A stretch of 64,000 nucleotides of DNA from Chiloscyllium plagiosum (lineage: Eukaryota), in assembly GCF_004010195.1 (NCBI RefSeq), contig NC_057730.1, positions 22,945,258 to 23,009,257 on the forward strand, in the 5' to 3' direction. The notes below the pieces were generated by a model. That model worked only from the letters and a program-made list of their open reading frames with translations. It ran no database searches and had not been told where the DNA came from. Made by a program: the position numbers and the translations under genes. Shown in pieces: positions 1 to 64,000 of the stretch (position 1 is the stretch's first letter; each line of letters begins with the position of its first letter).

Positions 1-78
1 TGAGTATTTCCAGTATTTTTTTATATATCAGGTTTCCAGCATCTGCAATATTTTACTTTTGTATCCTTTCTCATCTAC

Positions 79-303
79 CTTATCAGCAGAGACCAGCCGT
101 GTGCCATTGCTGCTCCACTCCAAGATGGTGATCTGAGCTCGGTGTGTGCCAGCTGCTATCTGTTGTTCATCCACACCCTGTTCAGACCAAAATATCACTG
201 CTCCAGTTTCCCATCCAGTTGCTACAACCCTCTTGGAAGGATGCCAACTGATGACAATTGGCTGGAAGGGACGCTCTATGTGTGAACTAGGAATGTGTTC
301 TCC
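79..303 (-). CDS. IFT140: IFT140 second coding exon (WD40 region); gene continues beyond window start
   Basis: Minus-strand exon bounded by tttatag|GGA and AAG|GTAGAT. 225 nt, phase 0-0, translating GEHIPSSHIERPFQPIVISWHPSKRVVATGWETGAVIFWSEQGVDEQQIAAGTHRAQITILEWSSNGTRLVSADK, which matches the vertebrate IFT140 N-terminal WD repeats as I recall them. Confidence 0.95.
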
Positions 304-467
304 CTATAAATGAGGAGAGGTTAGTCAACATTACTTCCCACTTAGTATATACATCGTTAACTTTAACATAATATGGAACCTCATTGTAGACACAAGCTAA
401 TTCATTATTTAAGAACACACAATTATCATGTCCAGTTGTGCAAATTGACATGAATTTGTATAGTGAT

Positions 468-694
468 TGTAATGAGGTCAGCCAAGTCAACTTCCTAGAA
501 TATCAGTTTTCTGATTAGGACTGTTAACCTAGTTCAATCGAGGAGCCGTGGTTGACAAATAAAAACAGGACTGTCAGAAGTTCTGTTCACTCTGACAGCT
601 GGCTCTGAGGAAGCCAGGGCAGTGTCAAGTACTATGCATATGTAAATAAAGGATGACTTGGTGACAAGATACTGGCCTCTGTGGAGTTATTTCA
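468..694 (+). mobile_element. Probable solo LTR
   Basis: ~227 bp unit starting TGTAATGAGG and ending TTATTTCA (TG...CA), with an A-rich TATA-like tract near 560 and AATAAA near 645. No clean TSD. Confidence 0.5.
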
Positions 695-1744
695 GTTTGC
701 TTTTAATACTATTGCTCCCACGCTGTGAGAGGATATATTCCGGTAGGTTTCAGTTCCAAACTTGAATCTTCAAATGAAGTTAATAAATGCCTAATGCACT
801 ACCTGCAGGACCAGTCATGTTGCTAAGTAAAAGGCGCAGGACTGGATTATATATTTAGACTCGTGTTTCATTTTGGACAATAGTACATAATCAATAAACC
901 AAGCAAAATACTACTTTCTAAAGAACTGCATTGGTTGGGGCAGGGAACACGGTGGGTGTCAGGGGGTGGTTGATTAGTGGGAGATGGGGAAAAGGTGCAA
1001 GATATTTAGTTTAAGTTAATATAGTACTCATATCCAATGTTCATGGTCCGATAGGTCAGGTTAGTTTTAGGATTTAGAAATCAGCGTCAGTTAGAGTAAC
1101 ATTATAAGAATAGATGATAATAGTCATATTTTTTAGTGTTATTCATTACTGTATTTCAGGAAGGACTGAAATATTACAACATGCTTACACTAAGCACAGG
1201 CTTCTCTTCACACACACCACTCCCACTGCGTTGAACTGCTGCAACCCAAATACCTATAGTGTTTTGGCTCCCAATAGAAAAATAGAAAGACACAGCTCCC
1301 ACCGGTGGAAGGGTTAAAAACAAGACGACACACATTTAAATGACTGGGAGGGTAGCCAACCATATCATTAGAATAAATATTTTTTTTACACAATGTAATT
1401 AGAATCTGGTATACAGTGCTTCAGTGTGTGGCAGAGACAGAGTTAACTGTTGCTTTCAAAAGGGTTAGCCCCAAAGAGAAAAAAAATTGCAGAACTACAA
1501 GCAAAGTGTTGGGTTTGAGACTAATTAAATTTTTCTTGTGGAGAACTATTATAGACATTACATGGTCTCTTTCTGTGCAGAAATGTTACTGTGATCCTAT
1601 AAACAAGAGAAACCATCCAGAATTTCTACTCCAGTGACATACATGAAAACGACAGTTCGATGTCTGCTGATTTTTGGGCTCACTTGTAATGCTTTTTTAA
1701 TCAATAACTTGTTGATATTCATTATTGGTGCTCACTTAGCTTTG

Positions 1745-3530
1745 TTAAAAAAATCACACAACACCAGGTCATAGTCTAACAGGTTTATTTGGAAGCACTA
1801 GCTTTCAGAGAGCTATTCCTCCATCAGGTGGTTGCTCAGGTGGTTGTGGAGTATGAGATCGTAAGACACAGAATTTATAGCAAAAGTTTGCAGTGTGATG
1901 TAACTGAAATTATATATTGAAAAAGATCTGGATTGTTTGTTAAGTCTCTCATCTTTTAGAATTACCATGTTTGTTTCAGTTCTTTCATATGTAAATTCCA
2001 GAACTATTTTTAAAATTTACATTCTCAAGTGAACTTTAACAACATGTCAGCCCAGACAATGCAGTGAAGGTGTGAGGTGTCCAATGTGTGGCAGTCTATG
2101 TCCCAATGTTCAGACTGAATAGATTTCTAAAAAAGGGATTTACAGAATCTTAAATGGATTCATGCAGTTTTTGAGCAAAATAAAATTTAATTCTGCAAGT
2201 ACAAATTCCCCCCACAAATTTATATGTGTGCATGTATGTGCCTATGTTTGTGGGGGAATAAGTGTCTGTGAGAGAGTGTGTCTATGTGTGAGTGTGAGTG
2301 TAAAGGGATATAAGTCTGTGAGATGGTGCGTGTGTGGGTGTGTATGTGTAAGTGCATGAGAGAGAGCTTGTCCCAAGGTGGATTTCGGGACAGCCAACAG
2401 CGGAAAGTGGCCGAGCAGAGGCTGATGACCAAGTTTGGTACCCAGCCTCAACTGGGACCTTGCGTTCATGTCACTCTACAGGTGACCCATTGCACTACAC
2501 ACTCTCTCTCTCTGTCTCTCTCTCTCACACACACACTCCTACAGACCCATACACTCACACAGACCCTCTCTCATACACAAGTTCTCTCTCATATGCTCAC
2601 ACATAGACACCCACACCCTCTCACAGACTTATACCCTTTTCCATACACACTCTCTCACAGACACGCATATGCCTCCCCCCCCCCCATACACACCCACTTC
2701 TGGATGTAGGTTTGCTCGCTGAGCTAGAAGGTTAATTTCCAGACATTTCGTCACCCTACTAGATGACATCTTCAGTGGGCCTCCAGGCGAAGCATTGTTG
2801 ATAATTCCTGCTCTCTATTTATATGTTTGGGTTTCTTTGGGTTGGTGATGTAATTTCCTGGGGTGCTTCACCTGGAGGCCCACTGAAGATGTTACTTAGT
2901 AGAGTGACAAAACATCTGGAAATCAACCTTCCAGCTCAGCAAGCAAACCTACATCCAGAACCTCAATCTGAGCTACAAATCTTCTCAAAACTCGCTAACG
3001 TTCCCACTTGCGTGTGCACACAAAATGTGGGGTGAATTTATACTTGCAGAATTACATTTTACTTTGCTCAAAAACTGCATGAATCCATGTAAGATTCTGT
3101 AAATCCCTGCTTTAGAAATAGAATCAGTCTGACCACTTAGGCACAGACAGCCTCACACGGGGCACCTCATACCTTCAAATGCATTATCTGAGCCAACATG
3201 GCACCTATTGGTACAGTTCACTTGAAAATGTAACTTTTAAAAAAAGTTCTGAGATTTACATATGAAAGAACTGAAATCAACATGGTCATTCTAAAAGACA
3301 AGAGATGAAACAAACAAACTAGATCTTTTTCAATATATAATTTCAGTTACATCACTCTGTAAACTTTTGCTATAAATTCTGTGTCTTACGATCTTATACT
3401 CCACAACCACCTGATAAAGGAGCAGTGCTTCAAAAGCTAGTGCTTCCAAATAAACCTGTTGGACTATAACCTGGTGTGCGATTTTAACTTTGTCCACCCC
3501 AGTCCAACAAACAGCACCTCCAAACCATGA
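1745..3530. mobile_element. Penelope-like element family B, inverted (fold-back) structure with GT/CA microsatellite arms
   Basis: 1745-2360 is the reverse complement of ~2495-2700 plus ~3010-3500. The plus-strand fragment 2370-2480 encodes a GIY-YIG C-terminus-like peptide (QGGFRDSQQRKVAEQRLMTKFGT). Degenerate hammerhead cores lie at ~1795-1830 (-) and ~3408-3442 (+). Confidence 0.75.
2700..3002. mobile_element. Penelope-like family C fold-back unit nested in the family B element
   Basis: Inverted arms ~2703-2790 and ~2870-2956. Candidate TSD CCCACTT at 2693-2699 and 3003-3009. Minus-strand hammerhead-like core at 2739-2778: CCA-CTGAAGA-TGTCATCTAGTAGGGTGAC-GAAATGTC-TGG. Confidence 0.7.
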
Positions 3531-3609
3531 CATATATCTTAGTGTAACTAATGACAAAGCAAAGGTGACCATATCTTCTAGAGAGGGAAGGAAATTCCAA
3601 GACACCCAC

Positions 3610-3762
3610 CTGCTCAAGATACACATCCACACTGCCCCCTGGAATACAACTGGTGCTTACAGAGGCCACTGCCAATAATGGATGGATACGATGCCAAGCA
3701 ATCTCTGATGGTGAACCAATATTCTCAGGTGCTTCAATATGGTGATCGAAGTAAACTGCCAT
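3610..3762 (-). CDS. IFT140: IFT140 first coding exon (exon spans 3610-3789 including 5'UTR)
   Basis: ATG at 3762; [51 protein letters not shown]. Donor CAG|GTGGGT at 3610/3609 and acceptor ttttgacag| at 3790/3789. In phase with exon 79-303. Confidence 0.95.
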
Positions 3763-3923
3763 GTTAACATAGTAAACTTCTATTCAATTCTGTCAAAAGA
3801 TAATGCAATTTCAATAAAAGCCCGATCAACAATTCATTAAAAATTGTCAACTCAACTCAATAAAAAAACTGCCTGCAGTATTTTGATAATCCCTATTCAA
3901 CTTGTTGGCAATTACAATGAGGA

Positions 3924-4123
3924 GCTGAAAATGTGTTGCTGGAAAAGCGCAGCATGTCAGGCAGCATCCAAGGAGCAGGAGAATCGACGTTTCGGGCATG
4001 AGACCTCATGCCCGAAACGTTGATTCTTCTGCTCCTTGGATGCTGCCTGACCTGCTGCGCTTTTCCAGCAACACATTTTCAGCTCTGATCTCCAGCGTCT
4101 GCAGTCCTCATTTTCTCCTAGAA
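3924..4123. mobile_element. Penelope family A short fold-back insertion
   Basis: Inverted arms of the family A 3' terminus. TSD AATTACAATGAGGA at 3910-3923 and 4124-4137. Confidence 0.85.
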
Positions 4124-4536
4124 AATTACAATGAGGAACCAATTACAGCTCCAACTATCCTTAGCAGAAGTTAAAGAGAATCACATTGGCAACAACCTTG
4201 CAGCTCTAGATCTCGACTGACAAAGTTTTGGAAGTAAGGCAACAATCTTGCAACAATCATGTTGGTCAGGTTGCAATGCTGCAGGCTGAAAAGTGGGAAT
4301 GTCACTGCAGATTGTGATGGTGGGGGCATATAACTACTTTATTGAATTTTGATGATCGGGCTGGGGGGGTAGGGAATGTATTGTCATATTTTTGTGATGG
4401 ATTGGCAGATCATTTAGTGGCAGGGTAGTGGTGCACAAGTGACGGACTAGGGGCTGTTGCAATGCTTTCTTGATAGGGTGGGTCCCAGGACCTCAAACTT
4501 TATTACATTTATGACCTTTCCCAATTCTGATGATAG

Positions 4537-5384
4537 CTGAAAATGTGTTACTGGAAAAGCGCAGCAGGTCAGGCAGCATCCAAGGAGCAGGACAATCAAC
4601 GTTTCGGGAATGAGCGCTTCTTCAGGAATGAGGAAACAGTGTCCAGCAGGCTAAGATAAAAGGTAGAGAGGAGGGACTTGGGGGAAGGGCGTTGGAAATG
4701 CGATAGGTGGAAGGAGGTCAAGGTGAGGGTGATAGGCCAGAGTGGGGGCGGAGAGGTCAGGAAGAAGATTGCAGGTTAGGAAGGCGGTGCTGAGTTCGAG
4801 GGATTTGACTGAGACAAGGTGGGGGGAGGCGAAATGAGGAAACTGGAGAAATCTGAGTTCAGCCTTTTGTGGTTGGAGGGTTCCTAGGCGGAAGATGAGG
4901 CGCTCTTCCTCCAACCGTCGTGTTGCTATGGTCTGGCGATGGAGAAGTCCAAGGACCTGCATGTCCTCGGTGGAGTGGGAGGGGGAGTTGAAGTGTTGAG
5001 CCANNNNNNNNNNNNNNNNNNNNNNNNNNNNNNNNNNNNNNNNNNNNNNNNNNNNNNNNNNNNNNNNNNNNNNNNNNNNNNNNNNNNNNNNNNNNNNNNN
5101 NNNNNNNNNNNNNNNNNNNNNNNNNNNNNNNNNNNNNNNNNNNNNNNNNNNNNNNNNNNNNNNNNNNNNNNNNNNNNNNNNNNNNNNNNNNNNNNNNNNN
5201 NNNNNNNNNNNNNNNNNNNNNNNNNNNNNNNNNNNNNNNNNNNNNNNNNNNNNNNNNNNNNNNNNNNNNNNNNNNNNNNNNNNNNNNNNNNNNNNNNNNN
5301 NNNNNNNNNNNNNNNNNNNNNNNNATTTTCCAGCAACACATTTTCAGCTCTGATCTCCAGCATCTGCAGTCCTCACTTTCTCCT
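4537..5384. mobile_element. Penelope family A insertion with GIY-YIG C-terminus; contains assembly gap 5004-5324
   Basis: Minus-strand peptide QVLGLLHRQTIATRRLEEERLIFRLGTLQPQ. Both ends are element 3' termini facing outward. TSD CAATTCTGATGATAG at 4522-4536 and 5385-5399. Confidence 0.85.
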
Positions 5385-5689
5385 CAATTCTGATGATAGA
5401 CTTCGGGTCGATGGTCTGTTTTTATGCTCCACAGATGCTGCCTCACTTGCTGAGTAATTCCAGCATTTTCTGTTTTTCTTTCAGATTTGCACCATCTCCG
5501 CTGTCAGCATTTTAGTGATAGAGTGGGAAGAGGGTGTTGTGTTTCGGGTGCTACCTGTTTTCAGGTTGGTCCGAGAGATTTTTCCGATTGATGAACCCGA
5601 ATATCCGGCCCTGACGTTGAAATTTTCCAATCCAACTGGCACATCACACGACTCAGCTAGTGCTGTGCCCCCAGGTTGCGGCCTACCTG

Positions 5690-6002
5690 TAACTACAACT
5701 CCGCATTATCCACTTGAAAAAAATAGTGCCTCCCCTCGTCTCAAGTGTGACAGAAAGCGGCATTACCTGGAGAACAACCGGTGTTGGCCGTCCTCCTGCA
5801 CGTTTTTCCTGCTGTTAGCTTCGATTCAACAGTGCTTTCAGCGTACTTGCAGTTGCCGTAACAACCGGCGAGAAGCGGAAGCGACGCCTCGCGATGCCGT
5901 GAATTGCCGACCATAGTCGAGAATATACGAGGGTTAACCCGTCTAAATGGCATTGTGGGAAATGTAGTTTTTCCCGTCATCAGCGTGTCGGCGGCGCATG
6001 CT
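5690..6002. promoter_or_regulatory. CpG-rich bidirectional promoter of IFT140 (-) and DECR2 (+)
   Basis: CpG-dense. ZNF143/Staf-type motifs ACTACAACTCCGCATT (~5692, +) and ACTACATTTCCCACAATGCC (~5949-5968, -). RFX X-box-like GTTGCCGTAACAAC at 5852-5865. NRF1-like GCGCATGC near 5994. Confidence 0.8.
5767..5850 (-). other. IFT140: Putative non-coding exon 1 of IFT140 (5' boundary approximate)
   Basis: Strong minus-strand donor CAG|GTAATG at 5767/5766 directly beside the X-box; the 3789 acceptor needs an upstream exon. Confidence 0.6.
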
Positions 6003-6038
6003 TATTGTTGTCTGGGGTTTTGGATGGTGTTGGTTGTG

Positions 6039-6168
6039 AGGGGAAAGTGAGAACTGCAGATGCTGGACCTTAGAGTCGAGAGTGTGTTGCTGCAAAAGCA
6101 CAACAGGTCAGGGCAGCATCCGAGGGATAGGAAAATCGACGTTTCGGGCGTAAGCCTTTCATCAGGAA
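6039..6168 (-). mobile_element. Penelope family A 3' terminal fragment between promoter and DECR2 first coding exon
   Basis: Matches the family A terminus (GAAAGTGAGAACTGCAGATGCTGG...GACGTTTCGGGC...TCATCAGGAAT). Possible TSD TGGTTGTG at 6031-6038 and 6169-6176. Confidence 0.8.
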
Positions 6169-6431
6169 TGGTTGTGGTTGATGAGAGCCGTCTCTGTGTT
6201 GGTGCGTTGTTCTGGGATTTTGATCTTGTGACCAGGGCTCTGAAAAGGAATTTGACTCCGTGTATCTGATTCTGTTTTAGGATCTTCGTTAAGAGTCCGA
6301 AGGGCTCACTGTCCGGAAATTCTCTCTCCAGTTTGTGAGAAGTCTATCTTTGGAGTCTGTGTAGGAGCTTCTTCCCCCTTCCCACAAAAAGAGATAGGAC
6401 GAAGATTTAAACCGATTCCTGAGAAACAATC

Positions 6432-6520
6432 ATGTCTGCGACGAGCAGCAGCCCTCAGGAAGTGGACACAGATGATTGTTTGTTGAACTATTCCTATATA
6501 TTCAGAGATGACATGCTGAA
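6432..6520 (+). CDS. DECR2: DECR2 (peroxisomal 2,4-dienoyl-CoA reductase) coding exon 1
   Basis: ATG at 6432; MSATSSSPQEVDTDDCLLNYSYIFRDDML. Donor AA|GTAAGC. Probable upstream acceptor ttttag| at 6280. Confidence 0.93.
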
Positions 6521-6757
6521 GTAAGCCGTTTTATATTTTCAGTGGGTAATTTGGGGCTAGTGACAGTACGTTATATTTAAAGGACTTTTTTTTAGTAAAT
6601 GTACCTGGGAACAGAGATTTTCGTACACTTCATTTACCCTAGGAGGATTTTCTCTTGCACCCGACAGAACTGTTGTGATGGGAGGTGTCATTGTACTTCC
6701 TGATTTTAATAAAGTAATACATAGCTATTGATGTTTACCTCTTGCATATCTGAATAG

Positions 6758-6826
6758 GGACAAAGTGGCATTCATCACCGGAGGAGGGTCTGGCATTGGA
6801 TTCCGAATTGCAGAGATACTGATGAG
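6758..6826 (+). CDS. DECR2: DECR2 coding exon 2 (SDR TGxxxGIG motif)
   Basis: [22 protein letters not shown]; AG/GT boundaries, phase 2-2. Confidence 0.97.
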
Positions 6827-7184
6827 GTAGGGCAGCAGCTGCAGAATGAGAAGTCGCAAGTACTTGCACAAAACTTCATGAGCTTCTGGAAACTGTATAC
6901 GTGATAAGGATCTATTTATTTAACAAAAAGTGCACCATTTTGCAATGGATAGTTAAAAAAGGAGCAATACAGCCTTTGAGCTGTTCCACCATTCAGTTAG
7001 GCCATAGCTATTCTATTATCAGTGAGCAACTTCCTCTATGATTCTACGATCAAGGATGTTGAAACCAAATTATTTCCCAATATACAAGATTTATGGGCTT
7101 TTTTAAAAAAAACAACCTGTTCAGGAATGTTATGATACTTCTAAAGCAGGAGGGACTTGAAACTAGACCTCCTGGCTTCAGAGG

Positions 7185-7684
7185 AGAAAGTGAGGACTGC
7201 AGATGCTGGAGATCAGAGCTGAAAATGTGTTGCTGGAAAAGCGCAGCAGGTCAGGCAGCATCCAAGGAGCAGNNNNNNNNNNNNNNNNNNNNNNNNNNNN
7301 NNNNNNNNNNNNNNNNNNNNNNNNNNNNNNNNNNNNNNNNNNNNNNNNNNNNNNNNNNNNNNNNNNNGAGAGGTCTAGGAAGGGGAGGGAGGAGTCTGAG
7401 ACGGTCCAGGTGAATTTGAGGTCGGGTTGGAAGGTGTTGGTAAAGTGGATGAACTGTTCAACCTCCTCGTGGGAGCACGAGGCAGTGCCGATACAGTCAT
7501 CGATGTAGCGGAGGAAAAGGTGGGGGGTGGTGCCAGTGTAGCTGTGGAAGATGGACTGTTCCACATATCCTATGCAGAAGCAGGCATAGCTGGGGCCCAT
7601 GCGGGTGCCCATGGCTGCTACTTTGGTTTGGAGGAAGTGGGAGGATTGGAAAGAGAAGTTGTTCAGGGTGAGTTGTTCAGGGTG
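7185..7684 (-). mobile_element. Penelope family A copy with RT fragment; contains gap 7273-7367
   Basis: Minus-strand peptide AMGTRMGPSYAC...LRYIDD...LPFLDL (Penelope-type RT). TSD CCTCCTGGCTTCAGAGG at 7168-7184 and 7685-7701. Confidence 0.88.
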
Positions 7685-8100
7685 CCTCCTGGCTTCAGAG
7701 GCAGGGATGTTATCACTGTCACAAGAGCCTGCCCATGATTTACAGGCCATTCAATCAGTAGCTGACAATTTTGAATATTGGTAGAAAGAAGGAGACTTGC
7801 TTTCTGTGTAGCAACCAAGAGATAAGGCCTTTTAGCCAGCTGTGTATATGATTTATGCACATTAAGAACATAATAAATACGAGTAAGAACAGAAATGCTG
7901 GAGAAACAGCAGGTCTAGCAGCATCTTTTGCTATGTTGGTCGAATATAACATTTTCAGAAAGATATGGACCTGCTTGGTTATTCCACGATCAAGTGTGTG
8001 AAGTTATGGTGAATCCCCAACTGAGATCAGTGCAAACTGGACATCAATTTTTGACCCTTTTATTTTGTAACAAAGTTTTAATTATTGTTTATTTTTACAG

Positions 8101-8152
8101 GCATGGATGTCAGACTGTTATTGCGAGCAGGAGCATGGAGCGAGTACAAGCA
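8101..8152 (+). CDS. DECR2: DECR2 coding exon 3
   Basis: HGCQTVIASRSMERVQA; tttttacag| and |GTAGGT. Confidence 0.95.
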
Positions 8153-9474
8153 GTAGGTAGCCCAGACCTTGCGTTGATAATTAAAAGCAGAGTGAAGTAA
8201 TATATTTAAGTGATGTTCTGTTTTAAATTATGTTAATCCCCACAATATTATTTTTCAGCCTCTGTTGCCCTAATGCTCATCCTAAAAGGCAGATATTAAA
8301 ATGGGAAGAAGATGAAGTCTGATATTGTATATTTTAATCCAGGACTATTGCTGTCTGCATATTACTATTGTCAGTTATGAGTTTTGTTTCCTCATTTCAT
8401 CTTTTTTAGTTTAAAAAAAACCCAGCTGAAAGCATCTTATTTACAATTCATTTTGTGAGTACAGTGCATTCCTGTGCTTTGCTTGTGAAGATTGAGGTGT
8501 GAACTAATCAAAATGTTTAAAAGAATAAAATTATTCAACTTCCGCTAGTGGAGAGATCAGAAACAGGATGTATGTTATACTTAAGCCATTCAGGAACAAT
8601 GCCAGGAAACAATTCTTCATAGATATTAGAAATCTGGAAGTCCCTCTCCAAATGCTGGGCCAATTGGCACATTCAGTACTGAGACTGAGATTTTTATTTG
8701 ATGAAGATTTGAAGGAATATTGAGCAAACGCAAATAAATTGTACTGATGTGAAAATCAGCCTTAAAATAATTAAACAGTTGAGCGGCTGGAGGGGCTGAT
8801 CAGCCTCCGGTTCATATGGAGGTACAGCAGTTTCTAAAACTAAGGGACAGTCTCTAATTTAGTTACGAGTTTCAGTGAAATGAAAAATAAATCGATGAGA
8901 AGTACTGGAACTTTGATACCTTTTGTGACATTACAGCAAAATTATTGTGTCACGGGATGATATAGCTGGAGGTTATTTCTGTTTCGAAACAAAATTAAGA
9001 TTCAGTCCATTATTAGTGTTAGTGAGGTTCAGTCCACTACTATTCTCAAAGATCATTAAATTTCACTAAATTATTATAATTCTTCTGAGCTTATTTGTTT
9101 GAGATGGCTGCCTCCATAAGTTGTTTCATTCAGTATGAGGTGAAACTATTCCAATTCATATGATTAAGGTAAAGTCACCATAGTCTCAAAGAACTATAGA
9201 GCTTCTGTTTCTTTAGAGAGAGGGAGAGAGAGATGACTGGTGGTGAGTTTAACCTGAGAGTCAGCAGGCGAGGGATGAGGTTGAGAAGGCAGGACTTTCA
9301 TGGTGACCTCGGCCGAATTGTGTATTTGAAATATTGAGACTTATTGAGTGTTAATCTGATAAAACCACAGCAGCCCATGAATTCTTGCATATCCAAACTA
9401 TTCACACAGAAAATAGCTTTGAAGCCTGTATGTGCTGCATTCAGCAATAACTGATATATCATTCTTTAATCCAG

Positions 9475-9610
9475 TCTGCAAAGAAACTCTCAGCAGCCAC
9501 TGGACAACGATGTCTGCCAGTCTCATTGTATGTCAGGCAACCTGTTACCATCAATGCTGCTGTGGAGGAGACGCTACAGAAATTTGCAAAAATTGATATC
9601 TTGATTAATG
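9475..9610 (+). CDS. DECR2: DECR2 coding exon 4
   Basis: SAKKLSAATGQRCLPVSLYVRQPVTINAAVEETLQKFAKIDILIN; ccag| and G|GTAATT. Confidence 0.95.
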
Positions 9611-9830
9611 GTAATTTCTCAACACTTCTTCACCTTTCTTGTTACTTACAAGTGGAGGCTGTTGATCCACAGAACCCTGTTGGTCCATAGGGCACCCAGT
9701 GCCAACTCCATGTATAATCACTGCTTTAAATGTCATTCTTATAACTATCCAGTGTACAGGAAAGTTTGTTAAAAGCTGGTTCTGCTGTGAAAGTGTTGTT
9801 TACTTGTTAGTTTGTCCTGTCTTTTTCCAG

Positions 9831-9955
9831 GTGCTGCAGGTAACTTCCTATGTCCTGCCAGTGGCCTGTCATTCAATGCTTTCAAAACTGTCCTGGAGAT
9901 AGATACAATTGGAACCTTTAACACCAGCAAAGTCTTGTACCAGAAGTGGTTCAAG
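9831..9955 (+). CDS. DECR2: DECR2 coding exon 5
   Basis: [41 protein letters not shown]; tttttccag| and |GTGAGT. Confidence 0.97.
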
Positions 9956-10786
9956 GTGAGTTAATTGTACACTGGTGAAAGAACTGGATTTTACTTGTCT
10001 AGTTAATTTTAAATTTCCCATTTCTTTAACTGAGAGTCTGGGTAGCAATCTCCTGGTCCTATCAGAGGAGACAAATATCTCTTGCATCTCTGGGAAATTG
10101 CAAGTCCTGTTAATTTAAATCAATCTTGGAGAGTTCTTGTGATCACTCACCTGCAAGCCACTCATAGCAGGAAAAGCCCAACTTGTTTTTCTTTTCTTTT
10201 ATCCTGAAAAAGGGCAGCAATAGGAGTGCTACTTTTGGGCTTGTGTCTCTCTATATCCATGAGAGAAAGTAAACGATATTCGTGCTCGGCCTTCCAGTGC
10301 ATACAACTGTCCAAGCTCATGGCTAAAGAGTAATCACTGAGCAAGTGCATCAGTCAAAATGGTCGTGTTTCAGCAGAGGATGAGATGTAGAGAAGTCATG
10401 ATGAAAAAGAAGTGAGAAATAAATAATTTTGTCTTTTCTTGTGTGAAAGCAAACCCTCTATCCCTCACATCTCTAAGGCATGTATTTGAAATTCACTGGG
10501 ACCAGTGAGGACTAATGGAATGCATATCTATTCTGGCCGAGGGTTCAACAGAAAATAGTTAATTGGCTTCTTTTGAGATGTTGCACACTCCTCTCCTAAA
10601 TTTCATATCTACGTCAGAGACAATGAGAGTAGTGTATAGATCAAGAAACATTAAAAAACTTAATTCATCACATTCAAACTAGATGTCATCTGAAAACTGA
10701 CATTGAAAGTGATATGGAATTTAATTGTGAAATCATGACATCTGTGGAACACTGTATTTTGGTTTAGTAATCTTCTGTTGCTGTAG

Positions 10787-10880
10787 GAACATGGAGGAAT
10801 CATTGTGAACATTACAGCTACGCTGAGCTACCGAGGACAAATTCTGCAGGTCCATGCTGGTTCTGCAAAAGCTGCTATAG
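10787..10880 (+). CDS. DECR2: DECR2 coding exon 6
   Basis: [31 protein letters not shown]; ctgtag| and G|GTAAGT. Confidence 0.97.
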
Positions 10881-11289
10881 GTAAGTTGTACTGCGGGTAC
10901 TGGGAGCCCAGATCAGTGAGAGCACTATCTTCCTATTGGAAATGCCAGTATAAACAGTGCATTTAATCTTATCAGTGCAAGACTGGAACATATGCCTCTA
11001 CATTTCTGCAGTTTTGATTCTGGTGATGTGTAATGAGGTAGGTTTAATAAATGATATCAGAATATAAAATCCCCTAGGAAACCACCAGAGCAAAACAGAA
11101 TTTAGCATTCAGTTTGAGAAGGAGGAATATGAATCTGAATCAACTGCGCTAAGCCTAAAGACTGGCACTAACAAAGGATTCAGGGCATAGTTGACTGGAC
11201 TGGGAAACAAGCAGCAAAGATAGTTGAGGAACAGTGCAGACATTTAAGAAAATAGTGCATGGCTCACAGCAAACACATATCCCAAGAAA

Positions 11290-11821
11290 TACTTCTTTGA
11301 AAGTAGAATCGCAGGTAGTCAGAGTGATTAAGAAGGTGTTTGACACACTTGCCTTCATTAGTCAGTGCATTGTATATAGGAGTTGGGACACCATTTTGCA
11401 GCTGTACAGGACATTGATGAGGCCACCTTTAGATTTCTGCATTCAGTTCTGGTCTCCCTACTAGTGGAAAGATGTTCTTAATCTTGAAAGGATTCACAGG
11501 GATGGAGGGTTGGAGCTATCGGGAGAGGCTGATTTGGCTGGGGCATTTTTCACTGGAGTGTTGGAGGCTGAGGGATGACCTTATAAAGGTTTATAAAATC
11601 ATGAGGGATATAGAAAGAGTGAATAGTCAAGGTCTTTTCCCCAGAATAGGGGAGTTCAAAACTATAGGGCATAGGTTTAAGGTGGAAGGGGAAAGATTTA
11701 AAAGGGACCTAAGGGGCAACTTCTTCATGCAAAGGATGGTGCATGTATGGAATGAGCTGTCTGAGGTAGTAGTGGAGACAGGTACAATTACAACATTTAA
11801 AAGGCACCTAGATGGGTATAT
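11290..11821 (+). mobile_element. CR1/HER1-like LINE, 3' fragment
   Basis: Peptides LQLYRTLMRPPLDFCIQFWSPY and RLRDDLIKVYKIM...WNEL, typical of the CR1 ORF2 C-terminus. Confidence 0.85.
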
Positions 11822-11899
11822 GTCACCTTGCTTATCTGATATCTTTGTGATATTTGTAGTGTCCTCTACTTGGTTTAATTACCCTCCATTTCCCCATTC

Positions 11900-13020
11900 C
11901 CCATTAGCAACTTCCGAGTAGCTTCCTTCAAATGTCCTACACTCACTCTAGCTGGTCTTTCTTCTTAGATACCTATCGAGGCTGTGCTGTTGTTTCTATA
12001 TTCTTGCCAATTTACTTTCATAATCCATTTTTTACAGTCTGGCCATCTGTTACTGGTTCCTCAAAGAATTCAGTCTTCTGACCTATCACAAGTTTTTGCT
12101 GCTGTTATATCTTAGTTTTTGATTGAAACTTTCCTTGACCACTTTGTTAACCATGGACAGTTCATCTTTCTCATCAAGTCCTTCTTTTTGACTGGAATAA
12201 ATACATTTTTGCTGAACGTTATGAAATATCTGCTTAAATGTCTGCTTATTTACTGACTTTCTCTTTGTCCCAGCCTGCTTTAGACTGTCTTCATACCTCT
12301 GTAATTGTCCTTATTTAAGTTGAGGAAACTGGTTTGCGATCTGATTTGCTCTCCCTCAGATTTTACCAGGCTGCGATTGCAACCCCCCAAAAGATCCTTA
12401 GCATCTCTCCTTAATCCCACCTCTTTACACATTACTAGACCTAAAATAGTCTGTTCTCAGCTAAATTGTGCAATCTATTGCTCCAAGAAACAATCCCTGA
12501 TGGATTCTACAAAATTGTCTTCCAACTATTGCTATTCTGATTTGTCCAGTCAATGTACAGATTAGAATCATCCATGACAATTGTGGTGCCCTTAAATGCC
12601 CTCCATTATTTCCAGGATTCCTATTTTGCCCTATAACAAGATAAGCCTTTGGGAACCTATAGATGACTTCATTCATGTAGGAGAAAGTGAGGACTGCAGA
12701 CGCTGGCGATCAGAGTCAACAGTATAGTGCTGAAAAAACACAGCAGGTCAGGCATTATCCGAGCAGCAGCAGAATCAATGTTTCGGGCATAAGCCCTTCA
12801 TCAGGAAAGAAGGGTTTATGCCCGAAATGTTGATTCTCCTACTCGGTTGCTGCCTGACCTGCTCTCGACTATGACTTCATTCATGACAAATTTTCCTTTG
12901 TTATTCCTCCTAGCCATCCAAATTGATTCCATGTCACAATCTATTGTGCCTATGTTGCTATTCACCACTACGCTGAAAGTGGTTCCCCACCTTTTTTCGT
13001 TTTGCCTCTTCTTTTCTTTC
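11900..13020 (-). mobile_element. Old decayed CR1-like LINE fragment, interrupted by a Penelope unit
   Basis: Diverged similarity to the ORF2 N-terminal region of the other CR1 copies in the window; boundaries approximate. Confidence 0.5.
12678..12870. mobile_element. Penelope family A short fold-back insertion
   Basis: Complete 3' terminus plus inverted partial copy. TSD ATGACTTCATTCATG at 12663-12677 and 12871-12885. Confidence 0.85.
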
Positions 13021-14267
13021 CCCAGGACATCAAATACCCTTGATGCCCAAAAATTGGCAGAGACAGAGACAGATAATAGTGAATAGTAAGTTAATAGGTT
13101 AAATTCCTGAAATGAAAAAACAGTTGAAATCAGGATTGCAATGCATAAATTATTGTAAATAAGGTTTTGAGTTAGGAGTACAGACTCCCATATGAAATTA
13201 TGGTGTTGTAGCTATGGCTTTAATTGGATCGAGGAAAGGCAGGTCTGGACATCAAACATTCCTGGTTAGAATGTGTTTATAAAAGATAGGAGAGGAAGAA
13301 CAAATGAAGGATGGTATTATTGGTTAAGGACAAACAGTATTGCTGCAGAAAGAGGATCATGGAAATATAAAGTACAGAAGAGGCTCTATGGCCCATTGAG
13401 TCTGTCGTACAACCAAAAATATACTGCTACCTATGCTAGTCCCACCTTCTTGCACAAGCCCATAACATTGAATGTTACAACACTTCAAGTGTCCATCCAA
13501 GTACTTTTTAAAGGTATGCTGAAATTCAGTTTCATGTCTTCATTAAAGTCATGTTTGCTGGTGCAAGTTATGACAATGTTTTTCAGATGACATGAACTTC
13601 TGACATTATCTATTTTTATTCCAGTGTTGCGTTGTTCGTTTGCATTTCTAAGGATGCTGGACATTTCATTAAACATGGAATGATATTGCTTAGAAATTGC
13701 AACAGATTTACATATTCTCCCCAGGGTGAATAAACCGTTGGGTTTCGCACTCCTGATGTCAGTGAAGTGATGATGAATCAGAAATATTTGGAAATTCTAT
13801 ATGTAACTGTGGGCAAGGACTGGATTGTATTTGTTAATGATGTCCTTCCCACTCATTGTCCAGGCTGCCCTTGTGGTTATATATGGAGGGAATGGAGTGA
13901 TGGCACTTCTCAGTATGGATCTCTGGGTTGGGTAAAGATTGTGGCAATTTGAGCACAGGAAAGTCATGCAGTGAACCTTGAATTAAGATTTGAAATGCAA
14001 AGACCAATATCACAGATCTAGCTGTTATCAAAACTTAAAATGTGTATGTGACTTATTTTCTATTGTACATGGAATTAATTTTAAAAAAATAGTAGTGGTG
14101 CCAACTTAAGACTGATAGGATGAATTTCTTCCCTGTGTTATGAGTCTTTGGAATACCTTGCCACGTAAAGCTGTGGGGGCAGAGTCTTTATGTATATTTA
14201 AGACTGAGATACATTATTGATCAGTGTGAAATGAAGGAAAAGGCAGGAAAGACATGAGTAAAGTCAG

Positions 14268-15053
14268 CTAGGAGAAAGTGAGGACTGCAGATGCTGGAGA
14301 TCAGAGCTGAAAAATGTGTTGCTGGAAAAGCGCAGCAGGTCAGGCAGCATCCAAGGAGCAGGAGAATCGATGTTTCGGGCATAGGCCCTTCAGGAATGAG
14401 GAAGGTGTGCCAAGCAGGCTAAGATAAAAGGTAGGGAGGAGGGACTTGGGGGAGGGGTGTTGGGAATGCGATAGTTGGAAGGAGGTTAAGGTGAGGGTGA
14501 TAGGCCAGAGTGGGGGTGGGGGCGGAGAGGTCAGGAAGAAGATTGCAGGTTAGGAAGGCGGTGCTGAGTTCGAGGGATTTGAGTGAGACAAGGTGGGGGG
14601 AGGGGAAATGAGGAAACTGGAGAAATCTGAGTTCATCCTTTTGTGGTTGGAGGGTTCCTAGGCGGAAGATGAGGCGCTCTTCCTCCAACCGTCGTGTTGC
14701 TATCGTCTGGCGATGGAGGAGTCCAAGGACCTGCACGTCCTCAGTGGAGTGGGAGGGGGAGTTGAAGTGTTGAGCCACGGGGTGGTTGGGTTGATGTGGC
14801 TTCCTCTATATTGGGGAGACAGGCCACCTACTTGCGGAACGTTTCAGAGAACACCTCTGGGACACCCGCACCAACCAACCTATCGATCTTAAGTTGGCAC
14901 CACTACTATTAACCTCCTTCCACCTATCACATTCGCAACACCCCTCCCCCAATTCCCTCCTCCCTACCTTTTTACCTTAGCTTGCTTGATAAGGGCTTAT
15001 GTCCGAAACGTCGATTCTCCGGTTCATTGGATGCTGCCTGACCTGCTGCGCTT
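14268..15053. mobile_element. Composite Penelope family A insertion (inversion plus captured flank)
   Basis: Minus copy 14270-14793, plus-strand GIY-YIG piece LYIGETGHLLAERFREH (~14795-14880), and plus 3'UTR 14911-15053. TSD TGAGTAAAGTCAG at 14255-14267 and 15054-15066. Confidence 0.85.
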
Positions 15054-15883
15054 TGAGTAAAGTCAGGTCAGCTATGATCCTATTGATTGACAGAGCAAGT
15101 TTAAATGCCAAATGGCCACTCCTGTTCTAATTTCTTAAGGTCTTCATAGAATCTGTTTTGGTGTCTGCAGCAATGCACCAGATGAGTGTTAAGATGCTAA
15201 CACTTTGTGGTTCTCCTATTCAGTCCCTCTAGGGGGAGCTGATTTACAATATATGTTGATGTTAAACTCTAATTTTGGGATAAGGGATAGAACATTTTTT
15301 AATTCAAACTGAGCAAATGCTAAAGCATGTTTAGAGTGCATGAGAGAAAGGGTACAGGCAAACCTCTTAATTGTATCCCCAAAAGGGTTATACCACAGCC
15401 CCATGTGGAAATCTCTCTTGACAACATGGTCAAACCGAGTGACTTTGATCATGATAAAGTACAAGTGCAAATTCCATTTCTCCATCTCTACTTGCTGCAT
15501 GGAACCACAATGTAATTAACTTAATCCACAATAATTAACATGATCACTTGTGTTCTTGAACAGAGGTCGCTATAATTCTCTGTAAAAACAAGGAGACCAC
15601 TAGAAGCAGAGCCTACTGGTATTGTTCATCCCTCACACACCTGCCAGTCAGGAATACATTTCTCTTACCTTTCCGTTTATGCTTGTAGCATTGACAATGT
15701 CATTAAATTAAGCCATGCACTTAGCTTCTGTGAGAGGTGGATGTCGAAATGTATCAACATGAAAGTTAATAGTTGAAGAGGCAACCTATGCTGTTGCCCT
15801 GTGGAATCGGGAAGTCCTACTTGTTGTGACTTGGGGAAAATGATAATTGTCGTTTGTTGAATATATCTCACTTTGCTTTACAG

Positions 15884-15988
15884 ATGCAATGACAAGACAT
15901 CTAGCAGCAGAATGGGGACCTGATAACATTCGCATTAATAATCTGGCACCAGGACCCATATCTGGAACTGAAGGCTTTCGGAAATTGG
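15884..15988 (+). CDS. DECR2: DECR2 coding exon 7
   Basis: [35 protein letters not shown]; tttacag| and G|GTAAAG. Confidence 0.97.
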
Positions 15989-16136
15989 GTAAAGAACTAT
16001 GTATCTCTAATGAGACCAGTGCTCTAATAATCAGACCTGTAAATGTCAACAGTATCATAAAACAGGCAGATCACATGCACATAAGAATGTGTTTTTTTTT
16101 TCCCCCTAATCCTCTTTCTGGCTGTTCCCTCATCAG

Positions 16137-16354
16137 GTGGTTTGACAAAGGCAGTGGCAAGCCTGGATAAACTTATTCCGCTGCAACGAGTTGGGACAAA
16201 GTCAGAAGTAGCCCACGGTGTGCTTTATCTTGTAAGCCCGGCAGCATCATATGTGACTGGCGCAACACTTGTAATTGATGGTGGACATTGGCTAACAGGA
16301 GCCAACAACCTGTCAGTGATGCAGGCACTCCTGCAAAAATCAGCCAGACTGTAA
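16137..16354 (+). CDS. DECR2: DECR2 final coding exon with PTS1 (-ARL)
   Basis: [53 protein letters not shown]...QKSARL*. The eight exons sum to 888 nt (295 aa plus stop). Confidence 0.97.
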
Positions 16355-16422
16355 ATGCTGTTGAGGTGGATGATGTCTGTTTCTAAAGAGAATTGATCAA
16401 TACTGTGAAGGTTTTCCTTATT

Positions 16423-16428
16423 AATAAA
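16423..16428 (+). terminator. Candidate DECR2 polyadenylation signal
   Basis: AATAAA about 70 nt after the stop codon. Confidence 0.5.
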
Positions 16429-18672
16429 ATATACAGTAACAGTATATGCATATGTGTACATTTTCACAGCTGAAAGGATGGACAGGCATTCTGAGCTAGC
16501 CTTGCCACTCTTTTTCGCTCTTTTAATATCTGACAGCACACAAGGACAGCTTCTGCTGTAGTTATCTACTGAGCTGTTTCACTAAGGTTCAACTGATCAA
16601 CACTTGATAAACAATCGTCACTCATCACCAACATCATCATACATTTGAGACACTGATTTTATGCTAACTCTGGCCACCAGCCAGTAAATGGAGTGCACTT
16701 CTCTATACATGCTGTGCAATATTTTCAGAGTTGTTTCGGCGTTTGTTTAGTATCGAAAATATGGCTGGTGGTTTATTGTATGCTGCATGGTCTTGTTATG
16801 TTTTGTAGTTATTTTGAGTGAGCTGCCATAACTATTGTTCACATGACTAAAGCCCAACTGTTCACCAAACCAAGGTCCAGTATCAGATTTGCCTCATTTG
16901 TAAACCGATAAAGAATTTGTCACTGATTTGAAAATTGTGGATTCAAACCCTACTCTGGAATTTTAAGGCATGACCTTGGCTAAACCTTCTGTGTTAACAG
17001 AGGTATGCCATCTTTGGACAAGATGGTAAAGTGAGGTTAATGCACCAATTGAACTGGATATTTAATCTCTACAGCAGAATATATACCATGAAAAATATCC
17101 ACTTGGCTAATTCACTTGCTTTTGTTTCTGTGATCTCTGAATTGCTCTGGGAAGTTTATAAATGTTGGCCTATAAATGCAAGTTGTGTGTGGAGCCCTTG
17201 CACCCATGGAATAACAGAACAGTTCAGAGTTATTTCCTTGTTTTTCCTTTGTAATTTGCTTTGGGATTTGCTAAGGATCGAGATTTAATAAGAGAAAAGC
17301 AGGATCAAACTGTCCTCTAAGTCACCAGACATTCCAAGTTCTCCTCCAGTGCTAAAGAGAAGTAGAGAAGATCATCCTGTCCTTGCTTTTACTCTGGTTA
17401 GACGAATAGAAAAGCAGAATACTGCAATTGCTGAATGTTTTAAATAAGAATAGAAAATGCTGCAAATATCAGGTAAGGCAGCAGTTATGGTTTAAGAAAA
17501 GTACAATTGATGGTTGAGATTGATGACTTCTCATCAGAGTTAGTTATTAGATATGTAACAGCTAATAGAGGAAAAATGGATCGGGGAAGAAAGAACCAAA
17601 ATGAAGGTCTGTGATAGGATGGAAGACAGGAGTGATTTAATAATACAGTACAAGGCATAATGGTGCAAGAGTAAGCTGGTTGGAAACTGGGGCTGAACCT
17701 GATAGCTAGATAATGTAGACCATTGCCAGCAGTCAATGAGGGAGGAAATTGTAACTCTTCCCCACTTTTCCAATGCCAGCTGGACCAATGATTGGAAGAA
17801 GGATCCAGCCATGTTTCAAGAGGTCAATCATACAAGGAATAGCTTTCGTCCATGTTGATGTCAAGTGCTCATTCGACCTGTGCAGCTGAATTAGAATGTG
17901 GAGTTTTAGTCTGAATGAAATAAATGAAGTAAAAACAAAGCAAATAAATTATGGCAATCTGAATTAAAAATTGAAATGCATACTAGTCAGCTAATGCCTG
18001 AAAAAGGAGGCGAGTTGATTTTTATTCAAGATGTTTTAGCAATAATGGTGGTAAAGAAAGGAGAACCTCCTGTAAAAAGTCAAAATACCATAATAGAATT
18101 GGTAAGTCCATAGATTTTTTTAAACATTTTCCACAAAAATGCAAGTAATTGATTAGTTTTTGAACAGGTTTTAGGCTGCAGTTAAGAGGTGTAAAGGCTC
18201 AGTCTGACAAATAAAGCAGGAGTCATACATTTATTGATTAAAAGATGTTGTCTGTGAAATATTCTGTAGACACTTGACCAGTTTATAATCATAAAATGCG
18301 CTTACCCAGCTGCCGTTACTGTATGGGACAAACAAAGGACTATAGTTCAAATTTTATTAAAACACTGGCAAATTAAAGAAAACAACTCTTACACAATGGT
18401 AATTTTTCTTAAACTAGGCAGGCTGCCTGAAAAAGTACTCTCCGCTCTGGTGAACTTCTTTGGGCTGCTGGATCCAATTGACTGGGCATTTAGGGCCTTA
18501 TTTGTTTGAAAGTGGGTTTCTCAGTTATTGCTGGTCAGGAATGCTTACCAAGTGTCCCTTCTTATTTCCCCTTTCCGAACCCTCCTGGAATAATCTGACT
18601 TCAGTCAATGGAACCACAAGGCAGGAGTTAGGCCAGGTTATCATCTTTCCAAGATATGGAAAAGGAAATGTT

Positions 18673-20302
18673 GAAAAGGTCATGAAAGATATAGAATGTA
18701 GGGAAATAGATGGTGACATCTTCAAAAATGTCCATATTACAGAGGAAGAAGTGCTGGATGTCTTGAAACAAATAAAAGTGAATAAATCCCCAGGACTTGA
18801 TCAGGTATACCCTAGAACTCTATGGGAATCTAGAGAAGTGGTTGCTGGGCCCCTTGCTGAGATATTTATATCATCGATAGTCACATGTGAAGTGCCAGAA
18901 GACGAGAGGTTGACTAATGTGTTTAAGAAAGGTGGTAAGGACAAGCCAGGGAACTATAGACAAGTGAGCCTGACATCGGTAGTGGGCAAGTTGTTGAAGG
19001 GAATCCTGAGGGACAGGATGTACATGTCTTTGGAAAGGCAAGGGCGGATTAGGGATAGTCAACATGGCTTTGTGTGTGGGAAATCATGTCTCTCAAACTT
19101 GATTGAGTTTTTTGAAGAAAAAACAAAGGGGATTGATGAGGGCAGAGCGGTAGATGTGATCTATATGGACTTCAGTAAGGCGTTTGACAAGATTCCCAAT
19201 GGGAGACTAGTTAGCAAGGTTAGATCTCATGGAATACAGGGAGAACTAACCATTTGGATACAGAACTGAATCAAAGGTAGAAGACAGAGGGTAGTGGTGG
19301 AGGGTTGTTTTTCAGACTGGAGGCCTGTGACCAGTGGACTGCCACAAGGATCGGTGCTGGTTCCACTACTTTTCATCATTTATATAAATGATTTGGATGT
19401 GAGCATAAGAGGTATAGTTAGTAAGTTTGCAGATGACACCAAAAGTGGAGGTGTAGTGGACAGTAAAGAAGGTTGCCTCAGATTACAACGGGATCTTGAT
19501 CAGATGGGCCAAAGAGCTGAGAATTAGCAGATGGAGTTTAATTTAGATAAATGGGAAATGCTACATTTTGGGAAAGCAAATCTTAGCAGGACTTATACAC
19601 TTAATGGTAAGGTCCTATGGAGTGTAGCTGAGCAAAGAGACCTTGGCATGCAGGTTCATAGCTCCTTGGAAATTAGAGTCACATGTAGATAGGATAGTGA
19701 AGATGGTGTTTGGTGTTCACTGGTCAGAGTACTGAATATAGGAGTTGGGAGGTCATGTTGCAGCTGTACAGGACATTGGTTGGAATATTGTGTGCGATTC
19801 TGGTCCCCTTCCTATTGGAAATATGTTGTGAAACTTGAAATTGTTCAGGAAAAGATTTACACTGACGTTTCCAGGGTTGGAGGATTTGAGTTATAGGGAG
19901 AGGCTGAATAGGCTGGGGCTGTTTTCCCTGGAGCGTGGGGGCTGAGGGGTGACTTCATAGAGGTTTATAAAATCATGAGAGGCATGGATAGCATAAATCG
20001 ACAAAATCTTTTCCCTGGGGTGGGGGAGTCCAGAACAAGAGGGCATAGGTTTAGGGGGACAGGGGAAAGATATAAAAGAGACCTAAGGGACAACTTTTTC
20101 ATGCAGAGGGTGGTACATGTATGAATGAGCTGCCAGAGGAAGTGGTGGAGGCTAGTACAATCACAACATTTAAAGGCATCTGGATAGGAATATGAATAAG
20201 AAGGGTTTGGAGGGATTTGTGCTGGATGCTGGCAGGTGGGACTAGATTGGGTTGGGATATCTGGATGGCATAGACGAGTTTCCGTGCTGTACATCTATCT
20301 AT
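18673..20302 (+). mobile_element. CR1/HER1-like LINE, 5'-truncated, with RT domain
   Basis: Peptides KSPGLDQVYPR, PGNYRQVSLTSV, SQHGF, DFSKAFDK, PQGSVL, KFADD; 3' tail ...CCGTGCTGTACATCT. Confidence 0.93.
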
Positions 20303-21289
20303 ATGGTTACTCCATGCTGCCAAGGGGTCTGGCCAAAACTGGGTAATATGCAATCAATGTTTCTCCCTATTATTATGGCACAGTACCTCTTAAGGAGTTT
20401 GGGGTTCTGGACTCTATTGAATTCAACACTTTCAAATTATGAATCCATTCCTTCCCTTTCTTTTAGCTTTGCTTATTACGTTCTCCGTCACCCTCTCTTC
20501 CCTTCACTTACGTCTTCTTTCCAGTCTGGCAGTCTTCCATTACGATCACTTATTCTGAACAATTGACATCCTTTCTTCCCCAGCACTCCAACCACCCCCT
20601 CAGTATTGCTTAAATGTTGCCCCCTTCACATTTCACTTCAGCTCTGATAAAGCGACATTTAGACTCAATGTTAGCTTGTTTTCTCTCCATGGATACTGCC
20701 TGACCAATTGTGATCTCCAGCATTTTCTGTTTCCAGCTCTCCTGTTGTTTAACATACAGTAAAAGTCTGGGCCGATCCTCATTTGCTTTGTCCTATGGAA
20801 ACTTTGGCCTCTTTGCATGCCATTGGGCTTTGCTTGCAGAAACTGTTTAGCCAGTTTTATATTTATTATTGAAGAGTGTTGAGATTTGAAACTGTTAAGA
20901 CAGCAAGGACTGTAAGATGTCTAGGACAAATACACTGACACACTTCCTGAATCTTGTTGGAGCAGTCTAGGGTACTAAACGTGGAACTGCAAGGACAAAT
21001 GTAGTGGTCATGTATAGGATGTTCAGGGTCACAATTATGGACAGAATATTGACATTAAACAACATATTTGGATCTTGTTAATACATGAGTTTATCAGTTT
21101 GGAGGTGATATGTACAATTTATTATATTACATGGAAAAACAATATGGAATTTCATGAGACATAGCAAATTGGACTGGTGGATCTGATACATTTGTAAGAG
21201 AAGTGTTTGGATAAAACTTGAAGATTTAAGGAGGAAGTTGTGGCAAAATAATTTTCTTACCATTTACCGTACCCTTGGCCCTCAATTTT

Positions 21290-21790
21290 GTAGATCTCAG
21301 TCTCCTCTGTTCCAATAAAACAACCTTAGTCTATCCAATAATAATCTCTCTTCATAACTAAAACTGTCTAGCCCAGGCAACACCTTGATGAATCTCCTTT
21401 GCACCCTCCCCAGTGCAATCATACCTCTCCTGTAATGTGGATGCAACTGCATACAACTCTTTAGCTGTGGCCTAACCAACATTTTGTAGTTTCAGCATCA
21501 TTTCTGCTCTTAAGCTCTAATCATCGCCTAATAAAAGTAAGTATTCTGTATGCCTGAATCTACTGTCCTTAAGAGATTGGTGGATAGGCACACTAAGATC
21601 CCTCTGATCCTCAACACGTCCCAGGGACCTACTATTCATTATGTATTCCTGTTCCTTGTCCTGTCCCAGTGCATCACCTTACACTTCTATGGATTGAATT
21701 TCATTTGCCACTGATCAGCCCAAGTGGCCAACCTGTCTATATTCTCCTGTAATTTAAGGAAATTCAACTCACTATTTACTACTCCACCAA
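21290..21790 (-). mobile_element. Old CR1-like LINE fragment
   Basis: Minus-strand peptide LVRPQL...VQRRFIKVLPGLDSFSYEERL. Confidence 0.7.
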
Positions 21791-22337
21791 TTTTTGCATT
21801 ATCCATGAACTTATTAACCCTCCTCCACAATCACAGTAAAGCCAGTAAAAATAATCAAATCACAGCTGAGGTAGAAAATACTCGAGGTTGTCCCAACCCA
21901 CTTAGACATTGCAGTGATACAAAATGTTTTCCCCTTACAGCCTCTGCATGGCTTCCAGCAAAGCGTATACGGTTCTGGTAAAGGGCTGCTGTCAGCATTG
22001 CTCTCCCAACTCAAATGAAAGGAGGTCGACTCAAAAACACACAAGCAATGGTATTCTCAACCAACAACATTTGGAAATGGTGAGCTTTCTCCAGTCTAAT
22101 GAAGGAAAGCGAACTGGGCCCAGTGAAACATCCATTAAAGAGGGGGTCCTACCGCATAACCCATGAAGACACCGTGGATTTGTAAAGTCTGAAACTAAAG
22201 TATAATATGTTGGAAATACTGACAATATGTATGGAGAGAGAAAAACAGGGTTAAAGTATCAAAACTCTCAAGAACCTTGATGAACTCTCGTTTCTCAACC
22301 ACTAACACTAGAAATAGGTCGCACCTCTTCCCAAGTA

Positions 22338-22550
22338 AACCAATAAGAGGTTGGTTTAACCTCTCCAGCAGCATTTAACCAATAAGAGCGAGAGCTGGTG
22401 CCTTAAATCTCTTGGCCGCATTTGACCCACATGTTACGTTCTTTATGATGCAATGGCGCAGTTTCAGGTGAATGTTCAGTGCACGTTTTGGCGGGTTTTA
22501 TTTGCGGGGAGGGGGATAAGGATGTGTTCTAAGAATTATGACGTTTCAAA
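22338..22550. promoter_or_regulatory. Orphan promoter-like motif cluster upstream of RAB11FIP3
   Basis: AACCAATAAGAG twice (22338-22349, 22377-22388), C/EBP-ATF element TGATGCAAT (22446-22454), E2F-like TTTTGGCGGG (22486-22495), TGACGT (22539-22544) and reverse CHR TTCAAA (22545-22550). CpG is locally elevated. Confidence 0.55.
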
Positions 22551-23444
22551 CGTTTACTTTATTATAGATGCAGCAGTTGGTGGGACACTAAGTAACGAAA
22601 CTGGTGATAGTTGATTTTGTATTGTTTAAATTTTCCCCATTCCGTCTCTGCTGAAATTGGGATGGTAACCTTTTTAGGCAGCTTCAATTTAAGATGAGGA
22701 GTTGTAACTTTAATATTTTTACCCCCAATAATCTGTCGTAGGAGTTCGAACCTTCTTGAGCCTTTGGGGAGGGGGAACGGGGGTCGAGTCTCAAGATCCT
22801 GGTGCTGTCAAGTAGTTTGGATTTAGACTATGGATACTCAAAGTAAATTAAAATCCGTCTGGAGGTACTACACCTGGAGATTCTGAAACGGGCTGGGGAC
22901 CTTTTGAGAAGAAGCGCTAATGACTTTGGACACAGCCATCTATGTGTTGTTGGTGAGGATTGGTGTCGACTTAGAGCAGATAACTGCTATTTTTAGAAAT
23001 TAACTGAATTGCACGTTTACAGAGATGGGACATTGGAGTGTACTTAAAAAAAAAACCAGGAACTTGAGCTGGATTTGTTCGTTTGGGGAAATGCCATATG
23101 TCGAAACTAATCAAAATATTTGTTCGCATTACATTCTATAGTTGAGGGTTACCATCTTTTTCCTATGTCGAATGGCACCCCAAGTTGGGAGGTGGTGGTA
23201 TCATGGTAATGCTAGTGGTCTAGTAATCTCGAAGTCCAGGTTAAGGGTTTGGATTCCGTTCACAAATTTTGGTTTAAACTGATTAGCAAACAAAGCAAGA
23301 TGATGAGGAGGAAACAAAGTTTCGTACAGGGTGTGGAATGTATTGCCTGGAAATCTGGTGAAGGTATAGTCAATAAAGACGTTCAAAAGGGCATTGGATT
23401 TTTATTTTGAATATCGATACTGCGCAGGGATATGACTTGGGGGT

Positions 23445-23648
23445 ACCGGTGTTGAACTGGGGTGGACAAAGTTTTTTTAAAAATTACACAACACCCGGTT
23501 ATAGTCCAACAGGTGTTTTTTAGGAAGCACGAGCTTTCGGAGCGCTGCTCTACACAACCACCTGATGAAGGAGCAGCGCTCCGAATGCTCGTGCTTCCAA
23601 ATAAACCTATTGGACTATAACCAGGTATTGTATAACTTTTAACTTCAT
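23445..23648. mobile_element. Penelope family B short palindromic unit
   Basis: Inverted arms TTATAGTCCAACAGG...GAGCGCTGCTC and GAGCAGCGCTC...TTGGACTATAA. Hammerhead-like CTGATGA core at 23562, with GAAA mutated to GAAT. Confidence 0.8.
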
Positions 23649-23759
23649 ACAGGGGTATGGGGGGGGGAAAGTCAGGGAGACTGCCACGAGATAATAGAGC
23701 TGGCAGGGGACACAATGGGCCGACTAATTTCCTTCTGCACCATATTCTGTAAACAGTGC

Positions 23760-24370
23760 TCGGTGGCCACGATACATGCGCTCGCGCATGCTCTATTGCG
23801 GCGGTTGGAGGGTGCCGGCAGCTGAGCGGTTGCTATGTAGCGTCTCCAGGGCGGCGCGGGCGTGATGGAAGGAGGATAACGTCATAGCTGCTGATCCGAG
23901 TGATGGCGGCGCCGAGAGACTGGGGACAAATGTGAGGGAACACAGGGAGCGAGAACTACCGGGGCCCGAAAGCGAGAAAACCCAGAGAGAAAGATCGAGC
24001 TCCACCAGGAGCTGATAGTTTGATATTCGGGAAAGGGGTCGAGGAGTGGAGTGGGGTGGGGGAGAGTGGTGAGTTTTAAGTGGGTGTGGGGAGAATGGAG
24101 CTGACCGATCCCCAGTGAACGGAATCGCAGCCGTTCATGGAGCCTACCCCGGGGCCGGAGGGGGCCGGAAGCCCGGGGGTAGGGTTAGAGCCCCCCGCGC
24201 CCGGGAACCCAGGATTTGAGTCGGAGTGCGAGAGGCTGCGAGTCGTCTTTGATTTGTTTGACCTGGCCGGGGAAGGGTTGATCCGGCTGGAAGATTTTTG
24301 TCAGATCGCCAGCAGCTACGGCGCGGAGCAGGTAGGAAGAACGGGCACAGCCAGGAGGATGCAGTCATCC
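23760..24370 (+). promoter_or_regulatory. CpG island / promoter and first exon of RAB11FIP3
   Basis: GC- and CpG-rich. NRF1-like CGCGCATGC near 23783, X-box half-site GTTGCTATG at 23829-23837, YY1-like GATGGCGGC near 23902. Confidence 0.75.
24137..24331 (+). CDS. RAB11FIP3: RAB11 family-interacting protein 3, coding exon 1 (first EF-hand)
   Basis: MEPTPGPEG...ERLRVVFDLFDLAGEGLIRLEDFCQIASSYGAEQ; donor CAG|GTAGGA. The YGAEQ exon end and the position downstream of DECR2 favour FIP3 over FIP4. Start codon uncertain. Confidence 0.88.
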
Positions 24371-26831
24371 CTGTCGGGGTTTAACTGTTTGTCCCAGTAT
24401 CAGTTTTGCGAAGTGGCAATTTTTTTTTTTAGAAAGCACTGTGACTGAGTCACTGCTATGGATAAGTGGCCCCTCGGTGGGGGTTTATTCCATAGTGGTA
24501 CTGTGTTCAGGATTTTAAATAGGACAGCGGCTTAAATTTTAATTTTTTCTTTGAAAATACTTTGCAATTTGGTGCTTTGCTTATCAAAGAAAAGCTAAAC
24601 CAAATCTATAGTCGCCCAGTTTGCACGATTTAAGGGTCATTCAAGTGCAGCTTCATAATCAATTGAGTGTTCCCAACGCAGATAATAGGACAGACTTTCT
24701 TATTAACGTAGAAGATATTAAGGAGTAATAATTTGAGGATCGCAAATATGGTCATGAATAGCGGTGTTTTCATATTTATTTTTGACTTTTGTGCACACCA
24801 CCTGCATCTGGTAAATAACCGTCTACATTCAAATGTAGGTTGGAACATGGATGTGCTGGATGATGTGGGGTGGCAAAAATGGAAATTCACTGTGCACCAG
24901 GGCCGCTAAGAATTGAACCTGGTGCTGATAAACATGCTATATCTGGCCCTAATTGGAAAGCTAAGCACAATTTTGTTGGGAAGTAAACAACTTTCATCTA
25001 TATGGAGTTACAAAGGATACAGGACTGATACTTTGCAGGATTCTCATTGAGTCACTGGGATTGTGATTGTAGCAGTAAGTTTCTATTCCTTGGAAATTAG
25101 ATTGGCAATTGCTTATGGTTCTGAAAAGTCCTGTTGGACTCAAACCGTTAACTCTCCTTGCATACCTGAGTTTCTGCAGCATTCTTCTTGGTATTTGGCT
25201 GATGTACCTCGATTGCTTTGATGTAATATTGTATTTGTATGGACCTTGTCTGTGAGACTTTCCCTGAATATTACCACCTTGCATAGATCTGACCTGATTT
25301 TTCTATTCAATCCAGTATCATGTGGAGTACTAGAAAGTTTTTTTTTGTGTGGAAAAGAATTTCTCCTGTTTGTTTATTCTTGGTTTTAGTCATGGCTTCT
25401 TGTTTTGTTCATTTAGTCTCAACTTGCAAGTTGTGCATGTGCTCTGAAGAAAGTGTAAGTCAATTAGGGTGACATGCAGTAGTAATTGAATCTGCTGAGC
25501 ACATTACTTGAAACTGCGCTCCTTGGTGTTAGCTGGCTCCTAATTTTTGCAGCCATTCATTTTGATACCTAAGGGAATGAATTGGTATTAGTGTGATGAG
25601 TGGATAGGGTATCTCAAACATGAGACAAACCAGTTGTGTCCCAGTGTTTGTTGGATATGTTAGTTTGACAAATTTTTAAAAAAGAAACCGTAACAGGTGA
25701 TTATTGTCCAAGTAGCCATTTTGATAGGGTATGCAACTGAAAGCTGATCTTGAATCAACAGAACAGTGAGGTTAAGAACAGCCTGGTTCATTTTAGTTTA
25801 ATGGTCATAACCAAAGCTGAAGGCATTGAGAAAAATGAAGGTGCTGCGTTATGAAGTCAGAGGAGACTATTAACTTTGATTATTACTTTATGTATCATGG
25901 TAGCGAAAAGGTTCAAAATAATGGGAAATTATGGACACAATTGGAAGGCAGTGTATTCAGGACCCAATCCTTATTCAAATGTTTAAAATTTTCTTGGCAT
26001 TTAACAATCCCTGAAATCTTAAATTTTTTTGGATACAAGATATACTTGTATCTGTAAACATGTAGGAATTTGGAGTATGAGGAGGAAGCAGCTTTCCATC
26101 AAGCTTGCCCACCCTTAGCTAAATAATACTGAATGTCTGACTCTGGTAAACATTTCAGTGTTTAATTCTCAGATTAGGGTATTACGGTAGAAAGTTTCCT
26201 GCCAGTGCACCATTCTGCATGGGTCATATGTCCATATAGTTTTTGTTGTAGGAGCATTAGGGCAGAACTGTACACAATTACACAAACCTACTTTTGGTGC
26301 AAAACAATTTGAGAAGCGCTTAGCCAAAATGAGAGTGAATGGTATTTGCTACTTTAGTACAATTCATTCAAAATGCCTGAATCAGTCTGAAGGAGTTAGG
26401 ATGTATTTGAGAGAACACTGAAGGGAAAAAGAATAAAATGGAGAATTGCACAATGGTGGGACAGAGAAACTGTTAAGTCTGGCAACATCTGTAGAGAGAA
26501 AAAACAATTAACATTTTGCTTCTGTCCCTTGGACTCTCTCCACCTACCATTTACCCCATCGCCATCCTTTCTTGTGCATAAAAACAACTTTTTCCATCTA
26601 CCCTCAGTTCTGATGAAGGGTAACCTGAACTTAGAAACATTTTCTATCTACAGATGCTGTAAGACCTGCTGAGTTTTTCTGGCAATTTGTTTGGTTTGTT
26701 TTTGGATTTCCAGCATCTGAAGTTTTTTTTGGTTTTTAGTTCTGATGTGGAGGTGCTGGTGTTGGACTGGGGTGGACAAAGTTTAAAAATCATACCATAC
26801 CAGGTTATAATCCAACAGGTTTATTTGGAAG

Positions 26832-26866
26832 TACAAGCTTTCGGAGTCCTGCTCCTTCATCAGGTA
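26832..26866 (-). ncRNA. Minimal type I hammerhead ribozyme core (family B, intact)
   Basis: Minus strand reads TAC-CTGATGA-A-GGAG-CAGGA-CTCC-GAAA-GC-TT-GTA: stem I TAC/GTA, stem II GGAG/CTCC, palindromic AGCT stem III. Confidence 0.65.
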
Positions 26867-27004
26867 GCTGTGGAGTAGGATCAGAAGACACAGAATTTAT
26901 AGCAAAAGATCATAATGTCATGCGTGCAACTGATACAATCTATTGAACAAACCTAGATTGCTGTTAAGTCTTTCATCTTTTAGAATGGGTGCAGGTTTCA
27001 GCTC

Positions 27005-28285
27005 CCTAAAGCGCTCTGCTAGGAGGCGCCCAGTCTCCCCAATGTAGAGGAGACCGCATCGGGAGCAACGGATACAATAAATGATATTAGTGGATGTGCA
27101 AGTAAAACTTCTTTGGATGTGGAAGGCTCCTTTAGGGCCTTGGATAGAGGTGAGGGAGGAGGTGTGGGCGCAGGTTTTACAGTTCCTGCGGTGGTAGGGG
27201 AAAGTGCCAGGATGGGTGGGTGGGTTGTAGGGGGGCGTGGACCTGACCAGGTAGTCACGGAGGGAATGGTCTTTGCGGAAAGGGGTGGGGAGGGAAATAT
27301 ATCCCTGGTGGTGGGGTCTTTTTGGAGGTGGCGGAAATGTCGGTGGATGATTTATGCGAAGGTTGGTAGGGTGGAAGGTGAGCACCAGGGGCGTTCTGTC
27401 CCTGTTACGGTTGGAGGGGTGGGGTCTGAGGGCGGAGGTGCGGGATGTAGACGAGATGTGTTGGAGGGCATCTTTAACCACGTGGCAAGGGAAATTGCGG
27501 TCTCTGAAGGAGGCCATCTGGTGTGTTCTGTGGTGGAACTGGTCCTCCTGGGAGCAGATCTGGCGGAGGAATTGGGAATACGGGATGGCATTTTTGCAAA
27601 AGGTAGGGTGGGAAGAGGTGTAATCCAGGTAGCTGTGGGAGTTGGGGGTTTGTAAAAAAATGTCAGTGTCAAGTCGGTTGTCATTAATGGAGATGGAGAG
27701 GTCCAGGAAGAGGAGGGAGGTGTCAGAGATGGTCCAGGTAAATGCGCTTTAGGGAACATCTCCGGGACACCCACACCAATCAACCACACCGCCCCATGGC
27801 CCAACATTTCAACTCCCCCTCTCACTCTGCCGAGGAAATGGAGGTCCTGGGCCTCCTTGACCGCCGCTCCCTCACCACCAGACTCCTGGAGGAAGAACGC
27901 CTCATCTTCCACCTCGGAACACTTCAACCCCAGGGCATTAATGTGGACTTCAACAGTTTCCTCATTTCCCCTTCCCCCACCTCACCCTAGATCTAAACTT
28001 CCAGCTCAGCACTGTCCCCATGACTTGTCTGGACTTGTCCTACCTGCCTATCTCCTTTTCCACCTATCCTCTCCTCCCTGACCTATTACCTTCATCCCCT
28101 CCCCCACTCACCCATTGGACTCTATGCTACTTTCTCCCCACCCCCACCCTCCTCTAGCTTATCTCTCCACGCTCCAGGCTCACTGCCTTTATTCCTGATG
28201 AAGGGCTTTGGCCTGAAACGTCGATTTCGAAGCTCCTTGGATGCTGCCTGAACTGCTGTGCTCTTCCAGCACCACTAATCCAGAA
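27005..28285. mobile_element. Penelope family A copy with 5' inversion (RT thumb, linker and GIY-YIG)
   Basis: Minus segment encodes ...CKTC...IIYCIRCSRCGLLYIGETGRLLAERFRE; plus segment restarts at RFREHLRD and runs to the 3' end. TSD GCAGGTTTCAGCTC at 26991-27004 and 28286-28299. Confidence 0.9.
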
Positions 28286-29214
28286 GCAGGTTTCAGCTCA
28301 TTAATATAAATCCCAGAACTTCTTTCAAGTTACATTCTTGAGATAAATTTTAAGGTTTCATTTTTTTTTAAAAAAGTGACATTTTAGCTCAGATGATGTG
28401 TTAAAGGTAAGATTAGAGTCTGTCTGTATCCCAGTCTTGCATCAGAGTGGCTCCTTTTTCAAAGTAGGAATTTATAAACTATCGCATTGATTGGCTGCCC
28501 GTGTGTGTGTAAAATGTAGTGGGGGTCACCTGCGGTGTGGCATGAACCCAAGGTCCTGGTTGAGGCTATCCTCATGGGTACTGAACTTGGTTATCAGTCT
28601 CTGCTTGACCATTCTGCATTGTTGTGCATCCTTAAGTCTTCCTTGGAGGTTTTCAGTTAACATTTCAAGTTCAGCAACCTTTTTTTGTCAAAACTGAAAG
28701 CAGCTCGGAAAGTGTGGTGTTTCTGGTGATGTTGGGGGGTGATGTTGTGAATAGAGTGCATGAGGACAGTGCTAAGTGTGAGAGAAGGGTAAGCAAACGG
28801 ATTGCTGATAAATGGTGAGTTGAATGCTAATGTGGTGTGAATGGTTGAAAATAGATTGGCTGGCTGTGCTGGGAGTGACCCATATCAAACGGTTTTAGAG
28901 GTGTGGGACCAGGTCATGTGGAGGAGGATATTCATGTTCTGAAGTTAGTTTAACTCCATGTTGAGTCTGAAGGATTTCAGTTACCTAGGTGGAAGATGAG
29001 GTACTGTTCCTTCAGCTTGCATTGAGTTTTGCTGGAGCCTGAGATACACATTGGTGTGGGGACATGATGTGCCCAAGTTTCAGGCAGCTGGAGACTTGGG
29101 GTTTATTTTTATAGGTAATTTAGGTGTTCCAAAAAGCTGTCTCACAATCTGTTTCCTCTCCCCATTGTCGAGGAGATAACATTGTTAGCGATTTTGAGAA
29201 GACATTTAACTCCG

Positions 29215-29932
29215 GTTGATACATCTAAGTTAGCTTGCTGAACTTGGAGGTTAGTTTTCAGACATTTCTTCACCATATTAGGTAACCTCATCCATGAAAG
29301 TCTTTGGTGAAGCGTGGGTGGTGTGTGCCACCTCTATTTATAGTCTAGGTTTCTTAAGGTGGCTGATGTCGTCATTTCCGATGCTTTTTTCAAGGCAAAG
29401 TAAGTAGGGTCTAAGTTGGTGTTTATTGATGGAGTTCCTTTTAGAATGCCAAATCTCTAAGAATTCTCATGCTTGTCTGTTTTGCCTGTCCTAGGATGTG
29501 TTGTCCCAGTCAGTGGTGTCCTTCTTTGTCTGTATGTGTGGAAACTAGTGAGAGTAGGTCATGTCTTTTGGTGGCCAGCTGGTGTTCATGTATCCTGGTG
29601 GCAAGTTTCCTGCTAATTTGTCCAATTTTTTTTTTTTTTAAAAGTTCTTGCATGGTATCTTGTAAATGACATTAGTTTTGTTGATATCTTTTAGGTTCAT
29701 TAGTTGCTGCTTAAGTGTGTTGGTAGGTTTGTGGGCTACCATAATGCCAAGTGGTCTGAGTAGTCGGAAAGTACTTTCTGATATGCCTTTGATGTAAGGT
29801 AACATGGCTATTTGGCATCATAGTAGCCCACAAACCTACGAACACACTTAAACAGCAACTAATGAACCTAAATGACCCATTAGATAATACCAGAAAAACT
29901 AACATCATTTACAAGATACTATGCAAGAACAA
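29215..29932 (-). mobile_element. Penelope family C decayed copy with inverted internal duplication
   Basis: Start resembles 2703-2850. 29643-29750 is the reverse complement of ~29812-29930, which encodes HKPTNTLKQQLMNLNDP...NIIYKILCKN (region leading into GIY-YIG). Confidence 0.7.
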
Positions 29933-29944
29933 AAAAAAAGCCAG

Positions 29945-32040
29945 TCATAGAGATGTACAGCACGGAAAAAGACCCTTCGGTCCAACTCGTCCATGCTGAC
30001 CAGATATCCCAACCCAATCTAGTGCCACCTACCAGCACCTGGCCCATATCCCTCCAAACTCTTCCTATTCATATACCCATTCAGATGTCTTTTAAATGTT
30101 GCAATTGTACTAGCCTCCTCCGCTTCCTCTGGCATACTCGTTTCCCTCTGTGTGAAAAGGTTGCCCCTTGGGTCTCTTTTATATCTTACTCTAAACCTAT
30201 GATGTCGAGTTCTGGACTCCGGTCACCCCTCAGCCTTTGATGCTCCAGGGCAAACAGCCCCAGCCTATTCAACTTCTCCCTATAGCTCAAATCCTCCAAC
30301 CCTGATAACATCATCCTTGTAAATCTTTTCTGAGCCCTTTCAAGTTTCACAACATCCTTCTGATAGGAAGGAGACCAGATTGCACTCAATATTCCAAAAG
30401 TTGCCTAACCAATGTCCTGTACAGCTGCAACATGTCCACCCAACTCCTGTACTCAGTACTCTGATCAATAAAGGAAAGCAAACCAAATGCCACCTTCACT
30501 ATCCTATCTCCCTGCGACTCCACTTTCAAGGAGCTATGAACCTGCACTCCAAGGTCTCTTTGTTCAGCAACACTCCCTAGGACCTTGCCTTTCCCAAAAT
30601 GCAGCACCTCGCATTTATCTGAATTAAACTCCATCTGCCACTTCTCAGCCCATTGGCCCATCTGATCAAGATCCCGTTGTAATCTGAGGTAGTTTTCTTC
30701 CCTGTCCACTACACCTCCTCCAATTTTGGTGTCGTTGGCAAACTTTCTAACTATACCTCTTGTGATCATATCCAAATCATTTCTATAAATGCCAAAAAGT
30801 AGTGGACCCAGCACTGATCCTTGTGGCACAGGCCTCCAATCTGAAAAACAATCCTCCACCACCGCCCTCTGTTTCCTACCTTTTTTTTGAGCCAGTTCTG
30901 TATCCAAATGGCTAGTTCTCCCTGTATTCCATGAGAACTAACCTTCCTAACCAGTCTCCCATGGGGAACCTTGTCAAATGCCTTCTGGATTCCATTTAGA
31001 TCACGTCCACTGCTCTCCCCTCATCAATCCTCTTTGTTACATCCTCAAAAAACTCAATCAAGTTCATTATTCATGATTTCCCACACACACAACCATGTTG
31101 AATATCCCTAATCAGTCCTTGCCTTTCCAAATACATGTGCATCCTGTCCCTCAGAATTCCCTCCAATAACTTGCCCACCACCGTCACGCTCACTAGTCTA
31201 TAGTTCCCTGGCTTGTCCTCACCATCCTTCTTCAACAGAGGCACCACATTAGCCAACCTCCAGTCTTCCAGCACCTCACCTGTGACTATTGACGATATAA
31301 GTATCTCAGCAAGTTGCCCAGCAATCACTTCCTTAGCTTCCCACAGAGTTCTACGGTACACCTGATCAGGACCTGGGAATTTATCAACTTTTGTGTTTCC
31401 AGACATCCAGCACTTCCTCCTCTTGTAATGTGGACATTTTTCAAGATGTCACCATCTATTTCCCTACAAACTCTATCTTCCATGTCCTTCTCTGATGCAA
31501 AATACTTGTTTAGCATCTGCCCCATCTCCTGCGGCTCCACACAAAAGCCGCTTTGCTGTTCTTTGAGGGGCACTATTCTCTCCTGAGTTACCTTTTGTCT
31601 TTTAATGTATTTGTTTTAAAAAAAAAGCCCTTTTGGATTCTCCTTAACTCTATTTGCCAAAGTTATCTCATGTCCTTTTTTTTTGCCCTCCTGATTTCCT
31701 TAAGTATACTCCTACTACCTTTATACTCTTATAAGGATTCATTTGATCTAACTTGACATATGCTTCCTTCTTTTCCTTAACCAAACCCTCAATTTCTCTC
31801 GTCATCCAGCATTCCCGATACCTACCAGCCTTTCCTTTCACCCTAACAGGAATATACTGTCTCTGGGCTCCTGTTTCATTTCTGAAGGCTTTCCATTTTC
31901 CCAGCTATCCTTTTACCTGCAAACATCTGCCCCCAATCAGCTTTTGAAAGTTCTTGCCTAATACCGTTCAAATTAGCCATCCTCCAACTTAGAACTTCAG
32001 CTTTCTAGATCTGGTCTATCCTTTTCCATCACTATTTTTT
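29945..32040 (-). mobile_element. CR1/HER1-like LINE with RT domain
   Basis: Minus-strand peptides PGPDQVY, WRLANVVPL, PQGSVLGP, KFAND, LQLYRTLVR; 3' tail at 29945. Confidence 0.92.
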
Positions 32041-32044
32041 AAAA

Positions 32045-35000
32045 TATATTTTTATTGGAAAAATGTTTTTTTAATATTACAACAAATACAGAACAATTTT
32101 TAAAAAACCCAACCCACCCTCCTGTACAAATGTAAAAACCTATATAGAAAAGTATAGAATAAAAAAAACTCAAACTGCCTATTTAACTTTAATAAATAAA
32201 AACCAGCAACAAACTAATAAATAGTAAATCAGCCCAGCCAGGCAAAACACTCATACGTTCACAGTTCCTCCTCTCTGGTTATTGGACTCTTTAAAAACAT
32301 AATCGTTACAGCTATATAAAAGCCTTTGTTAGTGTGGCAGATAAATCTGTGTCCAGGTATTCCAGAAAGGGCTGACATGTCTTAAAAATTCTCAGTTTTG
32401 TAGTGTACCCTATCTGTGAGAAAATCCAAGGGAAATATGCTCCATGACAATCTTTTGCCAACTTGACAGGCCTGGAGGGGTTTTTGGATATCCAACCTCG
32501 CAAGATACTTTTTCTTGCATAGAATGTGAGAATATTGTAAAGTTGTTTTCTTATGCGAGTCTGCAGGGAATACAGTGGGCAGGCCCTGAAGTAGAGAGAA
32601 AAGATCCTCCTCCACCCTTACACCCAAAATCCTCTCCATTGTGCCCGTCACAGCACTCCAATATGTTTGAAACCTATCGCAAGACCAGAGACAATGGGTA
32701 AGAGTGCCCGTACAGACCTTGCACTTGGGACATGCTGAAGATACCCTGGTCTAAATTTTGACAAATGGTCCTATTGCAAATTGATGTCTTCCTTGCATTC
32801 TCTCAAATATGCTCCCATGCTTCTGAAGGAACTTCAACACTCAGCTCTTTCTCCCACACCCTGCAGAATCGATCACATTCATCTGAGGGGACACCCCAAA
32901 TTGATAAAAAGTACTGACAGAAAGTGTACTCTTAGCACTTAGCACCCATCTTTATGTCAGATTTATAGGGATCAGTCAAAAGTGTAGTTTTTTAATTAAA
33001 ATCCCTAACTTGAAGAAAAACGAAAGAGGTCTCTATTAGATAACTCGTACTTCTGTAATTACTGATCGAAGGACATCATTAAGTCTCCCTCAAATAAATC
33101 GCCCATGCAAGGCACACCCCTAGCTGCCCAACGTTTAAATCCTGAATCTATCATCCCTGGTTGAAAACCCCAGCATAAAGGTGTAAATGAAGATGTTTTG
33201 CCAATATTGCCTTTCCTATGCCAAATTGTCGTCCTGCTTTAACAGCATTGAAGACAATTGGGTTATGGCAGTATTCCCCAATTGTCCTCATTTTTGTCCA
33301 AAAACAGCAAACTGGTAAGGGGGCACCTTGCCTGGGAGGCTTCGATATCTAGCCATATTGAAAGAGGCTCCCCACAAGCCCAATCACTCTCATAGGACAA
33401 AAGCGAGCTTAGTTGGTAATTTTTCATGCCCGGAAGGCAAACCCCCCGCCGCCCCCCAAAATGTCTGAGGCAATTGCAGTTTACCTAATTTAATGAGGGG
33501 CTGCCAAATAAAAGAGCTGAACCAGCCGTTCAGCCTCCTGAGTGTCTGCTTATTGAAAATGAGAGGGAGCATCCGTCTAGGGTATAGCAAACGGAGAATA
33601 GTCATCTTAAGTGCTATCCGACCCAAACACGAGACTGGAAGTGCCTCCCATCGTTGAAGGTCTTGTTTAATTTTATCAAATAACTGCATCAAAGTTGGCT
33701 TTGAACAGCTGATCTAGCACTGGAATAAGGAATATGCCCAAATACACACAACCCCCGTGTGACCACCTAAATGGGAATCTAAAGTTACCCTCAAGACCCA
33801 GCTCCTTCATAAGACCACCCATAGGCATAGCCTCTGATTTTGCAAAATTAATTTTATACCCCAAAAAAGTGCCAAACGCGTGCATGCGTTGTATCAGGCG
33901 AGGCACTGAAACTGGTGGATTTGTCAAAAAAATTAGGACATCGTCTGCATACATCAAAATCTTATGTAATTTTGACCCCACTTCTGGAGGTGATATATTG
34001 GGATCCAAACGAATGGCCTTCGCCAATGGTTCAATCACCAACGCAAAAAGCAGTGGTGAAAGGGGGCAGTCCTGCCGGTTGCCCGTAAAAATACTAAAAT
34101 TGCTTGATCGTACCCCATTGGTGATCTCTGTCGCGAGAGGGCTGACGTGGAGAAGCTATACCCATCTTATAAAGACTTCACCCAAATCAAATCGCTCCAG
34201 AGTATAGACAAGGTACGGCCACTTAACTCAGTCAAATGCCTTCTCTGCATCTAGAGAAATCACCAATCCCTGTATTGACTGTTGTGTGACTGTTTTGACA
34301 CATTTGAATTACATTTAAGCAGCCTCCTAACATTATTGGAGGATCTGCGACTCTTTATGAAGCCTGTCTGATCCTCTTTAATAATAGTCTCCAGCCTTAA
34401 CGTGAGAGTCTTAGAGAGGATTTTAAAGTCCACATTTAAGTGTGAGATGGGCCTGTATGAAGCACAGTCTTCCGGATCCTTCCCTTTTTAAGAATAAGTG
34501 AAATATTGGCCCCCCTCAGATGGTGGGAGACTGTCGTGACTGTATGAATCATTAAACATATTGAGCATCGGGCCTGACAGCATACTTAACTTCTTATAGA
34601 ATTCACTGGGAAGTCCGTCAGGACCAGGCGCCTTTCCACTGTGAAGTTGCCTCACTGCTTCCTGCACTTCTTGCTCTAAGGGGTCATTGAGAAAGGCCTC
34701 TTGTTCAGGAGTCAGTCCCGGGAGCTTCAGATCCTTAAGATTCTATTTTGGTCTGCCCCTCCTCTCAATCCTCAGCTTTGTATAACTTTAGAGTAAAATT
34801 TCTGGAACGCCACATTAATCTTTTTAGAATCACCTGTTGGGTTCCTAGCCCCTTAGCTAATCACATAATGGTTTATGGGACACTCCTTTTCCTGGCAAGA
34901 TATGTTAAGTATTTGCCTGGCTAGTCATCTTACTCGTATAACCTTTGCTTTGCAAAAGCTACCTCCTTCTTTGCCATCTGCGTGAGCACGGGATTTAATG

Positions 35001-36950
35001 CAGACTGCAGCGCTGTAATTCTATGTAATTTGACCAACAAGTGTCTGACAAAGTAAGCCTTCTCGGCTGCCTTCAAGCATGCTTCAAGGAGACATTGCTG
35101 CTCACCCTTCTGCTTCCTACTGGAGGAATAGGAAATAATTAACCCCCAGCATTGTCTTTGACAGTTTCCCAGAGGTTGGATGAACTACCAACCGAGCCTA
35201 TGTTGATGGCTAGGAACACCCGACATTCCTTAGAGAAATACTCTTTAAAGACTTATTAACCTTGAGGATAAAGGGATCCATTTGCCATTGCCTCGAACCC
35301 ATTGCAATGTCCTTAATCTTAACTATAAAGTATACTGGAGCACGATCAGAGATGGTAATATTACCAATCGTACAAGATGCCACCAAATCTGGGTTTACTG
35401 CAGGGATCAGAAAAGAAATCAATCCTAGTGTAACATTTGTGCGAATTGGAGAAAAATGTAAAATCTCTGCCTGTAGGGTGGAGATGCCTCCGATGCCCAC
35501 CAACCCTACCTCCCCACACATCCATTAACTGTTTAGTTTGTACAGAGGGTATCGCGGAACCTTTGGGCAACCTATCTACTGTGGGATCCATGCGACAGTT
35601 AAAATCTTCCCCCTATAATGTGCCAGGACTCTAGACGTTTCAGTTTAGAAAAAGCATCTACCAAAAGTTTAAGGGGATGAGCTGGAGGGCAATAAAAACT
35701 TAAAACACTATATTCTTCCCCATTTATCAAGGCTTTAAGAATTGCAGACCTCCCGTGTGTGTCTTTAACACACTCTAGCAACTTAAATGGGAGATTTTTC
35801 CTAACCAATATAGCCACTCCTCTACTTCTGGTATTAAATGATGAAAACTAAATTCGGTCAAAGCCATTCTGCTGTAATTTTAGATGTTCCTTGTCATTCA
35901 AGTGTGTCGCTGAGAACAAAGCAATATCCACCTTCTCCTTTCTAAGACTCAAGAGTACCTTCTTCCTTTTAATTGGTGAGTGACTTCCCTTGATATTCCA
36001 AGTCCACCATTTAATCAAGTCATTAGCCATAACTTTCTGCAATAACATTTCATTTAAGGCCTTCGGATCCTTCTCCTGGACTCTGGAAGCCTCCATGGCA
36101 CTCTCCTTATCCCTGGTAATGATGGAACTGCACCAGGAGAGGATGAGAACTTTGACCTAGACCCAATCTCCATGCTGCGGCCCAGTGAGCCCTCTATCTT
36201 CAACCCCCTCATGCCAGCCTCCATGTCAAGGAATTTTGGCAGCAAATGTGGGCGGCACGGTGGTACAGTAGTTCGCACTGCTCCCTCACAGCGCTAGAGA
36301 CCCAGGTTCAATTCCCGCCTCAGGCGACTGACTGTGTGGAGTTTGCACGTTCTCCCCATGTCTGCGTGGGTTTCCTCCGGGTGCTCCGGTTTCCTCCCAC
36401 AGTCCAAAGATGTGCAGGTCAGGTGTGTTGGCCACGCTAAATTGCCCGTAGTGTTAGGTAAGGGGTAAATGTAGGGGTATGGGTGGGTTGCGCTTCGGCG
36501 GGGCGGTGTGGACTTGTTGGGCCGAAGGGCCTGTTTCCACACTGTAAGTAATCTAATCTTTAAAAAAAAATCCTCAACAAATTTCACAGTCTACTCACCT
36601 TCCTTACCCTCAGGCAGACCTATGATCCAAATGTTTTTTTTTCTACTGACCTGCTCTCAAGATCATTCACTTGGTTGCGCAAATTACAGATCTGCGTCTC
36701 CAGGGCTTGGATCCTACCCTTGGATGAACTGGCATCAGCTTCCACCACTGTGACCTTGTGCTCCACCTCATCCATCCTCTTCACTAGGTGCTCGCTTCTG
36801 CAGTATGAGAGCGAATGGAGCTAGCTTCTCTTCAATCTGTTTCCCCAGCATCTCTCAAGATTCATTCACCAGGGCCTGGAAAATAATCAACTCCAAGGAC
36901 ACTGCAGGCTGAGCCGCAGGCCCAACCTCTGATGCTCCTCCTCCCTTTTT
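32045..36950 (-). mobile_element. Decayed L1-clade LINE (ORF1 remnant plus frameshifted ORF2)
   Basis: APE start MANDLIKWWTWNIKG (ATG ~36030); RT motifs RQDCPLSPLLFALVIEPLA and YADD; C-terminal CPKC...THCLWSC; ORF1-like IIGLPEGKEG; AATAAA and A-rich 3' end at ~32045-32056. 5' boundary approximate. Confidence 0.88.
36248..36570 (+). mobile_element. tRNA-derived SINE (HE1-like), young, inserted into L1 ORF1
   Basis: A-box-like GTGGTACAGTAG and B-box GGTTCAATTCC (~36305). The 3' tail GGGCCGAAGGGCCTGTTTCCACACTGT resembles the CR1 3' end. Confidence 0.88.
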
Positions 36951-38819
36951 CGGTATCTCTGGATGACTGGAAACGTAGGTGTGTTATCTTTTTACAAGTT
37001 TCTTGGGACACCATGATCTTTCCGGAGTCCCAAGATATCGTGATAGTCATCGATAAATAAGAAGGATTTATGTAGACTGATGAGTGATGGTCAGACATTG
37101 GTTCGTGCTGATGAATTGAGTAAAGAACATTGCATGATGTGATGCTTAAAAGGTTTAATGGAGCCTTCTTTCACTTGCCTTTCATGTGTTCCGTTTCTTT
37201 TTCCTCCCTCCACCCATTGTGGAGGAGTGACCAGGCAGAATATTGTTCATTTCTCCAGAACCATTACGGATGACAATTTTGAGAACAAGTGATGTTTACA
37301 AGTTCATGCAATTCAAAAGGAACTTGCATGGTATTTTTGATGCTTTAACAAGGTTATAAAAAGCCATTTGTCCAGTTTACAGCATAGGAGTCTGATTTAT
37401 CTGTTCAATCAGTTCTGCTGTAACATGGTAGTTCCATTCTCATGCAATCCTGTGTTACAAGAAAATTGTAATAGCAGCAGCATTGAAACTAATGGGGCCA
37501 GAATCTCATTCTAACCGATACATGCTTTAAAAATTTGAACTTTAGAAACAGTGTGCCCAATTCGTCAATCTTGCTATTGTGAATTCATGTTAATAAAACA
37601 TGCATTATAGCAGAATGACCTATACTGAAATATGAATTGACCTGTTAATTGATTCCAAACTGTTTCAGCTCTGTACTATAATGTATACCAAGACTGATCA
37701 AGTTTAATATAGGTGTAATGATCAGAGATTAAAGCTTCACGTAGAAGACAGCATATTGTTCAGCTGTGAGCAGTGTTCTAGGAACTCGGTTCAAGTCCTC
37801 CCACAATGACCTACTGTATAAAAACTGCAGTGCTTAAGGGTTGACCTGCTCATTGGTGTTACTATTTCCACAACTAATCATTGGATTATACACTCTGCCT
37901 ACTTCAGAGTGCACATCCATTATATCTTTGTATCTCTTTGACTGGCCAAATGCATTTGGATATAGCCAGCACACTCTGCAACATTTGCCATTAATGTTAG
38001 AAAGAGTTTTCATACATGGCAACAATGAAGAAGTTTTATTGAAAAAATTTCAGTAATTTGTGCCAGGGTTTGGTATAATAGAGATCATTTCAAAGCAGGG
38101 TGGTTATTACACAATGTGATTGAAACTTGTTAGCGTTTTCTTTAGGTTTTTCTGTTTGTCACCTTGTCAATGAGGCACCAAGCCAAAATCCATTTTAACT
38201 CTACTACACAGGGGTACATGAGGCAGTTGGGACGATTGGGGTCAGAATTGCTTCCCTGCCCACAGAGGGCCAGTGAATATAATTCTTAATTCATCTCTGC
38301 ATTGTGACTCGAGTTTACTTGAACTACAGTTTAAAAAAAAAGTGAAATTGTACATGGATGGAATCATTTCAACATTAATATTACTATTCCAATACACTAA
38401 AAGGAAAATTCACGTGACTAATTAAAACATGTCAGAACAAATTACAAGGGAGTTAGTGGTTTCAAACCAGTAGTGACAACAGGGACCTTTAATTGCCCAA
38501 ATAAATTTTAGATTATTAATAGAGTAAATAGCTGAGGTTGGGAATGATCAAGTGTGCACAAGAGAATCTTCTGCATCTCCTTCCTTCCTTAGACCAGATA
38601 GATGATATTGAATATGGTTTTAGGGAATGAGATGAATAAAGTGTCAATAAGGAATATTGGGAATACACATCCTATAGTTATGGACTGTGTAGAAGTGAAA
38701 GGTTTTGAACTACTTGGGCATTTTCCAAGGTTTGAAAAATTTTCTACTAAAGAGTTTGAGGGGAAACCTATGAACTTAGAAATTAGTTCCAACAGTTAAA
38801 TACAGGCTGAAATCAGTTA

Positions 38820-39927
38820 GTCATTCGACAAGGTTCCTCATGGGAGACTGGTTAGCAAGGTTAGATCACGTGGAATAAAGGGAGAACTAGTCATTTGGAG
38901 ACAGAACTGGCTCAAAGGTAGAAGACAGAAGGTGGTGGTGGTGGAGGGTTGCTTCTCAGACTGGAGGTCTGTGACCAGCAGTGTTCCACAAGGATCTGTG
39001 CTGGGTCTGCTACTCTTTGTCATTTATACAAATGATTTGGATGTGAACCACACTTAAGTTTGCAGATGACTCCAAAATTGGAGGCGCAGTGGACAGCGAA
39101 GAGGGTTACCTCTGATTACAATGGGATCTTGATCAGATGGGCCAATGGACTGAGAAGTGGCAGATGGAGTTTAATTCAGATAAATGGGAGGTGCTGCATT
39201 TTGGAAAAGCAAATCTTAGCAGGTCTTATACACTTAATGGTAAGTTCCTGGTGAGTGTTGCTGAACAAAGAGAGCTTGAGTGTGGGTAGAAAGGATAGTG
39301 AAGAAGGTGTTTTGGTATGCTTTCCTTCATTGGTCAGAGTATTGAGTACAGGAGTTGGGAGGTCATGTTTCAGCTGTACAGGACATTGGTTAGGCCGCTG
39401 TTGGAATATTGTGTGCAATTCTGGTCATCTTCCTATCAGAGAGATGTTGTGAAACTTGAAAGGGTTCAGAAAAGACTTACAAGGATGTTGCCAGGATTGG
39501 AGGATTTGAGCTATGGGGAGAGGCTGAGCAGGCTGGGGCTGTTTTCCCTGGAGCATTGGAGGCTGAGGAGTGACCTTATTAAGGTTTATAAGATTGAGGG
39601 GTATGGATAGGATAAACAAACAAGGTCTTTTGCCTGGGGTGGGGGAGTTCAGAAGTAGAGGGCATAGGTTCAGGGTGAGGGGAAAGATATAAAAGGGACC
39701 TAAGGGGTAACATTTTCAAGTGGAAGGTGAGCTGCCAGAGGAATTGGTGGAGGCTGGTACAATTGCAGCATTTTAAAAGGCATCTACATAGGTATCCGAA
39801 TAGGAAGGGTTTAGAGGGATATGGGCCAAGTGCTGGCAAATGAGACTAGATTAGGTTAGGTTATCTGGTCAGCAAGTTGGACTGAATGGTCTGTTTCCAT
39901 GCTGTACATCTCTATGACTATGACTCT
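38820..39927 (+). mobile_element. CR1/HER1-like LINE, 5'-truncated
   Basis: [16 protein letters not shown] and QLYRTLVRPLLEYCVQFWS; tail CATCTCTATGACTATGACT. Confidence 0.92.
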
Positions 39928-41639
39928 ATTGATTTTGGAAAGTCAAATAATGGGGAAAAATAGCCCAGTAAAGCTTTTGTGGAGATGAGGCAACAAACCC
40001 CATCTCTTATTTGCTGAAAGATTTGGCATTGGAAGAAAGAGTGAGGCTATGCTAATGATACCAAAGAACCTTTTTATGGACCTGATTTTTATTTTTTTTT
40101 TGTAAATGTAGGGAGTCTAAGAAGGGAAAATTCAATTTTGTTGTTTTTCTTTTTCCTCCCTGCTGTAGAAGACTGAACAATACAGCATAGGAACTGGCCT
40201 TTTCACCTATGTATGTGCTGACCGTGATGCCATTCTAAATTAATCCCATCTGCCTGCAAATGTCTGTATCCCTCTATTTCCCCCTCACTTTCATGTTTGT
40301 CTAATATCCCACCCACTCATATTTCATCTTTAAACAATCAATGGCAGAAAGTAAAGCCAGAAAGATGTCAGTGCCCAAAGCCTACACTTACAAGGATGGC
40401 ATTAAGATGCTACCATTTCTTGTGATGGGAAAGTTAAGAAATAGCGCTTTGTGCATGTCAAGGTACTACCCATGCAGTTTGAAACTACAAAAACACTGGA
40501 CAATCTCCAGCTTTTGAGTTATGGGTCAAGAAAGTGGACGGAGAAGAGAAGGAAAATTATCACCCTGATGTGTCTGCTTGCCTGGCTGTTTCCCTAGATG
40601 AAATGATGAAGGACACCGACGTGCTCTAGAATTTTGCTTTTTGTAACATGAAAACATAGCAAAAAAACGGTTTGCTTGCATTAGTGACATTGTGGACTCG
40701 TCTGACAGCATGTTAAGGAGGAAAATAATGCTGAGTCTTTCCAAGGCTAATGCAGTAACTTTTCCATGCTTGTTCCAGTACAGGGTCAGTTTACCGTAAA
40801 GTAAGCAAATTGAGAAGTAAGACTTTTCATATCTCTTTCTTTTGACGTCTACCACGTTTATCGGCAAATTGGGTAACATAGGGCTTCCTTGAGACCCAAC
40901 TAACACTAATTTGTGGGTGGGATCTCCTCCCATTGTGATTTTACTGTATTTATGGAAAACAACAAAGCAATCCAAAAATTAGCATGCAAGTCAGTAATTA
41001 AACAATGGGCTTTTTTTTTGAGTTGTTGGATTTGCAGTGGTGTTCCCATTCAGTAGAAATATAGGAGAAAACTAAAGGCAACAACAAACTGTAGAAGTTA
41101 TGTATGACAAATGTCAGGTGGATGATGTAGGTGAAAATTATACTGAATTTAGAAAGTGCCCCTCTGAAGTTAAAAGAAAATAGTGGAGAGAAATAAAATC
41201 TGCTGCAGATATACAGCCAATCTCACATCAGCAGACAGACAAACTACTTCTGACTTCTGGCATGACTTCTGTTCCGAATCATTCTGAAGAACTGAAGTGT
41301 TCTATCTTACACAACATATTAGATCCTTTTCCTCTCTGCAGATGCTGTCAGACTTGGTGTCTTCTTTTAGCTATGTTCCAGACTTCCAGCTTCTGCACGA
41401 CTTTGCTTTCATCAGAGTGAGAGGAGACTGGTAATTATTGTGAAAGAGAGCCCAGAAGTCTTTTAAATAATGCAAATTTTAAAGAAAGAAGTGGATCTGA
41501 TTTTTTTTTTGGTTGAAAGAGTTTAGGTGTCGGGATTAAATTGCATCTGTTTCCCACAGGGGTCACTGACAAAATCTTAGAAACCTGGGATATGTTAAAA
41601 ATTTGTAGAGTAGCTATTACAAAGGCTGGCTTACTTTTA

Positions 41640-44215
41640 AATCGGCAGAACCCAGAGGAGATATGAGGATTTGGAAGGAAGTAAAGGTGGAACTTAGAAG
41701 CATTGGCCAAAATCTTAAAACCCTTCTCTGAATACATATTGCAGGCGACATGGAGAGCTGTTATCTTTGCATATAATAGGTGGGAGGATAAACCCAGCAA
41801 TTGTAGGCCAGACAGTTTATCTTCTGAGAAAGCTTTTAGATGTAATAAGGCAAGACAAAATTAATAGTTAGCAAGTCCATGTGGTTTGAGGAAAGGCAGC
41901 ATGGATTTGAGGGCAAATTGTCTTTAAGTTGGCCTTAGTTTTTCAGTGTTCAATGTAAAGTGATATGATTGTGGTGGACATGGACTTCTGTAAGGTGTTT
42001 AAGGACTAAACAACTGTCTTCTAAGCAAAGTTGAAGCCAATGGAATCAAACTAGTTGGCACGTGTTAGGTTGGCTACATTTTTAGTGAACAGCTATTTGG
42101 ACTCGAAGAGGGTTTCAAGGAGCTGGTGTTTGGGCCTCTGCTCTTTTGATCTAAACAATAGCTTAGACCTAGATGTGTAGAATGCCATTTCCAAGGTGAT
42201 ACAGAAGATGCAAAATTTAAATATTGTGAACTGCAGAAGATTGGGAAAACTACAATACGGACATGTTGGTGGAAGGTGCAGACAAGTAGTAACTGAAATT
42301 TTAATGCAGAGAAGTATGAATTAATAATTCTTTAAGAATGAAGAAGCTTTTTTTAAGTGCATGGGAAAAGGGTTTGAAAATAGTCATTGTGGTGGACAGC
42401 ATGGAAACTCCCTTCAGTCGAACTCGATCTGCGCTGACCAGCTATTCTCAATTAATCTAATCCCATTTGGCAGCATTTTATCCAAATGCCCTTCAACACT
42501 TACTATTCATTCGTGCACCCATCCCGATGTCTGTCTTTTAAATGTTGTAATTGTACCAGTCTCCACCACTTCCTGTGGCAGCTCATTCTACGTGCACTGT
42601 ACTCTGCATGAAAAAGTTGCCCCTTAGGTCCCTTTTTAAAATGGTTTCCCCCCCCCCCACAAACCTCAGTGCGCTCGTGCTGGGCTCCCCGACTCTGGCT
42701 ATTCACCCTATCCATGTCCCTGATGACCTTAAAACCTTTTCTATAAGGTCACTCTTGGCCTTTGGCACTGCAGGGAAAATAGCCCCAGCCTATTCAACCT
42801 CTCCCTATAGCTCAAATCCTCCAAGCCTGGCAATATCCTTGTAAATCTTTTCTGAACCTTTTCAAGTTTCACAACATCCTTCCGATAGGAAGGAGACCAG
42901 AAATGCACTCTATATTCCAACAGTGGCCTAACCAGCGTCCTGTACAGCTACAACATGACCTCCTATACTCGATGCACTGACCAATGAAGGCAAGCATGCC
43001 AAGTGCCATCTTCACTATACTGTCTACCTGCAAGTTCACTTTCAAGGAACTGTGAACTGCACTCCAAGGTCTTTGTTCAGCAACACTCACCAGGACCTTA
43101 CCATTAAGTGTACAAGTCCTGCCCTGATGTTTTTTCCAAAATGCAGCTCCTCAATTTATCTAAATGTAAACTCCATCTACCACTTGGCCCATTTGCCCAT
43201 CTGTCCCATCGTACTCAACGGCAGCCACTTCTCTGTCTACTATGCCACCAATTTTGGTGTCCCCTGTAAATTAGCTAACCAGAATTCCTATGTTCACATC
43301 CAAATCATTTACATTAATGACAAAAAGCAGTGGACCCAGCTCCAATCCTTGTGGTCTCAAGCCTCCAGTCTGAAAAGCAGCCCTCCACCATCACCCTCTG
43401 TCTCCATTTTTGATCCAGCTTTGTATCTAAATGGCTAGTTCCCCTGGTATTTAGTGTGTGATCTAATGATCTAACCTTGCTAACCAGACTACCATGTGGA
43501 ACCTTGAAGTCCTTACTGAAGTTCATATAGTGTCCATTGCTTTGCCTTCATCAGTCCCCTTAATTGCTACTTCAAAAACTCAATCTGAAGCATGAAAGGA
43601 CTTGGGAGTCTAGTTCAGAATCCTCTTAAATTAACTGCAGCTTCATTTTGCTTTCAGAAAGGCACATGCAATGTTAGTATATATTTTTGAGAGAGTACCA
43701 AGAGCAAGGATGTACTGCTGAGGCTGTATAAGGTTCTGGTCAAATCACATTTGGATTGTTGAACAATGTTTGGCCCCATATCTAAGGAAGGATGTGAGGG
43801 CATCGGAGGGGATTGCAAAAGAGTTGTACAAGAAAGATCTGGAGGATGAAGGGCTTGTCATGAACTATTGAGGACTTTGGGTCTGTACTTGATGAAGTTT
43901 AGAAGAAGAGGGGAAAATCTGATTGAAATAGCCAGAATGCTGAACAACCTGGTGAGAGTAGACATGAAGTTTGGAGAGATTAGGACCTGAGGCCACAGCA
44001 TTGAAGGAGCAACCCTTTAGGGCTGAGATGAGAATGATGAAGCAATGCCACAGAAGGTTGTTGAGTCCAAGTCATTGAGTGCCTTTTGATCCCCTTGCTA
44101 ATCAAGCATTATGGGAAGAAGACAGAAGAATCAGCTTGAGAAACATATCAACCATGATTGGTGCAGCACACTTAATGGAGCAGAATTGGGCTATTCAGCC
44201 TTATATCTTATGGTA
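41640..44215 (+). mobile_element. Old CR1-like LINE split by a younger antisense CR1
   Basis: The decayed RT segment ends near 42340 (FNAEK-like) and resumes near 43590 (ERDLG-like). Confidence 0.55.
42385..43585 (-). mobile_element. CR1/HER1-like LINE
   Basis: Minus-strand peptides FSK...VPHGSLVSK and [10 protein letters not shown]-like; CR1 3' tail near 42390. Confidence 0.85.
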
Positions 44216-44391
44216 TTATATGATGCTATTACTTTGTACCCAGGGTGTATTTCAGTAAGCAAGTTCATAGATTAGCTTGTTGACTATCTTGGATTTAAAA
44301 CTGAAGGCTTGAAAGGAATTATTTTACTGTTTATTAATTTATTCTGAAGAAGAGTGATATTGGACCCAACATATTAACTTTCTCCCTTAAT

Positions 44392-44578
44392 AGTTTAAAA
44401 ATACCAGGTTATAGTCAACAGTTTTTTTTGTAAGCAGTAGCTTTGAGTGCTGCTCCTTTACCACCTGATTGAAGAAAAGCAGTGCTTCCAAATACCTGTT
44501 AACCTGTTGGATTATAACCTGGTGTTGTGATTTTTAACTTTGTTCACCCCAGTCCAACACTGGCTCCTCCACATCATT
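44392..44578. mobile_element. Penelope family B decayed palindromic unit
   Basis: CCAGGTTATAGTCAACAG...CTGTTGGATTATAACCTGG followed by the family B terminal sequence. Confidence 0.65.
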
Positions 44579-46149
44579 CTTTCTCAGATATTGAGACCCA
44601 CTGTCTTCCTCTAGTACATGGTTTTTATTACAGATCTCTAGTATTGGCAATATTTTGCTTTTTAGTGTCTCATTTGTTTTTATTGCTTTGCCTTGGTTCT
44701 GAAACTACGTGGTGTAAAGCAACTGAACTAGTTTGACTGGTCTCGTATTTAAAGAAATGTGCAACTACACTCTGTTCAAAATAAACTCTTCTGAAGTCTT
44801 GTAATATTGTTTCATTGAAACAATTTAATTGTTTTCACCATTATTCTTTCTTTAAATCCAATTGACAGATTGAATTCCTAGTTTACTAAGCCCATCCCTC
44901 TGTGAAAGTAAATTTTAATTTGTACTTCATTTTGCTGGTTAGTTGCTATCAGGGTCCCTGGTGTTCAATAATGTGCAAAGTGGTAAAGACATGTTACATC
45001 TGAGCCTGCCCTAGCCCCATTAACAGCCTCACATGCTTCATCACTGGTACAAGTATTGGTGTTTGGATGTTGCTTTGGAGTATGGTGAAACCAAACCGTA
45101 TTCATAAATTCACCATTTGAGTAACTAGGATCGTTCTTCCATTTCAGGAGTATTGAAATGGGGCTAGTCTTCCCATGAAATAAACTCTGTTTGATTTGTT
45201 GAGATGGTTTTTAATAACACCGTGCTGGCAGTTCACAATGGTCTCATCAGTTCCTGCAAAAGGAAAGATATGGCCTGCAACAGAATCTGATTTTCTTAAA
45301 ATGTTGTACTGTTTCAATTTTTTTTTGTCTTCATTTCCAATGTTTGACTTTACCTCAGTACATTTTTCACAACCATTTAGTAACTTTTGAAGCATCCATC
45401 TGATTTTTTTCCACTTCGTTTTACTTCTGTTTAAATGCTCCTTAAAACCCACCTATTTGGGTAAGTATTTGATCAGATGACGTTTCAAAAATTTAATCAT
45501 GGTGTATGGGCATTTCTTCCTACACTATTTATCACCTTGGAGTAGATGGTGGTGAGCTGCTGCAGTTTTTAGGATGTAGGGACACCCACCATGCTATTAG
45601 GGAGGGTGTTCCTGGATTTTGTCTGTGACAGTGAAGGAACAGCAACATAGTTCCAAGAGGAGTGAAATTTTCAAGTGATAGCATTGCCAATGCATCTGAT
45701 GTTGATGACATCTCCTAATAGTTGCTTGGTGTCCTGTTTATAATGTTTAGGGCATTTCATTGTTTTAAAAGCACTATACAAGAACAAATTGTTTATGACT
45801 ATTCATTTGCTGTCTTAAGACTTAAGACTGTCTCCAAACTTTAAATGGGATTGCATTTGTGCCTCTGAATGCAATAGTTTTTCTTTTGAAGCCACTTTTT
45901 GAAGATTTCCTGTAGCTATGTTATTACACTGAGGTCGTACTAAGTTAGCCAGTCTTTGGAGACTGAAGCTGATCTATGCTTTCTCCTTACTGTGGATTTT
46001 ATTGTAATTTTTGCTGATGACAATTTCAATTGGATGGAGGCTGTTTTAGAGGATCATTGATCTCCATTTACTTAATCTTCAGTGTCTTATGAACTGGGTT
46101 TAGGTATGTTCATGCTGGCCTTTGCCTCTTTCTCCCTATCCTGTGGAGT

Positions 46150-47860
46150 CTCCGATGTACAGCACGGAAACAGACCTTTTGGTCCAACTCATCCATGCAA
46201 ACCACCTATTTTGTGCTAATCTTGGCCCCATCCCTCTAAACCCTTCCTCTTCATTCATCTATCCATTCAGATGCCTTTTTTAAATGTTGTAATTGTACTG
46301 GCCTACGCCACTTCGTCTGGCAGCTCTTTCCATACACTCAGCACCCACTGCGTGAGAAGGTTGCTCCTTAGGTCCCTTTTTTAAAATATTTCCCCGCTCA
46401 TCGTAAACCTATGCCCTCTGGTTCTGGACTCCCCCAGCCCAGGGATGAGACCTTGTCTATTTATCCTATCCATGCCCCTCATTTTATAAACCTCTAAGGT
46501 CACCCCTCACTCTCTGACGTGCCAGGGAAGAAAACACCCCCTGCCAGCCAATTGAGCCTCTCCCAATAACAACCAACCCTGGCAATATCCTTTGTAAGTC
46601 TTTTCTGAATCCTTTCAAGTTTCACAACATCCCCCCCCCCTATAGGAGGGAGACCAGAATTGCACACTGGTTAGGGACTTTTGGAATACAATGTCATGTA
46701 CAGCTGCAACATGACCTCCCAATTCTATACTCAATGCTCTGACCAAGAAAAGGAAAGCATACAAAATGCTGCCTTCTCTATCCTATCTAGCTGCACTCCC
46801 CAGGACCTTCCCACTAAGTGTATCAGCCCTGCCCTGCCCTGATTTTCCTTTCCAAAATGTAGCACCTCCCATTAATCTAAATTGAACTCCATCTTCCACT
46901 TCTTGGCTCATTGGCCCATCTGATCAAGATCCGATTGTAATCTGAGGTAACCTTCTTTGCTGTTCACTACACCTCCAATTTTGGTGTCATCTGCAAACTT
47001 ACTAACAACACCTGTGTTCACATCAAAATCATTTATTTAAATGACTAAAAGCAGTGGACCCAGAACCGATCCTTGTGGCACACCACTGGTCACAGGCCTC
47101 CAGCCTGAAAGGTAACTCTCCATCCCTCTGTCTTCTACCTTTTTTTTGAGCCAGTTCTATATCCAAATAGCTAGTTCTCCCTGTCTTCCATGTGATTTAA
47201 CCTTGCTAACCAGTCTTCCATGGGGAACCTTGTTGAACACCTTACTGAAGTCCATAATGATCACGTCTACTGTTCTGCCCTCGCTGATCATTTTTGTTAC
47301 TTTTTCAAAAATCTCAATCAAGATAGTCTGACATAATTCCCCACACGCACAGCCATATTGACCATCCCTAATCCGTCCTTGCATTTCCAAATACATATGC
47401 ATCCTGTCCCTCTGGATTCCTTCCAACAATTTGCCTACTACCGATGTCAGGCTCACTAATGTCTATACCTGACATATGCTTCATTTTTCTTAACTAAAAC
47501 CTCAATTTCTCTAGTCATCCAGTATTTCTTACACTTACCAGCCGTTTCCTTTCACCTTTAACAGAAATATACTGTCTCTGGGCTCTTGTTTTTTAAAGAC
47601 TTTCCATTTTCCAGCAGTCCTTTTACTTGCGAACCTCTTGCCATGGGACATTTGTCTATACAGTGAGAGAGAACATTAAGGTTCAGGAACTGGTGGTAAC
47701 ATGATAAGCCTAATGTCGTCAGTGGTGAGTCAGTGTTTCCACAATGTGACTACTAGTTGTGGCTGTAAAAACTTCCTCAACTTTTGGAAGTTCTTGCCTA
47801 CCACTGTCAAAATTAACCTTCCTCCAATTTAGATCTAGTCTATCCTTTTCCATCACTAAA
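46150..47860 (-). mobile_element. CR1/HER1-like LINE with internal deletions and a foreign insert
   Basis: Minus-strand peptide SLTSVVGKLLEGI...DFSKVFNKVPHGRL; 3' tail near 46155. Confidence 0.85.
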
Positions 47861-48279
47861 AGACTTCTGGTTGCTGGCCCTAGAATTGGCACATTCCTTT
47901 TATTCTGAGTCAGCTAGACTAAAAATTGAATTTGGTGCAGTGTGACATTTTTGGTGAGAAGTGCTCTATAGTGAGTGGCTGGGTCCACAGACTGGTCCTA
48001 TATAATAGTGGCCTAAAGCTGTTGCTCGAGCAGATGGAGCAAGGTTTGTCTGGTGTAAGCAAGCTCCAATTTTAGTAATTATAAAGTCTGATGCTGTTGT
48101 CTGGTGGTGCCATGGAACATTTATTGTTGATTGTCTATACAATGTGAGAGAGAACATAAGATTCAGGAACTGGTGGTAACATGATGAGCTTAATGTCACA
48201 ATGGTGAGTCAGTGTTTCCACAATTTGACTACGAGTTGTGACTGTAATGAGTGGTGTGCACAACAGCAAATCTAGATAA

Positions 48280-48490
48280 GCGCAGCAGGTCAGGCAGCAT
48301 CTAGGGAACAGGAGAATCGACGTTTCGGGCATTAGCCCTTCTTCAGGAATGAGGAAAAGCAGAATTCCTGAAGAAGGGCTAATGCCCGAAACGTCGATTC
48401 TCCTGTTCCCTAGATGCTGCCTGACCTGCTGCGCTTTTCCAGCAACACATTTCCATCTCTGATCTCCAGCATCTGCAGACCTCACTTTCT
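48280..48490. mobile_element. Penelope family A fold-back unit with near-perfect ~70 bp inverted arms
   Basis: Arms ~48279-48349 and ~48365-48435. TSD CAGCAAATCTAGATAA at 48264-48279 and 48491-48506. Confidence 0.9.
48364..48399 (+). ncRNA. Minimal type I hammerhead ribozyme core (family A, intact, sense to RAB11FIP3 intron 1)
   Basis: ATTC-CTGAAGA-A-GGGC-TAAT-GCCC-GAAA-CG-TC-GATT. A mirror copy lies on the minus strand at ~48315-48350. Confidence 0.65.
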
Positions 48491-50769
48491 CAGCAAATCT
48501 AGATAAACCCACTAGTTTCAAATATTGTATGTGCAACTTAATTTTCTGGCTCTGAAGTTTTGGTTTCCTCTGGGCTAGATTCCTAACTGTGAAACACATT
48601 CAGAAATGAGTGGCTTTTAAAAAAAACAGGAAATATGGTGCATGTTCATTGGCTGAGGTGAAAGCAGCTTGTCAAACTTGAGCCTGTAATGCAGCATGAC
48701 GACATGTTTATATACGATAGCCAGACTTGTGAAGAGGAAGCGTATGGATATATGTTTTACTCTTACATTAATTTGTAAGATAATTTGCTGTCTCATCCTG
48801 AACAGAGTGGGGAAAGTATAAACCTTGACAGGTCAAATTCTACATAGCACAATCCTGGTCCTGGAATCTTAGAAATGTTGCTTTTGAAAAGTCATGGTTA
48901 AATGGAAAAAAAAATTGCTATGATGTCTTGTTTTTAAATTGTTGTGAAAATCTTGCATGAGTTACTTTGTGGATATCAATGTTCTCAATGAACGTTGTTC
49001 TAATTTTTGTTCTGTAGTCAGCAGTTTTAGTCTCATTCTGCTTTTTGACATGTATTCAGATTGCCTACCTTTTTTAAATTTCAATTACCAAAGCTGATCA
49101 GTACTTAAATCAAAAACTAGGCTAAGGGATTTCGAGCACTTCTTTCACTGTTCTATAAAAGGTCATTCAGTGACCTGAAAGTCGTCATTGCAGTCACAAG
49201 CTGCCTTCACAATCAAAGGCCTGGGAAGACCTCTAGTGTTAAATATTGGTGTGTTTATAGCAAGTCGAGGAAACCTGTTAAAACCACTAGCTTTGTTTTG
49301 ACTTCAGAACAGAAGAATTGACTTCTGTTTAGAAGAGAAGTTCTTTTTTCGAGAAGGAGAATAGTTGTTCTGGAGAGCCAGCCACCTTCATGTTTTCTCA
49401 TCTGTGATGTATCCAAGCTTGGAGAACTTGTATAGATGTATTAACATTATTAGAATGGAGCAAATTTAGGTCTTCAGAATTAAAGTTCATATCAGCAGGC
49501 TTGGAAAGGAATCTCACAACTGTCCTTGGAGACCATGGACAAGAAACTGGAAGGAGTTAGTTAAGTGGAAACTTAGTCAAGAGAAATTAAAATTTTATCA
49601 CACCTGAGCAATGTGATGACTTACTGGGGCAGTGTGTGGAAATTGAGCCCTGCTATTCATGATTGGTTACAAAACTTAGATTTTCAAGTACAGACTTCCT
49701 TGTACTTAATTTTCAGAGCCAGGTTGATTCACAAGTAGATACGAGATTTTACACTGAACAAGAATTATTCATTACAAATAATTAAACTCCACAAATAAAC
49801 AGTTAAACTGACATGACATAACTAATTACAACTCAATTCCCTATGACCTTTCTATTATGTGCATGCTGACATAAAGATTGCTGGAGGGTTGGAGAAAGGG
49901 AAGAGGGGAAAAAAATTGAGTTGCTTCTTAGCTTTTCTTTTCCAAATGCTGCTTTTCATTTGCAAGAGGCACAGGGTGGCTGTTTCACTTCTAAATTGCC
50001 TCTGATTTATCGACTTATGTTAAATTTTCCTTCAGCGCTTCCTGTAAACTAAACTCATTTTCTTAAGTGAGTTGACAACTGGGAACTGAGACTGCTTCTG
50101 AGCTGGTAAAGATCAAATCCCTTCTCTCTTTCTCTAACTTGTTACTTGACAACCGCCTTTGTTATTGGCAACTGGTCACTAATCCATAAACCTATCCAAC
50201 TTGTTGCCAACCAGAGCTGAATCTGAATACCTGAACTCCTGTGTGTCCGCAAGCACTTCAATTATTGTTGGTTCAAACAGCTGCTTACTGTACTTGGCAT
50301 GGGTATCAGACTACTTGATTTTTTTTTTAATTAGTTGAGCTTGGGTCTTTTCACTTGGACTTGACTATAATCATGGGGCTGCACGTTATGGTTGTGCAGA
50401 CAAAGCAAAATGGAGTGAAGGCCAAACAATCAGTTTATCCATGACCTTATTTGAATGGTGGAATGAACTCTCTGGGCTGAATGGCCTACACGTTTTTTAA
50501 AAAAAGTTCTCGTCCCTTTTTTTTAAATCTAGAAGGATCATTCCAGAGTTGTAAGTGACAAGTGCCCGCTTATTCTGCCAAAGACGCCATCAGGATTGGG
50601 AGCATGCTGCATGGTATTTGGAATCATTTAAAATGTGGGTCCACACTCCATATACTGAAGACCATGATTGCAACCGATATTATAATAGAAGTATCAAGTT
50701 CTGGGGAAGGGTACAGCATGCCCTAACGTTCTACATCTCTTTTTTTTAATTGTTTTTTTTTAGTTTGGC

Positions 50770-50940
50770 AAGATGCTTAGATTAGATTTCTTACAGTATG
50801 GGAACAGGTCCTTAGGCCCAACAAGTCCACACTGACCCTTCAAAGAGTAACCCACCCAGACCCATTCCCCACCGACTAATGCCCCTAACACTATGGGCAA
50901 TTTAGCTTGGCCAGTTCACCTGACCTGCACATCTTTGGAT
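50770..50940 (-). mobile_element. HE1-like SINE, 3' half
   Basis: Reverse complement of the 3' part of SINE 36248-36570. Confidence 0.75.
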
Positions 50941-52334
50941 GTTTAATTATTTAAACTTTGTTTTGATGTGATTGCTCCTTTTGATATGAAAAGCATAAGA
51001 TATATGATTACTGATCTTGCCTATTTCTTTTAATCAATTTTTAAGAACAAACCTATTTTGAAAACATGAAGGCCTCTGTTTAACCATCAGTATTTTGATT
51101 CCAAATAAACAAGTTGCTAAACCAGCAAATTTCTCTATATTGCTGAGCTACATTGGAGAGCCTAGCCATTGTAGGAACCTCTTCATTTGAGGGCATCTAG
51201 GAACTAATCCATTTGGTGTCAAAATAACAAGCCTGTTTCATATTAGAGGCCAAAATATAATTTTGTCATTGAATTTCAAGGGGAGATGGTTCAATTATCT
51301 TCTGTTGGGAACGGGTCATTTTTGCCTGACCATTTATATGACACAAATTACTTCTCAGTTATTAGTCAAAATCTGAATGTTGTCTTGTTGTGTGCATAAA
51401 TTGCATAACCCGGTTTTTCTTTGTTGTGGATTCTGCAGGACCATGTCCTATTGCACACCTCTTCAAGAAACCCAGTTTGTTTTCTAAACTTAGTGTAATG
51501 ATGCCCAAAGGTTGTACTAAAACTATTGTCATATCTTCTGTCAATAAACTTTGGATATTTGAGTGCCTTTTTTTTTATTTTAGTGTGGAATGTTGAACAG
51601 TATTATTCGGATTGGACCGTAAGCAATTAGCAACCCAAAGATTAGTTGGCTGAAATCTTGATCTAAGCCTAGAAAGAACGTTTGTCCAATTGTTGTAAAG
51701 GAAGGGTGGTCAAAGAGTACATCATCCCTGTTGGAAATAGCCATTCTGGTTCGTCATTGAGAAGTTAGGAGTATGTTTTTTTTTTCTTTTTTGGGTTGGA
51801 GGCCTATTCTTCTTTATCACTACTTCATAGATCTTTTCTCTGCTTATAGTAAAATTATGCTGTAATTCAATCTCCTCTTTAGGATTAATCTGCTTTTATT
51901 TATTTTGATATTTAATCAAATAAGGTGCCATATAAAATTATTATGCAACAGAATGCATGGGGCTGGGGCTGATGTTTCAGCATGGATTGAGGAATGGTTA
52001 GTAAAAGGAAAAACCGGGCAGGAGTAAACATTATTTGAGTTTATTTCAATTTGTTCCTTTATTTCTTATCTCTAATTTGCTTACCTGTTTATCGTGTGGC
52101 TTCTGTGTATTTTTTTATTTGCATATCTGCCAAATTTAACAATTCTTCTTTTGGTACTTCAGAATTGGTGATAAAGGAATACTTGGAGAATGTGATTTGC
52201 ATAGCCATTGTTTTGGGTGAACTTGATTGATTTAACTGTCTTGAAACTGACCTATAACTTTCAAACCTGATCCCTGCTGTCTTGTGTATGTGCTGTGTCT
52301 CCTTCCCATTCTCAAACCCCCTTGGTTGTTTTTT

Positions 52335-53995
52335 CATTCATAGGACTTGGTATTGCTGGCAGGGCCAGCACTTATTGCCCATTCCTAGTTGACCTTTAAG
52401 GTGGTGGGGAGCTGCATTCTGGAATTGCTTCAGTCCCATGTGCTGTAGGTAGAACTACTTACTATTTAGGGAGGGAATTCCAAGATTTTTGGCCCAGTGA
52501 CAGTGAAGGAACAATGATATATTTCCAAGTGAGTATGGTGAGTGGCTTGGAGAGTAACTTAAAGTTGGTGGTGTTCCCATATATCTACTGCCCTCCTCCT
52601 TCCAGGTGATGGGTTTGGAAGGTGCTATCTAAGAATCCTTTTGGTAAATTTCTGCAGTGCACCTTGTACATCCTGCTGCTACTGAGCATCGGTGGTCGAG
52701 AGAGTAGATACTTATGGATGTGGTAATCAAGCTGGCTGTTTTGACTTGGTTGGTGCCAAGCTGCTTAAGTGTTGTTGGGGCTGCACTCATCAAGGAATAT
52801 GGGAAGTATTCCATCACACTCCTGACTTGTGTATTGTAAATGGTGGACAGGCTTTGGATCAGGTGGTGTGTTACTCACGGCAGTATTCCTAGTCTCTGAC
52901 CTTTTGTTGCCACTCTTTTTGGTGAATCCATTGAGTTCTGGTCAATGATAACCCCTAGGATGCTTGATGGGGGGGTGTGGGTGGGCTTCAGTGATGGTAA
53001 TGCCATTGAATACCAAGGGGTGGTGGTTTGTCAGTCTGTCTCTTACTGGTGATAGTCATAACCTGGCATTTGTGTGACATAAATGTTACTTGCCATTTGT
53101 CAGCTCAAGCCTGGATATTGTTCAGATCTTTTTGCATTTGAACTTGGACTGCTTCAGTATCCGTGGAGTCATGAATGACGACATAATGTTCAGCACCTTC
53201 AGCAAACATCCCCACTTCTGATCTTGTGATGGAGGGAAGATCGTTGAACCAATTGAAGATGGTTGGGCCTGAGGAAATACTGCAGAGATGTTTTGGAGCA
53301 CTGATAACTGACCTCCAAAAACCACTATTATCTCTTGTGTCAGGTATGACTGTAAGCACTGGAGAGTTTGACCCCTGATATCCATTGTTAGGGCTCCATG
53401 ATGCCACAGTTGGTTGAAAGTAGCCTTGACGTCAAGGGCTGTCACAGTCCCATCACTGGAATTAAGCTTTTTTTTTGTGTCCATGTTGATCTTCCTGCTC
53501 CCGGATGCTGCCTGACCTGCTGTGCTTTTCAGCACCCCACACCCTACTCTGATCTCCAGCATCTGCAGTGCTCACCTTTTTCTCCCAGGAATTGAGTGGC
53601 CCTGGCAGAACCCAAACTGGGTGTCACAGCAAGTTATTGCTGAGTAGGTACTGTTGATGACCTCATTTTACTGATGATTGATTGACAGTAGACTGATAGG
53701 GCAATAATATGCTTAGGTTGGGTTAGTCCTTTTTTCTGTGTACAGGGCACAACTGGGCATTTTTTTCACATTGGGTAGATGCCAGCATGATAACTGTACT
53801 AGAACAGCTTGGCTAGGAGTGGCAGGTTCTGACATACAAGTCTTCAGTACTATTACCAGAATGTTATCAGAACCTGTAGCCTTTTGCAGTATCCAGTGTC
53901 TCCAACCATTTCTTGACATCATGTGGAGCAAATCAAATTGGCTGAAGGCTGGTATCTGTAATGCTGAGGATCACTGGTACAGGCCGAGATGGATC
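52335..53995 (-). mobile_element. Older CR1/L2-group LINE (different subfamily) with a Penelope A terminus at ~53484-53586
   Basis: Minus-strand peptides VTALDVKATFNQLWH, SYLTQ and GPTIFNWFNDLPSITRSEVGMFA. A related 3' fragment lies at ~45490-45700. Confidence 0.75.
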
Positions 53996-54645
53996 ATCAA
54001 CTTAGATTTCCAGAAATGTTTTGAAGAGCTTTCAAATACTGCAAGCAAATGCTCTTTGCTCCCTCACTTTGTCACCAAGAAGACCCCATTTGCCCTCAGC
54101 TCACCTGAGATCTTGTGTCCTGTCTATGAAATTAGCATCTTCATTTCTTACCTGATTTTGGTCTTCGCCTTAGATTCCTTTACATCACTCTAACCTAAAT
54201 TCACAATTCTCCTGGTGTTTTTTTTTCTACTACCTTTTTTGCACCCAAAGAAATTTCACCTGCAATTGTTATGACTGACGCTTCCCCTTTCCACCGCTTC
54301 AATAGTAAAATTGTAACCATTTGCTTTCCTGACCCCCTCTCTCCCCCAATCGCCCAAGAGTGAGTGAATCAGGAAAAACTGTCCTGTTCTATTTACAGCT
54401 CCACTTAAATGGTTTCACACTGTTTTGGCCCTTTTTACCTTCCATGACACTTCTGCAGTTGTCAGTTTGCCCAATCAGTTCAGCCTTATCTCTGGAAATC
54501 TTTAACTCTATCCAGTTGCTTCATTCTCCTACCATGTTTTCATTGGAAGTCCAAGGAGCAAAATTGCTTCTGGATCACAACTTTTTTTTTTTCTTTAATA
54601 ATTAATTAATTTAGTCTTGCTTAGCTAGTTTGGTTTTAGTAGGCA

Positions 54646-54817
54646 GTTGAAACTTTATTGCTGGAACAGCACAGCAGGTCAGGCAGCATCCAGGGAACAG
54701 GAGATTCGACGTTTCGGGCGAATCTCCTGTTCCCTGGATGCTGCCTGACCTGCTGTGCTGTTCCAGCAATAAAGTTTTCAACTTTGATCTCCAGCATCTG
54801 CAGACCTCACTTTCTCC
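54646..54817. mobile_element. Penelope family A short fold-back insertion
   Basis: Inverted arms. TSD TGGTTTTAGTAGGCA at 54631-54645 and 54818-54832. Confidence 0.88.
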
Positions 54818-55631
54818 TGGTTTTAGTAGGCACCCTCTTCTCTGCTATAATTAGTTTGCAATCATCCTGGAGGGAAGATAATAACTGTAGACTCCTTTCT
54901 GTACTCCAAATTATTCATTTTATAAAACTGTTGTCACTTGCCACTTTGCCCTTTCTCCATCTTTACATGGAGCTTGTTGAAGTTAGATTAGATTATGCCT
55001 AACTGGCTCCAACTTTCTATCACCTTTTTTCCTTAAGCTATACTACCATAACTTACTACACAAGATCACCTTGCTTACAGGACCTACCTTCTGCACCTTC
55101 CATTCCATTCCCATTAATTTAGTAACTAGTCCACTTTCATGAGAAGTGAAATTGAGTGCTTCTCTTTATTCAAGTTGTTTTTGCTTTTGTTTGAAAGGTA
55201 ACCCATTCTCAATCTATCCAGTCTTCACTTAAAACACATTGCTTCCCATCACCGCACTTTATTTTCCACCGCTCCTAAAGCATTCAAAACTTATAATCAA
55301 AATTGAGACTTACACCTTAGCTCTGTTTTTCAACTTTTTGACCTCTGTCATCGGGGAGAAATGTCAACATTTTCTTGTTGCCTTACATGTGCATCCCACA
55401 CCATTACTTCAATAGACCTTCTAAGATCAGCCCTTGACTCCCTCTTACTCATGCTTCCCTTTTGTTTTTGGCAACCATATTCAGAGATTGGGACCGTTGC
55501 TTCCGAGGTACACATGATATCCAGCTTTACATTCGCTTAAATACCTCAACATGTCCACTGTATCTATGCTATTGAAATGCTTGACATTTAGTTTGGGTGA
55601 GTTTTCCCATAAAGTTGTACTTAACCACCCC

Positions 55632-55925
55632 AGTGCAGCACAATGGTTCCATGGTGAGCACTGTGCCAGGGACCCAGGTTCCATTCCAGCCTTCAGTGAT
55701 ATTTTGTCACAGTGAAGTTTGCACATTCTCCCTGTCTTCATGGGTTTCCGCTGAGTATTCTGGTTTCTTTCTGCAGTCCAATGATGTGCGGGTTTCGTAG
55801 ATTGGCCAAGGTAAATGCAGAATTCTGAGGATAGGTGGGGCAGGGTCTGGGTAACATGCTGTTCAGAGGGTCAGTGCAGACTTGATGGGTTGAATGACCT
55901 CTTCCAGCACTGTAGGGAATCTGTG
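55632..55925 (+). mobile_element. HE1-like SINE, diverged
   Basis: Collinear with SINE 36248-36570 (B-box GGTTCCATTCC, body, CR1-like tail). Confidence 0.75.
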
Positions 55926-57204
55926 ATTCTAATTCCATCTTCATCTTTTACTCTTGGGAAAACAAATATTTAACTCAAATGCAGGTTTTTAAAAATTCAA
56001 ACAGCTGTTTGAATATTTCTGCAGCAGAAAACTTGTGGATTCTAACCAAATTAGCTTTAATGAGGCAGTACATCTAGTCCTTTATTGGCATATCTGAAAT
56101 CTGAAATCAACAATTGATATTTTGGAAGTTGCCCCTTGTCTAAGTCACAGCTTCAACGAAGCACTTGATGCAGCAAGTAATGAAACTGGAATAAATCCAT
56201 TCAGAGTGGAAGCACATGACCTAGAGGTTAGTGTGCATCAGTGTTGAGAGAATTTCCTCCCTTCCTGATGTTGACTGAGCAATTGGTTCAATTTTGAAAG
56301 GTCAGTAGTGTCTGCTTTGTGAATTTGAGGTATTAATTCGCTTTTATTGTGCTGGATAGTAACTGTGTGTCTTGTGTGCAGAAAGGACTAATGTAGAAAT
56401 GTAGCAAGTTTTTTACATGTTTGCTACTTCTTTACTCTTAAAGAAACCAGAGATAGTAACCTTCGTAAAACCAATGAGTCAGAGATTTACTGCACAGAAA
56501 AAAGTCCCTGTGGTCCATAGTCTGCACTAGTTTAAAAATCTAAGTATTTTCCAACATTTCTCCAACAACCTCCTATTTGTGATCTTAGGTAATGATCAAA
56601 AATAACAGTGCCAAGTATCACTAACTCAAAGTTTAGTCAAGAAACCGTTCTGTTATACTGGTCCTTGCAATCCAATTCGGAAACACATTCAACGCTTCCA
56701 TTCGGGGGGGGGGTGCAATTACTGGGAAATGAATTCAAAATGGTAAAATAACATCAGTGGTCTAAATTCTGGGGAGTGTGGTAAATCCCATCAAGATGAT
56801 TGGCATGAGCTGATTGCTACCATGTGGGGCTTAGCTAAGAGTTAGAATCTCTGATCAGCTCCACTCTTTTCTGTTGAGAACTTGGAGTGTGAGGGTTAGG
56901 GATAGACGAGCCCCAAGGTAGGAGTCACTGACCCCTGGGAACCAGCTGCTCTGCCTCTTGTTGATACCCTGACTGCACCCCAGTGATGGCTGAGACCAAA
57001 CCCTAGATGATTATTGGGGGAGAAAATAATGAGCTGCCTGCCCTGCCAGTCTACCTGAAGAAGATGAGCAGCAGCAAGTGCAAAATGGGCCAGTAGTTAG
57101 AGAGCTGGGAGGACTACATAGATAACAGGCTGGATGTTGTGGAGGTAGAAAATATCAGGGATTTGAAAAAGAAAACTACTTTCAAAATCAGTTCTCTGGA
57201 TTTG

Positions 57205-58165
57205 TGGATGTACCTACTAAAAGTGCAAGACTTTACCTACTCTTGGGGAATGAGGTGTCAGTGGGGGAGCACTTTGGGGCCAGTGACCAGAATTCTATTA
57301 GTTTTAAAATTGTGATGGAAAAGGATAGACCAGATCTAAAAGTTGGAGTTCTAAACTGGAGGAAGGCCAATTTTGATGGTATGAGGCAAGAGCTTTCAAA
57401 AGCTGATTGGGGCAGGAGTTCGCAAGTAATAGAAAATGGGGAGCTGTCAGAAATGAGATGATGAGAGTCCAAAAACAATATATTCCTATTAGGGTGAAAG
57501 GAAGGGCTAGTAGGTGTAGGGAATGCTGGATGACTAGAGAAATTGAGGGTTTGATTAACAAAAAGAAGGAAACATATGTCGGGTATAGACAGGATAAATC
57601 GAGTGAATTCTCAGAGTATACTGGCCACTATTCCACTGTTGGAATATCGCATAAATTTTGGTCTCCTTCCTATCAGAGCAATGTTGTGAAACTTGAAAGG
57701 GTTCCAAAAAGATTTCCTAGGATGTTGGCAGAGTTTGAGGATTTGAGCTACAGGGAGAGGTTGAATAGGTTGGGGCTATTTTCCCTGGAGCGTCGGAGGC
57801 TGAGGGGTGACCTATATAGAGGTTTACAAAATTGAGGGACATGGATTGGGTAAATAGGCAAAGTCTTTTCCCTGGGGTGGGGAATCTAGAACTAGAGGGC
57901 ATAGGTTTAGGGTGAGAGGGGAAAGATATAAAAGAGACCGAGGGGGCAACATTTTCACACAGAGGGTGGTACGTGTATGGAATGAGCTGCCAGAGGAAGT
58001 GGTGGAGGCTGGTACAATTGCAATATTTAAGAGGATTTGGATGCATTTATAAATAGGGAGGGTTTGGAGGGCTATGGGCCAGGTGCTGATAGGTGGGACG
58101 AGATTGGGTTGGGATATCTGGTCGGCATGGACGAGTTGGACCGAAGGGTCTGTTTCCATGCCGTA
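57205..58165 (+). mobile_element. CR1/HER1-like LINE with large internal deletion
   Basis: Endonuclease end (EHFGASDQNSISFKIVME) jumps near 57620 directly to the C-terminal region (FWSPSYQ...), skipping the RT. Confidence 0.85.
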
Positions 58166-58529
58166 CATCAGTCTGACTGGTGCAGCTTGATGAGGACCAG
58201 ACTGCATATAAAATCTTCTGTGTAGACATGGGCTGGTCTATTCTAGATCACCAGGATACTGAAATTCTAGCGGAGATGATTTTAAAGGCACATTTTTAGG
58301 GTTTTGAAGGCATGGCAGTGATTGGGTGTATTTGTGGAGGGACTGGAACACATCCTCCAGCAGGCTCAATCCATCAATCAAGACTAATGCTTGTCACACT
58401 CGTCCAGATTCTATACTGTAGAATGTTTTGAAGCGCAGCAGCAGTAGAGGGAAAATAGATTTGAAAGAAGATCCTGTCCGTTTGTGGAAACTAATGTGGG
58501 TGGCTCAAGTCTTCTAAAAGTTGAAGGTG

Positions 58530-59020
58530 GTGAAATGGCTCTGTGGTTAGCATTACTGCCTCACAGCACTACGACCAAGGTTCAATTCCAGCCTCTGGTG
58601 ACTCTGTGTGGAGTTTGCGCATTCTCCTAATGTCTGCGTGGGTATCCTCCAGGTGCACAGGTTTCCTCCAACAATCCAAAGATGTGCAAGTTAGGTGAAT
58701 TGGGTTCAAGAGTGTGGTGCTGGAAAAGCACAGCAGGTCAGGCAGCATCTGAGGAGCAGTGGAATCGACATTTCGGGCGTAAGCTCTTCATTCCTGATGA
58801 AGGGCATCACGCTGTCGACCCACCACTGATCTCCAATATCTGCAGTCCTCCGTTTTTCCAGGTTAGGTGAATTGGCCATGCTAAATTGCCCATAGTGTTG
58901 AGGGATGTGTAGGTTAGGTGCGTTAGTCAGGGGTAAGTATAGAGTAATAAGATAGGGGAATGGGTCTATGTGGGTTATTCTTCGGAGGGTTGCGTGTGAA
59001 CTTGTTGGGCCACACTAGGT
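58530..59020 (+). mobile_element. HE1-like SINE interrupted by a Penelope A unit (58704-58861)
   Basis: B-box GGTTCAATTCC near 58579. The insert is flanked by TSD GTTAGGTGAATTGG at 58690-58703 and 58862-58875. Confidence 0.82.
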
Positions 59021-59544
59021 ATTCTGATTATAAAATGAAGCATGTTTTGCCATCTGGTAACTGCTGATGTTGTTTTCAGCTGCTGGAAGTGAGAGTTCTT
59101 GAGTTACAAAACTGGATGTCATCATAAGTGAATGATTTAAATTCAGGCTTCCAGAGATGGGAATTCAGTTAATTAAACAATATTTTCCCTTACACAGCCA
59201 TGCTAGTTTCATGAACCTGCATTTACATTGTGTTTTTTCCATTCTGGTTAAGTTTTGTACTTGTTTTGCCTTTCAATCTTTATCAATCATTGACCTTGCT
59301 TGATTCATAAGCAGTAGCTAAGTTGTGTGGCAGCATGGCCCAGATAACAACACACGCCTCTTCTCTCTGCGCAAGTGTTTAGTATGTTGCTCATTTATCT
59401 AGCTTGGATAAGAACTCGCAGATCATCTATCAGCAATAATGTAGCAACTTGAGCAGGGATGGAAAATGGTTTGAGGTTCCAAATGGTGTATTATTTTGGA
59501 TAGTGGACATAGATCTTTGCTCATCTGCATTGCCAAGAATCTTA

Positions 59545-60055
59545 GCAATCGCCCAGTACTCTGTATTCCTGTTACTCGTTCCAAAGTGGAACACTTCACA
59601 CCTTTCTACATGAAACTCCTTCTAAACCCTTCTTACTCATATACCTATTCAGAAGTCTTTTAAATGTTTTAATTGTACCAGCCTCCACTGCTTCCTCTGG
59701 CAGCTCATTCCATACACGTTCCACCCTGTGTGTGAAAACATTGCCCCTTAGGACCCTTTTATCTTTCCCCTCTCACCTTTTTAACCTATGCCCTCTAGTT
59801 TTGGACTCCCCTACCATGAGAAAAAGACCTTGGCGATTCACCCTATCCATGCCCCTGATGATTTTATAAACCTCCTAAGGTCACTCCTCAGCCCCCAAAG
59901 CTCCAAGGAAAACAGCCCCAGCCTGTTCAGCCTCTCCCTAAAGTTCAAATCCTCCAACCCTGGCACCATCCTTGTAAATCTTTTCTGAACCCTTTCAAGT
60001 TTCACAACATCTTTCCTATAGCAGGGTGACCAGAATTATATGCAGCATTCCAAGA
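59545..60055 (-). mobile_element. CR1-like LINE, 3' fragment
   Basis: Reverse complement of the CR1 ORF2 C-terminal region seen in other copies. Confidence 0.8.
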
Positions 60056-60574
60056 CTATAGTCATTCCGGCCAGTGGGATGTAATGGAATGCTGCATTAA
60101 TTTAGGCTATTGAGTCCAGCATGCTCTGCGAAGAATGCTTACTGTTTATTTTGGGTATATGGTTGATTGTGCCCTGTTTTAGTGTCGATGTCATTACTGT
60201 TGAATTGTAGGCTCTTTTGGAGTTCAAGACTTAGCTGCAAAGTGGAAGTTTTTTTGCATATTTTTTTCATCTAGCACATTCAGGAGAGGTATTGCAACTG
60301 TGATATAGAAAATGTATATTCAGTTGCGACCTTTCCATTTGACAATGAAACAAAGTATTGATTGTCTTTATTAATAAAGGTATGCCTCTCAGTTGCAAGA
60401 TGCTGTATAAGTTCTCTCCTGAGGGTAAAAGCTTTGGGTTTCTGCTCAATAGGTCAAGTTTGGGAATGTCTGACTTACCTTCTCCTGCCTCTGAAATTTT
60501 CTGAGTTTGTATTCATCTGGTGTATGTCTATGCCCTCCTAGGGCACAGATTTTACTTGTCCTCCGAATAGATCA

Positions 60575-60855
60575 TAGGATCCCTGTAGTGTGAAAGCAGC
60601 CATTTGGTCCAACAAGTTCATACCATCCCTCCAAAGAGCATCCCACCCAGACTCTATCACTGTAACTCTGCATTTCCCATAGCCAGTCTGCCTGACCTCC
60701 ACATGTCAGGATATGGGAGGAAACCAGAGCAACTAGAAACCCGCACAGACACTGGGAAGATGTGCAAACTGCACACAGACGATTGCCTGAAGTTAGATTG
60801 GAATGTAGGATCCCTGACAATGTGAGGAAGCAGTGCTAATCACAGAATCACCATG
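60575..60855 (-). mobile_element. HE1-like SINE, diverged
   Basis: Reverse-complement similarity to SINE 36248-36570. Confidence 0.72.
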
Positions 60856-61446
60856 CAGTCAATAAATATTCTTTGGGCAAATTGATTAAATACACATCCA
60901 TATTATGTCAATTATGTAGTGAGTTTACTGCATGAATTATTTTGGCTACGAAACGTTGAGCTGTGAATTGATTCATAAGACACATAGTGTGAAGAGATCA
61001 CTTTACTATCCAGGGAATCCTGACCAATGCCTTTGTACTTGTAGCTGAGGAAAGCAAAAATCTCTAACCACTTGGATGAAATTTTTATTTTAATAACCCT
61101 GTCAGAAGTTGTACTCACGGGTTTTTCAATTGTTAGTGGTGATCTGACAATGGAAGATGCATGTGCAATAAATTTCTAGGTGCATGGATAATTCAGGGAT
61201 ATGAAACTAAACACAACCATGATTTAAATGGCCTCCCCGTACTATATGTTTCTGATTGTTCAGTGAATTCAAGTTGTATCTTGTGTATAATCACATTGTG
61301 CATTGCAGAGGTGACTTTTTTAATGCACTTTATGTACACATGCAATTGCCAACTATCAAGATTTTATTGTCAGAACAGGCTGTCTGTCTTTTCATGGTCG
61401 TCTCCTTGATTAACAAATTGGACTTTTTTCATTTTTGTCCCTTCAG

Positions 61447-61540
61447 GCAAAGGAATTAACCAAGTACCTCGATCCTGCTGGTCTGGGGGTCATTGCATTT
61501 GATGATTTCTGTCGAGGAATTGCTGCTATTAAAAATGGAG
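61447..61540 (+). CDS. RAB11FIP3: RAB11FIP3 coding exon 2 (second EF-hand)
   Basis: AKELTKYLDPAGLGVIAFDDFCRGIAAIKNG. Acceptor ttttgtcccttcag| and donor G|GTATGG; phase 0, matching exon 1. Intron 1 spans 24332-61446. Confidence 0.93.
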
Positions 61541-61769
61541 GTATGGCAAAGTAATATGCAGGTTTACTTGTTTTGAGTTGGTTTATATGATATGGCTTTG
61601 TTTTATTCTGAATAACTACTTTACTTCAAAAAATAAACTGGAAGGATTCTGTTTAATAGTGAATTAACCATAAATACTGCATAAGAATTTAACTGTTTTT
61701 GATGTGCATTATTTGACAAACCCATGACTTGTTTCCCTTAATTGAATTAAAGTTCTAACTGTTTGCTTA

Positions 61770-62105
61770 AAATCATGAGGGGCATGGATAGGATAAATAG
61801 AAAAGGTCTTTTCCCTGGGTTGAGTCCAGAACTAGAGTGCTTAGGTTTACAGTGACAGGAGAAAGGTCCTTTTTTTTTAAATCTAAGGGAATTTTTTTTT
61901 CACGCAGAGGGTGGTGCATATGTGGAATGAACTGCTTGAGTTAGTGGTGGAGGCTGGTACAATTACAAAGACATCTGGATGGGTATATGAATAGGAAACG
62001 TTTAGAGGGATATGGGCCAAGTACTGGCAAATAGGACTAGTTTAGGTTAGGATATTTGGTCGGCATGGATGAGTTGGACCATACGGTCTGTTTAATTGCT
62101 GTACG
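61770..62105 (+). mobile_element. CR1-like LINE, short 3' fragment
   Basis: AAAATCATGAGGGGCATGGATAGG through to the CR1 tail. Confidence 0.82.
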
Positions 62106-62527
62106 TCTGTCTGTCTGTCTGTCGTCTCACTCTGTCTTCCCAATTCAGTTTATCGGTTACGCGCACACGTCCCTGGCTCCTTAAAGCCAATCAAAGCCTT
62201 CATCCTTTTGTTTTTTTACCTAAAAAAAAAAAAACCAAAAAGGCCTTAGTTTGAGCATACTTTACACCCTCCAGGTATGTTTTGGAGTTCGATTATAAAT
62301 AACCTCTACAACTCAAAAATAAATCTGTTATCAGACAACAATGTTTGTCGTACTTGTATGTTAAGAGCATCTTTAGGGATGCTGTAAAGAATTTGGAGTT
62401 GAGCCTATTTAAGCGTTGTTTTAATGGTGAGTCGTAATCTACAGCTAAGTAAGACCTGTATTTCTTTTACATTCAAACAAGTCTGAGAAAAGGCAAGAAC
62501 TGCTCCAGTATGATTATCAGTATGTAT

Positions 62528-62711
62528 AGGTAAAAACAATGACTGCAGATGCTGGAAACCAGAGTCTAGATTAGAGTGGTGCTGGAAAAGCACAACAGGT
62601 CAGGCAGGATTCCTGATGAAGGGCTTTTGCCTGAAATGTCTTTTTTTTTCCCAGCTCCTCGGATGCTGCCTGACCTGCTGTGCTTTTCCAGCACCACTCT
62701 AATCTAGACTC
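62528..62711. mobile_element. Penelope family A-related fold-back insertion
   Basis: Inverted arms around a CTGATGA...GAAATGTC core. TSD TTATCAGT(A/G)TGTAT at 62514-62527 and 62712-62725. Confidence 0.8.
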
Positions 62712-63194
62712 TTATCAGTGTGTATGACTGTTTCAGATATGCCTGCCAACCATGCAGGAGTGTTGTACCCTGGCTTGAAACTTGGTAATATTTAGGTATC
62801 ACTGAATCTTCTGGAGGACTTTTTGCAGCAGTTTCCTGGACCAACAAACAAACCTCTTGTGGACCAGGTGGTCATCAAAGATGTTCAATGTATTGTTGCA
62901 AGATAGAAATTCTTGCCATTTTTTCAAGATAGAATACACGTGGGTCTGCACATGCATGTATTCCTCATCGTCCTTCTCAATCTATGTCTATCTATTTGCA
63001 GCTTTCTGACGGTTGTAAGCCAATGTTTGATTAGGGAACTACAAGCTTCAACTACTTTTGCCTAACTTAAGTCACTAGACTCTAAGTGTTAAACTTTCTC
63101 CCCATAGTTGCTGCCAGACCTGCTGAGTTTCACCCAGATTTGTTTTTTGCCTAATTTCATGCTCCCTTGTCTGGGTCATCACCTTTATTGAGAA

Positions 63195-63475
63195 ATCAGA
63201 ATATTTGGCCCAACAAACCAGACCCATTCCCCTACCCTAATACTTAACGTTTTTCCCTGACTAATGCACCCAACCTACACGTCTCTGAACATTATGGGCA
63301 GTTTAGCATGGCCAATTCACCTAATCTGCACATCTTTTGGATTGTGGGGGAGAATCAGATTACCCAGAGTAAACCCATGCAGACATGGGGAGAATGTGCA
63401 AACGCAACACAGGCAGTCTCCCGAGGCTGGAATTGAACCCTGGCACTGAGGCAACAGTGCTAACCACTGTGCTGC
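63195..63475 (-). mobile_element. HE1-like SINE, diverged
   Basis: Reverse-complement similarity including the B-box (GGAATTGAACC on +). Confidence 0.72.
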
Positions 63476-64000
63476 TCAGAATAACTTATCAACCACAGTT
63501 TGATTGTCCATATTCAGTGACTGGATCATGTTGCATTAGCCTCAATCTGATTTGTTGAATTCTAGGTGCATTTTACTGACCAGTTTTTTTTTTTTTGTAT
63601 TTGATAATGCTGCAAATAACTTATGATTGGTTTTAATCATAAGTATTCTCTTGGATTGTAAGGCTTTTGAGCACTCTGATTCTTTGGTCGTACTTTTTTT
63701 GTCTAGTTGTAAATCAAGATATCTGTATGACAAATAATGCCTTTCTTCCACAAATGTTGAACATTGTCCTCTGGAATATTTACAGTGTGAATGTAATCCC
63801 AAAGGGTATCTAGTTAAAACATGAATGAATGTCCAAATGGTGTAATGAGATTTGTTAACAAATCGTAGCTTTTCTAATGGTGCTGTAGCTCCAAGATGCT
63901 ACCAGATGGGATTTTTGTTTGGGTCTCCCATCTTCTGTGACCTTGTTTGGTTTGAGTGCCAGTAATTCTGGAAACAAGCACCCCTTGCAGAGCATTGTCT

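What the first reader, a model, noticed from the sequence alone, without database searches (positions are those of the whole stretch)
1745..62725. Three unrelated Penelope-like families each carry a minimal hammerhead with a loop-less palindromic stem III
Seen: family A reads ATTC-CUGA(A/U)GA-A-GGGC-NNNN-GCCC-GAAACGUC-GAUU (e.g. 48364-48399 +, ~6134-6168 -). Family B reads CAC-CUGAUGA-A-GGAGC-AGC-GCUCC-GAAAGCUH-GUG (variants at 23559-23593 +, 26832-26866 -). Family C reads CCA-CUGAAGA-U-GUCA...UGAC-GAAA(C/U)GUC-UGG (2739-2778 -). Flanks and stems differ, but all keep the catalytic core, a short stem I, one extra base before stem II, and a stem III reduced to a self-complementary tetramer (ACGU or AGCU) with no loop. 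Established: Penelope-like elements carry minimal type I hammerheads thought to cleave as dimers. Inference: these cores can only fold by pairing two copies through the palindrome, so co-oriented copies in one long pre-mRNA (e.g. RAB11FIP3 intron 1) could in principle cleave it.
Basis: partly seen in the sequence, partly recalled or inferred. Interest (0 to 1): 0.7.

Follow-up and report, generated by a model that had tools for sequence, protein, structure and literature searches.

The report
Penelope retrotransposon hammerhead fossils
These are real but mostly decayed copies of a known miniature hammerhead RNA motif, predicted to cut only as a pair, that marks the ends of three families of Penelope-type jumping genes with over 100,000 copies in this genome; they likely do not cut the host gene's RNA.

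Summary
The motifs are real. They sit in the end repeats (pLTRs) of three Penelope-like retroelement (PLE) families, each linked to its own GIY-YIG endonuclease. Exact patterns give 86,254, 16,485 and 1,304 genome copies, with 0 in controls. This is the published minimal hammerhead of metazoan PLEs (Cervera & de la Peña 2014), including the loop-less palindrome, the extra base and the dimer model. The scan noted it before in this genome and others.

Cores stay fixed while stems covary between families. Within families the cores decay like neighbouring bases.

Host cleavage is not supported. The one intact sense copy in RAB11FIP-type intron 1 (48364-48399) is predicted to be locked in a 73-bp hairpin with its own antisense twin. 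In three giant genes, intact copies lie 15 sense to 14 antisense.

Side result: family A copies start at the ribozyme's first bases (90 of 271), not at the cut site (4 of 271). The RNA was likely copied uncut from a start site there.

The parts
48364..48399 (+). Family A minimal hammerhead, intact core, ACGU palindrome, GUC triplet; sense to RAB11FIP-type intron 1; element starts at the first base of stem I
48315..48350 (-). Family A minimal hammerhead, intact; inverted twin of 48364-48399. Arms 48278-48350 and 48364-48436 form a perfect 73-bp hairpin
26832..26866 (-). Family B minimal hammerhead, intact core, AGCU palindrome, CUU triplet, 4-bp stem II; antisense to the host gene
2739..2778 (-). 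Family C hammerhead, core kept, palindrome decayed to AUGU; the AUG of a short open frame overlaps A9/extra base/G10.1
2880..2919 (+). Family C inverted partner copy, broken (G12>A, ACAU)
28191..28226 (+). Family A copy, near-intact (G10.1.U11.1 wobble from CpG decay), sense in intron 1
6134..6169 (-).
23559..23593 (+).
1796..1830 (-). Family B copy, A9>G and stem II broken
3408..3442 (+). Family B copy, G8>A and G12>A, broken
4594..4629 (-). Family A copy, stem II broken, directly downstream of the endonuclease C-terminus
12773..12808 (-). Family A copy, palindrome broken (ACAU)
14365..14400 (-). Family A copy, 3-nt deletion in core and ACAU (extent approximate)
14981..15016 (+). Family A copy, CUGANGA box broken
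62609..62644 (+). Family A copy in intron 2: G.U at 10.1-11.1, AUGU, stem I 3' strand lost
26606..26645 (+). Decayed copy of a further family (stem I GUU/AAC type)
4654..5003 (-). C-terminal piece of the family A PLE protein (endonuclease end), upstream of the 4625 hammerhead
7368..7750 (-). PLE reverse transcriptase fragment (RVT_1, E 0.0065, below the Pfam cut-off)
26921..27748 (-). Family A-type PLE fragment: Cys linker and GIY-YIG motif (E 0.012, below the Pfam cut-off)
24093..24332 (+). First coding exon (EF-hand) of the RAB11FIP-type host gene; GT donor at 24333
61447..61540 (+). Likely exon 2 (94 nt, AG/GT bounded) of the RAB11FIP-type gene; intron 1 = 24333-61446

Best explanation
The motifs are minimal type I hammerheads in the end repeats of three Penelope-like retrotransposon families, kept by selection on the active source elements and likely inert as scattered genomic copies. 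Shown: each family's hammerhead lies downstream of its own GIY-YIG endonuclease sequence and upstream of a tail with two preferred 3' ends; between families the core is constant and the stems covary; within families the copies decay evenly. Inferred from published work: in the source element's tandem transcript two hammerheads would pair through the ACGU/AGCU palindrome and cut slowly, likely with help from the element's protein. Inferred here: most copies in the window are short end-pieces, often with an inverted twin that would fold the motif into a long hairpin, so the host pre-mRNA is likely not cut to a degree that selection sees.
For: Linkage to PLE proteins: family A endonuclease end about 30 nt upstream of the motif. 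Family B reverse transcriptase, Cys linker and GIY-YIG 740-980 nt upstream. Family C GIY-YIG about 340-420 nt upstream.

Two-step 3' tails at about +80-95 and +115-126 in all three families.

Seven family consensus sequences keep GAAA, the extra base and G10.1-C11.1 (7 of 7), CUGANGA (6 of 7) and a perfect palindrome (6 of 7), with changed but paired stems I and II. The scan pattern fixed some core letters, so part of this is by construction.

Within-family mismatch rates, core versus tail: 3.1% versus 3.6% at A/T columns (23/741, 69/1920; p=0.64) and 7.2% versus 6.2% at G/C columns (25/349, 115/1861; p=0.47).

Orientation in giant-gene introns: 15 sense and 14 antisense intact copies; all tail-anchored copies 155 sense and 167 antisense. 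The hairpin at 48278-48436 removes stem II. PMC4209133: monomer inactive, dimer weak. PMC11167929: no cleavage without protein, not needed for insertion in vitro.
Against: Before variable columns were removed, non-CpG core positions differed less from the reference than flanks (45/1050 versus 492/5616, p=2e-7). I attribute this to subfamily differences in the flanks, but the filter (second allele at 15% or more; 2 of 44 core and 19 of 157 tail columns dropped) was my choice.

The orientation test is weak: the 95% interval for the sense share is 0.33-0.71, it covers three genes only, and the stretches are assumed intronic. No cleavage was measured. A reverse transcriptase was not seen for family C in what I fetched.
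Confidence: 0.88

Rival explanations
1. Co-oriented copies in one long pre-mRNA pair through the palindrome and cut host transcripts such as RAB11FIP-type intron 1 at a level that matters.
For: One intact (48364) and one near-intact (28191) sense copy with ACGU lie in intron 1. A partner needs only the palindrome, triplet and stem I strand (established double-hammerhead geometry, recalled). A fast engineered hammerhead in an intron lowers zebrafish mRNA up to 20-fold (PMC11856399, abstract). Tandem retrozymes are depleted from Xenopus introns (preprint 10.64898/2026.07.22.740005, passage).
Against: The 73-bp antisense arm is transcribed first and is predicted to sequester the copy (-167 kcal/mol, P(stem II)=0.0). 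The 28191 copy's stem II also has P about 0 in a 300-nt context. The partners are 20 kb apart and the palindrome adds only about 3-4 kcal/mol. There is no sense depletion. Natural minimal dimers are weak even when adjacent (PMC4209133).
Confidence: 0.05
2. The motif is kept in the source elements mainly for a job other than cutting the template, such as marking the RNA start or a protein-binding fold; family A RNA would begin at stem I and be reverse-transcribed uncut.
For: Family A 5' ends: 90 of 271 at -8..0 from C3 (27 at -4), 4 of 271 at the cut site +/-1. Family B: 14 of 85 versus 1 of 85. Of the 90, 33 have an inverted copy upstream and 46 of the other 57 have unshared flanks. The base before ATTC is G in 4,544 versus A/T in 2,972 copies (60% of the non-parent bases versus 25% expected). 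TCATTCC and TTATTCC fit the initiator consensus (recalled). PMC11167929: uncut RNA is the main substrate in vitro.
Against: Family C shows no such pile-up (0 of 27). In 7 of 12 non-inverted G loci the G belongs to the target duplication, so it is not shown to be cap-derived; in 5 of 30 the inverted arm supplies it. Catalytic core letters are held across families, which argues that cutting itself is selected. This reading is compatible with the best explanation.
Confidence: 0.4
3. The motifs are chance matches, or independent convergent inventions in unrelated repeats.
For: No anchored nucleotide similarity between C and A or B, and little between A and B. Rfam finds no hammerhead.
Against: Controls are 0. 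All three carriers are endonuclease-bearing PLEs with the motif at the same place. PMC8557442 (passages) states that canonical hammerheads occur throughout PLEs other than Naiad and most Chlamys.
Confidence: 0.02

Closest known systems
Minimal hammerheads (min-HHR) in pLTRs of metazoan Penelope-like elements (Cervera & de la Peña 2014, PMC4209133; read parts 1-2 of 4 of the main text, supplements not seen)
   Same: No helix III loop, palindromic 15.2-16.2, one extra base between 9 and 10.1, G10.1-C11.1, short helix I, several consensus families per genome, mostly solo copies or inverted pairs; reported for Xena, Poseidon and Neptune elements of fishes, coelacanth and Xenopus.
   Different: Stem II of family A is only 4 bp and stem I has a U.U pair. 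Copy numbers here (about 104,000 exact matches) exceed the 4,000-9,000 reported for coelacanth and Xenopus. Sharks are not named in the parts I read.
PAc Poseidon element of Anolis (PMC11167929; passages read)
   Same: Family C has no Cys linker before its endonuclease, and an AUG at the start of stem II opens a frame across the tail, as described for PAc. All three families have two preferred 3' ends.
   Different: No activity was tested here. Families A and B carry the Cys linker of Neptune-type elements, and their hammerheads open no comparable frame.
Neptune-clade PLEs (PMC8557442; passages read)
   Same: Families A and B have a CX(2-5)CxxC-type linker between reverse transcriptase and GIY-YIG, 5' truncation, inverted adjacent copies and a 30-40 nt optional tail.
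   Different: Clade placement rests on the linker only; no tree was built.
Metazoan non-LTR retrozymes (PMC7229834, search listing only; preprint 10.64898/2026.07.22.740005, part 1 of 5 and passages)
   Same: Type I hammerheads thought to act as dimers and derived from PLE ends.
   Different: Retrozymes are head-to-tail arrays. The window has no such array; its copies are solo or inverted.

Membership tests
PLE minimal hammerhead (min-HHR) | CUGANGA and GAAA boxes with NUH triplet around stem II | tested here: met
   6 of 7 consensus sequences read CUGANGA, the seventh CUGACAA (likely CpG decay)
PLE minimal hammerhead (min-HHR) | No loop 3; palindromic A15.1-N-N-U16.1 | tested here: met
   35 of 44 intact-core motifs are perfect palindromes (30 ACGU, 5 AGCU); 8 of the other 9 are CpG-decay forms
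PLE minimal hammerhead (min-HHR) | Extra base between 9 and 10.1; G10.1-C11.1 pair | tested here: met
   30 of 30 hits of a descriptor that allowed 0 or 1 extra base were read with one; 7 of 7 consensus sequences
PLE minimal hammerhead (min-HHR) | Located in the pLTR of a PLE | tested here: met
PLE minimal hammerhead (min-HHR) | Self-cleavage as dimer, none as monomer | not testable with these tools
   needs in vitro assay; folding gives only about 3-4 kcal/mol for the palindrome duplex in A and B
Endonuclease-bearing Penelope-like elements | GIY-YIG endonuclease upstream of the end repeat | tested here: met
   A; B; C. The one Pfam GIY-YIG hit (family A fragment) is below the cut-off; B and C were recognised by motif and by tblastn against it
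Endonuclease-bearing Penelope-like elements | Reverse transcriptase in the same frame as the endonuclease | tested here: inconclusive
   fragments seen for A and B; not seen for C; no full-length element fetched
Endonuclease-bearing Penelope-like elements | 5' truncation, adjacent inverted copies, optional 30-40 nt tail | tested here: met
Neptune (A, B) and Poseidon (C) clades | Cys linker present (Neptune) or absent (Poseidon) | tested here: met
   rule from PMC8557442
Neptune (A, B) and Poseidon (C) clades | Placement in a reverse transcriptase tree | not tested
   no tree built
Non-LTR retrozymes | Head-to-tail array of hammerhead-bearing units | tested here: not met
   no such array in the window; nearest same-strand intact copies are 3.7-155 kb apart in 1.46 Mb

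The most novel reading that the evidence does not exclude
In family A the 5' strand of hammerhead stem I doubles as the transcription start (an initiator-like TCATTCC). The tens of thousands of 90-130 nt solo copies are then complete cDNAs of the capped, uncut RNA 5' end, primed internally at the tail. The genome thus records that this ribozyme does not cut the template, and explains both the U.U pair in stem I and why solo minimal hammerheads are so abundant in animal genomes.
Probability: 0.4. Interest if true: 0.45.

Novelty: new member of a known kind. Interest (0 to 1): 0.17.

Why it matters
As a finding it is ordinary: the motif, its dimer logic and its carrier were published in 2014. 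Its use is as a large natural data set on an open question, what the hammerhead does for Penelope-like elements. Copy ends say that the template is mostly copied uncut and, in family A, likely starts at the ribozyme. Orientation counts say that the host tolerates intact sense copies in introns. If intronic copies did cut, about 100,000 latent cleavage sites would shape this transcriptome, but the evidence here points away from that.

Tried and rejected
Rfam scan: no hammerhead family at E<=10; only miRNA-like hits on the inverted repeats.

Tandem (retrozyme-like) arrays: none in the window. Two co-oriented family C copies 3.1 kb apart on C27 looked like a full element but hold unrelated DNA between them.

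Idea that 5' truncations mark in vivo cleavage: rejected, 4 of 271 (A), 1 of 85 (B) and 0 of 27 (C) ends at the cut site.

Untemplated cap G: the G excess is real, but the G is often part of the target duplication, so this is not shown. C at that position (the parent base) was not counted.

RNA reads: no RNA holder is listed on record for the exon-1 query. One poly(A) single-cell run (2% read) showed no place where many molecules begin or end, on window 23000-28600 (460 reads) or on an intact family A locus (2,060 reads). The second run laid nothing. A fragmented library is not expected to show such ends, so this counts neither way.

The fuzzy window scan misbehaved and was not used; the tail-anchored census in the same call was. 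A -109 peak of family B ends (13 of 85) is likely a reference boundary and was not used.

Lünse et al. (RNA Biol, dimer cleavage) is not held; I saw it only as cited in PMC6765202.

Searches for a shark report and for a start site at the hammerhead returned 0 papers. These were narrow searches, and unseen supplements of PMC4209133, PMC8557442 and the retrozyme preprint (which sampled one cartilaginous fish) may list such cases.
Full report
Setting. The window is G000:C21:22945258-23009257 of a 3.56-Gb animal genome, likely a shark (my recall of its repeats; earlier scan notes say the same; not tested). The + strand carries exons of a short-chain dehydrogenase at about 9.4-16.4 kb (Pfam adh_short; DECR2 by recall). 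It also carries an EF-hand exon ending at 24332 (an RNA-like contig from a related organism ends its match there) and a likely second exon at 61447-61540. An RBD-FIP domain lies 64 kb past the window on the same strand. This fits a RAB11FIP3/4-type gene with intron 1 at 24333-61446; the name RAB11FIP3 rests on recall of synteny.

Observation. The motifs exist at the stated places. Exact patterns give 86,254 (A), 16,485 (B) and 1,304 (C) genome matches, with 0 for reversed patterns. A census anchored on the tail behind the motif finds 26 copies in the window (17 A, 7 B, 2 C). Three pass a strict descriptor: 48364-48399(+), 48315-48350(-) and 26832-26866(-). Two are near-intact: 28191(+) with G10.1.U11.1 and 2739(-) with AUGU. 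Family A stem I has a U.U mismatch.

Carriers. Family A follows the end of a PLE endonuclease by about 30 nt, and the window holds reverse transcriptase and GIY-YIG fragments (both below Pfam cut-offs). Family B lies 740-980 nt behind a GIY-YIG motif in several of 30 long copies, with reverse transcriptase and Cys-linker sequence further up. Family C lies about 340-420 nt behind a third GIY-YIG, has no Cys linker, and its hammerhead contains an AUG that opens a frame across the tail, as PMC11167929 describes for the anole Poseidon element. By the linker rule in PMC8557442, A and B are Neptune-like and C is Poseidon-like; no tree was built. All three show two preferred 3' ends and frequent inverted twins.

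Conservation. I took 1.46 Mb not chosen for hammerheads: the window, 200 kb of flanks and 1.2 Mb inside three giant CUB-repeat genes. Clustering 357 relaxed candidates (including 30 family C loci) gave seven consensus sequences. GAAA, the extra base and G10.1-C11.1 hold in 7 of 7, and CUGANGA and a perfect palindrome in 6 of 7. Stem I (C-G/U-A, C-G/A-U/C-G, A-U/C-G/C-G, U-A/U-A/G-C and others) and stem II change but pair. Part of the core constancy is built into the scan pattern; the stems and the palindrome are not. Within families, 109 copies spanning the motif show a raw core advantage (4.3% versus 8.8%). It vanishes once columns with a second allele of 15% or more are dropped (2 of 44 core, 19 of 157 tail): 3.1 versus 3.6% at A/T and 7.2 versus 6.2% at G/C. 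CpG decay hits G12, C11.1 and the ACGU palindrome. So selection acted on source elements, and inserted copies likely drift.

Dimer logic. With four bases between A14 and the cut site, stem III cannot close in one strand, which is the stated rationale of the minimal descriptor in PMC4209133. Folding gives the palindrome duplex about 3-4 kcal/mol over two monomers for intact A and B, and no gain for the AUGU copy. Published assays found no monomer activity and low dimer activity (PMC4209133). For PAc there was no cutting without the element's protein, no need for cutting in insertion, and no RNA-seq ends at the site (PMC11167929, passages).

Host cleavage. In intron 1 the only intact sense copy sits behind a perfect 73-bp antisense arm. 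In 48250-48500 the stem II pairs have probability 0.0, against 0.8-1.0 without the arm. The near-intact partner is 20 kb upstream and is itself predicted misfolded. The next intact + strand copy lies 97 kb on, past the RBD-FIP exon. In the three giant genes, intact palindromic copies are 15 sense and 14 antisense (95% interval 0.33-0.71). All copies: A 111:117, B 33:42, C 11:8. An efficient intronic ribozyme can cut expression up to 20-fold in zebrafish (PMC11856399, abstract), so a strong effect should leave a deficit. None is seen, though a mild one is not excluded.

Copy ends. If cut RNA were the template, 5' ends would pile at the cut site. They do not: 4 of 271, 1 of 85 and 0 of 27. Family A ends pile at -8..0 from C3 (90 of 271), with mostly unshared or inverted flanks. 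Prompted by an earlier scan note, I counted the base before ATTC: G 4,544 versus A/T 2,972, 60% against 25% expected. In 30 G loci none had the parent's upstream sequence and 18 had an inverted copy. In 7 of the 12 others the G was inside a 7-12 bp target duplication (two loci are duplicates of each other). This fits a capped RNA start whose copied cap pairs with a target G, but also a target preference; it remains inference. D. virilis Penelope has an internal, initiator-type promoter in its end repeat (PMC2377424, passages).

Verdict. Real, known in kind, and likely inert at this locus. The scan has recorded the same kind of motif in this genome and others. Supplements I did not see may already list shark families.

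Noticed in passing
window 24093-24332 and 61447-61540 (+); RBD-FIP at G000:C21:23073110: RAB11FIP-type gene with EF-hand first exons, directly behind a short-chain dehydrogenase gene (exons 9451-16351); DECR2-RAB11FIP3 order by recall.
   Followed up: partly
window 26606-26720 (+) and 5382-5470 (+): Decayed copies of further hammerhead-bearing families that share family A's tail; at least seven consensus types occur in 1.46 Mb.
   Followed up: partly
G000 sample, cluster of 8 copies: One family's consensus reads CUGACAA in place of CUGANGA; likely CpG decay of CUGACGA, but a true G8 variant was not excluded.
   Followed up: no
window 3922-4119, 54645-54825, 44387-44577, 62542-62712: Inverted end-piece pairs whose junction falls inside the hammerhead, giving long perfect hairpins that score as miRNA-like in Rfam below the gathering score.
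   Followed up: partly
window 1749-3522: Two inverted family B copies about 1.2 kb long enclose an inverted family C pair, a PLE nested in a PLE.
   Followed up: no
loci L269-L281, L301, L302, L327: Solo family A inserts carry 7-13 bp target duplications in 10 of 28 non-inverted loci examined.
   Followed up: partly
window 18454-20280, 30386-31448, 57407-58180 and 32382-34207: LINE reverse transcriptase fragments: several CR1-like copies and one other type at 33676-34155 (RVT_1); family names by recall.
   Followed up: no
window 5004-5324 and 7273-7367: Both assembly gaps (N runs) lie inside family A PLE insertions.
   Followed up: no
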